DNA from: a candidate division FCPU426 bacterium
GTDB lineage: Bacteria > Oederibacteriota > Muellerivitia > Muellerivitales > Muellerivitaceae
Length of the DNA stretch: 64,000 bases
Assembly (NCBI GenBank): GCA_963796105.1
Contig: CAWCKJ010000006.1
Location: 1-64,000 of the forward strand
Direction of reading: 5' to 3'
Both the position numbers and the translations under genes were made by a program. This document shows, piece by piece, positions 1 through 64,000 of the stretch. Numbering within the stretch: the stretch's first letter is position 1; each line of letters starts with the position of its first letter. A model generated the notes under the pieces. That model was not told the origin of the DNA. It worked only from the letters and a program-made list of their open reading frames with translations, and did not search any database.

Positions 1-517
1 CTTCGACACCAAGGTCGCCGAGGATTTTTACGACATCATCTGTGAGCGTTATGAAAAGGGCTCCTTGATTTTTACCACCAACCGCAGTCTGCGGGAGTGG
101 CCGGAGCTTTTCGGCGACGCCCTCCTAGCCTCGGCTGCCATGGACCGCCTGGTCCACCATGCCACTGCCGTCGTCATTCAGGGCCCTTCCTTTCGGACCC
201 GTTCCATGCGCGAAGAAATGAAAAAAGAACACAGCAGGGAAAAAGAGGCAAAACTATGAGAAACCCATCGTTCGATGCTGTCTTATTCGTGCAATCTTGC
301 GCCTATTGGTTACGGGATTTGCGCGGGACTTCGTATCATCCAATGTTGGGGAAGCAAAACGCATCTTGTGAAAGGAGTTTGATGGGTCTAAATTAATCTA
401 AAAAAGAGGCCCCGCAAGGCAGGGGTCGAAGTCCCCGAAACAGGCACCCCTCGAAGTGCCCAAAAGAGGGGGGGCAAAGTAGGCGGCCAGGGGGGTTAAA
501 GTGGCTGGCCAGTGACA
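1..517 (+). mobile_element. Right-hand part of an IS21-family insertion sequence
   Basis: An IstB C-terminus is followed by two tandem ~22 bp G-rich repeats (GGGGGCAAAGTAGGCGGCCAG ~470-490 and GGGGGTTAAAGTGGCTGGCCAG 491-512) and a terminal TGACA (513-517). Repeated subterminal sites and a CA end are typical of IS21. Confidence 0.85.
2..259 (+). CDS. istB: IS21-family helper ATPase IstB, C-terminal part (runs off the window start)
   Basis: The frame is open from base 2: FDTKVAEDFYDIICERYEKGSLIFTTNRSLREWPELFGDALLASAAMDRLVHHATAVVIQGPSFR. It has the IstB TTN...W...D...DRLxHH...GxSxR motifs. Confidence 0.93.
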   Translation, partial: FDTKVAEDFYDIICERYEKGSLIFTTNRSLREWPELFGDALLASAAMDRLVHHATAVVIQGPSFRTRSMREEMKKEHSREKEAKL

Positions 518-518
518 C

Positions 519-3500
519 GTCTTGGGCATCACGAACAAGGGTTTCGGCCCCCCGCCGGATTCCAACGGTTTTTATTATGACTGGGACGCCACGGTAACCA
601 TGATTGGGTCCAAGGGTTTTCCCGGGGCTTCATATAACGGTACCGGATGGGTGCCTTATTGTTGGTCGGCGACTATCGTCGGGGACGACAACACGAACAA
701 CGCCGTTTATGACTGCCTGTCCCGGACAAACTCCTTCTCTATGGTCAACCCGGCAGTCACGTCCAATTCCATCACCTATGTCATGAATTGCCCCACCAAT
801 ACCTTTACCCCGACTTGGACCTATACTTTCACCTACACTCCTACCGGATCTACTCCTACGCCTACTCACACCTATACTTCCACTTATACCTATACCCCCA
901 CCCCTACGAGAACCCCCACTCCAACCAATACCCCAACCAGGACCCCGACACCCACGCCTACCAACACGCCTACAATTACACCTACCCCCACGCCGACCCC
1001 GACGAGGACGCCTACACCGACGCCAACGATTACTCCCACACCCACCCCAACGAGGACGCCAACTCCGACGCCAACGGTAACTCCAACCCCGACCCCGACA
1101 AGTACACCCACGAGGACCCCCACCCCGACTCCTTCACCCACCCCCACGAACACGCCCACTCCCACGCCGACCATAACTCCCACACCTACGCCGACGAGGA
1201 CGCCAACTCCCACCCCTACGCCTACCCCCTCGCCCACACCCACGACCACGCCCACGAGAACGCCTACCCCCACGCCTTCACCGACCCCCACGAATACCCC
1301 CACCCCGACCCCCACAACTTCGCCTACCCCGACTCCGACCAGGACTCCCACGCCAACCCCCACGAATACCCCGACTCCAACCCCCACGACCACTCCCACC
1401 CCAACTCCAACGAATACGCCCACTCGGACGCCCACTCCGACTCCTTCACCCACCCCGACGACCACGCCTACCCCGACTCCAACCCGGACTCCAACGCCCA
1501 CGCCGACAAATACCCCGACTCCAACCCCCACGACTACTCCCACCCCAACTCCAACGAATACACCTACCAATACGCCGACTAGGACTCCTACTCCCACGCC
1601 GACGACCACGCCTACCCCGACCCCGACGAATACTCCCACCTCGACTCCAACCCGTACGCCCACACCTACGCCTACAACAACCCCGACCCCGACTCCGACG
1701 AACACACCCACGAGAACCCCCACGCCGACCCCGACACCTACGCCTACAACTACCCCTACACCCACCCCGACTAATACGCCAACTGTGACTCCCACTCCGA
1801 CGAATTCGCCGACCGGAACCCAGTCGCCGACTAACACACCGACTAAGACGCTTACCCCCACGCTTACTCCCACGCCAACACCCACACCGACCATCACGCC
1901 AACACCCACGCCGACGAATACCCCGACGAGGACTCCAACACCCACACCGACTCCTACCCCGACCACCACGCCGACCCCGACTCCTACGAATACCCCGACG
2001 AGGACGCCGACTCTGACGCCGACTTCGACCCCCACGACAACGCCCACTTCCACTCCAACGAACACATCCACCTTGACTCCCACGAATACGCCGACCCCGA
2101 CGCCTACCACGACGCCTTCCCCAACCCGGACGAACACACCCACGCAAACCCCGACGCCGACGCTAACGTCGACAGGAACGACCTCACCCAGTCCCACCCC
2201 GACAAACACGCCGACTTCCACGGCGTCTCCCACGCCGACCGCCACACCCACCGTGACGCCTTCGCCCACGCCCACTTCCACCCCTACCCTGACTCCGACG
2301 CCCACTCCGACTTCGACCCCGACGACGACGGCCAGTCCGACGCCGACCAATAGCCCCACCAACACCCCTACCTCGACAGATACACCGACCCCGACAGAAA
2401 CGCCTCAATTTACCTACACGCCCACGGATACTTCGACCCAAACCCCGACGCCGACTGTGACCAACACCCCGACGGATACCTTCACGCCGACACCCACATC
2501 TACGCCAACGAACACTTACACGGCCACGAACACGCCGACAGAGACCCCAACACCCACCATGACGAACACCCCGACGGACACTTTCTCGCCGACGCCCACG
2601 AATACGCCGACGAACACTTACACGGCCACGGACACGCCGACCGAAACCCCGACGCCGACAGTGACCAACACTCCGACCCCCACCAGCACTCCGACGGACA
2701 CGTTTACGGCCACAAACACGCCGACGGAGACCCCAACGCCCACCATGACGAACACTCCAACGGATACATTTTCTCCGACACCTACCAACACTTCGACGAA
2801 CACATCTACGGTCACCAACACGAAAACACCCACCAATACACCCACGCTCACGAACACGCCGACTTCTACATTTACCCCGACGCCGACAGCTACGGCGACC
2901 AACACGCCCACAGCCACGCCGACGCTTACGCCCACTCCCGCGGCGGTATTGGCCTTGCAGAAGCAGGAATCGGAGTCAACGGGTTCCGCCGGGGATCAGG
3001 TGACCTACACCTTGACGCTGAACGTGGCCAACGGCATGGCGGCCGGAATGGCGGTTCAGGATCAACTTCCTCCCAACTGCACTTTCTCGGCGTTTGGGTA
3101 TCTCCCCGTCCGGCACGTCGGCGGTGACGAGCGTAACAGGGGGGGTGACGATGATGAACTGGACTCTGCCAGCGTTGAATCCTGGGAGCTACCAACTGAC
3201 ATACATGGTTTCCATCAACAACTTCACGCAGGCGGGACCGATCGTGAACTGCGCGGTGTTGAGTTATCCAGGAAGCTCGTCTTTAAGTTCCTGCGCGACC
3301 TTGATGGTGACGGGAAGCTACACGGTGAAGATCGGGGTGTATAACGAGGCTGGGGAACTGGTGAAGACGATCCTGGTGACGCAATATTCCCAGCCCTTGG
3401 TGAACCTGCAGCTGCAGAACGGGAACCTGGTCAACGGGTTGAACGATCCGATCCTGATCTACGACTTGAACCATGAAATCGGGGCCTGGGACGGGACGGA

Positions 3501-4203
3501 CCAGAACGGGAACCCGGTGCCCAACGGGGATTACTACATCAAGGTGGACAATATCGATTCCTTCGGGGCGGACAAGAGCGTGGTATTGAACGTGGTGGTG
3601 AGCAGGTCGCTGGAGAAGGTGACGATCGACATCTACAACGAGGCGGGGGAGATCGTGGATACGCTGTACAGCCTGGTGGAGGACCCGCAGGGGACTGCCA
3701 TCACGGGGGTGAAGCTGTCGGGGACGGTCTTGGAGCCCGGGTCACCTACGGACGGGAACTTGGTCATCACGACGAACAACGGGGTAACGGCCACCTGGAC
3801 GGGATATTCATCAAGTGGGGCGGTGGTCCCGAATGGGAAATACTTCATCGAGGTGCACTCAACCGACGGAAAAGGCGGGGAGACGGTGATCGTGACATCG
3901 GTGATGGTGCTGAATAACACGAAACAAGCGGTTCCAAAAGTGTGGGCGTATCCGAACCCCTTAACTGGGGGATTCAGTCAAGTGGAGTTCCAGGCTTCGA
4001 ATCCGGGCATCAACCTAACGGTGAGGATTTATGACTTGGCGGGTGAACTGGTGACGGAACTGAAAGGGGCAGGGGGGACGAGCCGGGTGACTTGGAACGC
4101 CTCTGGTATCTCCAGCGGGCTTTACATCGCCAAGGCCGAGCAGAAGGATCTCACGGGCAAAATCATCGCCAAACAGACAATCAAACTATTGGTGGAAAGA
4201 TAA
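519..4203 (+). pseudogene. Giant Thr/Pro-stalk secreted protein 1, 5'-truncated by IS21, with a +1 frameshift at 3099
   Basis: The frame begins right after the IS end, with no RBS or signal peptide. ORFs 522-3344 and 3094-4203 join if the extra T at 3099 is removed (TTTGGGTATCTCC here, TTTGGGATCTCC in the paralog at ~8151). The tail has a DUF11-like domain and three FlgD-Ig-like units. Confidence 0.85.
993..4197 (+). repeat. 3.2 kb near-identical direct repeat, copy 1 (stalk plus tail of giant gene 1)
   Basis: Matches 6051-9254 at offset 5058 (5057 after the indel). By eye there are about 15-20 substitutions and one indel. Identity stops one codon before the stop codon. Confidence 0.95.
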
Positions 4204-4319
4204 AAAAGAATGTTGTTCCTGCGATGGAGAACAAGAATTTGATGTACTATTCTTAGGTGGAACGAAAAAGCAGCTTTTTGGAATAACAGATGATTGCCAG
4301 TGAGAGTGGTATATAACAA

Positions 4320-7300
4320 ATGAAAGAAAACAAAACGAAATACACTCAAAGAATATTAAATATTTTTACCGTTATTTTTGTGGCCGCTTCCCTGGTTCCG
4401 ACCTTGAACGCCGCTATGGTTACCAAGATTGCGGACAATACTTCTTACTTACCCTGCGCTCCCATCACCTACACCCTTGTGGTGCAACCAGGCGACACAG
4501 CCTCGGACCTAGTCGATTCCTATGCTTTAACCAGCGGATCTGTCCCAACGGGCTGGACCAACGCAGGGACAGCCAGCAGTGGAGCGACCTATGGTTGGAC
4601 CGGAGCTTCCTGGGGAATCCGGGCTGAAACCGGGGGATGCACGGGTCTTAATTACGGGCCATACAACTCAGCGGCGGTAAGCCAATACCCCCAAATCATA
4701 TCCAACGTGTCAGTTGGGCCGAATGTTGAATTTACCTACGAGTCTTGCCTTCCCGATTCAGCTCTCTCCGGTGACGACGACGTCGTTTTTATCCCGCGCT
4801 ACGCCAGCTGTCAGCAGTATTTCATGCTCCGGGCCGACCAATGGCAGTTGAGCGACACCTGCAATGGAACCAGCCGGCTTTTTTACGACACGGTTCAAGG
4901 CAGTTCCTGCACCAACACCTCTTTTACAGACGGGAACAACACCACCACCACCCAGGCGACAGTCCCTTGCATTTCCCGCAACACCTGGTTTTCCTATCGG
5001 GTTCGCATTTGCGGCAACCAGCTTTTGGCGAAAATATGGCAATCGGGCACGGCAGAGCCTGGCTGGCAGTTGACTGTCACGGACGCAAATTTGAATACCT
5101 ATTCTACGGGTGATTTCGGCTTTCAGGCGAACCAGGGTGATATTACTTTTCGGAACCTGAATGTTTACAACATCGCGGCGGAAACCGGCGTAACAGTCAC
5201 GGACCCGCTTCCGAGTTGTTTCACCTACACGAGCGCCACGGCGGGGCAGGGAACCGCGACTTACTCGGGTGGGACTCTCACTTGGAGCGTGGGCAGCCTG
5301 ACCGCCTGCCAGACTCCCGTGACCTTAAAAGTGGTGGAACAGGTTGGGTCCGCTTGCACCGGCAACTATCCTAACACGGCGTCGGTCACTAGTAGTGCCG
5401 GAACTGGGGTGGCAGGCGCGGTGACGGTCGGCGTGGATCCATTCACCATCACGAAATCTATCAACACCATTCCCGCCAGCATCGTGGGAGGGACCGCCGT
5501 AACCGCTGACATCGCGATCTGCAATTCCGGCACGGTTACGCAGCAGTCTGTGACAGTGACCGACGTCGTCACGAATTATCCCCGGTTTGTGGGTTTTAGC
5601 GGGGAAGTCAATGGCGGCAATATGAACGACGCTTCCACTCATACCACAGCAGCGGGAATATCCTATTACGCCCCCTCCGCCAACAATTCTCCCTCAACCA
5701 TCATTTACCTGGGAGTCCCTCCGGGGAAATGCGTAACCTTTGAGACCCGTTACCAGTGGGACAATCCTCCCGCGGCATGTTCAGTGTATACCGATTACGG
5801 GGAATTGGTGTCTGGTTGTCCTTTGACCACCAAAACCTTCGCTATCACCCAGCAATGCATCACCCCAACCTTTACCAATACTTATACCAATACCTACACC
5901 TTTACCCCGACACCCACTCGAACGTCCACCCCTACTCCCACTCTTTCGCCAACACCTACCCGGAGTCCAACCCCCTCGCCCACACCCACGACCACGCCCA
6001 CGAGAACGCCTACCCCCACGCCTTCACCGACTCCGACGAACACCCCCACACCGACCCCGACGAGGACGCCTACACCGACGCCAACGATTACTCCCACACC
6101 CACCCCAACGAGGACGCCAACTCCGACGCCAACGGTAACTCCAACCCCGACCCCGACAAGTACACCCACGAGGACCCCCACCCCGACTCCTTCACCCACC
6201 CCCACGAACACGCCCACTCCCACGCCGACCATAACTCCCACACCTACGCCGACGAGGACGCCAACTCCCACCCCTACGCCTACCCCCTCGCCCACACCCA
6301 CGACCACGCCCACGAGAACGCCTACCCCCACGCCTTCACCGACCCCCACGAATACCCCCACCCCGACCCCCACAACTTCGCCTACCCCGACTCCGACCAG
6401 GACTCCCACGCCAACCCCCACGAATACCCCGACTCCAACCCCCACGACCACTCCCACCCCAACTCCAACGAATACGCCCACTCGGACGCCCACTCCGACT
6501 CCTTCACCCACCCCGACGACCACGCCTACCCCGACTCCGACCCGGACTCCAACGCCCACGCCGACAAATACCCCGACTCCAACCCCCACGACTACTCCCA
6601 CCCCAACTCCAACGAATACACCTACCAATACGCCGACTAGGACTCCTACTCCCACGCCGACGACCACGCCTACCCCGACCCCGACGAATACTCCCACCTC
6701 GACTCCAACCCGTACGCCCACACCTACGCCTACAACAACCCCGACCCCAACACCGACGAACACACCTACGAGAACCCCCACGCCGACCCCGACACCTACG
6801 CCTACAACTACCCCTACACCCACCCCGACTAATACGCCAACTGTGACTCCCACTCCGACGAATTCGCCGACCGGAACCCAGTCGCCGACTAACACACCGA
6901 CTAAGACGCTTACCCCCACGCTTACTCCCACGCCAACACCCACACCGACCATCACGCCAACACCCACGCCGACGAATACCCCGACGAGGACTCCAACACC
7001 CACGCCGACTCCTACCCCGACCACCACGCCGACCCCGACTCCTACGAATACCCCGACGAGGACGCCGACTCTGACGCCGACTTCGACCCCCACGACAACG
7101 CCCACTTCCACTCCAACGAACACATCCACCTTGACTCCCACGAATACGCCGACCCCGACGCCTACCACGACGCCTTCCCCAACCCGGACGAACACACCCA
7201 CGCAAACCCCGACGCCGACACCCACGCCGACAGGAACGACCTCACCCAGTCCCACCCCGACAAACACGCCGACTTCCACGGCGTCTCCCACGCCGACCGC

Positions 7301-9260
7301 CACACCCACCGTGACGCCTTCGCCCACGCCCACTTCCACCCCTACCCTGACTCCGACGCCCACTCCGACTTCGACCCCGACGACGACGGCCAGTCCGACG
7401 CCGACCAATAGCCCCACCAACACCCCTACCTCGACAGATACACCGACCCCGACAGAAACGCCTCAATTTACCTACACGCCCACGGATACTTCGACCCAAA
7501 CCCCGACGCCGACTGTGACCAACACCCCGACGGATACCTTCACGCCGACACCCACATCTACGCCAACGAACACTTACACGGCCACGAACACGCCGACAGA
7601 GACCCCAACACCCACCATGACGAACACCCCGACGGACACTTTCTCGCCGACGCCCACGAATACGCCGACGAACACTTACACGGCCACGGACACGCCGACC
7701 GAAACCCCGACGCCGACAGTGACCAACACTCCGACCCCCACCAGCACTCCGACGGACACGTTTACGGCCACAAACACGCCGACGGAGACCCCAACGCCCA
7801 CCATGACGAACACTCCAACGGATACATTTTCTCCGACACCTACCAACACTTCGACGAACACATCTACGGTCACCAACACGAAAACACCCACCAATACACC
7901 CACGCTCACGAACACGCCGACTTCTACATTTACCCCGACGCCGACAGCTACGGCGACCAACACGCCCACAGCCACGCCGACGCTTACGCCCACTCCCGCG
8001 GCGGTATTGGCCTTGCAGAAGCAGGAATCGGAGTCAACGGGTTCCGCCGGGGATCAGGTGACCTACACCTTGACGCTGAACGTGGCCAACGGCATGGCGG
8101 CCGGAATGGCGGTTCAGGATCAACTTCCTCCCAACTGCACTTTCTCGGCGTTTGGGATCTCCCCGTCCGGCACGTCGGCGGTGACGAGCGTAACAGGGGG
8201 GGTGACGATGATGAACTGGACTCTGCCAGCGTTAAACCCCGGGAGCTACCAACTGACATACATGGTCTCCATCAACAACTTCACGCAGGCGGGACCGATC
8301 GTGAACTGCGCGGTGTTGAGTTATCCAGGAAGCTCGTCTTTAAGTTCCTGCGCGACCTTGATGGTGACGGGAAGCTACACGGTGAAGATCGGGGTGTATA
8401 ACGAGGCTGGGGAACTGGTGAAGACGATCCTGGTGACGCAATATTCCCAGCCCTTGGTGAACCTGCAGCTGCAGAACGGGAACCTGGTCAACGGGTTGAA
8501 CGATCCGATCCTGATCTACGACTTGAACCATGAAATCGGGGCCTGGGACGGGACGGACCAGAACGGGAACCCGGTGCCCAACGGGGATTACTACATCAAG
8601 GTGGACAATATCGATTCCTTCGGGGCGGACAAGAGCGTGGTATTGAACGTGGTGGTGAGCAGGTCGCTGGAGAAGGTGACGATCGACATCTACAACGAGG
8701 CGGGGGAGATCGTGGATACGCTGTACAGCCTGGTGGAGGACCCGCAGGGGACTGCCATCACGGGGGTGAAGCTGTCGGGGACGGTCTTGGAGCCCGGGTC
8801 ACCTACGGACGGGAACTTGGTCATCACGACGAACAACGGGGTAACGGCCACCTGGACGGGATATTCATCAAGTGGGGCGGTGGTCCCGAATGGGAAATAC
8901 TTCATCGAGGTGCACTCAACCGACGGAAAAGGCGGGGAGACGGTGATCGTGACATCGGTGATGGTGCTGAATAATACGAAACAAGCGGTTCCAAAAGTGT
9001 GGGCGTATCCGAACCCCTTAACTGGGGGATTCAGTCAAGTGGAGTTCCAGGCTTCGAATCCGGGCATCAACCTAACGGTGAGGATTTATGACCTGGCGGG
9101 TGAACTGGTGACGGAACTGAAGGGGGCAGGGGGGACGAGCCGGGTGACTTGGAACGCCTCTGGTATCTCCAGCGGGCTTTACATCGCCAAGGCCGAGCAG
9201 AAGGATCTCACGGGAAAAATCATCGCCAAACAGACAATCAAACTATTGGTGGAACATTAA
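4320..9260 (+). CDS. Giant Thr/Pro-stalk secreted protein 2 (1646 aa): signal peptide, DUF11-like domain with inserted lectin-like domain, Cys neck, stalk, DUF11 plus 3x FlgD-Ig/T9SS-CTD-like tail
   Basis: Signal peptide ends ...VPTLNA. DUF11 motifs are ITYTLVV and VTVTDPLP. The stalk spans ~5860-7997. Tail motifs are [11 protein letters not shown]...WDGTDQNG...NGDYYIKV and AYPNP...IYDLAGELV...SGLYI. Confidence 0.9.
6051..9254 (+). repeat. 3.2 kb near-identical direct repeat, copy 2 (stalk plus tail of giant gene 2)
   Basis: See 993-4197. Confidence 0.95.
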
Positions 9261-9613
9261 TTAGATGAAGCGCTTTAGGTATTTTTTTATTAGAAGTTAT
9301 AAAAGATAAGTTTATTTCATTGATTTTAACCTTTCTTTCCCGCTCGCATCAAAGATCGCCACTCCCGTACGTTTGTGGCCATAAATCGAAATGGCCAGGC
9401 AACCATGACAAATTCCAGATCGATGTATTTGGGAATCCTATCTTGAAATACCACTAATATTCGGTAAATGCAGGATTCCCTCTGCGGTTCCGGCGGCCAT
9501 TTGCGAAAAATTTTAAAAAGGCTGGTTCGATAGCCATGAACTGTCACGGCATTATTTGAAGACAAACGCACCAGTTATAGCGGAAAACTCATCCACCCGA
9601 AAACTAAATAATA

Positions 9614-10599
9614 TATGCTTATGCACAAAGTGACCGTGCTGTAATGGGTTTTGCTAAGGCACATGCGGTCAAAGCACGGTGAAATAAGGAATCGGGATCA
9701 TGACGACGGTTGAACCGATAGGCATATTCACTTAGATACCGGCCTAAATACTTAGCATCAACGCCATGATGAGTTCCAATGATCCAGGCCTTGGCGTTGG
9801 AAATGAACCGGTGTACCCAGGGCAACCAACTTTCCAACTCTTTCGGGTCATTGGCCATCACCCGGTAGTCTGCCTCCACTCCTTTGAGTTCACGCAAGGC
9901 TGGCGAAGCATCTGTGTTGAGGAAAGAGCCTTTTTCCATAGTCTGATTCACGAATTCCTGGCTCTCCCACTTGGTTTCCATAGCTACCTTCACCTTGGCA
10001 AAACCCGCTTTTTCCTTCTTGCAACCATTCTCATCCACCCATTCCTTGCTTTCCACCGCCACCAAGACTTCCACTTGGTTTTCCTTGGCCTTTTTCCCAA
10101 AAACCGCCCCATCCAACTCAATGACGCCCTTTAGAGTATAGCTTTCGTCCTTTTGCCTAAGACCTTCCCGGATCTTATGCAATAGAAGCCATGCCGAATG
10201 ATCCGAAAGATTTAAATGCCGCTTCAGTTCCAGGGCCGAAATACCCCGTTTGCCCTGCATCATCAAACTGATGGCCCTGACCCAGGTTAAAAGAGGCAGC
10301 TTGGAGCTTTCAAAAATCGTCCCGGCGCGAAGCCGAAGACGTTTCCGGCAATAGTCACATTCCCTCACTTCAGGCTTGGCCTGGTGTTGCCAGAAGCTTT
10401 CGCCCTCACATTGGGGACAAACAAAGTCTTTCCCGCCGAAACGGCATCTCCACACCCATTGGCGGGCTTCTTCTTCCGTGTGGATTTTCCTCAGAATTTT
10501 AATGCTTTTCATCCGCTGGTAGCTCATGTACCACCTCCCGTAGCGGACAGTATACCTATGTATTCCTTTATTTCAAGGGTCACTTAATACAGAAGCATG
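9614..10599 (-). mobile_element. IS1595-family element A (986 bp)
   Basis: 22 bp imperfect terminal inverted repeats: TATGCTTATGCACAAAGTGACC (9614-9635) against the reverse complement of 10578-10599, CATGCTTCTGTATTAAGTGACC. It is flanked by AAATAATA at 9606-9613 and 10600-10607. Confidence 0.9.
9619..10527 (-). CDS. IS1595-family DDE transposase (302 aa)
   Basis: N-terminal CPQC...CDYC zinc ribbon, GTIFESSKLPL, IELDG, NTD, and the C-terminal YLSEYAYRFNRR signature. Confidence 0.95.
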   Translation of the reverse strand: MSYQRMKSIKILRKIHTEEEARQWVWRCRFGGKDFVCPQCEGESFWQHQAKPEVRECDYCRKRLRLRAGTIFESSKLPLLTWVRAISLMMQGKRGISALELKRHLNLSDHSAWLLLHKIREGLRQKDESYTLKGVIELDGAVFGKKAKENQVEVLVAVESKEWVDENGCKKEKAGFAKVKVAMETKWESQEFVNQTMEKGSFLNTDASPALRELKGVEADYRVMANDPKELESWLPWVHRFISNAKAWIIGTHHGVDAKYLGRYLSEYAYRFNRRHDPDSLFHRALTACALAKPITARSLCA

Positions 10600-10607
10600 A
10601 AATAATA

Positions 10608-11595
10608 AATGCCTCTCCAAACGGTACCTGTTGAAATAAAGGAATACAGGAGTATACTCATTGTTGGAGGGGCAAATTATGAACTACCAACGGATGAAGG
10701 GGATTGAGATTTTCAAGGAAATCGATACAGAAGAAAAGGCACGTCAATGGGTGTGGAAGAGCCGTTTTGCCGGAAAAGACTTTGTTTGCCCACAATGTGA
10801 AGGAGAAAGTTTCTGGCAACACAAAAACCGCCCCGAAGTGCGGGAATGTGACTATTGTCGAAAGCAAATACGGCTTCGAGCCGGAACGATCTTCCGGAAA
10901 TCCAAGATCCCAATCTTAACCTGGTTGAGGATGATTGGATTGGTGATGCAAGGGAAAAGGGGCATTTCAGCCCTGGAACTTCAGCGGCAATTGGGAATGC
11001 CCTCCTACGATACCGTTTGGAGGATGTTGCATAAGATTCGGGAAAGTCTTCGACAAAGGGATGAAAATTACCAACTCAAGGAAATCATTGAGTTGGATGG
11101 GGCTGTATTCGGCAAGAGAGAAAAGGAAAACCAGGCTGAAGTGCTGGTGGCGGTTGAAAGCAAAGAATGGATAGATGAGAAAGGGCGCAAAAAAGAGAAA
11201 GCGGGTTTTGCAAAGATAAAGGTGACCGCAGAAACCAAGTGGGAAGCCCAAGCATTCGTCGATCAAGCAATCCAGAAAGGCGCCATGATAAACACGGATG
11301 CCAGTCCCAGCTTGAGAAACTTGGAAAACGTGGATGTGGAGTACCAGGTAACAGCCAATGACCCAGTGGTGTTAAATCACTGGTTACCTTGGGTCCACCG
11401 ATTCATTTCCAACGCCAAGGCTTGGATCCTAGGAACCCATCATGGAGTCAACGTGAAATATCTGCCTGGATACTTGAGCGAATATACTTATCGGTTCAAT
11501 CGTCGCCATGACCCAGATTCCTTATTTCACCGGGCCTTAACCGCTTGCGCTTTGGCAAAACCCATTACTGCGCAAGCGTTGTTCGGATAGGCATG
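10608..11595 (+). mobile_element. IS1595-family element B (988 bp)
   Basis: Terminal inverted repeats AATGCCTCTCCAAAC (10608-10622) and the reverse complement of 11581-11595, CATGCCTATCCGAAC. It is flanked by AAATAATA at 10600-10607 and 11596-11603. Confidence 0.9.
10679..11590 (+). CDS. IS1595-family DDE transposase (diverged paralog of element A)
   Basis: Same motifs as element A (CPQC, CDYC, IELDG, NTD, YLSEYTYRFNRR). ATG 10679 follows a GGAGG RBS and aligns with the start of the element A protein. Confidence 0.95.
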   Translation: MNYQRMKGIEIFKEIDTEEKARQWVWKSRFAGKDFVCPQCEGESFWQHKNRPEVRECDYCRKQIRLRAGTIFRKSKIPILTWLRMIGLVMQGKRGISALELQRQLGMPSYDTVWRMLHKIRESLRQRDENYQLKEIIELDGAVFGKREKENQAEVLVAVESKEWIDEKGRKKEKAGFAKIKVTAETKWEAQAFVDQAIQKGAMINTDASPSLRNLENVDVEYQVTANDPVVLNHWLPWVHRFISNAKAWILGTHHGVNVKYLPGYLSEYTYRFNRRHDPDSLFHRALTACALAKPITAQALFG

Positions 11596-11608
11596 AAATA
11601 ATATCAAG

Positions 11609-12229
11609 GTGGATTTCCAATCGATCCGGACCATCGAACACGCCTGTGCCGGTTGTTCGGTTGTTAAGGCCTGTTGCTGCTCAAAATATGAGATTCTCGT
11701 CGATCGGTTGGAACTTAAAAGGATCCTCCAGGCCTTGCCGGAAGCCGCCAAACTTTGCCAGAACCTTAAAACCGGCGGGAAATATGAAAATGTATTTGAA
11801 GAGGCAGAAAACGGATTCTTCTCCATCGATACTTTGGACAACGGTCTCTGCGTCTTCGCCTATAGAAAAGATCGTATGATCCGATGTTCCTTGCATTCAA
11901 CCGAAATCAGCCTCGGCTTGCCCTTGGGGGCATTAAAACCAAAGGTGTGCATTCTTTGGCCCCTGACTTTCAACCAGAAGGGCAATGCTTTAACGGTTCA
12001 CCATGACGCGCTTTCCTTCGCTTGCAACCAACCTAGGCAACAATCTTCTCGCCATGTTTCTTCTGAATTACTTCAAACCATCGGGTATTTTCGCACTGGG
12101 GGTTTCGGCTCGAAATCGGTTGAAATGAAAAAAAGAAAAAAGATAAAGATTAAATCCATGCCGGATAGAAACTTTTTAAAAACCGGGATAAAAGACAATA
12201 AAAGGGGAAATTCGCGAAGAATTCGCTAA
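11609..12229 (+). CDS. Cys-cluster protein (DUF3109/YkgJ-like); 5' end probably separated by the IS pair
   Basis: The Cys pattern is CAGC...CCC...GLCVF...CSLH...KPKVCILWPL. With both IS removed, the frame stays open upstream to ~9517. Confidence 0.65.
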   Translation: MDFQSIRTIEHACAGCSVVKACCCSKYEILVDRLELKRILQALPEAAKLCQNLKTGGKYENVFEEAENGFFSIDTLDNGLCVFAYRKDRMIRCSLHSTEISLGLPLGALKPKVCILWPLTFNQKGNALTVHHDALSFACNQPRQQSSRHVSSELLQTIGYFRTGGFGSKSVEMKKRKKIKIKSMPDRNFLKTGIKDNKRGNSRRIR

Positions 12230-12280
12230 GAACCCAAAGGGCATCTTCTCCGGGGCTTAAAACCGCTGCCTCAGCCTTTT

Positions 12281-12289
12281 TGGTATAAT
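12281..12289 (+). promoter_or_regulatory. Extended -10 promoter candidate for the HNH-like gene
   Basis: TGGTATAAT (TGnTATAAT) ends 22 bp upstream of ATG 12312. Confidence 0.5.
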
Positions 12290-12311
12290 GGCTCCATTCT
12301 TTCGAGGCCTT

Positions 12312-13262
12312 ATGAAATATTACGTCGGCGTTACGGATGACGAGTGGTTCCATTTTCTGGCTTCGAAGAAGCCTGATGAAGTTAACTTCTGCCTGCCAAA
12401 GGCTAAAACCGCATTCATCCCCCTTCCTCCCGGCGCGCCATTCCTTTTCAAACTACCAAAGCCTAACAATTTCATCGTCGGAGGGGGTTATTTCGTCAAA
12501 TTCAGCGTATTGGCTTTATCCACGGCTTGGATGGCATTCGGAAATAATAACGGCTCAACCACCATGGAAGAGTGCCGGTTAAAAATCCTAAAGAACCGAA
12601 AAACGCAAAGCGAGGATGATCAGGACCCTAAAATCGGATGCGTTATTTTGACGGAACCCTTCTTTTTCGAACGCACTCAATGGATTACTGCCCCAGCCTT
12701 TTGGGAGCAGACCCTCATTTCGGGAAAAACTTACGATACAGGCAACAGCATGGAAGCATTCAGGCTTTGGGAAGATGTGAAGATCCGGCTGGCTGTTAAA
12801 GACGACAAAACATTAACAGCCGGGGAGAATGCCGGCCCCGAATTAACCCAACCGGCTGAAATTTACAAGGATTTCTCTCAGCCTCGAGATCAATTAGGGC
12901 CAGGAGCTTTCTGGATAGTGGTTATGGATGCTTATCAAAGACAATGCGCCATCAGCGGGGAGAAAACCGGGCCGGTTTTGGAGGCTTCTTATATCAAACC
13001 TTTTTCCGAAGGGGGAATCAACCATGCGAGAAATGGGATTTTATTGAGAGCTGACCTGCGAATCCTTTTTGAAAAAGGTTATTTGACGGTGGATCCGGAA
13101 TTAAAAGTTCTCGTAAGCCCGAGAATCAAAAGAGAGTTTGAAAATGGGAAGGATTATTACGCTTATCATGGAAAAGAATTAAGGTTCTTGCCTGAAAAAC
13201 CCGAGGAAAAACCATCGTCTGAATTTTTAAAATGGCATAACGAGAACCGATTTCTGTCTTGA
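12312..13262 (+). CDS. HNH_2-type putative restriction endonuclease homolog with substituted catalytic residues
   Basis: N-terminal YVGVTDDEWF...DEVNF...FLFKL...IVGGG domain. C-terminal AYQRQCAISG...LEASYIKP...NGILLRADLRILFEKG...FLKWHN. Confidence 0.8.
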   Translation: MKYYVGVTDDEWFHFLASKKPDEVNFCLPKAKTAFIPLPPGAPFLFKLPKPNNFIVGGGYFVKFSVLALSTAWMAFGNNNGSTTMEECRLKILKNRKTQSEDDQDPKIGCVILTEPFFFERTQWITAPAFWEQTLISGKTYDTGNSMEAFRLWEDVKIRLAVKDDKTLTAGENAGPELTQPAEIYKDFSQPRDQLGPGAFWIVVMDAYQRQCAISGEKTGPVLEASYIKPFSEGGINHARNGILLRADLRILFEKGYLTVDPELKVLVSPRIKREFENGKDYYAYHGKELRFLPEKPEEKPSSEFLKWHNENRFLS

Positions 13263-13556
13263 AGTAATGGACTGATTTGGACGAATAATAAGGGGGATAA
13301 AGTGCCTGGCCATGAAAGAGATTGATTATGAAATCCTTTAAGAATTACCTCGAAGGGGTTTATTTCGGCGGATAATTGCATAAAAACACAGGGCCCGAAA
13401 GGCCAAAAGGCATTTTAAACACTTAATCGGAATATCACCGTTCCTTCAGCAAAGCGCTAATAGGCCAACACTCCCTATGATCTAAAACGTCTAAACATTC
13501 ATGCTTAGAGCATTGAAAGCCGGACTAAAACAAAGGAACGGGGTTAAATATTTCTT

Positions 13557-13781
13557 ATGAAAAAAAACGATCATCGAAACATCCTTAAATTCGGGGAGAA
13601 TGTCCGAAAGATTCGAAAAAGTCTTGGCTGGTCCCAACAAAAATTAGCCGGTAAGTCGGGTTTGGCCAGCAACTTCGTGGGTTTCGTGGAGCGCGGGGAG
13701 AGAAGCATAACGATAAAAAATGTCGTTAAAATCCGCAGAGCCTTGGGCTGTCCCATCAACAAGCTCTTCGCCGGGCTTTAA
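13557..13781 (+). CDS. XRE-family HTH regulator (C-protein-like)
   Basis: FGENVRKIRKSLGWSQQKLA...FVERGERSIT...ALGC. Confidence 0.88.
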   Translation: MKKNDHRNILKFGENVRKIRKSLGWSQQKLAGKSGLASNFVGFVERGERSITIKNVVKIRRALGCPINKLFAGL

Positions 13782-13871
13782 TTATAAATCGTTCGCGGTT
13801 AACAATGGCTGTATTTCGGCATCATCCGCGATTGGTTTTTCGGTTTTTAGGGCCATCCCATTGCAAACATA

Positions 13872-14870
13872 TCAGTTCGCGAGGAACCGGTCGATTTGAT
13901 CCACTTCATTTGGAGAAAGGCGAAAATCCCCGGCCGCGATAATATCCTGCGCTTGTTCCGGATTCCTCAAGCCTACGATGGCTCCCGTCACTTCTGGTTT
14001 TCGAAGCACCCACGCCAGAGCGGCCACTCCCGAGCTGTACCCATGTCGGCCCGCGATCTCGCCCAAAAGATCTTGCAGTGCGAGACTCCGCGTGAGAAGC
14101 GGTTCCTTGAAATGATCGCTTAGCTTGCGCCAGTCGCCCGGCGGGAGGTTTTGCACACGATTCCGGGTCATACGGCCGCTTAATATTCCTGATTGCATTG
14201 GAGAATACACCATGACTCCGATATTATTCGCGCCGCAAAAAGGGAGGATTTCTCTCTCAATGTCCGTGCGCAATGCGGAATAAGGCGGTTGGAGGGAAGT
14301 GACCGGGGAAATGGCCTGGCAGCGCCGCATTTGGGATGGAGAAAAATTTGAAACGCCGATCCAACGAATTTTCCCTTCTTTTTTCAATTTAGCAAGCTCT
14401 GTCCACGCTTCCTCTATATCCGGGTCTGGATTTGGCCAATGTATTTGCATGAGATCCAGCGCTTCCAAACTCAAACGGCTCAAGCTTTCCTCGCATTCCT
14501 GTCTGACAGACCAGGCTTTAAGACAATTTCTTCCCGTATGTTTCTCCCCCCAAACTAGGGAACACTTTGAAAAAACATAAGGTTTATAATTCAAGCCTTT
14601 GATAGCTTTTCCGATAACCTCTTCGGAATGTCCATTGCCGTAAGCCGGAGCCGTATCGATCCAGTTCATCCCTAAGTCCAGGGCCCGCTGGATGGCGGTA
14701 ATGGAATCCTTGTCATCTTGGGGGCCCCAGTTCCAATCGCCTTGCGGGCCGCCCATGGCCCAGGCTCCCACGCCAATGGGGGTGATATACATATCCGAAT
14801 CCCCTAATCTTTTTGTCCGCAAAGATTTGCTCCTGAAAGAATTTCTAAGTCTCAAAGTGATAGCTACCAT
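13872..14870 (-). CDS. Aldo/keto reductase (true start may be TTG at 14822)
   Basis: IDTAPAYG, DLMQIHWP, GKIRWIGVSNF, LQPPYS and YSPMQSG motifs. Confidence 0.93.
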   Translation of the reverse strand: MVAITLRLRNSFRSKSLRTKRLGDSDMYITPIGVGAWAMGGPQGDWNWGPQDDKDSITAIQRALDLGMNWIDTAPAYGNGHSEEVIGKAIKGLNYKPYVFSKCSLVWGEKHTGRNCLKAWSVRQECEESLSRLSLEALDLMQIHWPNPDPDIEEAWTELAKLKKEGKIRWIGVSNFSPSQMRRCQAISPVTSLQPPYSALRTDIEREILPFCGANNIGVMVYSPMQSGILSGRMTRNRVQNLPPGDWRKLSDHFKEPLLTRSLALQDLLGEIAGRHGYSSGVAALAWVLRKPEVTGAIVGLRNPEQAQDIIAAGDFRLSPNEVDQIDRFLAN

Positions 14871-14963
14871 AAAATATTGGCATCTGACTTTAATGGAAAC
14901 TTGCAGAAATGATATTAAATTTGATGTGTTTTTAAAGGGTGTTGTTTATGCAATAATCCATCC

Positions 14964-15239
14964 ATGAATAACCTCGAATCGGCAATCCATTGGCGCCAAT
15001 GGTCGGTGGCCATCATCCTAGCGCTTCTGATCGCTTTGTTTTCACTCAACCAATTCAACCTCTTAAGATTAACCGGGGTCATTTTGTCAGGAAGCGTTGT
15101 TTTGTTACTGTCCCTGGGTTGGAATATTCATGCCATGAGGCTGGCCCATTCCCAATCGAACATGGGTTGGAACAGTGAAATTGCCGATGGATTGTTAATT
15201 ACAGGGATGATCCTTGTGTTTTTCGGTGCGTTTTTTTGA
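14964..15239 (+). CDS. Small hypothetical membrane protein (3 hydrophobic segments)
   Basis: 91 aa ORF with three hydrophobic stretches, filling the gap between neighbouring genes. Confidence 0.6.
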   Translation: MNNLESAIHWRQWSVAIILALLIALFSLNQFNLLRLTGVILSGSVVLLLSLGWNIHAMRLAHSQSNMGWNSEIADGLLITGMILVFFGAFF

Positions 15240-15442
15240 GCCGCTGTCCTCCATTGATGGGCAGAACCTAGTGGCCTAAAGCGGTTTAATCAGAATTGAT
15301 CCCATTTCAGCAATTTGAAGCTCCGATTTATTCCTTTCTCCGCTCATTTAAGCATATAGTTGGGGCTGACCTATTCGACACGAGCCCGCCGATGTCCCGG
15401 AGGTTCTCGCCCACCGGTTTAGTCCTGAAAGGAAGTCCCATA

Positions 15443-15799
15443 ATGAAGATCGATAAAGAAGAGTTGGTCATCAACATGACGAAACCCCATGTGGTCGTTC
15501 TTAACGTCCTGTCCAAAGGCGAATTCAAGAAACTTCATATCAAAGGTTCGGAAAGTCATCCGTTGACCGAGGATCTAGAGGAGTTTTCCAAGGATGTAGA
15601 AAGTAAATATGGAAAAAAGAAATCCTTTATTCTTTATGGCGACCATTTTGGGCTTTTAGACAGTTTCTTCGCATCCAAAGCTCTTGAGGACCGCGGGCTT
15701 CAATCGATGAATTATCCGGGGGGAATGCGGGAATGGCACCGGGCTGGCTTGCCGGTAGAGGGAACCGAGGCAGTCGTAGAAACCACGGCGAATTCTTGA
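15443..15799 (+). CDS. Rhodanese-like domain protein lacking the active-site Cys
   Basis: IDKEEL...VLNVLS...FKKLHIKGS...YPGGMREWHRAGLPVEG. ATG 15443 follows AAAGGAAG. Confidence 0.8.
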   Translation: MKIDKEELVINMTKPHVVVLNVLSKGEFKKLHIKGSESHPLTEDLEEFSKDVESKYGKKKSFILYGDHFGLLDSFFASKALEDRGLQSMNYPGGMREWHRAGLPVEGTEAVVETTANS

Positions 15800-16065
15800 A
15801 ATTCATCAAAACAGTTTGCCAAAGTTGTGCCGCTCCCATTCAAAACGCTTATGAAAGAGGAACGGAAAGGAATGGCGGTTATACCACTGTCTATTGCCAC
15901 CGCTGTTTCCAATCGGGAACCTTTACCGATCCTAGGATGACCGTGGAGAAAATGTACGAGAACGTACGGTTAAGAATGATCAAAATGAAATTTCCCCGTT
16001 TTCTTGCCAAGCTAATGGCGAACAAGGTTTACACCCTTGAACGTTGGGAAGTTGCGAAGTTCTGA
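15796..16065 (+). CDS. Putative zinc-ribbon protein (Zn_ribbon_2-like)
   Basis: CQSCAAP...GTERNG...YCHRCFQSGTFT...LERW. The TTG start overlaps the upstream stop codon. Confidence 0.8.
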   Translation: MKFIKTVCQSCAAPIQNAYERGTERNGGYTTVYCHRCFQSGTFTDPRMTVEKMYENVRLRMIKMKFPRFLAKLMANKVYTLERWEVAKF

Positions 16066-16487
16066 ATTTTATTTTCCGGTAAAATTAGGTTATAAAAACT
16101 TATTATAAAAACCTCGATATTGAAACTCCTCGTGAAGAATCCGAAAAATTAACACTTCAAAACAGCCCTGCCCTAGTATTGGCGGGTTTCGTTCAAGGAA
16201 GAATCACTCCGTTGATTTCTGAAGTTATCGATTCCTTGGGAGTAAGTGCTTGTTGGAAGGGCTTTTTCTCTTTTTTTAGGGGTAGAAACCGTTGCGATTA
16301 TCAATTCAATACATGTGCCTAAAGAAATAGTGAAGAGACATGAAAATTCCAGGCGAAAGAGAGATACAATTCTTTATAAACTAAATGGCAATGAAAATTG
16401 TTTCAAATAGTTTCATGAGAAAACGATCTTTGGGAGAACCCGAAGGGGAAAAGAAAACAACTCAGCAAAATTTCGAGAACTGGGTTC

Positions 16488-19400
16488 ATGAGAATAATGG
16501 CTGATAAAAAACATAAACTTATTATTGCTGTTATCGCCATTGCCGTTAGTAGCATTGGAATCTTCATCCCCTATCGGGGTTATGCCCAATGTACTCCTTC
16601 CTCCGCGAGAATCTGTGTGGCTAGTGATGACTGGTCCCAGGTCTATGTTGGTGGTGTTTATTTGGGTCAAATCAATTATTGCAACTGGGACGGCACAGGA
16701 TCATGTCCCCCGGGTTGCATTACTGTTCCCACTTCTCTTTTAACCGGAAGTCAAGTTTATGTCAGCATGTACACCCAAAATACCGCTTGCAATAATGTTT
16801 ACGCATCCTGGGACCTGGACATCACTTGTTCCAACGGGCAGCATTCCGAAATCACCAGTTCCGGCGGTGGAGTTAAGCTGGACTATATTAGTTCTGGGAA
16901 TCCGACCACTCCCCCCGCCACCAACTGGTATGCGACCAATTACAGCACAAGCGGCTGGGCTAATCCGGCGCAGGTCAGCACCACTTCGGGTTATTGCTGT
17001 TGGGGCCAAAACATATATAACCCCATAACGGGCCAGACAATACCATTCATGTCGTCAGACAGCACGGGAGCCTATAGCACCAGCAATTGCAACGGCGCTC
17101 TTTTCTTCTCCCAGGCCACCACTATCCCGCCTCCCTCCCCGACCATGGGACCCGCGACCATAACAGTCACGAAATCCCTTGTGGCGGGACAGCCAGTCAC
17201 TAATACCGGCAATGACATGTTCGTGACATTCCAGGTAGTTGTTTGCGACACTGGGGGGCCTGTGACAAGCGGAGGGGTGACTCTCACGGACACACAAGCC
17301 GGAGGTACTGCTTTCGCTTTTATCGGCTGGCTTGTCGACGGCTCCGTATCCATCGATTACCAGCCCCAAGCCAGCTGGCCGATTCCCGCGGCCAATGGCG
17401 GAAGTCCGGCGACTTGGGGAAATTTTCCTGGTAATTCCTGTGTGACTCTTCTTGCTAGTATGGAAGATTATTACTGGGAGGGGAACGCCTGCCAAACAAT
17501 TACCAATACCGCCAGCGTGGCCTATTCAGGAGGGACTAAAAATTCCGGCATAGTGACAGTGGGCCGTCCTTGCACACAATCCACCCCTACATTCACTAAT
17601 ACTTATACCAACACATTTACTTATACATACACTTTCACTCCCACCCGAACCCCCACAAATACCCCCACTCGAACCCCGACCCCAACTCCCACCAATACTC
17701 CCACAAACACGCTTACCCCTACTCATACTCCTACCCCAACGAATACTCCTACTCCTACACCGACTCCATCACCCACACCTACCCCCACAAGAACTCCGAC
17801 ACCCACCCCGACGATCACGCCAACCCCAACCCCGACGCCCACGCCTTCCCCGACTCCTACCCGGACCCCAACCCCCACTCCCACCATCACCCCGACGCCC
17901 ACTCCGACCAATACCCCTACCCCCACCCCGACCCGAACTCCCACGCCCACCCCGACTTTGACCCCAACTCCTACACCTTCTCCCACGCCCACAAGGACCC
18001 CGACGAACACGCTCACTCCGACACCAACAACATCGCCCACTCCCACGCCCACAAGGACTCCGACGCCTACCCCTACTAACACACCCACCCCGACACCAAC
18101 GACGTCGCCTACCCCTACACCTACCAGGACCCCGACGCCAACTCCTACGAACACGCCCACTCCGACCCCGACTCTTACTCCCACTCCTACACCAACCCAC
18201 ACTCCTACACCTACTCCGACCAATACTCCAACGCCAACTCCGACAAGAACCCCCACACCCACTCCGACAAACACACCAACCATTACTCCCACTCCGACGA
18301 ATACCCCTACAGGGACCACGTCACCCACGAACACGCCGACCGTTACTCCTACCCGGACTCCGACTCCCACGCCCACGAATACACCCACCGTGACACCCAC
18401 TCCGACCCCAACCAACACTCCAACTAGGACACCTACCCCGACTCCGACCCCGACGCCAACTACCACTCCTACACCGACCCCCACGAATACACCGACACAA
18501 ACTCCTACCCACACTCCAAGCCCAACCGGGACCACATCTTTCACCAATACACCCACGAACACGCCCACCAAGACTCCGACTCCCACGCCCACGAATACAC
18601 CCACCGTGACACCCACTCCGACCCCAACCAACACTCCAACGCATACGCCAACACCCACTCCAAGTCCGACCGGGACCACCTCACCCACTAATACACCCAC
18701 GAACACGCCTACGCGCACGCCCACGCCAACATCAACCCCTACTCCAACCGTAACTACAACCCCTACTCCGACGAACACCCCGACATTGACCCCCACACCA
18801 ACTCCCAGTCCGACTGGGACCACGTCGGCTACTAATACACCCACGAACACCCCTACGCGCACGCCCACGCCAACATCAACTCCTACCCCAACCGTGACAA
18901 CAACCTCCACCCCGACTAACACCCCAACACTGACCCCCACGTTGACGCCGACGACAACCCCGACCACAACGACAACCGCGACCCTGAGCAATACGCCAAC
19001 GCGTACCCCCACTTCCACGTTTACATCCACACCCACCGTAACAGTTACTTCTACACCGACAAATTCCCCAACCCTGACGCCCACGTTGACGCCGCCGACA
19101 ACTCCGACCACCACCGTCACGGCCACACCAACGAATACCAACACGCTCACGCCGACCTTAACCCCGACTCCGACCCCAACCATTACCGTCACGGCTACAC
19201 CCACGAATACGACTACGCTGACGCCGACCTTGACGCCGACGACAACCCCGACCACTACCGTCACGGCCACACCAACGAATACCAACACGCTCACGCCGAC
19301 CTTAACCCCGACGCCTACACCGACGATTACAGTTACGGCCACGCCTACGAATTCCGCCACGCTAACACCGACTTTGACCTCGACGCCTACCCCAACAATC

Positions 19401-21650
19401 ACAGTTACTGCTACGCCCACGAATACGGCCACACTAACCCTGACTTTGACATCCACCCCGACTCCGACCATTACCGTTACATCCACACCAACGAATACGG
19501 TGACGCTGACGCCAACCTTGACTATGACACTTACCCCGACCATAACCGTCACAGCCACTCCGACAAATACCGCTACGCTAACCCCGACCGTGACCGCGAC
19601 AATGACTCCGACCATAGCCGTCACAGCCACTCCGACAAATACCGCTACGCTAACCCCGACCGTGACCGCGACAATGACTCCGACCATTACCGTTACAGCT
19701 ACACCGACAAATACGGTGACGCTGACGCCAACCTTGACTACGACACTAACCCCGACCATAACCGTCACGGCCACGCCGACAAATACAGCCACGCTGACGA
19801 CCACCGTGACTCCGACGCCCACGTCCACGATCACGGTTGCAATGACATCGACAAATACTATTACTTTGACGCCGACTTTAACTAACACACACACGGTGAC
19901 AAACTCACCCACCCAGACCTACACGCCAACTATGACCAACACTCCGACGAACACTCCGACGGTGACGAATACCTACACTCTTACAAATACACGCACAGTA
20001 ACCAACACGCCCACCCAGACCAACACCCCGACTGTAACAAGTACACTCACGAATACTTCGACTGTAACGAATACCCACACGCCGACCAATACACCTACTG
20101 TGACTAATACGCCCACAGTGACCAACACCCCGACCCAGACCTTCACTCCGACCGTGACGAATACACCCACGAATACTCCAACCGTGACGAACAGCTTTAC
20201 ACCAACGAACTCTTTCACGGTAACCAATACCCCGACATTGACATTTACCCCAACAGTGACTAATACGCCCACGAATACTTCGACTGTAACGAATACCTAC
20301 ACTCCGACCAATACACCTACTGTGACTAATACGCCCACAGTGACCAACACCCCGACCCAGACCTTCACTCCGACCGTAACGAATACACCCACGAATACTC
20401 CAACTGTGACGAACAGCTTTACACCGACCAACAGCTTTACAGTGACCAATACACCGACTGTCACGAACACCCCGACATTGACCTTTACTCCAACAGTGAC
20501 TAATACGCCGACGAATACTTCGACTGTAACGAATACCTACACGCCGACCAATACACCTACTGTGACTAATACGCCCACAGTGACCAACACCCCGACCCAG
20601 ACCTATACTCCAACTGTGACCAACACGCCGACGAATACCCCAACCGTGACGAACAGCTTTACACCGACCAACAGCTTCACGACGACCAATACACCCACAG
20701 TCACGAACACCCTGACGTTGACCTATACCCTGACTTTGACCCTTACGTTCACCAATACACCGACCGTGACGAACACTTTCACACCCACAAATACGCCAAC
20801 TCTTACTAATACCCCCACCCAAACATTCACCCCCACATCCACAAACACTCCCACCAGTACTCCGACGGTAACCAATAGCCAAACACCGACCAACAGCTTC
20901 ACAGTGACCAACACTCCGACCCAGACCTATACCCTGACGTCCACGAACACGCCCACCAATACCTTGACAGTGACAAACACTTACACACCTACGAACACAT
21001 TTACGGCCACTAACACTAAGACCCAAACCTACACGTCGACATATACCAAGACAGCAACCACGACTTACTCACCCACGAACACCTCGACCGCGACCCTGAC
21101 CTATACGGTCACTAGGACTCCCACCAGCACCTTTACCCGTACGAACACGGGCACTCCAACCCTCACACATACCCCAACCAAGACTGGAACACCCACCAGG
21201 ACTCCGACACCCACATACACTCGCACATCGACCCCCACCCGCACATCCACGTGGACATCGACCCCCACCAAGACGCCAACGCGCACGATAACGCCCATTT
21301 ACAGCGCGACCTATACGCCAACCCCGACCATTACCAACACGCCGGGGGCTACCTGGACCCCGTCAACGGACATATTTACGGTGACGAAGAACGTGATCCA
21401 GGGAGGGGAGCCGGTATCCATCACGATCGGGACGAGCCAATACCCTGGGAACCTGGAATTGAGCGTTTACAACTCGGCGGGGGAACACATCAAGACGTTG
21501 GTGAACCAATATTTATCAGCGCCATACCAAGGAACGGTTTACTGGGACGGGACCAATAAATACAACGATAAGTGCGCCAGCGGGGTGTATATTTTCTATC
21601 TTTCCGAGCCATTTGATAGGAAAGTCAAGAAAATCATATTCATCAGGTAA
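16488..21650 (+). CDS. Giant Thr-X-stalk secreted protein 3 (1720 aa): Cys-rich head type B, Cys neck, ~1250 aa stalk, single FlgD-Ig-like tail
   Basis: Signal peptide ends ...GYA/QC. The head starts [14 protein letters not shown]. The stalk spans ~17580-21360. The tail is [12 protein letters not shown]...[20 protein letters not shown]. Confidence 0.9.
20048..20720 (+). repeat. Three tandem ~222-240 bp units within the gene 3 stalk
   Basis: ACGAATACTTCGACTGTAACGAATACC...GTGACCAACACCCCGACCCAGACC recurs at ~20049, ~20271 and ~20511. Confidence 0.8.
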
Positions 21651-21738
21651 TACTAGCCTTAAAAGTTTGACAGTTATAAATAATCAAATCCCGTTTGAAA
21701 ATTATAAGTTTGAAAGAAGTTTTGTTTTTTTATGATAA

Positions 21739-22038
21739 ATGTATGATGTCCCCATTATGGATCCCACAAAAGGCATGCTCGCCCAGCTTGAAAAGCTCAT
21801 TAGAAAAAATGTCATCATGCATTTCGCCTCGAAGCCAAAAGAGGAAAAAACGCTAGAAAAGGTCGAAACTTTCGCCAACAAGCAGTTGGACTTTTTTCTT
21901 GACGGTATGATGAAGCAATCACCCGATCTCACCCGGGCCTGGAAAAAGGGCCATCCCTTCACGGCCAAAGCGGCCATCAACCGTGAAACACTGGATTTTG
22001 AGATCCAAATCGTCGAGAGGGAACCGGGAAAGTTTTGA
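21739..22038 (+). CDS. Hypothetical protein
   Basis: 99 aa ORF with normal protein composition, co-oriented with its neighbours. No family recognised. Confidence 0.6.
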   Translation: MYDVPIMDPTKGMLAQLEKLIRKNVIMHFASKPKEEKTLEKVETFANKQLDFFLDGMMKQSPDLTRAWKKGHPFTAKAAINRETLDFEIQIVEREPGKF

Positions 22039-22053
22039 AAAGGCGCCTCTGTT

Positions 22054-22609
22054 TTGAGAAAATTTCTTCCGATTGAAACGCCCCGATTAATTCTTCGCGA
22101 CTTTAAGAAAGGGGATTGGAGGGAATCAAATCAATACGCTTCCGACCTGGTTGTGGTCAGATATATGCCCTGGGTTCCCAACACTCCCGCCCAGACTCGC
22201 GCTTTTCATCGACAGGTTTTTCTCAAGACCCTTAAAAGACCCAGGCTAGAATACGAGGTGGCTGTGATTTTAAAAAATCGAAAATCGCCTCATCGGCGAA
22301 TGCGGAAACCGAATTAAAAACGCCGAACTCGGGGAAGCGGACTTGGGTTATTGCTTCAACCGCCATTACTGGAACAAGGGCTACGCTACGGAAGCCGCAA
22401 GGGCCCTGGTTCGTTTCGGCTTTTCCAAATTGAAACTTCACCGTATTTGGGTCACCTATTATCCCGGCAATTAGGCCTCTGCGCGAGTCCTGAAAAAAGC
22501 AGGCATGCGGTACGAAGGGCGTATGCTGGAGAACCTCCGACAGAAAGGCCGCTGGAGAGATTCCCTCCTGTTCGCGATTTTAGAGAAGGACCGGCGGCTT
22601 TCCCCTTGA
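22054..22609 (+). pseudogene. RimJ/RimL-type GNAT acetyltransferase pseudogene
   Basis: The N-terminus reads IETPRLILRDF. After a frameshift near 22270-22290 the other frame reads LIGECG...LGYCFNRHYWNKGYATEAA...N*ASARVLKKAGMRYEG, with an in-frame TAG at 22472-22474. Confidence 0.85.
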
Positions 22610-22673
22610 AAAAGTTTGCTTTTCGAAGGTTTCTGGAGTTAATATCACAGTTCATTTTTAGGGAGGAATCATC

Positions 22674-23060
22674 ATGGGCTGGATTGAGACGTTAAAATTT
22701 CAAGAGGACGGCTTAATTCCTGTTATTACTCAAGATTCAACGACGGGGGAAATCCTAATGTTCGCTTTTGCGAACAGGGAATCCCTTGAACATACTGTTA
22801 ATTCGGGAAACATGACCTATTGGAGCAGGAGCCGCAAGAAACTATGGAAAAAAGGCGAGGAATCAGGAAATCTCCAGAAGGTGAAGTTCCTTTTCACTGA
22901 TTGCGATAAAGACGTGATTCTGGTAAAAATAGAGCAGATTGGGGGAGCGGCCTGTCACACTGGAAAACGCTCCTGTTTCTTCAACGAATTATCCGGGGAA
23001 AACTGGAAGGAAGTGGGAACCCAGGTTTTTAATCCCGAAAAGGTTTATGGAAAGAAATGA
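22674..23060 (+). CDS. hisI: Phosphoribosyl-AMP cyclohydrolase
   Basis: YWSRSRKKLWKKGEESG, DCDKD and ACHTGKRSCF. Confidence 0.97.
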   Translation: MGWIETLKFQEDGLIPVITQDSTTGEILMFAFANRESLEHTVNSGNMTYWSRSRKKLWKKGEESGNLQKVKFLFTDCDKDVILVKIEQIGGAACHTGKRSCFFNELSGENWKEVGTQVFNPEKVYGKK

Positions 23061-23116
23061 AGACTACTCTTGAATTGAATTTAAACCGTTGGCGTCGCTT
23101 CACTTGGCTCTCCTGA
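23057..23116 (+). CDS. Candidate Trp leader peptide MKTTLELNLNRWRRFTWLS
   Basis: 19-codon ORF whose ATG overlaps the hisI stop (ATGA). It has two TGG codons and lies directly upstream of trpE. Confidence 0.5.
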   Translation: MKTTLELNLNRWRRFTWLS

Positions 23117-23171
23117 GAGTCTGGGGTCGCTGTCGCTTATTTTTAAATTCAAAATTAAGGGGGTTTCTTCC

Positions 23172-24794
23172 ATGAATAATCAAATTTCTACAAATGTCGT
23201 TCCGTCCTTTGAATCTTTCCGACAATTGGCTCGCCATTACAACCGTATTCCGGTCAATATGGTATTTCAATCGGATTTGGAAACGCCATTATCCGTTTAT
23301 TTAAAACTTGGCGGAGGGTCCAACAGTTTTCTTCTTGAAAGCGTCGAGAAAAACGAGCAAGTGGCCCGATATTCCTTCATGGGTTTCTCCCCTACGGGGG
23401 TTTACGTGGCCAAGAACGGGTTTTTGACTTATTGTTCCGGCGCCAAAAAGAAAGAAGTGAAGAGTGCCAACCCTCTCCAGGACATCAAAGGAAAAGTTTC
23501 CGGCATCCGCCAAGCGCCCCTGGAGGGCAGTACAGGCGGCTTCCTGGGCGGGCTGGTGGGTTTCGTCGGGTATGACGCGGTAAGATATTTCGAGAAATTA
23601 CCAAGCCAAAAGCCGGACGTTCTGGACCTGCCGGATCTGTTCCTGATGGTGGCGGACCAATTGGTGCTTTTCGACCATTTGAAACGGACTTTCCGTCTGA
23701 TCGTGAACGTCCCCCTTAAACCCAATATTAATTTGAAAAAGGCTCATAGAGAGGCGGTTCAAAGATTAAGCGCCCTGGCGAAGAAACTGGAAAAACCCCT
23801 GAGGGGCGTTGTGGAAATCCCGGTCATGTTAGGAAAGGAAGAGGGCCAGAACGACTTGTCCGGTTTCAAGTCCGAAATGACGCGGGAAGCTTTCCAAAAC
23901 ATGGTGGTCAAGTCCAAGGAATACGTAAAAGCGGGGGACATCATTCAGGTGGTAGGTTCCCAGAGGTTTAGAAAAACGGTGAAGACCGACGCCGTGACGA
24001 TTTACCGGATTCTCCGGCGGCTCAATCCTTCCCCATACATGTTTCTCTTGAGGGCTGACGGCGTGGACTTGGTGGGAGCCTCTCCTGAGATGATGATCCG
24101 GGTCCAAAACGGGATGGTGGAGACACGGCCGATTGCCGGCACGCGCCCCCGTGGGAAAACAGCTGAGGAAGACCTCCGGATGGAGGAAAGCCTGCTGGCC
24201 GACGAAAAAGAACTTGCGGAGCATACGATGTTGGTGGACCTGGCACGCAACGACCTTGGAAGGGTCTGCGACTACGGCACGGTTAAGATGGAGCATTTCA
24301 AGCGAATCGAGCGTTATTCCCACGTCATGCACATCGTTTCCGACGTCACGGGGCGGCTTCAAAAGGGAAAGACGGCTTACGACGCATTCCAGTCCTGTTT
24401 CCCGGCCGGTACCCTATCCGGCGCCCCCAAGATCCGGGCAATGGAAATTATCGAGGAGATGGAGCTTTCTCGGCGGGGCATATACGGCGGGGCGGTGACG
24501 GCTTTTGGGTTTGACGGGAACATGGATTCGGCCATCACCATCCGGTCCGCAGTCTTGAAAAGAAAAGGCCAAAAAACGACCGCCTATGTGCAGGCAGGGG
24601 CCGGGCTTGTGGCCGACTCGGTGCCTGAGAACGAATACATGGAAACCTGCAACAAGGCTCGGGTTGTTTTCATGGCGATAGACCAGGCGGAAAAAGCAAA
24701 CTTCAGCATCCAACGCAAAGCCTGTTCGACTCGTTTCGTTCGCTCAAGGTCGAACGCTCATAAAAAAAGATTCCGAATAGGAGGGCGGCCATGA
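23172..24794 (+). CDS. trpE: Anthranilate synthase component I
   Basis: [38 protein letters not shown] and [15 protein letters not shown]. Confidence 0.95.
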
Positions 24795-25354
24795 TTCTCG
24801 TCATCGATAATTACGATTCCTTCACCTTTAACCTTGTGCAATACCTGGGCGAAATGGGCCGGGAGATTCTAGTTGCCCGCAACGATGAAATTACGGTGGA
24901 AGAAATCCTCGGAAAAAAGCCGGATCATATCCTCCTCTCGCCAGGCCCCTGCACGCCCAAGGAAGCGGGGGTTTCCGTGGACGTCATAAAGGACATCTCC
25001 GGGAAAATACCCATCCTGGGGGTCTGCTTGGGCCACCAGAGCATCGGATACGCATTCGGAGGTGAGATTATCCGAGCGAAAAAAATCATGCACGGGAAAA
25101 CCAGCCGAATCAGTCACGACGGCAAGGGGGTTTTCAAGGGCATGCCCAATCCCTTCAAGGCCACGCGTTACCATTCCCTCGCAATCAAAAGGGAAACCCT
25201 CCCGGATTGCCTGGTTGTGACGGCCGAGAGTGAGGAAGGGGAAATCATGGGGGTGAGGCATAAAACCCTGGCTGTGGAAGGGGTGCAGTTTCACCCGGAG
25301 TCGATCCTAACCGAGTCGGGCAGAACGCTCCTTAGAAACTTCATCGAGTCGTGA
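24791..25354 (+). CDS. trpG: Anthranilate synthase component II (glutamine amidotransferase)
   Basis: [23 protein letters not shown] and QFHPES. ATGA-coupled to trpE. Confidence 0.95.
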
Positions 25355-25413
25355 TTCCTAGATGCAAATAAACCCTTGAAATGCCGGTTTTAAACCGCAA
25401 GGTGGCGGTGAGC

Positions 25414-26241
25414 ATGAAGAAAAAGATCATGTGGGTCGTCATAATCATCATAGGATTGGCCCTTTTCGGGGCGGGTGGGATCTGGTTTTATCAAACACAC
25501 CGGGCCCGGTTCCATGTTTCCCTTTACCAAGGAGACCGGGAGACCGACGTTCAGACGACCGGGAAGACGGTGGGGGAGGTCGTCCGGGAGATGAATATCT
25601 CCCTGAAGACCCAGGACGTAGTTGTACCGCCCCTCACGGCCGCGGTCAGCGAGGGTTTGGAAATCGACCTGGGGCTGGTGGAAAGACGGGTGAAGGAGGT
25701 TAAAAAAAATTTCCCATTCAATATTCATACTGACTATACAGACAAACTTAACGTCGGTGAAATCATTGATATTCAGCAGGGAAAGGACGGCCTTGCTCAG
25801 TTGGAAACTGAAGATTTTTATCTGAATGGGGAGGAGGCTTTTGAAAAAGTCTTAAAATCCAAGGTTTTGATTCCGACGAAGGATGCTAAAGTATTGGAAG
25901 GAACGGCCCTTAATCAAAAGCTTTATTCCTTGAAAAAAAGGGCCAGGGTCAGCAAGACGTTGACGATGCAGGCGACAGCTTATTATCCCGGGCCTGAGGA
26001 CACATGGCCTTACGCTTCCGGATACACAGCTTCGGGCCTCAAAGCCGGTTATGGGGTGGCGGCTGTGGATCCCCATTATATCCGGCTCAAAACCCCGCTA
26101 TATGTTGCGGACTACGGGTATGCCATCGCTGCTGACAAAGGCGGGGCGATCAAGGGGAACAAGATTGATCTTTGCTTCGACACTTACGAGGAGGCGGTGC
26201 GATTTGGGAAGAAAAACGTCACGGTTTACATCCTGCGCTAA
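25414..26241 (+). CDS. YabE-like DUF348/G5/3D-domain cell-wall protein
   Basis: N-terminal TM segment, TVGEVVREMNI (DUF348-like), and a 3D domain ATAY...TASG...AAVDP...AADKGGAIKGNKIDL. Confidence 0.85.
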   Translation: MKKKIMWVVIIIIGLALFGAGGIWFYQTHRARFHVSLYQGDRETDVQTTGKTVGEVVREMNISLKTQDVVVPPLTAAVSEGLEIDLGLVERRVKEVKKNFPFNIHTDYTDKLNVGEIIDIQQGKDGLAQLETEDFYLNGEEAFEKVLKSKVLIPTKDAKVLEGTALNQKLYSLKKRARVSKTLTMQATAYYPGPEDTWPYASGYTASGLKAGYGVAAVDPHYIRLKTPLYVADYGYAIAADKGGAIKGNKIDLCFDTYEEAVRFGKKNVTVYILR

Positions 26242-27310
26242 ACGGCGGATTTTTTCCGCAATAACGGTTCTTTTTCTTTTTCAGCTACAATATTTAACCC
26301 TATCGGCCCAGTCTTCAGCCCCAACATCCACTCCAATCCCAGGAAATTCCAATGCGGATGCTTCGATGATTACGCCCACGAATAGCCCGACCTCTACCCC
26401 GACTTTTAATCCTTTCGCGACCCCTACTTGGACCTTTACTTGGGATCCCTTCGCCACGGATACTCCTACCCCTGGATCGCCGACGCCTACTTTCACTCCG
26501 ACAGAGACTTCCACGCCGACTGTAACTGGAACCCAATCACCTTCAATGACTTTTACTCCTACTATCACCAATACGCCCAGCATATCCCGGGCATCATTGG
26601 CATTGTTATCCACCGCTTATTCCAATGGATGGGACCATTGGGATAAGTGGAATTGGGACATCGGTTTTTCCTATTATATCGGATCCATCGCTGAAAAGGA
26701 CATGGGCTCCTCGACGCAATTTTTGAATCCTCTCCGGCTTTGGCTCCTAACAAGTGATCTCAAATATGGTTGGATGGATCAGACCAAGACCTCTCCGGGG
26801 ATAGCCTCAGGCCTCCTGATGACCCTCCTTTTAAACGGCGGCAATCCCGGGGCTACCGGGGGCGCCAGCCAAAACTTTCAACTTACTGGTAATTCCATGG
26901 GGGGGATTTATACGGTGCTCAGCCAGTCCATTGCGAAGAACACCGCGGTTCATTTCGGTTATGTTTTCGGGTTCAGGGACGCGTTTAAAAGCATAGGCTT
27001 GGGTTCATTCGCTCCAAACTTGAACTATTCCGACTTCCTTCCACTTCTGACAAACAACCCCCAGGATTTGGAAGGGGGTTCGCCACCTAGCCTTTTTTAT
27101 ACCGGATGGGATTGGCGTCTTCTCGGAACCAATTGGAAATTCGAGATTTGGAAACCCTTTCCCATGCCGCAAAATCCAGTGCTCTTGAATACCCAGATCG
27201 ACGGATTATTTGCGTTCAATCTCGCTTACGAGCGTTGGCAATCAGGCTACGCGCTCCTGGGTTATTTTAATTTCCGGTTCACCATCATTCCGAACACACC
27301 CGCATACTAA
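26051..27310 (+). CDS. Hypothetical exported protein with a short Thr/Pro linker and a possible beta-barrel C-terminal domain (start uncertain, probably near 26240)
   Basis: Signal-like KRRIFSAITVLFLFQLQYLTLSA, a ~75 aa TP-rich tract, then aromatic amphipathic strands (WDIGFSYY, VHFGYVFG, LGYFNFRF). Confidence 0.65.
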   Translation: MGWRLWIPIISGSKPRYMLRTTGMPSLLTKAGRSRGTRLIFASTLTRRRCDLGRKTSRFTSCAKRRIFSAITVLFLFQLQYLTLSAQSSAPTSTPIPGNSNADASMITPTNSPTSTPTFNPFATPTWTFTWDPFATDTPTPGSPTPTFTPTETSTPTVTGTQSPSMTFTPTITNTPSISRASLALLSTAYSNGWDHWDKWNWDIGFSYYIGSIAEKDMGSSTQFLNPLRLWLLTSDLKYGWMDQTKTSPGIASGLLMTLLLNGGNPGATGGASQNFQLTGNSMGGIYTVLSQSIAKNTAVHFGYVFGFRDAFKSIGLGSFAPNLNYSDFLPLLTNNPQDLEGGSPPSLFYTGWDWRLLGTNWKFEIWKPFPMPQNPVLLNTQIDGLFAFNLAYERWQSGYALLGYFNFRFTIIPNTPAY

Positions 27311-27398
27311 CGGGCCAACGGGCAAAAAAGGGCCCGAATTTTGAATTTTTAATATTATTTCGGCCTAGGTAAATTAAGTCCATTCAGGAAATTTGCGC

Positions 27399-28556
27399 AT
27401 GAAAACCAATTTTGACAAATCCATCATGATAGTGGCCGGGGAGGCTTCCGGAGACATGCACGCGGCCGGTGTGATCCGGGCTTTGCTTTCAAAAAACAAA
27501 AAGCTGAAAATTTTCGGCTTGGGAGGCCCCTTGATGGCCCGGGCAGGAATGGAAGTCCGCGAGGATTTGACGAAAAACGCCATCATGGGAGTGGTGGAGG
27601 TGGTCAGGCACCTCCCCTTGAGCCTGAGGCGCCTCTGGGACTGCGAGAAATGGCTGAGGGAGGAAAAACCGGACCTTTTAGTCCTTGTGGATTATCCCGG
27701 GTTCAACCTTCGGCTCGCGGAAAAGGCGCGCCTTCTGGGAGTACCCGTTTGCTATTACATCGCTCCCCAGGCTTGGGCTTGGCACGAGGGGCGGATTCGG
27801 GCTATGAGGGAAAACATCCGCAAACTCCTGGTCATCCTGCCCTTCGAGGAGAAATTTTTCAGGGAAAGGGGCATGGAGGCGGTGCATGTGGGCCATCCCT
27901 TGCTGGAGGAGATGGACCTGAAACCACCGAATCGCCTCCAGGTCCTCAAGAAATACGGACTGGACCCGGCGCGTTTTCCCCTCATTACGGCCATGCCCGG
28001 TAGCCGGAAAAAAGAGGTGGAAAAAATATGGCCTCTCTTTCTCGCGGCCTCAAGGCTCTTGATAAAAGGCTACCCCGACGCGGCTTTCATCGTGCCCAAA
28101 CCCCATGGACTGGAGTTTGCGGATTACCCGGGTTTAAAGTCGGAGGACCCCTTTGTTTTCGTGGACGCTCCCGCCTGGGATTTGCGCAAGATTTGCGAGC
28201 TGGCCTGGGTGAAATCCGGAACCGGAACCCTGGAGACCGCGCTTCTTCAAATCCCGTTGGTGGTGGTGGCCAAGGTGGCCGCCTTGACTGGTTTTCTGGC
28301 CAGGAGGCTCATCAAGCTCAAATACATCTCCCTGCCCAATCTGTTAACGGACAGCCTCCTGGTCCCGGAGCTTTTGCAGGAAATGGCGGTGCCGGAAAAA
28401 CTTTACGCCGAGTCCCTGGCGCTCCTGGAGAAGAAGCCGATCCGGGAAAAGCAGATTAAAGGATTCGCGAAGCTGAAAAATCAGCTCGCCCAGCCTTCCA
28501 AGCCCTCCCATAACGCGGCGAGGGAAATCCTGAAGCTTCTGGGAAGGAAGGCTTGA
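27399..28556 (+). CDS. lpxB: Lipid-A-disaccharide synthase
   Basis: VAGEASGD, VDYPGFN, PQAWAW, ILPFE, VGHPL, PGSR and SGTGTLE. Confidence 0.97.
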   Translation: MKTNFDKSIMIVAGEASGDMHAAGVIRALLSKNKKLKIFGLGGPLMARAGMEVREDLTKNAIMGVVEVVRHLPLSLRRLWDCEKWLREEKPDLLVLVDYPGFNLRLAEKARLLGVPVCYYIAPQAWAWHEGRIRAMRENIRKLLVILPFEEKFFRERGMEAVHVGHPLLEEMDLKPPNRLQVLKKYGLDPARFPLITAMPGSRKKEVEKIWPLFLAASRLLIKGYPDAAFIVPKPHGLEFADYPGLKSEDPFVFVDAPAWDLRKICELAWVKSGTGTLETALLQIPLVVVAKVAALTGFLARRLIKLKYISLPNLLTDSLLVPELLQEMAVPEKLYAESLALLEKKPIREKQIKGFAKLKNQLAQPSKPSHNAAREILKLLGRKA

Positions 28557-29224
28557 ATACCTACCGGCTGACCCTCCTGGATTGGCTGATTCTGGCCGTC
28601 GCCACGCCCCTGATCTGCCTGCTGGGTTTGACCCTGCGCATCCGGGAGGAGGGAAAACGCGAATGGGGGCCCCGTGCCAGGCAGGCCGAACCTACTCTGT
28701 GGGTATTGTGGCACGAGACCATCCTCACGGGCGTCTGGTACCACCGCTGGCAGAAGGTACATGTGATGATCTCCACCAGCCGGGACGGGGAACTGGTGGC
28801 CACACTCGGGAAATTCTTCGGCTATAACGCGGTAAGGGGTTCCAGCACCAGGGGAGGGAAGGAAGCCTCTCTCGAGATGGTGGAATGCCTGAAGTGGGGC
28901 CTGCGTTGCGCCATTACGCCTGACGGACCCAGGGGCACCCGGCGGGAGATGAAGATGGGTGCGGCCAAAATCGCCCGGCAGTCAGGATGCCCGGTGGTGC
29001 CTTACGGCTTCGCGGCGGAGCGTTGTTGGAGGCTGACTAGCTGGGACAAATTCATCATCCCCAAACCCTTCAGCCGTGCGGTGTTTGTTTACGGGGAACC
29101 CATCCGGATACCGGCCCAGGGAGGCGAAGACGCGAAATATTTGGAACAGATCCAGAAAGAGATGGACCGGGTAACCCGGGAAGCAGAACAGTATTTTCGC
29201 AAAGATCGTTCAACCAAGGCATAA
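28553..29224 (+). CDS. DUF374 lysophospholipid acyltransferase family protein (LpxJ-like)
   Basis: LWH, ISTSRDGE, RGSSTRGG, ITPDGPRG and SWDKFIIPKPF. Confidence 0.88.
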   Translation: MNTYRLTLLDWLILAVATPLICLLGLTLRIREEGKREWGPRARQAEPTLWVLWHETILTGVWYHRWQKVHVMISTSRDGELVATLGKFFGYNAVRGSSTRGGKEASLEMVECLKWGLRCAITPDGPRGTRREMKMGAAKIARQSGCPVVPYGFAAERCWRLTSWDKFIIPKPFSRAVFVYGEPIRIPAQGGEDAKYLEQIQKEMDRVTREAEQYFRKDRSTKA

Positions 29225-29304
29225 ACCGGGAAACTCGTATTGGTTTCGTGTATTGAACGGTCGTTTCTTCTTTTAAAAATCGAAAAAATTATTATTTTCA
29301 GGGA

Positions 29305-29931
29305 TTGAACTTGGGACCAATAAAATGCTTATTCATCGACGCGATGGGGGTTTTGTACCAGGCAGGAGATGATGTTTCCGAGGTTTTGATCCCTTTTTGC
29401 CGGAGAAACGGGTCGGAAATCAGCGACAAGGAGATTTTGGACCTCTATGTCGCCAGAAGCCTGGGACGGATGACGGCCCTGGACTTCTGGAAAAAAACGG
29501 GGCTTGAAGGTGATCGGGATGCGGATTATGTTCAAAACTATGTCCTGAACGAGGGTGTTGCGGAGGGGCTCCGGGACTTGGACAGGGAAGGATACAGGCT
29601 TTATTGCCTGTCCAACGACGTGGCGAAATGGTCGTCGCTTTTAAGAAAAAGGTTTAACCTGGAAGGATATTTTGACGGGTGGATCATCAGTGGCGAAATC
29701 GGAATCCGAAAACCCGATCCGAGGATTTTTGGATTTGCCTTGAAAAAAACGGGTTTCAAGCCAGGGGAATGTCTCTTTATCGACGACCGGTTCCTTAACC
29801 TGGCCCAGGCGAAAAAAATGGGAATCCCGGTCCTGAAATTCGGAAAACCCGACGTTGGGGAAAAACACGGTTACCCTTTTGTGGAATCCTTCGCCGGTTT
29901 ATTGCATGGCGTCCAAGAAGAGAATGAATGA
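29305..29931 (+). CDS. HAD-superfamily hydrolase
   Basis: DAMGVL, LSND, KPDPRIF and FIDD motifs. Confidence 0.88.
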   Translation: MNLGPIKCLFIDAMGVLYQAGDDVSEVLIPFCRRNGSEISDKEILDLYVARSLGRMTALDFWKKTGLEGDRDADYVQNYVLNEGVAEGLRDLDREGYRLYCLSNDVAKWSSLLRKRFNLEGYFDGWIISGEIGIRKPDPRIFGFALKKTGFKPGECLFIDDRFLNLAQAKKMGIPVLKFGKPDVGEKHGYPFVESFAGLLHGVQEENE

Positions 29932-29991
29932 AAATGAACGAGTATTCCAAAGGTGGGCTGAATCAACCACTCTGCTTTTGAAGGCGGTCCA

Positions 29992-31267
29992 TTGGCCCTA
30001 ATTCTTTATCGCTTACTCATGAACGCGATCTGCGGGTTGGCCCGCTTGGCGAATGTGTTCATTGGCTCGTCCTCCCTGGCGGAAAGATTGGGATTTTATC
30101 CCGATGCCGAAATCCAAAAACTATCGATTGGATACAACCTGTGGCTCCACGCGGCCTCGGCCGGGGAAGTGATTGCCATAACACCTTTTTGCGAATCGCT
30201 CCGGAAAGCCCAGCCTTCCGCCAAGATCATTCTCACCACCACCTCTACGTCCGGGAGGAAAATCGCCATGGAAAAGGGGATTGCCGACTCGGTTTTCCTG
30301 GCACCGTTGGATGCGGGCGGGCCTTTGAAAAGAGCATTCTCATTCTTCCGGCCCATCATGGTTTTGTCCGCAGAGACTGAAATATGGCCCAACTGGCTTT
30401 TAAGAACCAGCGCCAATGGAATTCCGCTTCTTCTTATCAACGGCCGGATCTCCGACCGCAGTTTCCCAAAATATAAAAAGTTCCTGCCCCTTTTTAGTAT
30501 CTCCGTTGAATTGTTTCAACCTCTGCCTGGTCCAGACCAGGCAGGACCAGGAAAGGCTTCAGGCACTCGGCGTTTCGGAAAAAAGAATCCGGGTCGTTGG
30601 CCAGATGAAATACGACCAGCAGACGCCTGAGCCGGCCCAGGTGGAAAAATTCCGGAAAAAAATCAATCTTGGAAATGATGACATTTTATTCACGCTCGGC
30701 AGTCTTCGAGAGGGCGAGGACGATCTTTTGATTCCATTGATCCCCGAAATTCTGAAATCTTCCCCTCATGTCAAAGTGCTGGTGGCACCCAGGCATATGA
30801 AGAATGTCCCCATATTCAAGCAAAAATTGGACCACGCCGGCATTACCTGCAAATTGAGAACTGAAATGGAAAAAGGATCCGGAAACGAGCGGGTGATTGT
30901 TCTGGACACCCTTGGGGAGTTATCTTTGTCTTACGCATTGTCCCGGGCTGCTTTCGTGGGAGGGACTTTGGTCCCTATAGGAGGGCATAACATCATGGAA
31001 CCGGCTTTATCCGCGGTGCCTGTTTGTTTTGGGAATTATATCCAAAACGTGCGAGAAGCGGCGGATGTTCTGCTTCAATCAGGCGGAGGAGTGCAGTTGA
31101 AAAAAGCCGATGAATTGGTACAGGTCCTCGAAAAATTCCTCGATTCAGAAACAGCCAAGAATACTGGACTTAAAGCCTATGAATACATCGCCGCCATGAA
31201 GGGAGCCACTCAGAAGATGTTGGATCAAGTTATGGAATGTTGGCCGGCACAATTCTTAGAGTCTTGA
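29992..31267 (+). CDS. waaA: Kdo transferase, split by a frameshift at ~30495-30505 (probably a sequencing error)
   Basis: WLHAASAGE, ETEIWPN and NGRISDRS lie in the first frame. APRH, DTLGEL and GGHNIMEPA lie in the second. Confidence 0.92.
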
Positions 31268-31363
31268 CAAGTTGTCGCGGGTTGTTGAAATTGACTTTTT
31301 GATGCGCATTAGTAATTTGGGAATTTCACGGATAAAAGCTTAAAAACTTAAACGGAAAGACTT

Positions 31364-32486
31364 ATGACCGCATTCGAAAGCATCTACCTAAAATTTCTTC
31401 ACGAGAAACAGAGAAATTGGTTTGGCCGGGCATTGTTTTCTATTTTAGAAGGTCTTTCTTTTTTCTTTCTGGCAGGCTGGTGGCTGAAAAGGGCATCCTA
31501 CCGGACCCGGTTTCTTCAACGGAAAAGATTGGCTTGCCCGGTTGTAAGTGTTGGAAATATTACGACGGGAGGGACGGGCAAAACCCCAGTCGTTATCGAA
31601 TTGGCGCGGCATTTCAGCGAACAGGGGAAGAGAATTGCCGTATTAAGCAGGGGCTACCGCCGAAAAAGCAAAACATCATCCCCCGTTTGGGTCTCGGACG
31701 GAAAGAAAATCCTTGTCCCCCCGGAGGAGGGGGGGGATGAGCCAGTGTTGATCGCAAGGAATGTTCCGAGAGCCGCAGTGCTGGTTTGCAAGGACCGCTA
31801 TAGGGCCGGAATGGAGGCCCTTCGTAATTTCAATCCCGACTTGATCATATTGGACGATGGTTTTCAGAGGCGGTTTGAGTTTCACCGAGACTTGGATATT
31901 TTGGTCGTGGATGGAATCAATCCTTTTAGCACGGGATGGGTCCTTCCAGCTGGATTACTTCGTGAACCTCTACGGTCCCTCGGGGATGCCGACGTCTTTA
32001 TCCTGAACAAAGTCAACTTGGCCAGGAGTCCCGAGGATATTCATACGGTTTTGCATCGATACAACCCCAGGGCCTTTGTCGTTGAATCGCGGTATAAACC
32101 TCAAGTTTTGAGGAACTTTAAAACCGGCAAGACTGTCAGGATCCTCTTCCTTGGATCGGGTTTCAGTAGGTGCTTTCTCCGGGATTGGGACGCCCCTTTC
32201 CTTCATTAGGACCCTGGCTGATTTCAAGGTTTTGGTACGTCATGCCTATACCCTACGGGATCATTACCCCTATACTCCGGAAAAGTTGATGGCTATTGTG
32301 AAAGACGCAAAACAAAGAGGTTTGAGTTATTTGGTGACGACTGAAAAGGATGAGGTCAAATTACCCAGGGAAATGGACTTGGAGATTCCTATACTGGTTT
32401 TAATCATCAAATGGCAGGTGACAGGTGGAAAGAAACTTTGGGATAAAGTCTTGAAGAACATCGCTTTGGCCAGTTCTGCGAATTGA
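31364..32486 (+). CDS. lpxK: Tetraacyldisaccharide 4'-kinase, split by a frameshift at ~32135-32150 (probably a sequencing error)
   Basis: SVGNITTGGTGKTP, LSRGY, GDEP, LDDGFQ and PAGLLREP lie in the first frame. AFSGIG, DHYPY and TTEKDEVK lie in the second. Confidence 0.93.
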
Positions 32487-32551
32487 CAAAATGTTAAAAC
32501 TGGATGACGCAGATCATTCGGAATAATAATTCAATATTAAAGCAAAGGCCC

Positions 32552-33627
32552 ATGGCACGAAAGCAAGCGAAAATCAAACCTGATCCAAAAATCCCGAAAA
32601 AAATCCTGGTCCTTCGCTATTCTTCGCTGGGGGACGTGGCTTTGACCAATCCCCTTTTGGAAAGGCTCAAGCAGGAATGGCCGAACGTGCCGGTTTATTT
32701 CGCCACCAAAAGACAATACGCCCCGGTCCTCCAGCATAACTCGGCCCTGGACGGAATTTTCCTTCTGGAGGGAAAGGGATTTTGGGACCTTTGGAACCAT
32801 ATCGGCCAGTTGAGGAAACTGGATCCCACACTGGTCCTGGACCTGCATGATTCCTTGAGGACGCACCTGGTTTCCACTTTCCTGGGGAAGGCAAGGATCT
32901 TGGTTTACGACAAGGAAAAGTACAAGCGGCGGTTGATGGTGGGAAAAATCACCCAGAATCCGGGCCCGCATACCATCCAGAAATACCTCAAGGCCTTGGA
33001 ACCACTGGGAATCCTTTCCCCCCTGCGAGTCCCTTTCGACATCCATATCTCCAGGGCCAACCAAAGATTCCTGCGAGAATATTCCAAACAGCACAAAATT
33101 TCGTCTTCTCGGGTGGTGGTGGGTTTGTCGCCCGGCGCCCGCTGGTTCACCAAGCGCTGGCCCGCGCTGAACTACGCCGAACTGGCCTCGCGCCTGGTGG
33201 AGGACTACCGGTGCCAGCTTCTCTGGTTCGGAAGCAGGGAGGAGATCCCCTGATCAAGTCCATCCAAGCCCGGATGCGGGGAACCTATCTGGAAAGGGGG
33301 GAATGTCTTCCCGAAAAACACTCACTGGAGCAATCCATCGCCCTACTAGGTAGGTGCGACCTTTTCATCGGGAACGACTCGGGATTTATCCACCTGGGCT
33401 CGGGAAGGGGCTGCCGGGTGGTGGTCCTTTACGGCTCCACCTCAACCTCCCTGGGTTTCGAGCCCTGGGGGCCCCATTCGGTGGTGGAAGTCGCGGGCCT
33501 TTCCTGCCGGCCTTGCCACGTCCACGGGCGCGACTCCTGCCCTCTCGGCCATTTCAAGTGCATGGAAGACATGACGGTGGACCTGGTGGAGGGAGCGGTG
33601 AAAAGATCTTTGAGGAGGAATCGTTGA
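32552..33627 (+). CDS. GT9 LPS heptosyltransferase-family protein, split by a 1-nt deletion in the C run at 33247-33250
   Basis: RYSSLGDV and PGARWFTKRWP lie in the first frame. GNDSGFIH, LYGST and CRPC lie in the second. Adding one C restores EEIPLIK. Confidence 0.88.
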
Positions 33628-34784
33628 AACAAAAGCCGCGCGTGGCCCTTTTGCGGGGGCCCCTCCTGAACCCGTTCGAGATGCAATCCTACGAACCCCT
33701 CCAAGAGGATTTCGACCTGGTGGCCTTTGTCCCCCACAAGACCCAATTCGATCTTTCATCCATCGCCATCCCTAGGCAAATCCTCTGGTGCCCCATCTCC
33801 GGGAAAACTCCTTTCGAGCGGACCCGGCGGAAATGGCAGGCCGCGCGCGATGCCGTGACCGGAAACACCCATACCTTTTGCGGGATGCTGGACCGCCTCA
33901 AGGGATTCGATCTCTACCATATCAAGGACCTCCCTTTTTGTTTTGATTACGAGGCGGCCCTGGCCAAGCGCAGCTACGGCGGGAAAATGGTGGTGACCGT
34001 CGCCGAAAACATCCCTCATTTGAACGAGCACAAGTTCATGGAACGGCACATCAAAAGGACGGTGGGGGAGGAAGTGGACCTTTTTCTTGCCATCTCAGAG
34101 GGAGCCAAGAAGGCCCTGATGGAAGAGGGGGTGCCGGAAGAGAAAATACGCAGGATTTCCAATTCCATCGATACCGATTTCTTTAAGCCGGGCCCAGCCG
34201 AACCGCGCCTTCTTCAATCCCTGGGAATCCCCCGGAACGCCTTCCGGGTGCTTTATGTGGGCCGGCTGGCCCGGAGCAAGGGGGTTTTCACGCTTCTGGA
34301 GGCGGCCCGAAGGCTGGCGGGGTCCCATTCCGGCTGCCACTTTCTTTTCATCGGCAAGGACGAGGAAGGCGCGGCTGATTGGATCCAATGTCACGGTCTC
34401 CAAAATAAGGTTCATCTCCTGGATTTCATACCTTACAGCCAGATGCCCCGGTATTACCGCCTGGCGGACCTGCTGATCCTGCCGAGCCTTCCTACCAAGA
34501 GGTGGGTGGAGCAATTCGGTTATGTCCTGGCGGAATCGATGGCCTGCGGGGTGCCCGCCGTCGGGTCCGATTGCGGGGCCATCCCGGAGGTGATCGGCGA
34601 CCCGGGCATGATTTTCCCTGCCGGTTCCGTGGAGGGGCTTTGCGGGATTTTGGAACGACTGCGGAAAAGAAACATGAAATCCTTGGGATTAAAAGTCAGG
34701 AAAAGGGCAGCCGGATTGTTTTCGTCGAAAAATCTCACGAAAACCCTCCGGAAAACTTACAATGAATTACTGTGCAAACCCTGA
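33624..34784 (+). CDS. GT4 glycosyltransferase
   Basis: YVGRLARSKG and EQFGYVLAESMACGVP. The TTG start overlaps the upstream stop. Confidence 0.92.
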   Translation: MKQKPRVALLRGPLLNPFEMQSYEPLQEDFDLVAFVPHKTQFDLSSIAIPRQILWCPISGKTPFERTRRKWQAARDAVTGNTHTFCGMLDRLKGFDLYHIKDLPFCFDYEAALAKRSYGGKMVVTVAENIPHLNEHKFMERHIKRTVGEEVDLFLAISEGAKKALMEEGVPEEKIRRISNSIDTDFFKPGPAEPRLLQSLGIPRNAFRVLYVGRLARSKGVFTLLEAARRLAGSHSGCHFLFIGKDEEGAADWIQCHGLQNKVHLLDFIPYSQMPRYYRLADLLILPSLPTKRWVEQFGYVLAESMACGVPAVGSDCGAIPEVIGDPGMIFPAGSVEGLCGILERLRKRNMKSLGLKVRKRAAGLFSSKNLTKTLRKTYNELLCKP

Positions 34785-35902
34785 AAAAAGATAAACCCAA
34801 CCGCTCCAGAAAACTCCTGGTCCGGGTCCCCAATTGGCTGGGGGATACCCTGATGGCCACGCCCGCTGTCTCGGAAATCACCCGGATTTTTCCCGAAGCC
34901 GATATATCCATCCTGGCTCGGAAACCCTTCGCCGGGTTTTGGGAAAATTTTCCCGGGATCCGAAAAGTGTATTCCCTCGGAGAAAACCGGAGATTTTACG
35001 CCCATTGGACTGCAGTCCGGGAGATCCAACGGGAGGGATTTGATACCGCCTTGGTATTTCCCACCTCCTTTTCATCCGCGTTCCTCGTATTCGCTGCGGG
35101 GATCCCGACGCGCATCGGCTGGGGTGGGGAAGGGCGCGACCTTTTTTTAACCCGGGTGGTTCCTTATGAGAACCCGCGCCAAAAACACCTGGTTTGGGAA
35201 TATTTGGACCTGGTTCAAAAAGGTTTTGGATTAAAATCCGCTGCTAAAACTTTTCGCCTTTCGAGCGTCCTGACCCTCGGGGCCCGCGAAAAGGCGGACC
35301 AGTTGGAGCTCAACCGGAAGGGAAATTACTTGGCCTTTTGCCCCGGCGCCACCTATGGCGCGGCCAAGCGTTGGCCCTTCGCCTATTGGCTGGAATTGGC
35401 TCAAAAGTTGGGGAAGTCCCGGAAAGAAACCCTCCTGATCCTCGGCGGGGCGGGCGACGAGGCTTTCCTGGGGGATTTAAAAAAGGGACTTGAGACCTCA
35501 GGGGACGGCCGCTTCCAGTGGCTGGTGGGAAAGACCGACATGCTGACGTTGGCCGAGGTTTTATCCCGCTGCCGGCTTTTGGTGACCTCCGACACGGGGC
35601 CCATGCATATGGCCGCGGCCGTCGGAACGCCAACCGTGGCCCTCTTTGGGTCCACCTCGCCCGCCTGGACCAGGCCATTCGGAAAGGGCCATGAAGTGAT
35701 CCATAAGGAAATAGAATGCAGCCCCTGTTTCCAAAGAACCTGCCCCATCGGGTACGCGTGCTTGAACGCCATTTCCGTGGAGGAAGTCTACAAGGTCATC
35801 CGGAAAAAGCTGAGCCATCCGGGCCGGGTCCGGGCCGAAAACCGGGGGGAGGTTCCCTCCCATGAAACGCATTCTAGCGGTCAAGCTCCGGCCCATCGGT
35901 GA
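34772..35902 (+). CDS. waaF: LPS heptosyltransferase II (GT9)
   Basis: PNWLGDTLMATP, CPGATYGAAKRWP, DTGPMH and CSPCFQRTCP. Confidence 0.88.
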   Translation: MQTLKKDKPNRSRKLLVRVPNWLGDTLMATPAVSEITRIFPEADISILARKPFAGFWENFPGIRKVYSLGENRRFYAHWTAVREIQREGFDTALVFPTSFSSAFLVFAAGIPTRIGWGGEGRDLFLTRVVPYENPRQKHLVWEYLDLVQKGFGLKSAAKTFRLSSVLTLGAREKADQLELNRKGNYLAFCPGATYGAAKRWPFAYWLELAQKLGKSRKETLLILGGAGDEAFLGDLKKGLETSGDGRFQWLVGKTDMLTLAEVLSRCRLLVTSDTGPMHMAAAVGTPTVALFGSTSPAWTRPFGKGHEVIHKEIECSPCFQRTCPIGYACLNAISVEEVYKVIRKKLSHPGRVRAENRGEVPSHETHSSGQAPAHR

Positions 35903-36911
35903 TGCCATCCTGGCGGGGACTTGTTTCGAGGCCCTGAGGGAGGCCTTTCCCAAGGCCTGGATCACGGCCCTGATCCAGCCCCCTGCCCACGAGCTGTACC
36001 GCGCGGCGGGATGGGCCAACGAGGTCCTGGCCTACCACCGGGGAGCCATCGACAAGCAACCCTTCTGGGCGAGGGCCTGGAAAAACCACCTCCTGGCCAA
36101 GGCCTTGCGCGAGCGTGCCTTCGACCTAGCCATCGATTTTTCCGCCTCCCACCGCAGCGCCCAATTGATCTCCTGGGGAAAACCCGCCTACAAAATCGGT
36201 TTGGACCTCCCCCCAGTCCGGAGGTTTTACGACGCCCTCGCCAAGGGGGACGATGAGCTGACGGCCCCGGCCTGGGAACTCGACCGGCGCATCCTGAACC
36301 TGATCGGGTTGGAGCCCAAGCCCCATGACCGGCCGGACGGCTACTGGAGGGTGCCGGAGTCGGCCCTTCAGTTCGCGGAGACCTTCTGGAAGGCCAACCG
36401 GTTTTCCGGGGAGGACCTGGTAGTGGCCGTCAACCCTTTCGCCAGCTGTCCGAGCAAGGAATGGTATCCGGACAAGTGGGCCGCCGTGATCCGGGAACTG
36501 CTATCCAACCACCTCAAGCTTTTTTTCACCTGCGCTTCCTTCGAGAGAAAGGGAATCCCGAAAATCGAAAAGGAGCTGGGCCAAAGCCTGCCGGTTTACG
36601 GCGGGACCAATCTGGTCCCCATGATGGGTCTTTTCCAAAAGGCCGCGGCTGTCCTGAGCGTGGATACAGGTCCGCGCCATTTGGCCGCCGCGGTTGGAAC
36701 CCCCACCCTGACGGTCTGGGGACCGGAACTCCTGAACCGCTGGCATCCTTATTCCAGGCTGAACCATCCGGTTTTATTCAAGCGGATTTCCTGCCGCCCC
36801 TGCGGGCTTTCGGTTTGCGTGGCTAAAAAACACGAGTGCATGACAGCTTTGAATCCTGAAGAAGTGGTCCGGTCGCTCAAGGCTCTCCTCCAATCGAAAG
36901 CCGCCCCATGA
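35862..36911 (+). CDS. GT9 glycosyltransferase
   Basis: KLRPIGDAI, NPFAS..SKEW and VDTGPRHLAAAVG. Confidence 0.9.
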   Translation: MKRILAVKLRPIGDAILAGTCFEALREAFPKAWITALIQPPAHELYRAAGWANEVLAYHRGAIDKQPFWARAWKNHLLAKALRERAFDLAIDFSASHRSAQLISWGKPAYKIGLDLPPVRRFYDALAKGDDELTAPAWELDRRILNLIGLEPKPHDRPDGYWRVPESALQFAETFWKANRFSGEDLVVAVNPFASCPSKEWYPDKWAAVIRELLSNHLKLFFTCASFERKGIPKIEKELGQSLPVYGGTNLVPMMGLFQKAAAVLSVDTGPRHLAAAVGTPTLTVWGPELLNRWHPYSRLNHPVLFKRISCRPCGLSVCVAKKHECMTALNPEEVVRSLKALLQSKAAP

Positions 36912-37954
36912 CCCTGGAAACTCCCCGGAAAGTCTTGATCCTGCGTCCTCGATTCCTGGGGGACCTGATTCTCGCCACCGGCTTGGCCGGGGTCATACGC
37001 AAGAGAAATCCCGGGACCGAGGTTTGGTACCTGGCCGAGACCCCCTACGTGGAAATTCTCGAGAACCACCCGGAGATCGCGGGAGTCCTTCCCTTAGAGC
37101 CCGGGAGGAAAAACAATCCCTTTTACATCGGAGGGTTTTACCGGAAGATCCGGCGGCAGCACTTTGATGCGGTCCTGGATCTGTTCGGGAATTTCCGCAC
37201 GGCGCTGGTTTCCTTTTTCAGCGGGGCCCCCTTGAGGGTGGGTTTTGAGATGAGGGGGCGGTCCTGGGCCTATACCAGCGTGGCCGGTCCCGCGACGAAA
37301 CCCCTCCCCTCCGGCCGCAGGCCCGTCACGGATGCTTACCTGGACCAGGTGAGGGCTTTGGGTTTTTCCCCCGTGGAGTCGTACAAAACATCCCTCTTCA
37401 CGACTAAGGAGGAAAAAGCGCATGCCAAGACCATCCTGAATCGGGCGCTGTTAAAGCCTGGGGGAAAAATAGCAGCCATTTTCCCCGGAGCTTCCTGGCC
37501 CGCCAAACGATGGCCCCTGGATCGTTTCTTAGAGTTGGGGCGAAGATTAGCCCAAAATGGGGCCAAGCCGCTTTTCCTCTTTGGGCCTAAGGACTCAGAT
37601 TTGGCAAGGAATTTCGAGAGCCGGATGGAATCAGGCTGGCTTTTCGTCAATCAGCCTTCCTTGAGGGGCCTGACCGCTTTGGTCGAGGCGTCGGACCTGT
37701 TAGTCTCCAATGATGCGGGGCCAATGCACATCGGACCAGCAGTGGGTACGCCCACCCTGGGGATTTTCGGGCCAGGGGAGCCGGATATTTGGTTTCCCTA
37801 CAAAACTCCTCATACCTACGCCCACGCAGAGGTCGATTGCAGCCATTGCGGCAAGGAGCAATGTTCCCTCATGGCCTGTATGGACCGCCTGGATGTGGAT
37901 TTCATCACAGAAAAAGCCATCAGCCTCCTAGGAAGTCGGCGCAAGGCCAAATAA
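36908..37954 (+). CDS. GT9 glycosyltransferase
   Basis: RPRFLGDLI, PGASWPAKRWP and NDAGPMH. Confidence 0.9.
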   Translation: MTLETPRKVLILRPRFLGDLILATGLAGVIRKRNPGTEVWYLAETPYVEILENHPEIAGVLPLEPGRKNNPFYIGGFYRKIRRQHFDAVLDLFGNFRTALVSFFSGAPLRVGFEMRGRSWAYTSVAGPATKPLPSGRRPVTDAYLDQVRALGFSPVESYKTSLFTTKEEKAHAKTILNRALLKPGGKIAAIFPGASWPAKRWPLDRFLELGRRLAQNGAKPLFLFGPKDSDLARNFESRMESGWLFVNQPSLRGLTALVEASDLLVSNDAGPMHIGPAVGTPTLGIFGPGEPDIWFPYKTPHTYAHAEVDCSHCGKEQCSLMACMDRLDVDFITEKAISLLGSRRKAK

Positions 37955-37974
37955 AAGGATTTATAAATTTTTCC

Positions 37975-37983
37975 TGCTATAAT
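37975..37983 (+). promoter_or_regulatory. Extended -10 promoter candidate for ilvE
   Basis: TGCTATAAT lies upstream of a GGGAGG RBS and TTG 38018. Confidence 0.55.
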
Positions 37984-38017
37984 GACGCCACTTTTTTAAT
38001 TTTCGGGAGGGGTCACC

Positions 38018-38935
38018 TTGTTCGGAAAAGGGAAAATCTGGTTTGACGGAAAGATGGTAGCCTGGGAAAAAGCGACTATCCATGTTCTTTCGCACGTCGT
38101 CCACTATGCATCCTGCGTATTCGAGGGAATCCGCTGTTATAACACCAAGGGAGGTCCTGCGATTTTCCGGCTGGACGCCCATGTGGACCGGCTTTACGAT
38201 TCCGCGAAAATTTACCGAATGGAGATCCCTTATACTAAAAAACAGTTTAGTGAATCCATTTTAAAAGTGGTAAAGACCAACAAACTCAAAGTCTGTTATA
38301 TCCGGCCTTTTGTCTTCAGGGGCTACGGCCAAGTGGGAGTCTATCCCATGAATAACCCCTTGCATTGCGCGATCGCGGCTTGGCATTGGGGCTCCTACCT
38401 GGGCGAGGAATCCCTTACCAAAGGCATTTCAGTCAGGATTTCCTCCTGGCACCGGCCAGCTCCTAACACCTTCCCAACTCTTTCCAAGGCGGCAGGAAAT
38501 TACCTTAATTCGCAGCTGGTGAAAATGGAGGCCGTCCAGGATGGTTTTGACGAAGGAATTGTCTTGGATCATTATGGTTTTGTTTCCGAGGGCTCCGGCG
38601 AGAACGTCTTCATCGTGAAGAACGGCGTCCTCTTCACGCCCCCCACCAATTCCTCAATCCTTCCTGGTATCACCCGGCATACGGTTTTCGTCTTGGCCCG
38701 GGAATTGGGCATCGATGTTCGCCAGCAAGTCCTTCCTCGCGAAAGCCTCTATGTCGCCGACGAGGTTTTCCTGACAGGCACCGCGGCGGAAATCGTCCCC
38801 GTCTCCAAGGTCGACAACATCCCGGTCAGCGACGGCAAACGGGGTCCCGTCACCGAGAGAGTCCAGAAAGCCTTTTTCGAGATTCTCAAGGGGCAGACTC
38901 CGGATCGCTTTGATTGGCTTACTATTGTGAAATAG
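38018..38935 (+). CDS. ilvE: Branched-chain amino acid aminotransferase
   Basis: HYASCVFEGIRCY, KAAGNY, EGSGEN, LPGITR and FLTGTAAE. Confidence 0.96.
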   Translation: MFGKGKIWFDGKMVAWEKATIHVLSHVVHYASCVFEGIRCYNTKGGPAIFRLDAHVDRLYDSAKIYRMEIPYTKKQFSESILKVVKTNKLKVCYIRPFVFRGYGQVGVYPMNNPLHCAIAAWHWGSYLGEESLTKGISVRISSWHRPAPNTFPTLSKAAGNYLNSQLVKMEAVQDGFDEGIVLDHYGFVSEGSGENVFIVKNGVLFTPPTNSSILPGITRHTVFVLARELGIDVRQQVLPRESLYVADEVFLTGTAAEIVPVSKVDNIPVSDGKRGPVTERVQKAFFEILKGQTPDRFDWLTIVK

Positions 38936-38936
38936 G

Positions 38937-40001
38937 GTGTCAGTCCCATATTCATCCTTCCCGCAACGTATCCTACTGATCCGATTGAAGGGAATTGGGG
39001 ACGTTATCCTCTCTACACCGCTTTTACGGGCGCTCCGAAAAAAATTTCCCACATCTGAAATCCATTTTTTAACCCGCTCCATTTGCGGCCCCATCCTTCG
39101 AAACAATCCTAACTTGGACCGTTTGATCCTCTACCCGGAAAAGAGCGATTCCGTCAAAAAAAAATGGGAATTCATAAAATCTCTTAGGAAATCCCGTTAC
39201 GACTGGGTTCTGGACTTAGCCGCTGAGCCGCGGTCGGCCTGGCTGACCAAGGCCACGGGCGCGCCGCTTCGTGCGGGTTATGCCTTCCGGATCCGCAAGT
39301 GGGCTTTCAGTCATCCCATTCCCAAGAACAAAGTCCGCAAATATCAGGCCGAAGTGAACCTGGACATCATCCGTTTCCTGGGCGTGCCAGACGACGGGAA
39401 CAGGACGGAGCTTTTCATCTCTGAGACAGACTTGAAGTGGGCATCGGAAATTTACGTGCGTGAGGAAATGTCGGAATTGGAATGGAAAATCGGGTTGAAT
39501 CCCACGGGTAGCTGGCCTTCCAAGCGTTGGCCTCGGGATCATTGGAAAGAACTGGTTCTCTTGATAAATGGGGAATTGGGCGTGAAACCCATCCTATTCG
39601 GAGGGCCGGGTGACGAGGCCATCATCAATGAAATACGGTTGGGGTTAGAGGACAAGACCCTAGTAAAACCGGAAACGACACTATCTCAGGCCGCGGCTTT
39701 CATTTCCAAGCTTGATCTGCTCGTGGGCGCTGATGGAACCCCCCAACACTTGGCCCAAGCCATGGGAATCAGGAGTCTAACTCTCTGCGGTCCCCATTGG
39801 GGGATCAGCTGGGTGAAACCGGGGGACCCTAAGCATAAGTTCCTACAACATTTTCTGGATTGCGGGCCATGTGACCTAAATGAGTGTCCTTTTCCTAGGG
39901 ATGAAAAAAAGGCCAGGCATGTCCAACAGGAATGCCTCTGGAAAATCAACCCTTCGCAGGTTTTTCAAACTTTGAAAGAAATGTTGAGCATTCCAGCTTA
40001 G
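38937..40001 (+). CDS. GT9 glycosyltransferase
   Basis: RLKGIGDVILSTP, NPTGSWPSKRWP and DGTPQHLA. Confidence 0.9.
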   Translation: MSVPYSSFPQRILLIRLKGIGDVILSTPLLRALRKKFPTSEIHFLTRSICGPILRNNPNLDRLILYPEKSDSVKKKWEFIKSLRKSRYDWVLDLAAEPRSAWLTKATGAPLRAGYAFRIRKWAFSHPIPKNKVRKYQAEVNLDIIRFLGVPDDGNRTELFISETDLKWASEIYVREEMSELEWKIGLNPTGSWPSKRWPRDHWKELVLLINGELGVKPILFGGPGDEAIINEIRLGLEDKTLVKPETTLSQAAAFISKLDLLVGADGTPQHLAQAMGIRSLTLCGPHWGISWVKPGDPKHKFLQHFLDCGPCDLNECPFPRDEKKARHVQQECLWKINPSQVFQTLKEMLSIPA

Positions 40002-42040
40002 TATTTTTTAATCCCCCCAAAAACCAACAGCATCGCCGAAAACGCTAAGCTTAAAAACAGACCCAAGCGGAAACTCGTTGGTTCGTATTGGAACTGCGCC
40101 TTCCCGGAGCCTTCCGGGAAGGAGATACATTGGAAAATTCCATTTGCTTCGTGGATTTCCACGCCTTTTCCGTCGATCCAGGCTCGCCACCCAGGTAAAG
40201 CATTTTGGGCAACGACCAGGTAACCCTTTCGGTTCTGAGGAAGTTCTAACAGGATTTTAGAGGGATCTAGCAAGCTTGGTTGATGGCGAGGTGAGGTTGA
40301 AAGGGGGTTAAGGCCCAGGTAAAGGGTTTTGAGGGGATTCGCGCCGTTCGCAAAGGCCTGGAATGCTACCTTCCGACTGCCCTCTTGCGTTTTTCCGAAA
40401 AAATAAAAGTGGGAACCCAGGGAGCAAGGGTTTTTCCAAAGGGTCCAGGGAGTATCTTGTAAAATTTTTTCATAAGGAGGAGCTAGATCGTCTCCGGTTA
40501 AAAATAAAAGATCCACTCCGAGAAAATTCATCAGGTTTCCTTGCGAATAGGGAAATCCTCGAAAAAAATAAAATTGAGCGTCAAGGGATCCCCATGAGGG
40601 CCAGGTGGAACCGTAAAAATTTGCCGTGGGCAGGGAAGCAAAAAGATTGGAATTGGGAACGAAATGTTTGAAAAGGGGTTTTTGATCGGGCGAGGGAAGC
40701 GGGGTGTAAATCTCTTGGTGTCGTTGGGCGTCAGGAAGGATCAAGATTCTGCCTTGCCCCAGGTTTTCTTTTATTTTTTCAGCTTCTTTCCCCAATAACT
40801 GATGTGGGGGTAAGTAATTTCTTTCGAGGGGATGGTCCCAAACCGCGTAGAAAAGATCTGCGAGGGAAATGGCGAGAACAACCCATTTCCAGAGGCCGAG
40901 TTTAAGAAAAAGATCCCTGCAGATCAGACCCAGGGCCCCCAGCTCCAGTATATCCACGAGTACCCAGCACTTGGCGGGTTCCAGGAAAGCTGGCAGGGAA
41001 AAATGAAGGGAGTTGGCGAGGAAAGCCGGCCAACCCAAGGCCCAAAGGAGAAGAATGATGAAGCCCGCCAAGAAAAATCGTGTATCGGATTTCAATTTGT
41101 TCCAGCGGGTCATTCCAAGGATCAGGGCTAGCAAGGGAATGAGTCCGGAATAGAAATTGAAATAAAAGAAAGTTGGCGAAACCACATAGTCGGGAATATT
41201 GTTTTGCCAAAGGGCATTCATGTGAAAAAATGTTTTTAAATTTTCCACAGGAAGAAAAAAGCCAGGGTTGTCCCTGACAGGGGGTAGCCGGACCGAGTCT
41301 AAGTAAAAGTACTCAACTGATGGAATCCATTGGCAGGCTGATAGGGCAAGACCTGAGAAAAGGGGGAGGAAAAGACGCGATGGGAATTTCCAACTTGATA
41401 AAAAAATTCCATAGGCCGTGGCAGCGAGGATGGAATAAAAAATAATTTGGGGATAACCCGCGAATATCTGCAGGACCAGGAAAGCCGCGAATTGGGTTCC
41501 CCCGGCCTTCTTTTGGCGGGCCATGTTCTGGACGGCAACCAAAAGCCACGGTGCCCAGGCCATTGTGTCCATGGAGGAATTGCTGCCCAGGTGGTTGTAA
41601 GCGCATCCGTTCAGGAGTGAAACTGCAGCGCAGAAGAAAGACCAAAATGTCTCAACCCCGGTGTTTCTTAAAAGGAGATAGAGCCCAAAGGAAAATATAA
41701 AAAGATGGAGGATTCCTGAGAAATTCCAGAAATTCAAACCGAATAATTTAAAACCCAAGGTTCCTGGATAAAATGTTTCGGTTTGCCAGGTGGCGAGCCA
41801 GGGAATGCCGAAGGCCGAAAAGGGATTCCAAAGCGGGAGAAAGCCTTGCCTCAAGGAAGAAAGGATGGACCATCGGATGGGCAGATTCCAGGTGTCATTT
41901 TCAGGACAGGCAGTATGGAGGTCCGGGTGGACCAAAAGACGCCCATAGGCTAGGAGGATTACTCCGACCCAGGCGGCGGGCAGAATTAGGTGGGTTAAAG
42001 AGGCAGTCTTGGAGAAAGCTGGTTTCATATGAACTATCAT
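39998..42040 (-). CDS. YfhO-like multi-pass membrane protein (GT-C-like)
   Basis: PLWNPF...GIPWLA...FYP, AGYPQ, many TM segments, and C-terminal PGWRAWIDG...YEP.SF.LG. Confidence 0.8.
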   Translation of the reverse strand: MIVHMKPAFSKTASLTHLILPAAWVGVILLAYGRLLVHPDLHTACPENDTWNLPIRWSILSSLRQGFLPLWNPFSAFGIPWLATWQTETFYPGTLGFKLFGLNFWNFSGILHLFIFSFGLYLLLRNTGVETFWSFFCAAVSLLNGCAYNHLGSNSSMDTMAWAPWLLVAVQNMARQKKAGGTQFAAFLVLQIFAGYPQIIFYSILAATAYGIFLSSWKFPSRLFLPLFSGLALSACQWIPSVEYFYLDSVRLPPVRDNPGFFLPVENLKTFFHMNALWQNNIPDYVVSPTFFYFNFYSGLIPLLALILGMTRWNKLKSDTRFFLAGFIILLLWALGWPAFLANSLHFSLPAFLEPAKCWVLVDILELGALGLICRDLFLKLGLWKWVVLAISLADLFYAVWDHPLERNYLPPHQLLGKEAEKIKENLGQGRILILPDAQRHQEIYTPLPSPDQKPLFKHFVPNSNLFASLPTANFYGSTWPSWGSLDAQFYFFRGFPYSQGNLMNFLGVDLLFLTGDDLAPPYEKILQDTPWTLWKNPCSLGSHFYFFGKTQEGSRKVAFQAFANGANPLKTLYLGLNPLSTSPRHQPSLLDPSKILLELPQNRKGYLVVAQNALPGWRAWIDGKGVEIHEANGIFQCISFPEGSGKAQFQYEPTSFRLGLFLSLAFSAMLLVFGGIKKY

Positions 42041-42077
42041 AAATTAAAAAGGTCAATTTGGGGCAGACCTTTGCCTT

Positions 42078-42086
42078 TGTTATAAT
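42078..42086 (+). promoter_or_regulatory. Extended -10 promoter positioned for a leaderless mRNA
   Basis: TGTTATAAT is separated from ATG 42093 by only 6 bp, and there is no Shine-Dalgarno sequence. Confidence 0.5.
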
Positions 42087-42092
42087 TTCGAA

Positions 42093-44030
42093 ATGGATTT
42101 CACCCCTTCCCCTGAAAAAATTCTAGAACCCATACCCGATAAATTCGTCTCTCCCTGGCAATTCTGCTTATGGGCTTGTTTCCTTTTAATGATAGTTTTA
42201 GGACTGCGGCTGGTTAATGACACAGACCTGGGTTTCCATTTAAGGGCTGGTCAATGGATTTTGCAAAACCGCGCCTTTCCCTCCAGCGACGCTTTCACTT
42301 ATACAGTTTCGGACCATGAATACTTGGATATCCAATGGCTTTACCAGGTCCTTCTTTTTCTTCTTTATATGATTGGCGGTTATTCTTTCCTAGCCCCAGC
42401 CAATACCTTATTAATCGCCCTGGTTTTTTTCGTGATGTTCAAGCGTCTCCAGCTCTCAGGCGCGCCGCTTTGGATGTGTGCGCTTCTATTAACAGGTGCC
42501 TTGTTCGGATGCGAATTTCGCTTCAGGGTCCGACCCGAAATTTTCAGCTGGATTATTTTGGTATCCATGCTTTGGATTTTGGAACTGAGGGCTCGGCGGA
42601 TACGTGATTTACTTATCCTTCTTCCCGTCCTGCAACTCGCCTGGGCTAATCTGGAAGGTCTTTTTCCCATCGGATTAGGTTTATTGTGGCTCTATTGTCT
42701 TTCGGATTTTCTCAAACGGGGCGGGGATAGGAAACTTTGGGCTTACTCTGCCTTATCTTTGATGGCTTGCCTTATCAATCCGTATGGTATCCAAGGAATT
42801 TCTTTCCCTTTTGTACTTTTAAACAGGCTCAATGCTTCCAGTGTTTTCAAGGCGACTATCAAGGAATTCCAACCGCCCTGGCTGTTGAATAATACTTTTT
42901 GGTCAACTCCGACCCTTTACTTGTTTCTTTATAAATTATTTTGCATGGTTCTCATCGGCTTGATCTTGATTACCTTCCGTAAGAGGAAAATTCACGAAAT
43001 CCTTGTTGTGGCTTTTTTTTTATGGCTCTCTTTTACTGCTTTGCGAAATATTCCGTTTCTCTTTTTATCATCCCTCCCAATAGCGGCAGCCTCTTGGAAC
43101 GACTTGAGTGTGTTCTGGCGCCATCAGGCGAATAAACTGGCATTTTTGAATACCCCAATCGCTTTGGGTCTCGTTTTTTTTCTTTTAGTCATGGTCATGA
43201 GGGTAGTAAGCGGGGCTTTTTATGTTTCCGACAGGCGGACAGATCGTTTTGGTTTTGGATTGAACAAGGAAGAATTGCCTGTAAAGGCATGTGAATTCCT
43301 CAACAAAAATGATCTTCGGGGACGGATCCTGAATCACATGGACTCGGGGGGCTGGCTGGATTGGAGAGGCCCTCAAAAGACTTTTATCGACGCGCGCCTT
43401 GAAGTTATGGGTGATGATTTTTACACAGAATTCATAGAGTCATTGGCTCCCGGTGGGTTGCCGTATCTTTTAGCGAAATATCATCCGGACATTCTATTTT
43501 TCAGTTATATCCCGGCTACACAATGGTATTTGGAACTTCAAAAATTGTCAGATTGGAGGTTGGTTTATCTCGATGGACTTGCGGCCATCTATTTGAGGAA
43601 AGGATATAAAGATGAAGTGCCGGATTTGAACTATCAAATGTTATTGGAGGAAAACGGCGCTCTTATTTTAACAAGGAATATTCCTGAAATAATCCAAGCT
43701 TCTCCGCCCCCTTTTTGGAAACAAGCCTGGTCAGATATTGCTATTCCGACCGCCTATTCTACAAGTTTGATTCGAATGGGGATATTCAGCGCAAACAACA
43801 AACATCCAGAAATCGCGGAATCGTTTTTCCTGGAGGAAATTCAACGCACCCATGGACAATATTGGGATACATTTCTGCAATTGGGAAGCTTGTATTATAT
43901 GGCTGGATTTCGCGAGAAGGGTAAGACCTGCATTTTGAGGGTTCTCAAGGATCGACCGAACAATTCCCAAGCACGACAAATCTTAAATTCGATTTCAAGT
44001 TCCCAAGAGAGAACAAAAGGGAAAGGTTAA
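42093..44030 (+). CDS. Multi-pass membrane protein, GT-C-like, with a C-terminal TPR-like region
   Basis: After TM1 the loop reads DTDLGFHLRAGQWI...DAFTYT...WLYQ. RPEIFS, WANL, INPYG and EFQP follow, then a soluble GGWL.W...FIDAR domain and a helical C-terminus. Confidence 0.72.
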   Translation: MDFTPSPEKILEPIPDKFVSPWQFCLWACFLLMIVLGLRLVNDTDLGFHLRAGQWILQNRAFPSSDAFTYTVSDHEYLDIQWLYQVLLFLLYMIGGYSFLAPANTLLIALVFFVMFKRLQLSGAPLWMCALLLTGALFGCEFRFRVRPEIFSWIILVSMLWILELRARRIRDLLILLPVLQLAWANLEGLFPIGLGLLWLYCLSDFLKRGGDRKLWAYSALSLMACLINPYGIQGISFPFVLLNRLNASSVFKATIKEFQPPWLLNNTFWSTPTLYLFLYKLFCMVLIGLILITFRKRKIHEILVVAFFLWLSFTALRNIPFLFLSSLPIAAASWNDLSVFWRHQANKLAFLNTPIALGLVFFLLVMVMRVVSGAFYVSDRRTDRFGFGLNKEELPVKACEFLNKNDLRGRILNHMDSGGWLDWRGPQKTFIDARLEVMGDDFYTEFIESLAPGGLPYLLAKYHPDILFFSYIPATQWYLELQKLSDWRLVYLDGLAAIYLRKGYKDEVPDLNYQMLLEENGALILTRNIPEIIQASPPPFWKQAWSDIAIPTAYSTSLIRMGIFSANNKHPEIAESFFLEEIQRTHGQYWDTFLQLGSLYYMAGFREKGKTCILRVLKDRPNNSQARQILNSISSSQERTKGKG

Positions 44031-44061
44031 ATGCAAATCCCATCTTTAATTCTTTTTCCCA

Positions 44062-45075
44062 TCAGGTGAATTCAACGCTGGCAATCTCTGGTTTCATCCC
44101 TAGGTCCCCGATCATTTGGTGATCAGCATTTTCTCCCTGGCCGGGGGTAGTTAAATATCCGTTGGTAAAAATGGAGTTTGCGACAAAAAGGACTAGGGGT
44201 TGAAGTGACCGGAAGGTTACTTCGCGACCTCCAGCGGCTCTTAAATCCGCTTCGGGATGCACAAAACGAAAAAGACAAAGAACACGAAGCGCGTAGTAAG
44301 GGTCAACGCGGGGGAAGCTGTTGAACGGAGTTCCGGGTCTGGGATCCAGGAAATTAACGGGAACGGAGGATGCGGCTATTTCCCGAAGTGAAAAGCAAAG
44401 ATCCACGACGTCTTCCGGCCCTTCCCCCATCCCGATGATTCCTCCCGAACATACTTCCATGCCTGCTTCCCTGGCCAGTCGGGCCGTTTGGACTCGATCC
44501 TCATAAGTATGGGTTGTGACGACATTTTTAAAATGGTTTTTAGAGGTTTCCAAATTGTGATTAAAGCGGTCAACTCCAGCTTCGGCCAATCGTTTGGCTT
44601 TCTCTGGTGTTAGGATTCCCAAGGATGTACAGACTTTCACCCCGACTTCTTTTTTGATTCGCCGGGTTGCCTCGCAAATAATGTCTAAATCCCTATTGCT
44701 GGGCCCACGTGTCGCGGTCACCATACAATATTTCCAAGCTCCGGCGGCCTTGGCTTTGTGAGCTCCTAAAACAAGGGATTCCACATCCATGATGGGATAT
44801 TGGGAGGCTTCAGTTTGGTATTTGGAGGATTGGGAACAAAAACCGCAATCCTCTGAACAAGACCCTGACTTTGCGTTTTGCAAGACATGTAGCCTCACTC
44901 GATCTCCGTGAAAATGACGGCGAACCTGATATGCCGAATAAATGAGGGAAAGAGTTTCCTCCCGCGGGGATTTTAAAATCTCAATGCTTTCCTCACGAGT
45001 TGGGGGGATTTTCTGAATAGCTTTTCCAGCTAGATGTTGCCAAAGTGAAAATCCATCTTGCTTCAGGGTGTTCAT
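44062..45075 (-). CDS. bioB: Biotin synthase (radical SAM)
   Basis: CSEDCGFCSQS, FNHNLETS, CSGGIIGMGE, VPVNFL and ANSIF.NGYLTT. Confidence 0.97.
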   Translation of the reverse strand: MNTLKQDGFSLWQHLAGKAIQKIPPTREESIEILKSPREETLSLIYSAYQVRRHFHGDRVRLHVLQNAKSGSCSEDCGFCSQSSKYQTEASQYPIMDVESLVLGAHKAKAAGAWKYCMVTATRGPSNRDLDIICEATRRIKKEVGVKVCTSLGILTPEKAKRLAEAGVDRFNHNLETSKNHFKNVVTTHTYEDRVQTARLAREAGMEVCSGGIIGMGEGPEDVVDLCFSLREIAASSVPVNFLDPRPGTPFNSFPRVDPYYALRVLCLFRFVHPEADLRAAGGREVTFRSLQPLVLFVANSIFTNGYLTTPGQGENADHQMIGDLGMKPEIASVEFT

Positions 45076-45474
45076 GGATTTAATCCTATTGTTTTATTAT
45101 GAAGGGAAAACGCGCTGAAGTATAACAGCCTTAATCCTGAAATATTGAGCCCTTCTTTTTTTGTAACTACTCAGGTCTCTTTAACCAATCTGGAAAAAGG
45201 CCTCGTTGCACGCTTCCGTGCGGTTGGTGGAGTTGGTGAAAATTAGGGCATTTGGCAAAATTGCGCCAAAACCCTTATTTCATCCTCCTTTTTGTCTTTT
45301 GGTACCTGATGTAGTTACCATTTTTTTAGGAATTAAACCCAAGAGCTATTCGAATAGAGGTCATATTTAATGCTTTTTGTCAAAAAAAGATCCGAAAAAT
45401 TCAGAAAACTGACGTTTTTTAATATTAAATCCTGAAAATCGCTTTATTTTCAGCTAAATATTTAAAAATGGAAT

Positions 45475-45490
45475 TGGAACGTTTATTGCA
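45475..45490 (+). promoter_or_regulatory. Sigma54 (-24/-12) promoter candidate upstream of giant gene 4
   Basis: TGGAACGTTTATTGCA fits GG-N10-GC with TGG and TTGCA. It lies ~125 bp before ATG 45615 in a 540 bp AT-rich intergenic region. Confidence 0.45.
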
Positions 45491-45614
45491 TCTTTTTCAT
45501 GTAGTTTTACTAGTTGTTAGGAAGGGTCAAGGAAAATATGCCCGCAAGCCATTAACGGAAAGTGAATTTACTTAATAATTTTTCTTAGATGATATACATT
45601 TAAAAGCGGAAAAC

Positions 45615-48600
45615 ATGGAACTTTTTTACAATCGAAATTTAAAATCCCTTAGATTATCAAAACTCTTAGCAGGGTTTTTGGGACTATTGCTTTTTTCATT
45701 CATTTCTCCTTCACACTCTTTAGCGCAATGCACGCCCTCTTCCGCCCAAATATGTGTGGCTAGTGATGACTGGTCCCAGGTATATGTCGGGGGCGTTTAT
45801 CTTGGTCAAGTCGCTTACTGCAATTGGGATGGCACGGGAACTTGTCCTCCAGGATGTATAACCGTTCCCACGTCGCTTTTAACCGGTAGCCAAGTTTTTG
45901 TTTCCGTTTATACACAAAACACCGCTTGCAACAATATGTATTCATCCTGGGACTTGGATATCACATGTTCCAACGGACAACATTCCGAAATAACTAGCGG
46001 TACTAGCGGAGTCAAATTGGATTATGTGAGCGCCGGAAATCCGGCGACACCTCCTGCCACCAACTGGTACGCCACTAACTTCAGCACCAGCGGCTGGGGA
46101 AGTCCGGTGAATGTCAGTACCGCTTCCGGAGCTTGCTGCTGGGGGCAAGAAATTTTTAATCCTGTAACAGGCCAGCAAGTTCCGTTTACGGCTTCCACCA
46201 CTGATGGGGATTACAGCACCAGCAATTGCGGAGGCGCCCTTTTTGAAACTGTCGCCACAACGATCCCGCCTCCTTCCCCGACCGTGGGGCCAGCGACGTT
46301 GACGATTACTAAAAGCCTTGTGGCTGGGTCTGAAGTTGAAAGTGGCGGAGACATGTTCGTGACCTTCCAGGTTGTGGTTTGCAATACCGGGGGTCCCGTG
46401 ACGAGCGGTGGAGTAACACTAACCGACAACCAAGCCGGAACTGGAACGGCTTTCAGCATGATAGGCTGGATAGTGCCGGCGGTTTCCCCGGTTTCTATTG
46501 ATTACAACTCAAATGCAAGTTGGCCTGAACCCGCTTCCAGTGGGGGTAATGTTGCAAGATGGGGAGATTTCCCCGGGAACACTTGCGTGACCCTTTTGGC
46601 CAGCATGGTAGATTATTACTGGGCGGGAAACCAATGCCAAACTATCACCAATACTGCCAACATAGGTGATTCAGAACAATCAGTAACTTCAAATCCCCCT
46701 GTGACAGTGAATCGTCCTTGCTTCACGAATACACCAACCTATACATTTACGGCAACCTATACCCCGACTCCTACGTATACCCGAACATTTACCTATACGC
46801 CGACTTGGACCTACACTTCCACTCCGGCTGTTACAAACACCCCCACCCATACAAACACTTATACATATACTTACACTAATACTTATACCTATACCAATTC
46901 TCCCACACCCACATCTACTCCTACGAAAACCCCTACCCCTACCCCCACCCCTACGCCTACCAACACTCCGACCCCAACGCCAACACCCACGAGGACTCTT
47001 ACTCCTACCCCCACTAATACCCCAACGCCCAGCCCCACCCCGACACCCACGCCATCACCAACTCCAACCAGGACTCCGACCCCTACTCCAACGAATACCC
47101 CAACTCCCACGCCAACTGTTTCCCCTACTCCTACTCCAACTCGTACCAATACGCCTACGAATACACCCACTCCAACCCCGACGAACACCCCTACACCAAC
47201 CCCGACACCATCGCCAACACCGACTCCTACACGTACCCCGACCCCAACACCCACAACAACCCCTACGCCGACTCCCACTAACACACCTACTCCGACGCCA
47301 ACCGTAACCCCTACTCCCACACCAACTAGAACCCCTACACCCACCCCTACGCCTACCCCTAGCCCGACACCAACCAATACGCCTACACCCACACCCACCA
47401 CGACCCCAACACCGACCCCCACCAGGACCCCGACACCCACGCCCACCAACACTCCTACCCCAACCCCGACCACAACCCCAACTCCAACCCCTACCAATAC
47501 TCCCACTCCCACCCCGACTAGGACTCCGACACCCACACCCACAACCACTCCTACACCGACTCCCACTAACACTCCTACTCCCACCCCGACCGTAACCCCG
47601 ACACCCACGCCAACCAGGACACCCACTCCAACACCAACTAATACCCCAACTCCTACTCCCACGAACACTCCGACTCCTACCCCTACAACAACGCCAACAC
47701 CAACCCCTACCAGGACGCCGACTCCTACACCCACCAACACGCCTACTCCTACCCCGACCACAACCCCTACCCCAACCCCCACTAATACTCCCACACCGAC
47801 CCCCACAAGGACGCCGACTCCCACGCCGACCACCACTCCCACACCCACTCCGACCAATACCCCAACTCCGACACCCACTAACACGCCGACACCTACCCCG
47901 ACTAGAACCCCGACGAACACTCCTACTCCGACTCCCACCAATACACCCACGAATACGCCCACGCCCACACCCACAACCACCCCAACACCCACGCCCACGA
48001 GGACTCCAACCCCGACCCCTACCAATACCCCGACCCCCACCCCAACAACAACTCCTACTCCAACACCAACCAATACACCAACCCCAACTCCCACACGCAC
48101 TCCTACTCCAACACCGACAACCACACCTACCCCGACGCCCACTCCAACACCCACTATTACCCCAACGCCAACCAATACCCCAACTGGGACCCAGTCGCCC
48201 ACGAATACTCCTACCATCACCCCGACCAAAACCCCGACCCCGACTCCCACCAACACGCCGACGATTACGCCCACACCAACGCCTACCAATACCCCCACAA
48301 GGACGCCAACCCCTACCCCGACTCCAACCCCAACGACAACTCCCACGCCAACACCCACGAATACCCCGACGCCCACACCCACTAATACGCCCACGCCAAC
48401 TCCAACTACTACGCCAACTCCAACGCCGACCAATACCCCCACAAGGACGCCGACCCATACGCCAACCCCTACACCGACCCTGACACCTTCTCCGACACCC
48501 ACGAATACCCCAACCCCCACACCCACCAATACTCCAACGCCTACTCCAACCACCACCCCGACACCTACCCCCACAAGGACGCCGACTCCCACGCCCACGA

Positions 48601-51593
48601 ACACCCCGACTCCAACACCCACAACCACCCCTACCCCCACACCCACGAACACTCCCACTCCCACACCTACGAATACCCCGACACCCACTCCCACAACTAC
48701 CCCAACCCCTACACCAACTAGGACTCCAACTCCTACCCCGACCAATACGCCAACTCCCACCCCGACGATCACTCCGACCCCCACCAATACTCCAACACCT
48801 ACCATCACGCCCACGCCGACAAACACCCCTACAGGAACTCAGCCGCCCACGAATACGCCCACCATCACTCCGACCAAGACTCCGACACCTACTCCCACAC
48901 CCACCCCGACTGTGACTCCTACTCCCACCCCAACCAATACTCCGACTTCTACGCCTACCAACACCCCAACCCCCACACCTACGACGACTCCCACGCCGAC
49001 ACCCACCAATACCCCGACTAGGACCCCGACTCCCACACCAACTCCTACTCCCACGACCACTTCCACCCCCACACCGACTAATACGCCTACATCTACTCCT
49101 ACCAACACCCCGACTCCCACTCCGACACTGACGCCCTCGCCGACGCCTACCAATACACCCACGAATACTCCGACTTCCACGCCAACACCCACCCCAACAG
49201 TCACCCCAACCCCGACGAATACCTCAACCGGGACGACATCCCCCACGAACACCTTTACTGTTACTCCGACACTGACTCCTTCACCCACTCCTACCAATAC
49301 TCCTACGAATACGCCGACACCCACCCCAACCCCCACTCCAACCTCAACACCCTCCAATACCCCGACTTCTACACCTACAAACACCTCGACACCCACACCC
49401 ACCCATACCCCTACAACTACTCCCACCCCCACTTACACGCCTACTCCCACCCAGACTCCAACTCCCACATCAACCGACACTCCGACCGACACGCCTCCTT
49501 TCACCTATACAAACACCAATACCCCAACAAACACATCCTCCCCGACGGATACCTATACATCCACTCCCACTCCGACTAACACCCCTACCCCGACTCCAAC
49601 TAACACTTCCACAAACACCAACACTCCGACCGACACACCAACCAATACCCCGACCCCCACACCCACAAACACTCCCACCAATACCAATACCCCGACACCG
49701 ACTTTCACGGACACACCAACATCCACGCCAACGCCTACTCCTACCGCCACCCCGACTGATACACCTCCATTCACCTATACAAACACCAATACCCCTACCG
49801 ACACTTCCACGCCGACCAGTACCTACACACCCACGAACACACCAACCAATACCCCAACCCCGACATCAACCAATACACCCACCAATACGAATACACCGAC
49901 AGACACTTCCACGCCGACTAGTACCAATACACCCACGAATACGCCGACTAATACCCCCACTCCAACACCCACTAACACTCCCACCAACACCAATACCCCG
50001 ACAGATACCGCCACACCGACCAATACCAATACCGCTACCAATACCTATACAGCGACCAACACTCCGACCAACACCAATACGCCCACTAATACCCCCACCG
50101 CTACCAACACCTCTACTCCTACCAACACCTATACGGCCACCAATACCCCCACCAATACCAACACCCCGACTAACACCAATACTCCTACCAATACGCCTAC
50201 TCCTACTCCCACCAGGACGCCTACTAACACTTCCACTCCCACGAATACGCTTACAGCCACGAATACACCCACTAATACCAATACCCTGACACCTACCCCC
50301 ACGGCGACCTTCACTCCCACCCCCACGCCTGCCGCGGTATTGGCCTTGCAAAAACAGGAGTCAGAATCAACAGGTTCCTCGGGGGATATGGTGACCTATA
50401 CCTTGAATGTGAATGTCTCCAACGCCAACGCTCCCGGGGTAGTGGTGCAGGACCAACTGCCTCCCAACTGCACTTTCACGGCCTTCGGGGTCTCACCAGC
50501 AGGAACATCGGCCGTAACCACCGTTTCAGGCGGGGTGACCATGATGAACTGGACATTGCCCACCCTTATCCCTGGAAGCTACCAATTGACTTATACAGTC
50601 TCGATTAACAGCTTCACGCCCGCGGGACCCATTGTGAACTGCGCGGTCTTAAACTATCCGGGAATCTCACCATTGAGTTCCTGTGCCACATTAATGGTGA
50701 CAGGGAGCTACACGGTGAAGATCGGGGTATATAACGAGGCAGGGGAACTGGTAAAGACACTGTTGGTAACCCAATATTCCCAGCCCTTGGTGGACCTGCA
50801 GTTGAAGAACGGGGATCTGATTAATGGGCTGAATGATCCCATCCTGATATATGACCAGAATACCCAGATCACGGTGTGGAACGGGACAGACCAGAACGGG
50901 AACCCGGTGCCGAATGGTGATTATTACGTGAAAGTGGACAATGTCGATTCCTTCGGGGTGGATAAGAGCGTGGTATTGAACGTGGTGGTGAGCAGGTCGT
51001 TGGAGAAGGTGACGATCGACATCTACAACGAGGCTGGAGAGATCGTGGACACGCTCTACAGCGTGGTGGAGGACCCACAAGGGACGGTGATCACAGGGGT
51101 GAAGCTGTCAGGGACGGTTTTGGAGCCGGGATCACCGACGGATGGGAACCTGATCATTACGACCAATAACGGGGTGACGGCCACTTGGACGGGATATTCC
51201 TCAAGCGGGGCGGTGGTGCCGAACGGGAAATACTTCATCGAGGTGCACTCCACCGACGGAAAAGGCGGGGAGACGGTGATCGTGACATCGGTGATGGTGT
51301 TGAACAATCCGAAACAGACGGTACCGAAAGTCTGGGCCTATCCGAACCCCTTAACTTCCGGATTCAGCCAAGTGGAGTTCCAGGCCTCAAATCTTGGGAT
51401 CAACCTGACGGTGAGGATCTATGACCTGGCGGGCGAGCTGGTGACGGAGCTGAAAGGCGCGGGAGGAACGAGCCGGGTGACTTGGAATGCCGCGGGAATC
51501 TCAAGCGGGCTCTATATCGCCAAGGTGGAACAGAAGGATCTCACGGGAAAAATCATCGCCAAGCAGACACTAAAGATCCTGGCAGAACATTGA
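45615..51593 (+). CDS. Giant Thr/Pro-stalk secreted protein 4 (1992 aa): head paralogous to gene 3, tail paralogous to genes 1 and 2
   Basis: The head [24 protein letters not shown]... matches the 16488 ORF. The tail [16 protein letters not shown]...[11 protein letters not shown] matches the 4320 ORF. The stalk spans ~46720-50330. Confidence 0.92.
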
Positions 51594-51653
51594 AAAAGAG
51601 AGGTCTAGGAAACTATAATTAAGTTTAGTTAAGATGAGAAATCAGGTGGGGTC

Positions 51654-54600
51654 TTGAATTGGAATGATAAAAAAACGTTATTAGTAAAAGATATTCCAAG
51701 CCTACTAAAAGATGACTTGTTTTATAACCCCGTGAATTACTGGAAAAGCGCTTTATTTACTTTCAATAAATTTCTACAAAAAATCCTTTTATATCTTCAT
51801 TACTTAGTAAAAACATTCTTTTTTTTAAATCTCCAAATAAAATCGTTTTTTGATATCCGCCAGGCTCATTCAGTATTCGTTGTTATGGCTTGGGCGGCTT
51901 TTTTATTAATTTTTTCAACTACTTCCATACAAGCAACCCCTTCTTCCCTTACTGTAGTAGGCAATAACGTTGAGGCGACCGGAGGTTGTGTCGTTCACTT
52001 AAAAGGTGTTGATGTGGATGGCCTTGAATTTTCCCCTACTGGTTACGGCCCCATTAGTGGTGGCGGGTTTGGCAACGGGGGAGATACCCTGCAATTGGCC
52101 CAAGAGGCTGTGACAGCCTGGAAAAGTACCATTATCCGCCTTCCTCTCGACCAGGATTTTTGGTTTGGCTGCTCCAACGGAAACGGGTCTCCCACGGCTT
52201 CGGCATACCAGGGGATCGTATCCTCCATCGTCAATTATTGTTCAGGCCAAAACGTATACGTGATTTTAGACCTGCACTGGTCGGGGACTTCCTCCACGGC
52301 CTCAGCTCCCTGCGGCAGCGGGTGGGGTGGAGCCACGGCCCAGCATCAAATGGCGGACCAAAACGCAGTCACTTTTTGGAGCTCAGTCGCGGCGGCTTAT
52401 GCGAATAATCCCGCTGTCCTTTTCGACCTTTACAATGAACCTTACGATTCCGGCAATGACAATCCGCCGCCTATCGTAGATACGACCGGTTATAACACAT
52501 GGCTCAGTGGCGGCACACTCAGCGGAGCATCCTTTTCTACGCCCGGAATGCAAAAGTTGTTAAATGCTGTGCGCTCAGCAGGCGCCAATAATGTTTGCTT
52601 ATTGGGGGGATTATATTGGTGTGCTAACTTAAACGGACTTCCAGCCGCCTCAGTGACTAATAGAGGTAATGGAATAATATTTTCTGCGCATTTTTACTCA
52701 AATAATGACGGCAACTCCCCGGTCAGCTGGAATGCGGAAATACCTAGCTCGCTTTTGGCGAGTTACCCTGTATTCGTCGGGGAATTTGGGCCTTCCAATA
52801 ACACTTGCAACTCTAATGATAGTACTTTTGATACCAATGCAGTCTCCTGGATAAACAATACCAGTGGAATTGTTGGCGCAACGGCTTGGTCTTTTTCCAC
52901 GCAATCCTGCCCCAACCTACTGACCGGTTGGGTCACCAGCAGTACATGGGGATCTGCGGTATCCACCTGGCTGGCCACCCCTTATGCCGCGTGCAGTTCG
53001 CCTGTCCCGACCCCGACGATTACCGCCACGCCTAAACCTCCCAGCATCACTTTCACCAAGACCACCGGCGGGCCGACCTCGGGTTACAGTACCGGCGGCC
53101 CCATCACGTTGAATTTTACTTTATGCAACGCTGCTGGTTCATCCGCTCCTGCACCAGCGACAGTGACCGACGTGACAACGAACTATGGTTGGATGAGTTT
53201 CGATGGTCCCAATTACAGTTCCTGGACAGTGACAGTGGGCGGAAATCCTATCACCATTAATCCGTTGAACCAAGGTTTTCCAACAACCTGGACGGTCAGC
53301 TCAATTCCCGGAGGGGCCTGTGTAACCATTCCCTTATACGTACAAAACAATGGTTTCGCTGCCAGCCAATCCTGCCAAGTCATGACTGATTATGGTTCGC
53401 TTTCATGGCAGGGTGGTGGGCCTGTCACAAGTAACACCATTTCGACGACCATGGTATGCCTGACAGCAACACCCACATACACTTTCAGCTATACCCCAAC
53501 CCACACCTTTACTTATACCCCCACTTTTACATATACAGCTCTAGTGAACACATCGACTTTTACAAGAACGGCTACTCCGACCGCCACTAATACCTTAACG
53601 AATACCCGGACGAATACTCCTACCGCTACAACTACCTTTACTTCAACCCCGACTAATTCTCCCACCCGTACATGGACACTGACATCGACTCCCACTCCCA
53701 CGGTTTCACAAACTCCCACTCCGACCCGTTCACCAACTCCTACGATAACAAATTCATTTACACCGACAACTACACCCACAAACACATTGACCTTGACTCC
53801 GACAAGGACATCAACATCCACAAATACCATTACTTCTACATCGACACCCACGAACACTTCAACTCGAACACCGACACCCTCAGCCACGCCGACCCTCACC
53901 AGGACTCTAACTCCTACACCCACCACTACCCTTACGTCCACTCTGACAGTAACCCCTACACCTACTCCAACTAGGACTCCGACTCCCACACCCACCAACA
54001 CTCCCACCCCGACGTCCACGAATACGCCCACTCCCACACCCACAACAACCCCAACCTCGACTCCTACCAGGACTCCGACCCCCACGACCACTAACACCCC
54101 AACTCCAACCACAACATCTACCCCTTCACCCACTAATACCCCCACCCCCACCCCGACTAGGACCCCAACCCCGACTCCAACAACCACTCCTACCCCGACA
54201 CCCACTAACACACCTACCCCCACCCCGACCGTGACACCTACTCCCACACCAACCAGAACCCCGACTCCAACACCAACCAATACCCCAACTCCCACCCCCA
54301 CGAACACCCCGACAACGACGCCAACATCGACCCCAACCAGGACTCCTACTCCCACGCCTACCAACACCCCGACTCCTACCTCGACGACAACTCCTACTCC
54401 AACCCCCACCAATACCCCCACACCAACCTCAACCAGAACGCCTACTCCCACGCCTACGAATACTCCGACATCTACACCCACAACTACCCCAACACCCACT
54501 CCGACTAATACCCCTACCAGAACACCAACTCCCACCCCGACCCCCACGCCCACTACGACTCCCACCCCCACTCCAACCATTACCCCAACACCCACGAATT

Positions 54601-57251
54601 CTCCAACCGGGACTCAATCGCCCACGAACACCCCGACTCCTACCCCCACAACGACGCCAACACCGACCCTAACCAGGACGCCGACACCTACTCCTACTCC
54701 AACCCCCACCAATACCCCAACCCTCACGCCGACGAACACACCGACTCCCACACCCACATCAACTCCAACGCCTACCCCAACCAGGACGCCTACTCCCACG
54801 CCTACGAATACTCCGACATCTACACCCACAACTACCCCAACACCCACTCCGACTAATACCCCTACCAGAACACCAACTCCCACCCCGACCCCCACGCCCA
54901 CTACGACTCCCACCCCCACTCCAACCATTACCCCAACACCCACGAATTCTCCAACCGGGACTCAATCGCCCACGAACACTCCAACCATAACTCCGACTCG
55001 GACCCCGACCCCTACTCCAACTCCTACACCTACCATTACCCTCACACCAACGCCTACCAATACCCCCACAAGAACGCCAACCCCTACCCCCACGAATACG
55101 CCCACATCCACTCCTACTACCACCCCGTCACCTACTCCGACTAATACACCCACCCCAACCCCGACACCCACCAATACTCCAACTCCTACCCCTACGAATA
55201 CTCCTACACCCACTCTCACCACTACCCCGACCCCTACTCCAACAAGAACCCATACGCCAACACCTACCAATACGCCTACTCCAACACCCACCACCACTCC
55301 GACTCCGACCCCCACCAACACGCCAACCATCACCCCGACTCCAACCAATACGCCCACAGGAACCCAGTCTCCAACGAATACTCCTACCATCACGTCGACT
55401 AAGACCCCGACTCCTACTCCTACCCCCACACCGACGGTGACGCCTACTCCCACTCCTACTAATACCCCGACTTCTACACCCACCAATACGCCGACGCCAA
55501 CGAATACACCTACAAGGACGCCGACGAATACCCCGACCCCTACGCCTACCTCCACGCCAACTAATATCCCGACACTAACGATGACTCCGACTCCTACCAT
55601 CACTCCCACACCTACTAATACTCCTACAGGAACTCAATCACCCACAAACACGCCAACTATCACCCCGACCAAGACCCCAACCCCCACACCCACTTCCACG
55701 CTTACACCCACGACTACCCCGACCCCTACACCCACTCCGACGCCAACTCCGACTCCTACTCCCACCCTCACACCTACGCCGACCCCGACACCCACACTGA
55801 CGCCAACCCCAACACCCACTAAAACACCAACCCCGACACCAACTCCAACTCCTACCATCACCCCCACTCCCACGAACACACCGACTGGAACGCAGTCCCC
55901 CACAAGCACACCCACAATCACTCCGACTCCTACGCCAACACCCACTCCGACCCCAACGCCGACGATCACTCCCCCACCCACGCCCACCAATACCCCGACC
56001 AGAACACCGACTCCGACTCCCACACAGACTCTAACGCCTACACCTACCCCAACACCCACCCCCACGAATACCCCTACACCGACTCCGACTAGAACTCCGA
56101 CACCCACACTCACGCCTACTCCCACTCCCACACCGACCCCAACCAACTCCCCGACCACAACGCCTACTCCCACACTTACTCCCACGCCGACAATCACCCC
56201 CACTCCCACGAACACACCGACTGGGACTCAGCCGCCCACAAGCACACCCACGGTCACCCCTACCCCAACATCCACACCAACCCTGACCCTCACGTCAACG
56301 CTGACGAATACTCATACAGTCACACCGCCATACACTGCGACCCTGACTTTAACAAATACCTCCACAGTTACGAATACACCGACCTTTACCCAAACGAGTA
56401 CTTACACGAACACGAGGACGAATACTCCAACGATGACTTTCACACCCACCAACACATGGACATCAACGGCGACCTGGACGGTTACTTCGACGCCAACCAT
56501 TACACCCACAAGCACGAGTACAATGGTTACAGTCCAGGCTAATCAAGTTTCATCGTCTCCGACAACCCAGATACCCGGAGCGACAGGAGTGACGGTTCTC
56601 CAAGTCCAATTCACTAATCCAAGCTCCAGTACGGTTACACTGACCAGCCTAACGCTGACAGTTTCGGGCACCGGAAACCCCGTGGATATGGGACCCGTAA
56701 CACTGTTGGAAAACGGGGTGCCGATCGCCACGGGAATATTGGGTTCTGGAGCGGCCACCTTCACCATTAACAATACATTGGGATCGAATGGAAACACCTA
56801 CACGGTTGTAACCAGCTTTTCGACCTCGGCATCAGGAACTTACATCGTCAGCGCGGTGGGGGCTGCTGGAACCAACGGTCAGGCAGTAGTGGTGAACGGT
56901 TTACCGGTCACAGGCGCAGTCGTCGATGTGGCTACGCCGACAGCAACGTATACTTCTACGCTTGTTCCTAAACCCACTTGCGTAGGACCTTATCCAAACC
57001 CCGTGGAAAATGGTCCTGTTTCATTCCACCTATGGGTACCGGGAACGACTGTGGCGAAATGGTCCGTGTTTAGCTTATCCCTGAGAAAAATTGTAGGTGG
57101 GGAACTAACTATCTCGAATAACGGTGTAATTGCATGGGATTTAAAGGATCAATACGGAAAACAAGTGGCAAATGGCCTGTATTACGTGAGGGTTGAAATG
57201 CTTGGAACCCAAAACTTGAACAAGATATTTAAAGTCTTAATCGAGAAATAA
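51654..57251 (+). CDS. Giant Thr/Pro-stalk secreted protein 5: GH5 glycoside hydrolase head, Cys neck, stalk, Ig-like plus FlgD/T9SS-CTD-like tail (start uncertain, may be later)
   Basis: GH5 motifs IIRLPL, VILDLHW, FDLYNEP (acid/base Glu), SAHFY and VGEFG (nucleophile Glu). The tail reads PYPNP...[20 protein letters not shown]. Confidence 0.9.
54438..54979 (+). repeat. Apparently exact 194 bp direct repeat within the gene 5 stalk (54438-54631 and 54786-54979)
   Basis: The same sequence recurs at offset 348. It also shows as two identical antisense peptides in the ORF track. Confidence 0.88.
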
Positions 57252-57389
57252 AAGTTACTTTACTTATCTAAAAATTCGGCTTAATTAATACTCTCGTGTT
57301 TCTCCATAAGATTTTCAATTCAAAGGGATTATTTTTTTGCATTCGGGAATCAATCTTGGGGGAACAATTAAAAGAGAATTTGTAGTGGA

Positions 57390-58523
57390 TCAACTATTTC
57401 CTTGGATGAAAATCCTGTCAACAATTTCTGATATGCGTTGTGAAACCTGAGCTTTGCGCGGATCATTGGTGATGAAGGGGGTCTCGAAAAGAGAAAAGAA
57501 TTTAGTGATACCCTCTTCTGAGAGCCATTTCAAATCCGTATCAACCGTTCCGGCAATCACTACACAGGGAATTCCCAATTTTTTCGCAATGCGGGCGACT
57601 GCAACCGGCGCTTTTCCCTCACGGCTGGTTGAATCGAGACGGCCCTCGCCGGTAATAACCAAGTCACAATCCCTCATTTGGTCCTCAAGTTTCAAAGTTT
57701 GGGCGACAAAATCGAACCCCTTTTCCAAGGTTCCTCCTAACGCCAAGATAGCCATTCCCAAACCGCCGGCAGCACCGGACCGGGGATTGTTTTTCAACAA
57801 GTGTCCAGAAGCTTTTGATAATACAGTTTCCAAGTGAAAAAGCCCTTTTTCCAATTCCTCGACCATCGCGGGTGTGGCGCCCTTCTGGGGGCCGAAAAAC
57901 CGGGCGGCTCCATGGTCACCCAACAGGGGAACCTGGACATCGACTAGTCCGGTTAAGGTAACTTTGCTTAAAAGTTGAAGCACAGGAGTTAAATCAATGG
58001 AAAGTATGGATGAAAGATTTTTCCCCGATAAACCCCCCGTGATGGAATGTTTTCCCTTGGGAATTGCCCCGAGGGCTTGAAGAAATCCAAGGCCTCCATC
58101 GACCGTGGCGCTTCCCCCCATGAATATTTGAACATGATTTGCGCCATGAATCACGGCGTTGCGAACCAATTCACCCACACCATAACTGGTAGTTTCTAAA
58201 GGATTTCTTTCATCGGGTGTCAAGTGATACAAACCGGAAGCTAGGGACATTTCCACAATAGCGGTGCCTTTTTTGGGTAGATCGGCCATTCCGTATTGGG
58301 CCTGTTTTGGCCGCATCAGAGGATCGTGGACGGTGTCCGTGAATAACTTGCCCTTCAAAAGATAAATGATGGAATTGAGGGTTCCCTCACCGCCGTCCGC
58401 GATTGGACAAAGACGGATTTGGGCTTGGGGCTGGTTTTTTTGAATCAAATTTCGAAGGATTTCTGAAAGTTCCTGGGCTGTTAATACTTCCTTGAATTTA
58501 TCCGGAGCCAGGAGGATTTTCAT
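57390..58523 (-). CDS. garK: Glycerate kinase (GarK/GlxK family)
   Basis: APDKFK, ADGGEGT, GGSATVDGG, FGPQKGA, GAAGG and TGEGRLD. Confidence 0.93.
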   Translation of the reverse strand: MKILLAPDKFKEVLTAQELSEILRNLIQKNQPQAQIRLCPIADGGEGTLNSIIYLLKGKLFTDTVHDPLMRPKQAQYGMADLPKKGTAIVEMSLASGLYHLTPDERNPLETTSYGVGELVRNAVIHGANHVQIFMGGSATVDGGLGFLQALGAIPKGKHSITGGLSGKNLSSILSIDLTPVLQLLSKVTLTGLVDVQVPLLGDHGAARFFGPQKGATPAMVEELEKGLFHLETVLSKASGHLLKNNPRSGAAGGLGMAILALGGTLEKGFDFVAQTLKLEDQMRDCDLVITGEGRLDSTSREGKAPVAVARIAKKLGIPCVVIAGTVDTDLKWLSEEGITKFFSLFETPFITNDPRKAQVSQRISEIVDRIFIQGNS

Positions 58524-59003
58524 GTGTCTTGTAAATCCTTTCGTTGTGAAATATTGTGACCGTAACCAACAGTAATTGAAGGGAGACGATATTATAACTT
58601 AAATTGAAAAAACAATACCTAAAGTGCCTCAAATCATTTTATCCGCTCCGTAAGCCTAATGGAATTAGGCAGGATGATTAAGCCTGGTACAAGTCCATGT
58701 TTCAAGAAAAACAGATGTCTAAAGTGTTATCTAGTGAATATTTAAAACTTCCTGAGATGTTGAATGGCGTATGATAGGCGGAAATTCGGTTTAGACAGTT
58801 GCGGCTTCTAAAGAGTAATTTCAAATTAAAAGGCCGAAATGGTAGGGTTTTAGTGATAATTTAAGGGATTCCCCCGGGTTTCTCAGCGCGTATAGTAGAA
58901 AACCAACGGGGCAAATCAAACGTCTAAATATTTGATAGATGCGCCAGTTGGTTTTTTAAAAATCCATGATTTTGTAATGAAGGATCTAACTAAAGGAATA
59001 AAC

Positions 59004-60152
59004 ATGAAGAAAATATTGGTTGTTTTGGCGTTTCTTTTAATGACGGTTAATCTTCCATTGTTTGGACAAGATTATAAGCACTCGGACGATGAAAAAAACG
59101 GTGGACATGGAGGAGTTAGGTCGGGCGGGGGAAAGAGCCATTTTCAGAAAGTACCCAAAAAAATCCACCCCGCGATTTCCCGCTCAAATTCACAAAACCG
59201 AAGAAACATGGGGGGGAATAACCAGACCGCTCCGGCCGTGGGGGGACATCATTTTAACAACTCCCGGGGGAATCAGACCTCAAGCGGTTCTTACAAGGGC
59301 GCCAAAGCTTCGCATCATTTCAACAATGTTTCTCGGGCGGTGCCTTCGGTAGGACGAATCAATCCTTCTTTGCAGCGTTTAGGCGTTAAAAATCTTCCTC
59401 CTGCATTCAAGGACCATCATCAAATTCTTCAAGCGGATCGGGCTCATTCCTCCATTCGTTATCCTGCGTCTGGCCCTCAGGGTAGGCCCCTGCATGCGGC
59501 TGTATTTGAACCGAGTGCCATGAATAACACTGTGGTAAGAAGCCATATGGGTTTGGTCAACACAAACATTGCCTTCAGGGCCCAGATTACTCATTTCAAC
59601 AACGTAGAAATCTTGCGAAATAATTACTATTGGCATTCCTACGGCGGTTTTAATTACTGCCATTACTATGATCCCTGGGGTTATCACTGGTATGGCTGGT
59701 ATTTGGGCAGTTCCTATTTCTGGACCCGGTATTGGAACAATTATTATTGGTGGTACGACCCAGTTTCCTTTAGATGGTGCTATTGGTGGGATGGAAATTG
59801 GTGGTGGAATAATCCGGCTCATGTGGAAGCGGCTTACGTTTACAATAATGGAAATTATATTCCCTCGGATTCCGCAAACACTGAAGCGCCCAGCGGAACC
59901 GCCGCAATAGAATATCGAAGCCAAGATGGATCCCGAATGGTGAAAATCGTCGGAACTGACGCCTTCCTTTATGACACGGCGGATACAGGCGTGGATAATA
60001 AACCGGTATTTTTGGGCTCGAACGTCACTAATGTGAAATTTTCTAAAACCAGTGACGGCAAACCTTTGCAGGTGATGCTGGAATACAATGATGGAACCTT
60101 CGGGTTGTTTGATGCCGACGGTAATCCAGCCGTTGGAAATTCAGGTAACTGA
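59004..60152 (+). CDS. Hypothetical secreted protein with a Gly/Asn/His-rich N-region and a Trp/Tyr-rich domain
   Basis: AAAGGA RBS, signal peptide MKKILVVLAFLLMTVNLPLFG, and a dense aromatic segment at ~59620-59815. Confidence 0.75.
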   Translation: MKKILVVLAFLLMTVNLPLFGQDYKHSDDEKNGGHGGVRSGGGKSHFQKVPKKIHPAISRSNSQNRRNMGGNNQTAPAVGGHHFNNSRGNQTSSGSYKGAKASHHFNNVSRAVPSVGRINPSLQRLGVKNLPPAFKDHHQILQADRAHSSIRYPASGPQGRPLHAAVFEPSAMNNTVVRSHMGLVNTNIAFRAQITHFNNVEILRNNYYWHSYGGFNYCHYYDPWGYHWYGWYLGSSYFWTRYWNNYYWWYDPVSFRWCYWWDGNWWWNNPAHVEAAYVYNNGNYIPSDSANTEAPSGTAAIEYRSQDGSRMVKIVGTDAFLYDTADTGVDNKPVFLGSNVTNVKFSKTSDGKPLQVMLEYNDGTFGLFDADGNPAVGNSGN

Positions 60153-60260
60153 TTTGAAATGGCTGGCGGATAAGACTAATTGAAGGTGGCTCCGAAAATG
60201 AAACCTAGTTACTTTTTATTCCCTGATTTGAAAATTTGAGGTAAATAATTTTCGGAACCG

Positions 60261-60289
60261 TTGACAAATTTGAAACCCAAAGGTAGACT
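60261..60289 (+). promoter_or_regulatory. Sigma70 promoter of the Met/Cys operon
   Basis: TTGACA-17 bp-TAGACT. The predicted start (~60296) is just before the first RNA motif. Confidence 0.8.
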
Positions 60290-60300
60290 TCAATTAAGTC

Positions 60301-60393
60301 GAACGCGAGGCGTTAAGGTCCAACTTGCCCCGGCGTTTCCCAACCTTGAGAAACTCCTCAAGATAATGGGATTAACAGGGAGCTAAAGCGGTG
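60301..60393 (+). ncRNA. SAM-II-like riboswitch aptamer candidate 1 (long-loop variant)
   Basis: P1 is AACGC/GCGTT. The pseudoknot pairs TTGC-CCC with GGG(A)GC(T)AA. A hairpin is inserted in L3 (TCCCA..CTTGAG/CTCAAG..TGGGA). It lies upstream of metY, cysK and metX. Confidence 0.6.
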
Positions 60394-60413
60394 AAAGTTT
60401 ACGAGAAATTCCT

Positions 60414-60449
60414 AAACCCGAGCCGCTTTAAAAGCGACCCGGGTTTTTT
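60414..60449 (+). terminator. Intrinsic terminator of riboswitch candidate 1
   Basis: AAACCCGAGCCGCTT-loop-AAGCGACCCGGGTTT followed by a T run. Its CCGCTTT can instead pair with AAAGCGG (60385-60391). Confidence 0.75.
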
Positions 60450-60592
60450 GTTATCCGGGATTAATTGAAGCATTACGGCGAGGCTTTAACGGGTGGTTGA
60501 AAAGCTTGATTTTCTGGTTTTTAAGGGAAAATAAAGTATTTTTCCCCAACCCCTGGCAATACAGGATGATTCCACGTAGGAATGAACGTGTT

Positions 60593-60681
60593 GGAACGCC
60601 CTTGATTGAACCAACTTGCTCCGGCCGTTTCCATTCCGCGGTTTACCGCTTAGGGTGGAAAAACAGGGTGCTAAAGCGGTG
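60593..60681 (+). ncRNA. SAM-II-like riboswitch aptamer candidate 2 (long-loop variant)
   Basis: P1 is AACGCC/GG(C)CGTT. L1 is TGATTGAACC (canonical SAM-II has UGAUUUAACC). TTGC-TCC pairs with GGG(T)GC(T)AA and ACC pairs with GGT. The L3 hairpin is TTCCA..GCGG/CCGC..TGGAA. Confidence 0.7.
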
Positions 60682-60702
60682 AAAGATTAATGAGTTCCTC
60701 AT

Positions 60703-60740
60703 AATCCCGAACCGCTGAAAAGTGGTTTGGGATTTTTTTT
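60703..60740 (+). terminator. Intrinsic terminator of riboswitch candidate 2
   Basis: AATCCCGAACCGCT-GAAA-AGTGGTTTGGGATT followed by a T run (14 bp stem with 2 G-U pairs). Its ACCGCT can instead pair with AGCGGT (60675-60680). Confidence 0.88.
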
Positions 60741-60760
60741 ACCGATAAGGGGAGGAGCCT

Positions 60761-60949
60761 ATGGCTCAAGACGCCAACAAAAAGCAGCTGAATGAAAACA
60801 TCCTTCGGGATATCGGCAGCGCGGTAGGGTCTTTGGAGTATGGCACAGTCACCATCAAGGTCCATGAGTCGAAAATTATCCAAATTGAGGTAACAGAGCG
60901 AAAACGCTTCGACGATGTTTGGAAATTGGAAGGGGGAGCGGGAATTTAG
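60761..60949 (+). CDS. yezD: YezD/DUF2292 (OscA-like) small sulfur-metabolism-associated protein
   Basis: LEYGTVTIKVHESKIIQIEVTERKRF signature and a strong GGAGG RBS. Confidence 0.85.
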   Translation: MAQDANKKQLNENILRDIGSAVGSLEYGTVTIKVHESKIIQIEVTERKRFDDVWKLEGGAGI

Positions 60950-61081
60950 CTGTAGAGTTGGTTAATCCGGGACCGGACAAGCCGGACCCATCATTTACCC
61001 ATGCCGGATTGATTTACCAGTCCACTGGAAAATCAGGCAAAACCCCGTTGGAAATACATGGGGTAAACACGAAACATTTGA

Positions 61082-62386
<1,305 letters not shown>

Positions 62387-62394
62387 GGTGAAAT

Positions 62395-63330
62395 ATGGCC
62401 AAAATTTATGATGATATAACCAAAACCATCGGCCGCACCCCCTTGGTGCGGCTGAACCGAATCACGGAAGGAGCCGGGGCGACCGTTCTGGCCAAGCTGG
62501 AATCCTTCAATCCATTGTCCAGCGTGAAGGACCGCATCGGTTTGGCGATGATTGAGGACGCCGAGAAAAGGGGTGTCCTCAAGAAAGACTCCGTCATCAT
62601 CGAGCCCACCAGCGGAAACACCGGGATTGGCCTGGCATTCGTGGCGGCCGCCAAGGGCTACAAGCTCATCCTCACCATGCCGGAAACCATGAGCCTGGAG
62701 AGACGCCAGCTCTTGAAAATCTTGGGAGCCGAGCTGGTCCTGACCGAGGGGCCGAAGGGAATGAAGGGGGCCATCGCAAAAGCCGAGGAACTGGCTAAGG
62801 CAACTCCCAACAGCTTTGTTCCCCAGCAGTTCAACAATCCCGCGAATCCCGAAATCCACCGCAAGACCACGGCTGAGGAGATCTGGGCGGACACCGACGG
62901 CAAGGTGGACATCCTTGTTTCCGGGGTGGGCACTGGGGGAACCATCACGGGTGTAGCGGAAGTCATCAAGAAACGCAAGCCATCCTTCAAGGCCATCGCC
63001 GTGGAACCGGACGCCTCGCCGGTATTGTCGGGAGGGACAGCGGCCCCGCATAAAATCCAGGGCCTGGGTGCTGGTTTCGTGCCCGCGATCCTGAACCGGG
63101 AAATCATCGACGAGATCATCCGTGTGACGCATGAGGATTCAGGTGAGATCGCGCGCCAGCTTGCCAGGAAAGAAGGAATTTTGGCTGGCATTTCCTGTGG
63201 CGCGGCTGTTTGGGCGGCCATCCAGGTGGCCAAGAGGTTGGAGAACAAGGGAAAGACCATCGTTGTCATCGTGCCGGACACGGGCGAGCGATATCTTTCC
63301 ACCTGGCTTTTTGAGGAGGCCAAAGGATGA
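62395..63330 (+). CDS. cysK: Cysteine synthase A
   Basis: [31 protein letters not shown] and DTGERYLST. Confidence 0.97.
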
Positions 63331-64000
63331 ATGAGGCTGCGGACAAGCCCAGCAGACCTGGAATAGGGTTCGTCGAATCCAAGTCTTTCGAGCTTGAGGG
63401 TCTAACCCTTGAAAGCGGGGAGAGGCTGGGGCCTATCACGCTGGTTTACGAAACTTACGGGGCCTTGAACCCCGAAAAGACCAACGCCATATTGGTCCCG
63501 CACGCTTTTAGCGGCGACGCCCACGCCGCGGGCTGGCATCAGGGGGACGATGAACCAGGCTGGTGGGACGCAATGATCGGTCCCGGGAAGGCATTCGATA
63601 CCGACCATTATTTTGTGGTGTGTTCAAACGTTATCGGGGGCTGCAAAGGTTCCACCGGCCCCTCCAGCCTTAACCCCAAGACCGGCAAAACCTACGGTTT
63701 GGATTTTCCTCTTGTCAGCATCGGGGACATGGTGGACTGTCAAAAAAGGCTTCTGAAGCACTTAGGCATCCAGAAACTGCTTTCGCTTTCAGGCGGGTCC
63801 ATGGGCGGGATGCAGGTCCTTTCCTGGATGGCAAAATATCCTGAGGCTTTACAGAGCGCCATTCCCATCGCCACGGCGATCAAGCATTCTCCCCAGCAGA
63901 TTGCTTTCGACGAGGTGGGCCGCCAGGCCATCATGGCGGATCCTGATTGGAATAACGGGAATTATTATGGCGGTCCTCCGCCCGCCAAGGGGCTTTCGGT
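63327..64000 (+). CDS. metX: Homoserine O-acetyltransferase (runs off the window end)
   Basis: ATG overlaps the cysK stop. The frame reads ...LESGERL...YETYG.LN...[13 protein letters not shown]...GWWD.MIGPG...GGSMGGMQ. Confidence 0.95.

Follow-up and report, generated by a model that had tools for sequence, protein, structure and literature searches.

The stalks and tails of the giant surface-protein genes in the window, by which we mean the whole 64,000-nucleotide stretch analysed, are patchworks made up of near-identical pieces of paralogs from the same genome, likely produced by ectopic recombination of the host's own (RecA-type) kind that starts in the Thr-repeat stalks. We give this reading a probability of roughly 75%. 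Stalk-centred recombination without a dedicated recombinase had been put forward in an earlier note on this DNA, and it is now backed by a census of common tracts, by tree tests and by an association with long stalks. The same note had described one shared architecture in five genes, and indeed all five consist of a head, a Thr-X stalk and a tail. They are members of a much larger family: the source genome (G000) carries 50 giant head/Thr-X-stalk/CTD-tail genes, amounting to ~5% of the genome, with Thr-X stalks of 700-1,700 aa. The genomes compared with it include G001, a congener of G000, and G002, which belongs to another genus.

Giant genes of the window

The five genes and the elements associated with genes 1 and 2 are as follows.

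1..517, + strand: IS21-family element, 3' end (istB end and inverted repeat; NF038214 IstB match)
518..4203, + strand: gene 1, 3' part (end of B-family head to 824, stalk 825-2967, tail X 2968-4203)
984..4197, + strand: tract common to genes 1 and 2 (3,214 bp, 99.4%; partner about 6042-9254)
4320..9260, + strand: gene 2 (head A to 5834, stalk 5835-8021, tail X 8022-9260)
16488..21650, + strand: gene 3 (head B to 17555, stalk 17556-21368, then tail Y)
45615..51593, + strand: gene 4 (head B' to 46697, stalk 46698-50354, tail X 50355-51593)
51654..57251, + strand: gene 5 (GH5 head and Ig-like domain to 53435, stalk 53436-56549, then tail Z)

Genes 1 and 2 stand in tandem, as do genes 4 and 5, and the N-termini are hydrophobic as judged by eye only. 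The IS21-family element, of which there are 12 more copies across G000, sits inside the head of gene 1 with a 5-bp target duplication on both sides, and contig C10 ends with the remaining part of the element and the 5' half of the gene. Gene 1 had been read as a 'neck remnant C' joined to tail X; the tail stands, but the supposed remnant is the 3' part of the split B-family head, whose 5' part lies on C10. One extra base near 3099 causes a frameshift in the tail. Gene 2 has a head A with a weak 3-keto-disaccharide-hydrolase/ConA-like hint plus DUF11, and its tail X contains DUF11-like plus FlgD-Ig/T9SS-A-type CTD domains. The tract common to genes 1 and 2 starts 160-208 bp into the stalk and reaches the last codon, and the heads are unrelated; it contains 17 substitutions and 1 indel, and 8/8 substitutions past the frameshift are silent. 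A similar pair in G001 (C37) is a candidate ortholog only, as the 6 kb directly upstream of the 5' half of gene 1 gave no more than short-repeat matches in G001.

The tail Y of gene 3 is a single ~90-aa CTD-like domain, while tail Z of gene 5 combines a ~150-aa domain lacking a Pfam match with a CTD-like domain. The GH5 head previously assigned to gene 5 is confirmed by PF00150 (E 2e-30). For head B' of gene 4, a lectin/CBM-like beta domain plus an Ig-like domain is predicted. Gene 4 had been described as a mosaic of a gene-3-like head and a gene-1/2-like tail, and the likeness itself is borne out: the heads of genes 3 and 4 are 74.0% identical (aa, 335 residues) and the tails of genes 2 and 4 are 88.3% identical (aa, 418 residues), while the tails of genes 3 and 4 can be aligned over 53 residues only (41.5%). 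A recent, direct gene-3/gene-2 hybrid was rejected, as four-fold-site differences of 0.60 and 0.40 make the likeness old. Judged from its sequence, gene 4 is a patchwork of putative donors on other contigs, through the following tracts.

47043..49378, + strand: stalk-only tract, 99.9% over 2,336 bp to G000:C4_1016029
49387..49810, + strand: stalk-only tract, 99.5% over 424 bp to G000:C2_227519
49923..51568, + strand: distal stalk and tail X tracts, 98.5%, to G000:C2_227519 (1,433 bp) and G000:C4_631966/630440 (1,503 bp)

Tracts common to different genes

An ungapped census was used for tracts at least 300 bp long with an identity of 95% or higher, because gapped megablast alignments continued into diverged stalk and so missed head tracts. 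All but two of the 179 tracts (177/179) lay within one genome, and in stalks and tails none of this length and identity was common to G000 and G001. The 177 comprised 108 stalk-only tracts, 36 running from stalk into tail, 21 tail-only tracts, 3 starting in heads, and 9 flank duplicates or others. Since 21 tracts were confined to tails and 2 to heads, the stalk is not needed for every event. Stalk-only tracts join genes with unrelated heads and tails and connect different tail classes, for example with 99.4% identity over 1,022 bp and 97.3% over 1,009 bp. The gene G001:C50_98869 has a head 99.8% identical to that of a Y-tailed gene, a stalk 99.9% identical to that of the gene 4 counterpart, and a tail about 99% identical to that of a third gene; the two loci of this head exchange have a 547-bp head tract in common in G000 too.

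The earlier note placed the junction in the proximal Pro-rich stalk and saw the 2-4 kb stalks as shared homology arms, and both ideas need correction. Junctions were found along entire stalks and not in the proximal part alone, with tract ends at depths of 46 bp to more than 4,000 bp and others in tails and heads; among 59 gapped tracts, 36 end no more than 40 bp from the stop codon, 20 inside stalks and 2 at a contig end, and 1 continues downstream. To find junctions in stalks is to some extent expected in any case, because the stalk separates head and tail and frequently makes up over half of a gene's length. The idea that any two stalks offer each other kilobase homology arms can be discarded, given that the longest exact match of unrelated stalks has a median of 21 bp and reaches 100 bp or more in only 5 of 150 sampled pairs. 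Stalks with redrawn codons share at most 28 bp and cross-species pairs at most 41 bp, compared with up to 923 bp within G000. An Asp-containing distal zone had been thought to travel with tail X. This is true of the five window genes, where genes 1, 2 and 4 carry 3.0-3.4 Asp per 100 aa in the distal quarter of the stalk and genes 3 and 5 none, but not of the genome as a whole: the zone occurs in 11/12 X genes and also in Y-tailed genes, such as five on C11 (3.3-4.4 per 100), which rules it out as an X-specific marker.

A CTD 90% or more identical to that of another gene was present in 21/49 long-stalk and 2/66 short-stalk genes. The genes compared are not statistically independent, so that Fisher p values overstate the association, which may stem from subfamilies that expanded recently and not from the stalk as a cause. 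Some long-stalk genes carry no recent tail tract. In G002, 7/15 X-type tails have a partner within the genome that is at least 96.7% identical, and the first domains are unrelated in most of these cases, while recent tail tracts were found in 0/8 cases in G016 and 0/5 in G004.

Separate histories of heads and tails

Head and tail trees, the comparison suggested in the earlier note, are incongruent (AU p≤0.002). In the tail-X DNA tree, 11/12 G000 tails form one clade and 6/7 G001 tails another, both at 100/100. Constraints grouping counterpart tails were rejected (p-AU 1e-49, 3e-34, 0.0017), and so was one grouping X-tailed B heads (p-AU 0.00017). The tail alignment left out L004, L014 and L018. 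Mapped on the head tree, the tail label needs 5 changes, against a mean of 5.6 for shuffled labels.

We compared 20 pairs of giant-gene counterparts between G000 and G001. At four-fold sites, the same-genome paralog was closer than the G001 counterpart in 17/20 pairs for tails and in 3/20 pairs for heads, and thus heads are mostly fixed at their locus while stalks and tails are overwritten. This overwriting is concerted evolution: tails of within-genome paralogs are closer at silent sites than those of between-species counterparts (four-fold differences of 0.00-0.27 for most paralog tails, 0.31-0.62 for counterparts), and the tracts keep to homologous genic sequence, with no exchange of flanks. 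Gene flanks are mostly collinear between the two genomes. About 13/20 pairs, those of genes 4 and 5 among them, have kept both head type and tail class, with the tail sequence overwritten within its own class. New head-tail pairings are a minority, about 7/20, and the earlier idea that any head can be joined to any tail is overstated. At C4_970393, an X-versus-Y swap is supported by the head and upstream flank only; downstream synteny was looked for in G001 and not found.

How the patchworks may arise

Many in-register matches of ~20 bp between any two stalks would be the likely seeds of strand invasion. Copying would then stay within the stalk, or pass from the stalk through the homologous tail to the stop codon, and less often it would go back through a homologous head. 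Every event leaves kilobase-long identity behind, and therefore the next one would be favoured. The usual outcome would be concerted evolution, in which a head is kept at its locus while its stalk and tail are overwritten from the same tail class. Rarer outcomes would include a new pairing, when a head is copied to a gene whose tail belongs to a different class, the spread of an extra domain between stalk and CTD, and crossover between tandem genes. Dependence on RecA, as well as the direction and non-reciprocity of transfer, is what we infer for this process. G000 has recA, and it also has mutS1, so that exchange between diverged stalks is expected to be limited.

Unequal crossover between stalks could also duplicate and delete genes, in the manner of an accordion, and the mosaics would then be crossover products rather than conversion tracts. 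The tandem arrangement of genes 1-2 and 4-5 fits this, and tandem copy number differs between G000 and G001 (1 vs 3 at C4_607105; 2 vs 3-4 at C4_1428667); S. aureus sdrCDE grows and shrinks by crossover through its SD stalks. However, stalk-only tracts and multi-donor mosaics connect dispersed loci with G001-collinear flanks, which single crossovers would be expected to rearrange, and common tracts stop at the stop codon. Such crossover probably contributes in arrays and cannot account for the dispersed loci, and we regard it as an unlikely explanation of the whole. Import of mosaic genes by allelic exchange with other strains, that is, between cells and not between loci, would have a parallel in the T9SS cargo of P. 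gingivalis, diversified by allelic exchange, and some loci do adjoin variable, IS-rich DNA. Yet donor and recipient sequences co-occur at different loci of the same genome, and the census, at its length and identity thresholds, found no tract in common between G000 and G001 stalks or tails. We consider this origin very improbable; transfer could provide donors, with ectopic recombination still required.

An artefact of assembly or polishing, through wrong joins across stalks or a consensus that homogenised near-identical ones, has to be considered as well, given that the evidence consists of assemblies, not reads, that some tracts are 99.9-100% identical, that G001 contigs frequently terminate within stalks, and that three G000 heads continue into a tail which is nearly the same in all and for which just one 3' flank was assembled. 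Against it, 23 near-identical G000 tracts differ by 237 silent and 65 replacement changes, which does not resemble sequencing error and makes misassembly unlikely; two independent assemblies agree on head, tail class and flanks at most loci; and the pattern recurs in a 5-contig genome of another genus. Re-pairing would not rescue congruence either, for eight X tails are at least 95% alike and the closest G000 giant-gene heads about 90-92%. We thus hold an artefact to be highly unlikely. Still less can be said for a programmed system, whether site-specific recombinase or silent-cassette conversion. Head exchange between the same two loci in both species suggests preferred partners, but tract ends are scattered, with no fixed crossover sites of the shufflon or site-specific inversion type; partners are full-length genes at many loci, not the promoterless partial donors that feed one expression locus in vlsE- or MgPar-type silent cassettes; the recombinases in 18 neighbouring ORFs, a scanned subset of the window, were IS enzymes only; and four intergenic regions held no repeat family of note. 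Equally hard to credit is a history with no exchange, in which purifying selection on functionally constrained tails met convergent repeat slippage in low-complexity stalks: the homogenised silent sites and the long exact matches within G000, set against counterparts, codon-redrawn stalks and cross-species pairs as given above, largely refute it.

Known systems and implications

Among well-known surface proteins, FLO adhesins have GPI anchors and S. aureus Sdr proteins are sortase-anchored; recombination in sdrCDE was reportedly studied by Belikova et al. in 2020. Concerted evolution of bacterial multigene families is familiar from rrn operons and tufA/tufB, which, like the G000 genes, are homogenised at silent sites within a genome up to the edges of genic homology; in G000, unlike there, it acts module by module and heads stay divergent, hence the mosaics. 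No Pfam family of GPI or LPXTG anchors or of PA14 or MSCRAMM heads was found in the five window genes, whose tails are FlgD-Ig/CTD-like. S. cerevisiae FLO adhesins combine a lectin-like N-terminal head, a Ser/Thr-rich repeat stalk and a C-terminal anchor; their N- and C-terminal trees are incongruent, and chimaeras form via repeats and via microhomology inside the terminal domains (Christiaens et al., 2012, PMC3512402). They thus resemble the G000 genes in being head/low-complexity stalk/anchor paralogs with incongruent trees and junctions in repeats, but they are a handful of genes in a eukaryote, whereas the G000 family comprises about 50 genes at scattered loci, whose heads include many unrelated ones; chimaeras were also not generally enriched in repeat families (p 0.38, PMC3512402), while in G000 the association of recent exchange with long stalks is strong. 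In S. aureus, recombination between the stalk-coding regions of sdrCDE alters the genes by a RecA-type mechanism, and these too encode surface proteins of a bacterium in which the heads diverge and the dipeptide-repeat stalks are alike, although they are three tandem genes of a Gram-positive pathogen and the results are deletions and amplifications (PMC7360770). G000 differs in that the loci are dispersed, tracts can be stalk-only or have several donors, the stalks are of the Thr-X type and the tails are CTDs. The P. gingivalis genes RgpA, Kgp and HagA are CTD-bearing paralogs with near-identical modules via recombination, but they are few, their modules are globular adhesins, they lack a long stalk of low complexity, and their T9SS is the complete one of Bacteroidota (PMC5266723). 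The mechanism in G000 thus appears to resemble FLO and sdrCDE recombination, with a difference of genome-wide scale. The earlier note took the phenomenon to be undescribed. This holds for the family, on which no report of recombination was found in the open-access literature searched (supplements outside its scope), but not for the mechanism, known from FLO and sdrCDE.

By their sequences, the giant proteins are predicted to be exported via the CTD by a SprA/PorV-type system, with the stalk holding a glycan-binding or glycan-degrading head off the cell surface. As in T9SS type A cargo, tail X passes the sorting-domain cut-offs (TIGR04183, 36.2 bits vs 23; PF18962, 35.7-43.2 vs 27). Tails Y and Z gave only sub-threshold FlgD_ig, PorZ and PorU-tail matches. 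G000 has three PorV-like matches above cut-off and a 2,020-aa SprA-like ORF, whose best stretch (116.7 bits) falls below the family cut-off of 200. No PorU sortase (C25) match was obtained in G000, in a search whose control also matched nowhere.

An old idea holds that low-complexity linkers are to bacteria what introns are to exon shuffling; it was not found in the literature searched, and the accessible part of PMC7031533 makes no mention of linkers, threonine or FlgD. Quite speculatively, the Thr-X stalks might form an exchange network that keeps ~50 loci in ongoing, selected recombination, with tail class as an address that sorts proteins to different PorV-like shuttles. If so, a tail swap would re-route an enzyme or lectin head within a minimal T9SS outside the Bacteroidota, living populations would hold many head-stalk-tail combinations, and the family would be a natural test of the linker-as-intron idea. 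Repeat-stalk recombination has so far concerned few genes in yeasts and pathogens, and here it extends over about 50 genes spread through the genome of a bacterium not yet in culture. Its multi-donor tracts can be counted and the 66 short-stalk CTD genes, almost never affected, serve as internal control, so that linker-driven domain shuffling in bacteria becomes directly testable. In this family, tail or CTD trees are unfit for orthology calls, and short-read assemblies are expected to break or mis-join the stalk genes.

For head A, the ESM Atlas returned DUF11 and lectin-like leads only, under 0.9, and a sequence search against the PDB no match below E 0.87. Head B had no usable ESM Atlas match, and neither head B nor tail X had a close match in Foldseek (TM at most 0.29). 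The only likeness to SdrD among the five window genes was an Ig-like one at the level of fold (Z 9.5, rmsd 3.2, 128 aligned).

Giant stalk genes in the window and in the source genome

The five giant genes of the window have the layout described in the earlier note, namely a head, a Thr-X stalk and a tail:

518-4203, gene 1 (3' part), end of a B-family head, tail X
4320-9260, gene 2, head A, tail X
16488-21650, gene 3, head B, tail Y
45615-51593, gene 4, head B', tail X
51654-57251, gene 5, GH5 head, tail Z

The heads of genes 3 and 4 are 74.0% identical and the tails of genes 2 and 4 88.3%, while genes 1 and 2 have a tract of 3,214 bp in common (99.4%) that begins 160-208 bp inside the stalk and stops at the last codon. 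Gene 1, previously thought to retain a neck remnant, instead has an ordinary B-family head: its 5' half lies at the end of contig C10 before the same IS21 copy, which divides the gene and is flanked by a 5-bp target duplication. A single-base frameshift also interrupts gene 1 near 3099. The order of contigs C10 and C6 follows from this IS21 copy, which terminates both (window 1-522; C10 end, L092); the source genome (G000) has 12 more near-identical copies of the element.

G000 comprises 4.98 Mb in 16 contigs and is 96.8% complete, the window being the first 64 kb of C6. The window encodes lpxB, and the organism is therefore likely to be diderm. In a six-frame scan of G000, 164 ORFs had Thr-X stalks, and in 50 the stalk measured at least 400 aa; these 50 sum to ~90,000 codons, or about 5% of G000. 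Tail X is carried by 12 genes with at least five unrelated head types, and most pairs of its copies are 87-100% identical (one copy ~70%). For comparison we used a congener, G001, with flank DNA ~79% identical to that of G000, and four genomes from other genera of the same family (G002, G004, G016, G018). The G001 sample covers part of that genome, 46 stretches picked by tail and head matches, of which the first 40 supplied the 38 giant genes analysed.

Overwritten tails and re-paired heads

This family evolves in concert, module by module, within a genome, with occasional true re-pairing of heads and tails, and this process is centred on the long stalks. We compared 20 G000-G001 counterpart pairs, matched through syntenic flanks, the best head hit or both; for gene 2 and C3_779609 the head was the sole guide. 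At four-fold sites the tail was nearer to a G000 paralog than to the G001 counterpart in 17 pairs, and the head in 3; since the likeness of the tails extends to silent sites, selection alone is excluded.

Genes 4 and 5 have collinear G001 counterparts with head type and tail class unchanged, so the B-plus-X pairing of gene 4 predates the species split. Its tail is nevertheless 99.8% identical to that of a paralog vs 77.5% to that of its own counterpart. Stretches of its stalk match C4_1016029 (2,336 bp at 99.9%) and C2_227519 (424 bp at 99.5%), and the distal stalk plus tail is 98.5% identical to C2_227519 and C4_631966. Gene 4 is thus a patchwork of several donors. The earlier suggestion that it is a mosaic of its window neighbours holds as regards the patchwork and the likeness to genes 3 and 2, but those ties are old (four-fold difference 0.60 and 0.40) and the close matches lie elsewhere.

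Head-tail pairing differs in ~7 of the 20 pairs, through the tail in four and the head in three. C4_970393 has tail X where its counterpart has tail Y, with heads 80% identical and a common upstream flank; in three G001 genes a gene-5-like domain precedes the C-terminal sorting domain (CTD) and is missing from the G000 counterparts (heads 83-93%). The clearest head change is C8_25076, collinear on both sides, with a head 63% identical to its counterpart vs 87% to a gene elsewhere; the remaining two are less certain. One Y-tailed and one X-tailed gene of G001 have the head plus the first 314 bp of stalk in common (99.8% over 1,283 bp), and the same two loci in G000 share a 547-bp head tract. 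The gene-5-like domain, which spans ~150 aa between stalk and CTD and matches no Pfam family (window 56550-57000; L046, L047, L058), occurs in four G001 genes, and all three with a G000 counterpart have one that lacks it. The domain seems to move between genes, or to drop out of them, as one module.

In the tail-X DNA tree one clade holds 11 of 12 G000 copies and another 6 of 7 G001 copies, and a cross-species pair is kept at one locus only. Forcing counterpart tails together was rejected for gene 4 (p-AU 1e-49), C4_1144941 (3e-34) and gene 2 (0.0017). On the B-head tree (17 rows) tail X requires 5 changes vs a shuffled mean of 5.6, and a single X clade was rejected (p-AU 0.00017); a protein tree (23 rows), which carries a long-branch warning, gave 7 vs 7.1. 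By the tail-X tree, the AU rejections and these label counts, head and tail trees are incongruent, as the earlier note expected of shuffled modules.

We also weighed whether the mosaics might be assembly artefacts. G001 contigs frequently terminate inside stalks, and in G000 three different heads lead into one near-identical ~500-aa tail for which a single 3' flank was assembled (C12:250175, C13 end and C11 start), a site that may be a collapsed repeat or reflect alternative pairings in the population. Against this, 23 tracts hold 237 silent vs 65 replacement differences, all 8 substitutions after the frameshift in the gene 1/2 tract are silent, the two assemblies are concordant at most loci, and eight tails are at least 95% alike vs heads at best ~90-92%, which no re-pairing reconciles. 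Judged from the assembled sequence, misassembly is thus very improbable as the source of the mosaics, and we regard the exchange as a real feature.

Role of the stalk

An ungapped census (at least 300 bp, at least 95% identity) gave 179 tracts from pairs that are not independent, 177 of them within one genome and 108 entirely in stalks; the two between genomes both begin in heads. Tracts involve 27 of 50 genes in G000 and 24 of 38 in G001, a few counted via a neighbour's flank. Because stalk-only tracts connect genes whose heads are unrelated and whose tails differ, stalk homology alone suffices for exchange. Among 115 CTD-ended G000 ORFs, tracts were found in 24/47 with long vs 4/68 with short stalks, and two of those four are halves of long-stalk genes broken by a frameshift; short-stalk ORFs of at least 900 aa had tracts in 2/30. 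Likewise, a CTD at least 90% identical to that of another gene was present in 21/49 long-stalk vs 2/66 short-stalk genes.

The notion of kilobase homology arms does not fit the stalks: the longest exact match between them had a median of 21 bp and reached at least 100 bp in 5 of 150 sampled G000 pairs (the median was 11 bp for heads and 20 bp for both cross-species and codon-redrawn stalks). Stalks probably act as fields of short seeds, close to the minimal RecA pairing length of ~25 bp, and long arms between them would be the outcome of earlier exchange. Tract ends are dispersed, G000 has recA and mutS1, and no linked recombinase was found among 18 neighbouring window ORFs scanned.

Genome-wide, in G000 and G001 alike and across several tail classes, stalk composition changes along the length: the part near the head is rich in Pro and free of Asp, whereas the part near the tail is poor in Pro and often contains Asp. 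This suggests selection on stalk physics despite continual exchange.

Range and related systems

Of 15 X-type tails in G002, 7 match another tail of that genome at 96.7% or more, and the tracts concerned extend from the stalk to the stop over 1.4-2.3 kb (98-100%); the corresponding counts, from part of each genome's genes, are 2/9 in G018, 0/8 in G016 and 0/5 in G004. In L023/L025 and L024/L026, tail copies likewise pair according to record. Across the family the process is widespread yet uneven, and strongest with the longest stalks.

Chimaera formation in yeast FLO genes (PMC3512402) and recombination between the SD stalks of S. aureus sdrCDE (PMC7360770) work like the exchange seen here, and modules are reported to be exchanged among T9SS cargo of P. 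gingivalis (PMC5266723). The G000 genes belong to none of these protein families. The literature search listings contained no report of recombination in this stalk-gene family. The exchange stands out for its scale and for the internal control that the short-stalk CTD genes supply. In F. johnsoniae, CTD-specific shuttles have been shown to determine the destination of type B CTD cargo (PMC12618676), and by analogy tail class could serve as a sorting address.

Predicted protein parts

Tail X is predicted to be a chain of all-beta domains (pLDDT 82.5), with profile matches to DUF11-like, FlgD_ig and T9SS type A CTD. Head B is predicted to form two beta domains (pLDDT 75.2), for which the resemblances are fold-level leads only: domain 1 to a lectin of Pleurotus (Z 9.8, rmsd 2.9 over 123 aligned residues) and to an accessory domain of a rhamnosidase (Z 9.3, rmsd 3.3 over 129), domain 2 to Ig folds of the pilin/MSCRAMM kind (Z 9.9, rmsd 3.1 over 121). 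The gene 5 head matches GH5 and has the NEP and GEFG glutamate motifs. G000 encodes a SprA-like ORF of 2,020 aa (C3:~213200-219000), scoring under the cut-off of its family, as well as three PorV-like genes (C3:697179, C3:401657, C4:571768), which together resemble a pared-down T9SS in an unusual setting; a PorU search of G000 gave no match, nor did its control. We infer export via a SprA/PorV-type route.

Additional observations

Five tandem giant genes at G000:C11:5386-35240 have tails 97-100% identical and heads only ~29-37% alike; a G001 array contains head orthologs of three of them, and its tails too resemble one another within that genome. Frameshifted members (G000:C4:630440-635949 and C8:~25076; G001 C41:761-8624 and C50:134842-141811) may be pseudogenes, phase variants or sequencing errors. 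At and around G000:C6:271270-276246, B-type head domains are internal repeats of a multi-domain short-stalk protein (P0001); head domains are therefore reused beyond the giant-stalk layout.

The G001 counterpart of gene 3 is flanked by an aldo-keto reductase gene on one side and a rhodanese gene on the other, both of which precede gene 3 in the window (13872-21650 vs L036), and the downstream flanks also differ. At 9619-11590 and 12288-13262, two divergently oriented IS1595-family transposases are followed by a gene partly matching phosphorothioated-DNA-binding restriction endonucleases (51.6 bits vs a cut-off of 180); a comparable gene pair lies upstream of another B-head gene in G001. Directly upstream of lpxB lies a 419-aa ORF (26051-27310) that contains a short Thr-X run and matches no NCBIfam model.

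Follow-up and report, generated by a model that had tools for sequence, protein, structure and literature searches.

Toward its 3' end, the window (the whole 64,000-nt stretch of DNA that was analysed) carries a long leader followed by four open reading frames on the forward strand (Table 1), the last three being metY, cysK and metX. The sequence-only reading had assigned the downstream genes to the synthesis of Met and Cys, and this holds for metY, cysK and metX, while the ORF next to the leader is a small DUF2292/OscA-like one. The OscA identity of this ORF scores under the cut-off of the NCBIfam OscA model (36.6 bits), a search for relatives with solved structures found none, and a Shine-Dalgarno sequence is recognized ahead of it at 60749-60757. 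The segment between this ORF and metY (60950-61093) contains hairpins, with no Rfam match, and one short hairpin motif following the DUF2292 ORF is also present in L002 and L024 (three of six distinct loci). Upstream of the leader, the 406-aa ORF (58932-60152, +) includes a Trp/Tyr-rich segment and has no match in Pfam or NCBIfam, and a 1865-aa ORF (51654-57251, +) joins a part that, by eye, is glycoside-hydrolase-like, at the N terminus, to very long Thr-Pro repeats.

Table 1. Features of the leader and of the operon that follows it, in window positions.
Feature	Position	Strand	Evidence and details
Leader	between 406-aa ORF (ends 60152) and 62-aa ORF (starts 60761)	+	
Sigma-70-like promoter, TTGACA-17-TAGACT	60261..60289	+	10/12 consensus matches; transcription would start near 60296
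Aptamer 1	60303..60391	+	model R1, 76.6 bits (copy in training set); P1 60303-60306 paired with 60333-60336; third strand 60310-60316, G at the U10 position (60312); UUGC 60325-60328; P3 hairpin about 60340-60371; GCUAAA 60382-60387; switching tail GCGG 60388-60391
Predicted antiterminator 1 (aptamer tail and terminator 5' arm, plus inner hairpin)	60384..60430	+	-14.5 kcal/mol
Intrinsic terminator 1 (two mismatches; weaker than is usual in the family)	60414..60449	+	-14.6 kcal/mol
Actual 5' part of aptamer 2 (P1 strand; third strand including U10, U11, U12)	60475..60489	+	detected as a repeat
Structured insertion in L1 of aptamer 2, 121 nt	60490..60610	+	folds alone, z -2.2 vs 40 shuffles
Aptamer 2, 3' part	60611..60679	+	UUGC 60616-60619; P1 3' strand 60624-60628; then P3 hairpin; GCUAAA 60670-60675; tail GCGG 60676-60679
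Predicted antiterminator 2	60672..60718	+	-16.2 kcal/mol
Intrinsic terminator 2, 14 bp and U run	60703..60740	+	-21.5 kcal/mol; terminator scan
DUF2292 (YezD)/OscA-like ORF, 62 aa	60761..60949	+	Pfam PF10055, 50.7 bits, over cut-off
metY-type O-acetylhomoserine/O-acetylserine sulfhydrylase	61094..62386	+	TIGR01326, over cut-off
cysK, cysteine synthase A	62395..63330	+	TIGR01139, over cut-off
metX, homoserine O-acetyltransferase	63327..64000	+	gene cut by window end; 386 aa in the genome

The leader holds one motif twice, as had been noticed from the sequence, with the core copies at 60320-60391 and 60611-60679, and an exact 14-nt motif from the 3' part occurs at only two sites in the 4.98-Mb genome, both of them in this leader. 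The P3 hairpins inserted in the two copies are unlike in sequence, yet both fold. The proposal that the copies also share a 5' end, GAACGC, had to be abandoned. The GGAAC found at 60593 in copy 2 is part of a hairpin within the insertion, and the homolog from the same genus has no GAACGC there; GAACGC (from 60594) is thus ruled out as the P1 strand of copy 2, whose conserved P1 strand and UUU L1 loop are found 121 nt upstream, at 60475-60489. The insertion has a counterpart of 124 nt with the same two-arm fold in a genome of the same genus (L002), in which both units are kept at about 80% identity. Nor are the two copies equivalent, as copy 1 has a G at the position of U10.

Homologs of the leader are concentrated in, but not limited to, the taxonomic family of the window, with BLAST matches in 22 of its 24 genomes and in 2 of 16 genomes outside. 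From 40 loci in 21 genomes, 84 cores were extracted, and a relaxed pattern raised this to 88 cores in 50 leaders, of which 18 have a single copy, 26 are double and 6 are triple, with an array in 20 of the 21 genomes; the loci were chosen by likeness to the window and their flanks were cut, so these counts are no census. A covariance model (R1), built from 59 compact copies, recognizes three copies in this genome that are true ones, the third of which precedes cysH-cysD-cysN-cysG, and has matches in 37 of the 99 genomes of the phylum and in 28 of the 30 of the family. The two weakest matches in the phylum (L128, L129; E about 0.006) lack the core and are likely due to chance, and a fourth match in this genome (C8, 19 bits) was discarded, as it falls within a coding frame that resembles leuA. 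The third copy (G000:C11; L040:7590-7680, 7886-9745) is flanked by the cysH operon on one side and by a divergent sulfite-reductase-like gene on the other, and has the tail GAGG and one mismatch in the antiterminator.

A pattern scan of species genomes revealed 48 loci, in records titled Elusimicrobia, Acidobacteria, Ca. Firestonebacteria, one Ca. Obscuribacterium and unclassified bacteria. Model R1 has matches in 8 of the 151 genomes of the phylum to which one Elusimicrobia record belongs and in 4 of the 81 genomes of the class to which one Acidobacteria record belongs, while viral contigs gave no match to either the family pattern or a long-loop consensus pattern. In four Elusimicrobia-titled loci (L049, L050, L051, L071) and, by eye, in L044, a second conserved hairpin element is positioned just upstream of the aptamer, opening with the same bases as the aptamer P1 strand. 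Another locus (L123:2403-2464, -) combines an altered pocket, without GCUAAA, with a terminator, before an EAL-domain gene, and may be a decayed copy or a ligand variant.

Across the family the elements follow one order: a P1 strand, G, one base, UUU, RA, a variable insertion, CCAAC, UUGC, one base, CC, G and the second P1 strand, then the P3 hairpin, AACAG-G-, GCUAAA and GCGG. A P1 of 4 bp is followed directly by P3, which only a few outlying copies lack (L122, L125, L166, L167). We take positions 9, 24 and 41 to be as in the metX SAM-II numbering. It had been expected that both helices would covary among homologs, and for P1 this is well supported. P1 is complete, with its four pairs, in 77 of 78 copies, a count that leaves out 6 of the 84 cores, in which the pattern missed the 5' strand, although a similar strand is present in each by eye. 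Among the five P1 pairs of the alignment of 59 rows, three show changes on both sides, and 99.7% of the cells pair; none of 500 shuffles reaches this covariation score, a test that overstates significance, as the homologs are related. P1 is also maintained across L1 insertions of more than 30 nt, found in 17 copies and ranging from 36 to 128 nt: it is kept, with matched changes, in all 17 (the shuffle mean is 10.4, and 0 of 10,000 shuffles reach 17, a figure inflated by kinship). Within arrays, such insertions are seen in 16 of 34 later copies and in 0 of 31 first copies (strict set; the sequences are kin and not independent).

The evidence for P2 is of a different kind. The UUGC and GC(U)AA strands are complementary in both window copies, but within the family the helix is invariant except for the pair 23-42 (numbering here and below follows the metX SAM-II structure as in PMC3764141), so the expectation of covariation is borne out only at this pair, by double changes in three divergent copies. 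Over 140 matches, the pair is C-G in 125, G-C in two, U-A in one and C-A in 11 (one of these a pattern artefact), with one further artefact; the 10 real C-A matches can pair only if the A opposite C23 is bulged. Both G-C copies (L165:1501-1558 and L166:1501-1555) also change the third-strand G8 to A, as expected if G8-C23-G42 form a triple as described for SAM-II in PMC3764141, while copy 2 of the same-genus genome has an A at position 8 with no change at the pair 23-42, which counts against this co-change. The proposed pseudoknot thus draws on these three divergent copies and on likeness to solved structures, most P2 pairs being unvarying. The suggested extension of P2, through CCC and GGG, is probable: it fits 77 of 78 copies as well as the divergent L165, in which it does not compete with P1, but its columns barely vary, and in one subtype the C's can pair in P1 instead.

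As to the ligand pocket, the 13 bases U10, U11, U12, U20, U21, G22, C23, G42, C43, U44, A45, A46 and A47, all of which, U10 included, are fully conserved in SAM-II according to PMC3764141, are present without exception in copy 2, and 12 of them in copy 1, in which G replaces U10. U11 and U12 are found in 78 of 78 copies and U10 in 70, with the proviso that the search pattern itself favours such bases. P3 is followed by two near-invariant A's, candidates for the L3 adenosines that in SAM-II dock in the minor groove of P1. The original call of an H-type pseudoknot of the SAM-II/V type with long loops is supported.

The genes that follow the motif point to SAM. The targets close to Met and SAM include metY, metX and cysK in the window and metH at L041, L166 and L167, and other copies precede genes for a SAM hydroxide adenosyltransferase (a SAM hydrolase; L165) and a methyltransferase (L156). 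At L124, a copy of the translational type with a U23-A42 pair (577-643, +), upstream of a TPR protein gene, is directly preceded by an Rfam SAM-I/IV riboswitch (394-502; 62.7 bits versus a cut-off of 41.1). Judging from this gene context (metY, metX, metH, SAM hydroxide adenosyltransferase, methyltransferase) and from the SAM-I/IV neighbour, SAM is the likely ligand of both copies. However, the wider targets comprise cysD, cysH, cysA, genes for a sulfate-binding protein, a sulfite-reductase-like gene and an SsuA-type transporter locus, and further 1-Cys peroxiredoxin, SrpI encapsulin, DsrE, ExbB and porins, and that many of these are sulfur uptake and stress genes, not SAM synthesis genes, counts against this assignment. 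In Bacillus, sulfate assimilation is controlled by SAM through SAM-I riboswitches. In this genome, a search with model R1 combined with a gene check detected no copy at metK or metH, which also counts against the SAM assignment. The homocysteine methyltransferase domain of its metH is matched in two pieces (G000:C4:1279727-1280612, +), one with an internal TAG, possibly owing to a frameshift or an assembly error. In Acidobacteria-titled records and the respective class (L048, L062, L063, L168-L170), the motif precedes a gene for a protein of 89-99 aa with no match in the Pfam and NCBIfam models scanned, a candidate for a sulfur- or SAM-linked function.

The switching part of each unit is its 3' tail, which, as had been pointed out, can pair in each copy with the 5' arm of its own terminator. 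That each copy has its own terminator stands firmly for copy 2, whose terminator was called by the scan, and less so for copy 1, whose terminator has two mismatches and was missed. Counting terminators of -8 kcal/mol or better, 74 of the 84 cores in the family have one downstream, and an overlap of its 5' arm with the antiterminator predicted to form with the GCGG tail is seen in 71 of the 84. When folded, copy 1 with a free tail adopts the antiterminator at all lengths tested, and with a blocked tail the terminator. In copy 2 the antiterminator is the best fold until about 60728 is transcribed, and beyond that point the terminator wins whether the tail is free or blocked, so that the control by copy 2 must be either kinetic or leaky. 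As to the promoter, a near-consensus site had been noted before the leader and is indeed present. By itself it is not above chance (three promoter-like sites found versus 2.0 expected), but in the relatives 36 of the 49 copies that are first or single have a similar promoter at the same position, as against 0 of the 29 later ones, so that arrays share one transcript. The model, put forward from the start, of two terminator-linked OFF switches in one transcript is supported.

A mechanism can be proposed along these lines. With no ligand, the 3' tail (AAAGCGG) would pair with the CCGC of the terminator 5' arm once this is transcribed, producing the predicted antiterminator, while with ligand bound the UUU strand, by analogy with the SAM-II/V structures, would dock in P2's major groove, and the pseudoknot would hold the tail and leave the terminator free to form. 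Ligand binding would in this way turn transcription off, a direction suggested by SAM-V, in which the 3' end is needed for binding (PMC6061858). The metY-cysK-metX operon would then be read only at low SAM, and RNA polymerase, having to pass two checkpoints, would meet with a sharper or deeper repression, this being the dose response expected of the double leader, with the strong terminator 2 requiring kinetic control. As copy 1 combines G10 with a weak terminator, the two switches may differ, and probably they are tuned differently, with the full pocket, the insertion and the strong terminator on the side of copy 2.

Other platforms also occur in the family. At L165, which precedes the SAM hydroxide adenosyltransferase gene, there is no terminator, and the copy could be an ON switch given this downstream gene. 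The Shine-Dalgarno sequence is overlapped in a few copies (L124, L126, L127, L153); at L153:1501-1590 (+), it is the 3' end of the second tandem copy that overlaps the one of a porin-like gene, making a terminator-plus-translation pair like SAM-II/SAM-V. A subtype with no U run (L012:357-426, L008:2579-2649, L007:327-397, L009:473-553) continues, ahead of porin-like genes, into a conserved structure of greater length that is probably another kind of expression platform.

Overall, sequence, conservation, covariation and gene context make it most probable that the leader carries two complete riboswitches of a SAM-II/SAM-V-type fold outside Rfam, each likely binding SAM and predicted to exert OFF control over metY-cysK-metX through its own terminator. 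One may ask whether G10 changes what copy 1 senses, i.e., whether this copy binds another adenosyl-sulfur metabolite, or SAM with a very different affinity, making the leader a two-input or two-threshold gate. Of 78 copies, 8 retain G10; they come from 6 genomes, and 4 are first copies that precede metY operons and share weak terminators (-13.5 to -15.5 kcal/mol). There is also a precedent in a SAM-I pocket variant reported to sense spermidine (PMC10853860). Still, the bases contacting the adenine, the sulfonium and the amino acid end are all retained in copy 1, other metY leaders have U10 in the first position (L005), and the four G10 first copies may represent one inherited change. In SAM-V, moreover, the equivalent base, U8, reaches the ligand only via U47, by a single hydrogen bond, pairing weakly with this adenine-binding U and making no contact with SAM (PMC6061858), which is why weaker SAM binding appears likelier than a new ligand, and we regard a gate of this kind as improbable.

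The possibility that only one unit switches, either with copy 2 misfolding due to the insertion and terminating constitutively or leakily, or with copy 1 decayed and always read through, appears very unlikely to us. It would agree with the low probability of the long-range P1 of copy 2 (about 0.1 in the pseudoknot-free ensemble of 60470-60679, although this P1 is present in the minimum-energy fold of 60470-60745), with terminator 2 winning at equilibrium, and with the mismatches in terminator 1 and the loss of U10 in copy 1, but not with the retention of both units and the insertion in the same genus, with the covarying P1 in 17 of 17 long-insertion copies, or with antiterminator 2 being the best fold up to the point at which about 60728 is transcribed. 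Least credible, to the point of being nearly dismissible, is that the motif is no metabolite aptamer but a site for a protein antiterminator answering to sulfur status: the copies are very highly identical, platform included, and the regulon is broader than SAM synthesis, but the conserved bases map one to one onto the SAM-II/V ligand pocket, and copies also occur on translational platforms and beside a SAM-I/IV riboswitch. The most far-reaching scenario, a distinct class of the SAM-II/V fold that runs the whole sulfur-starvation regulon of an uncultured lineage in arrays of two or three, with the G10 subtype reading another signal, the leader acting as a natural two-input gate made of two versions of a single aptamer, and the L1 insertion timing the second decision, is in our opinion a long shot.

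A SAM-II/V-type aptamer family with good covariation is entirely missed by the present Rfam models, and, if the preferred reading of two SAM-responsive OFF switches is correct, the SAM regulons of these lineages are invisible to standard annotation. The family also offers natural test cases for the SAM-II fold, in G10 versus U10, in the co-change of positions 8, 23 and 42, in L1 insertions of 0 to 128 nt, and in single, double and triple arrays on both terminator and translational platforms, and it tags porins, DUF3034, DsrE-like proteins and the small Acidobacteria protein as likely sulfur-supply genes.

With respect to known riboswitches, the proposed check against the Rfam models of SAM_alpha, SAM-II_long_loops and SAM_V was made, and none of them scores the tandem: scans of the leader and of 50 homolog loci at E up to 10 gave no SAM-II/V match, RF00521 has none over the cut-off in the genome, RF01726 has none at E up to 10 at the three copies of this genome, and RF01826 does not reach its gathering cut-off. 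SAM-I (RF00162) has no match in the genome at E up to 1. Matches to NsiR1 and trpB are below cut-off and cover the terminators only, and likenesses to cobalamin, T-box, ZTP and SAM-I motifs, seen by eye, have the wrong order of elements and no model score. In the literature outside subscription journals, we found no paper joining SAM-II with Elusimicrobi or with sulfate assimilation, none, among the papers listed, linking a riboswitch to three candidate-phylum names, and, among the titles listed, none naming the variant. Two of the original premises need revision. The known classes were said to act mostly on translation, but most members of SAM-II act on transcription (PMC6061858) and, in alpha- and beta-proteobacteria, are most often terminator-linked (PMC2258182). 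Nor is the tandem a novelty, as PMC9481103 reports 44 SAM-II tandems, in some of which each copy has a terminator, along with 149 SAM-II/SAM-V pairs and two SAM-II after SAM-I/IV. The novelty lies in the variant of the aptamer and in the way it is employed, for the most part as arrays, across operons of sulfur supply.

By its sequence, the family would work like SAM-II and SAM-V and shares features of both, while fitting none of the RF00521, RF01726 and RF01826 models. With SAM-II (RF00521; metX structure 2QWY, as presented in PMC3764141), it shares the element order of the H-type pseudoknot, the G-x-UUU third strand, UUGC and GCUAAA, the 3' tail as the switching element, terminator platforms and tandems, and it differs in the missing Rfam score, a P3 that looks obligatory in most copies, an invariant G.G atop P1, the probable CCC/GGG extension of P2, L1 insertions of up to 128 nt and the G10 subtype. 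SAM-V (RF01826; metY structure 6FZ0, PMC6061858) likewise has a 4-bp P1 with the P3 hairpin right after it, adenosines before P2, a P2 that continues below the ligand site, and metY as a target, but it is translational, as opposed to the terminators at both window copies and after 74 of 84 cores here, and the P1 and P2 sequences differ, again with no Rfam score. The long-loop SAM-II (RF01726; PMC2864571), reported from Bacteroidetes and marine DNA, are similar in that additional bases separate P1 from the UUU strand and that L3 carries long insertions, while in the alignment rows compared L1 has only short insertions (about 19 nt in one row) and the pocket U does not vary. Finally, the arrangements described in PMC9481103 likewise place several complete SAM switches ahead of one operon, some with a terminator each and with mixed platforms; in contrast to those cases, arrays are the majority here (32 of the 50 leaders examined, 6 of them triple), and in each genome they stand before many operons for the uptake, assimilation and storage of sulfur.
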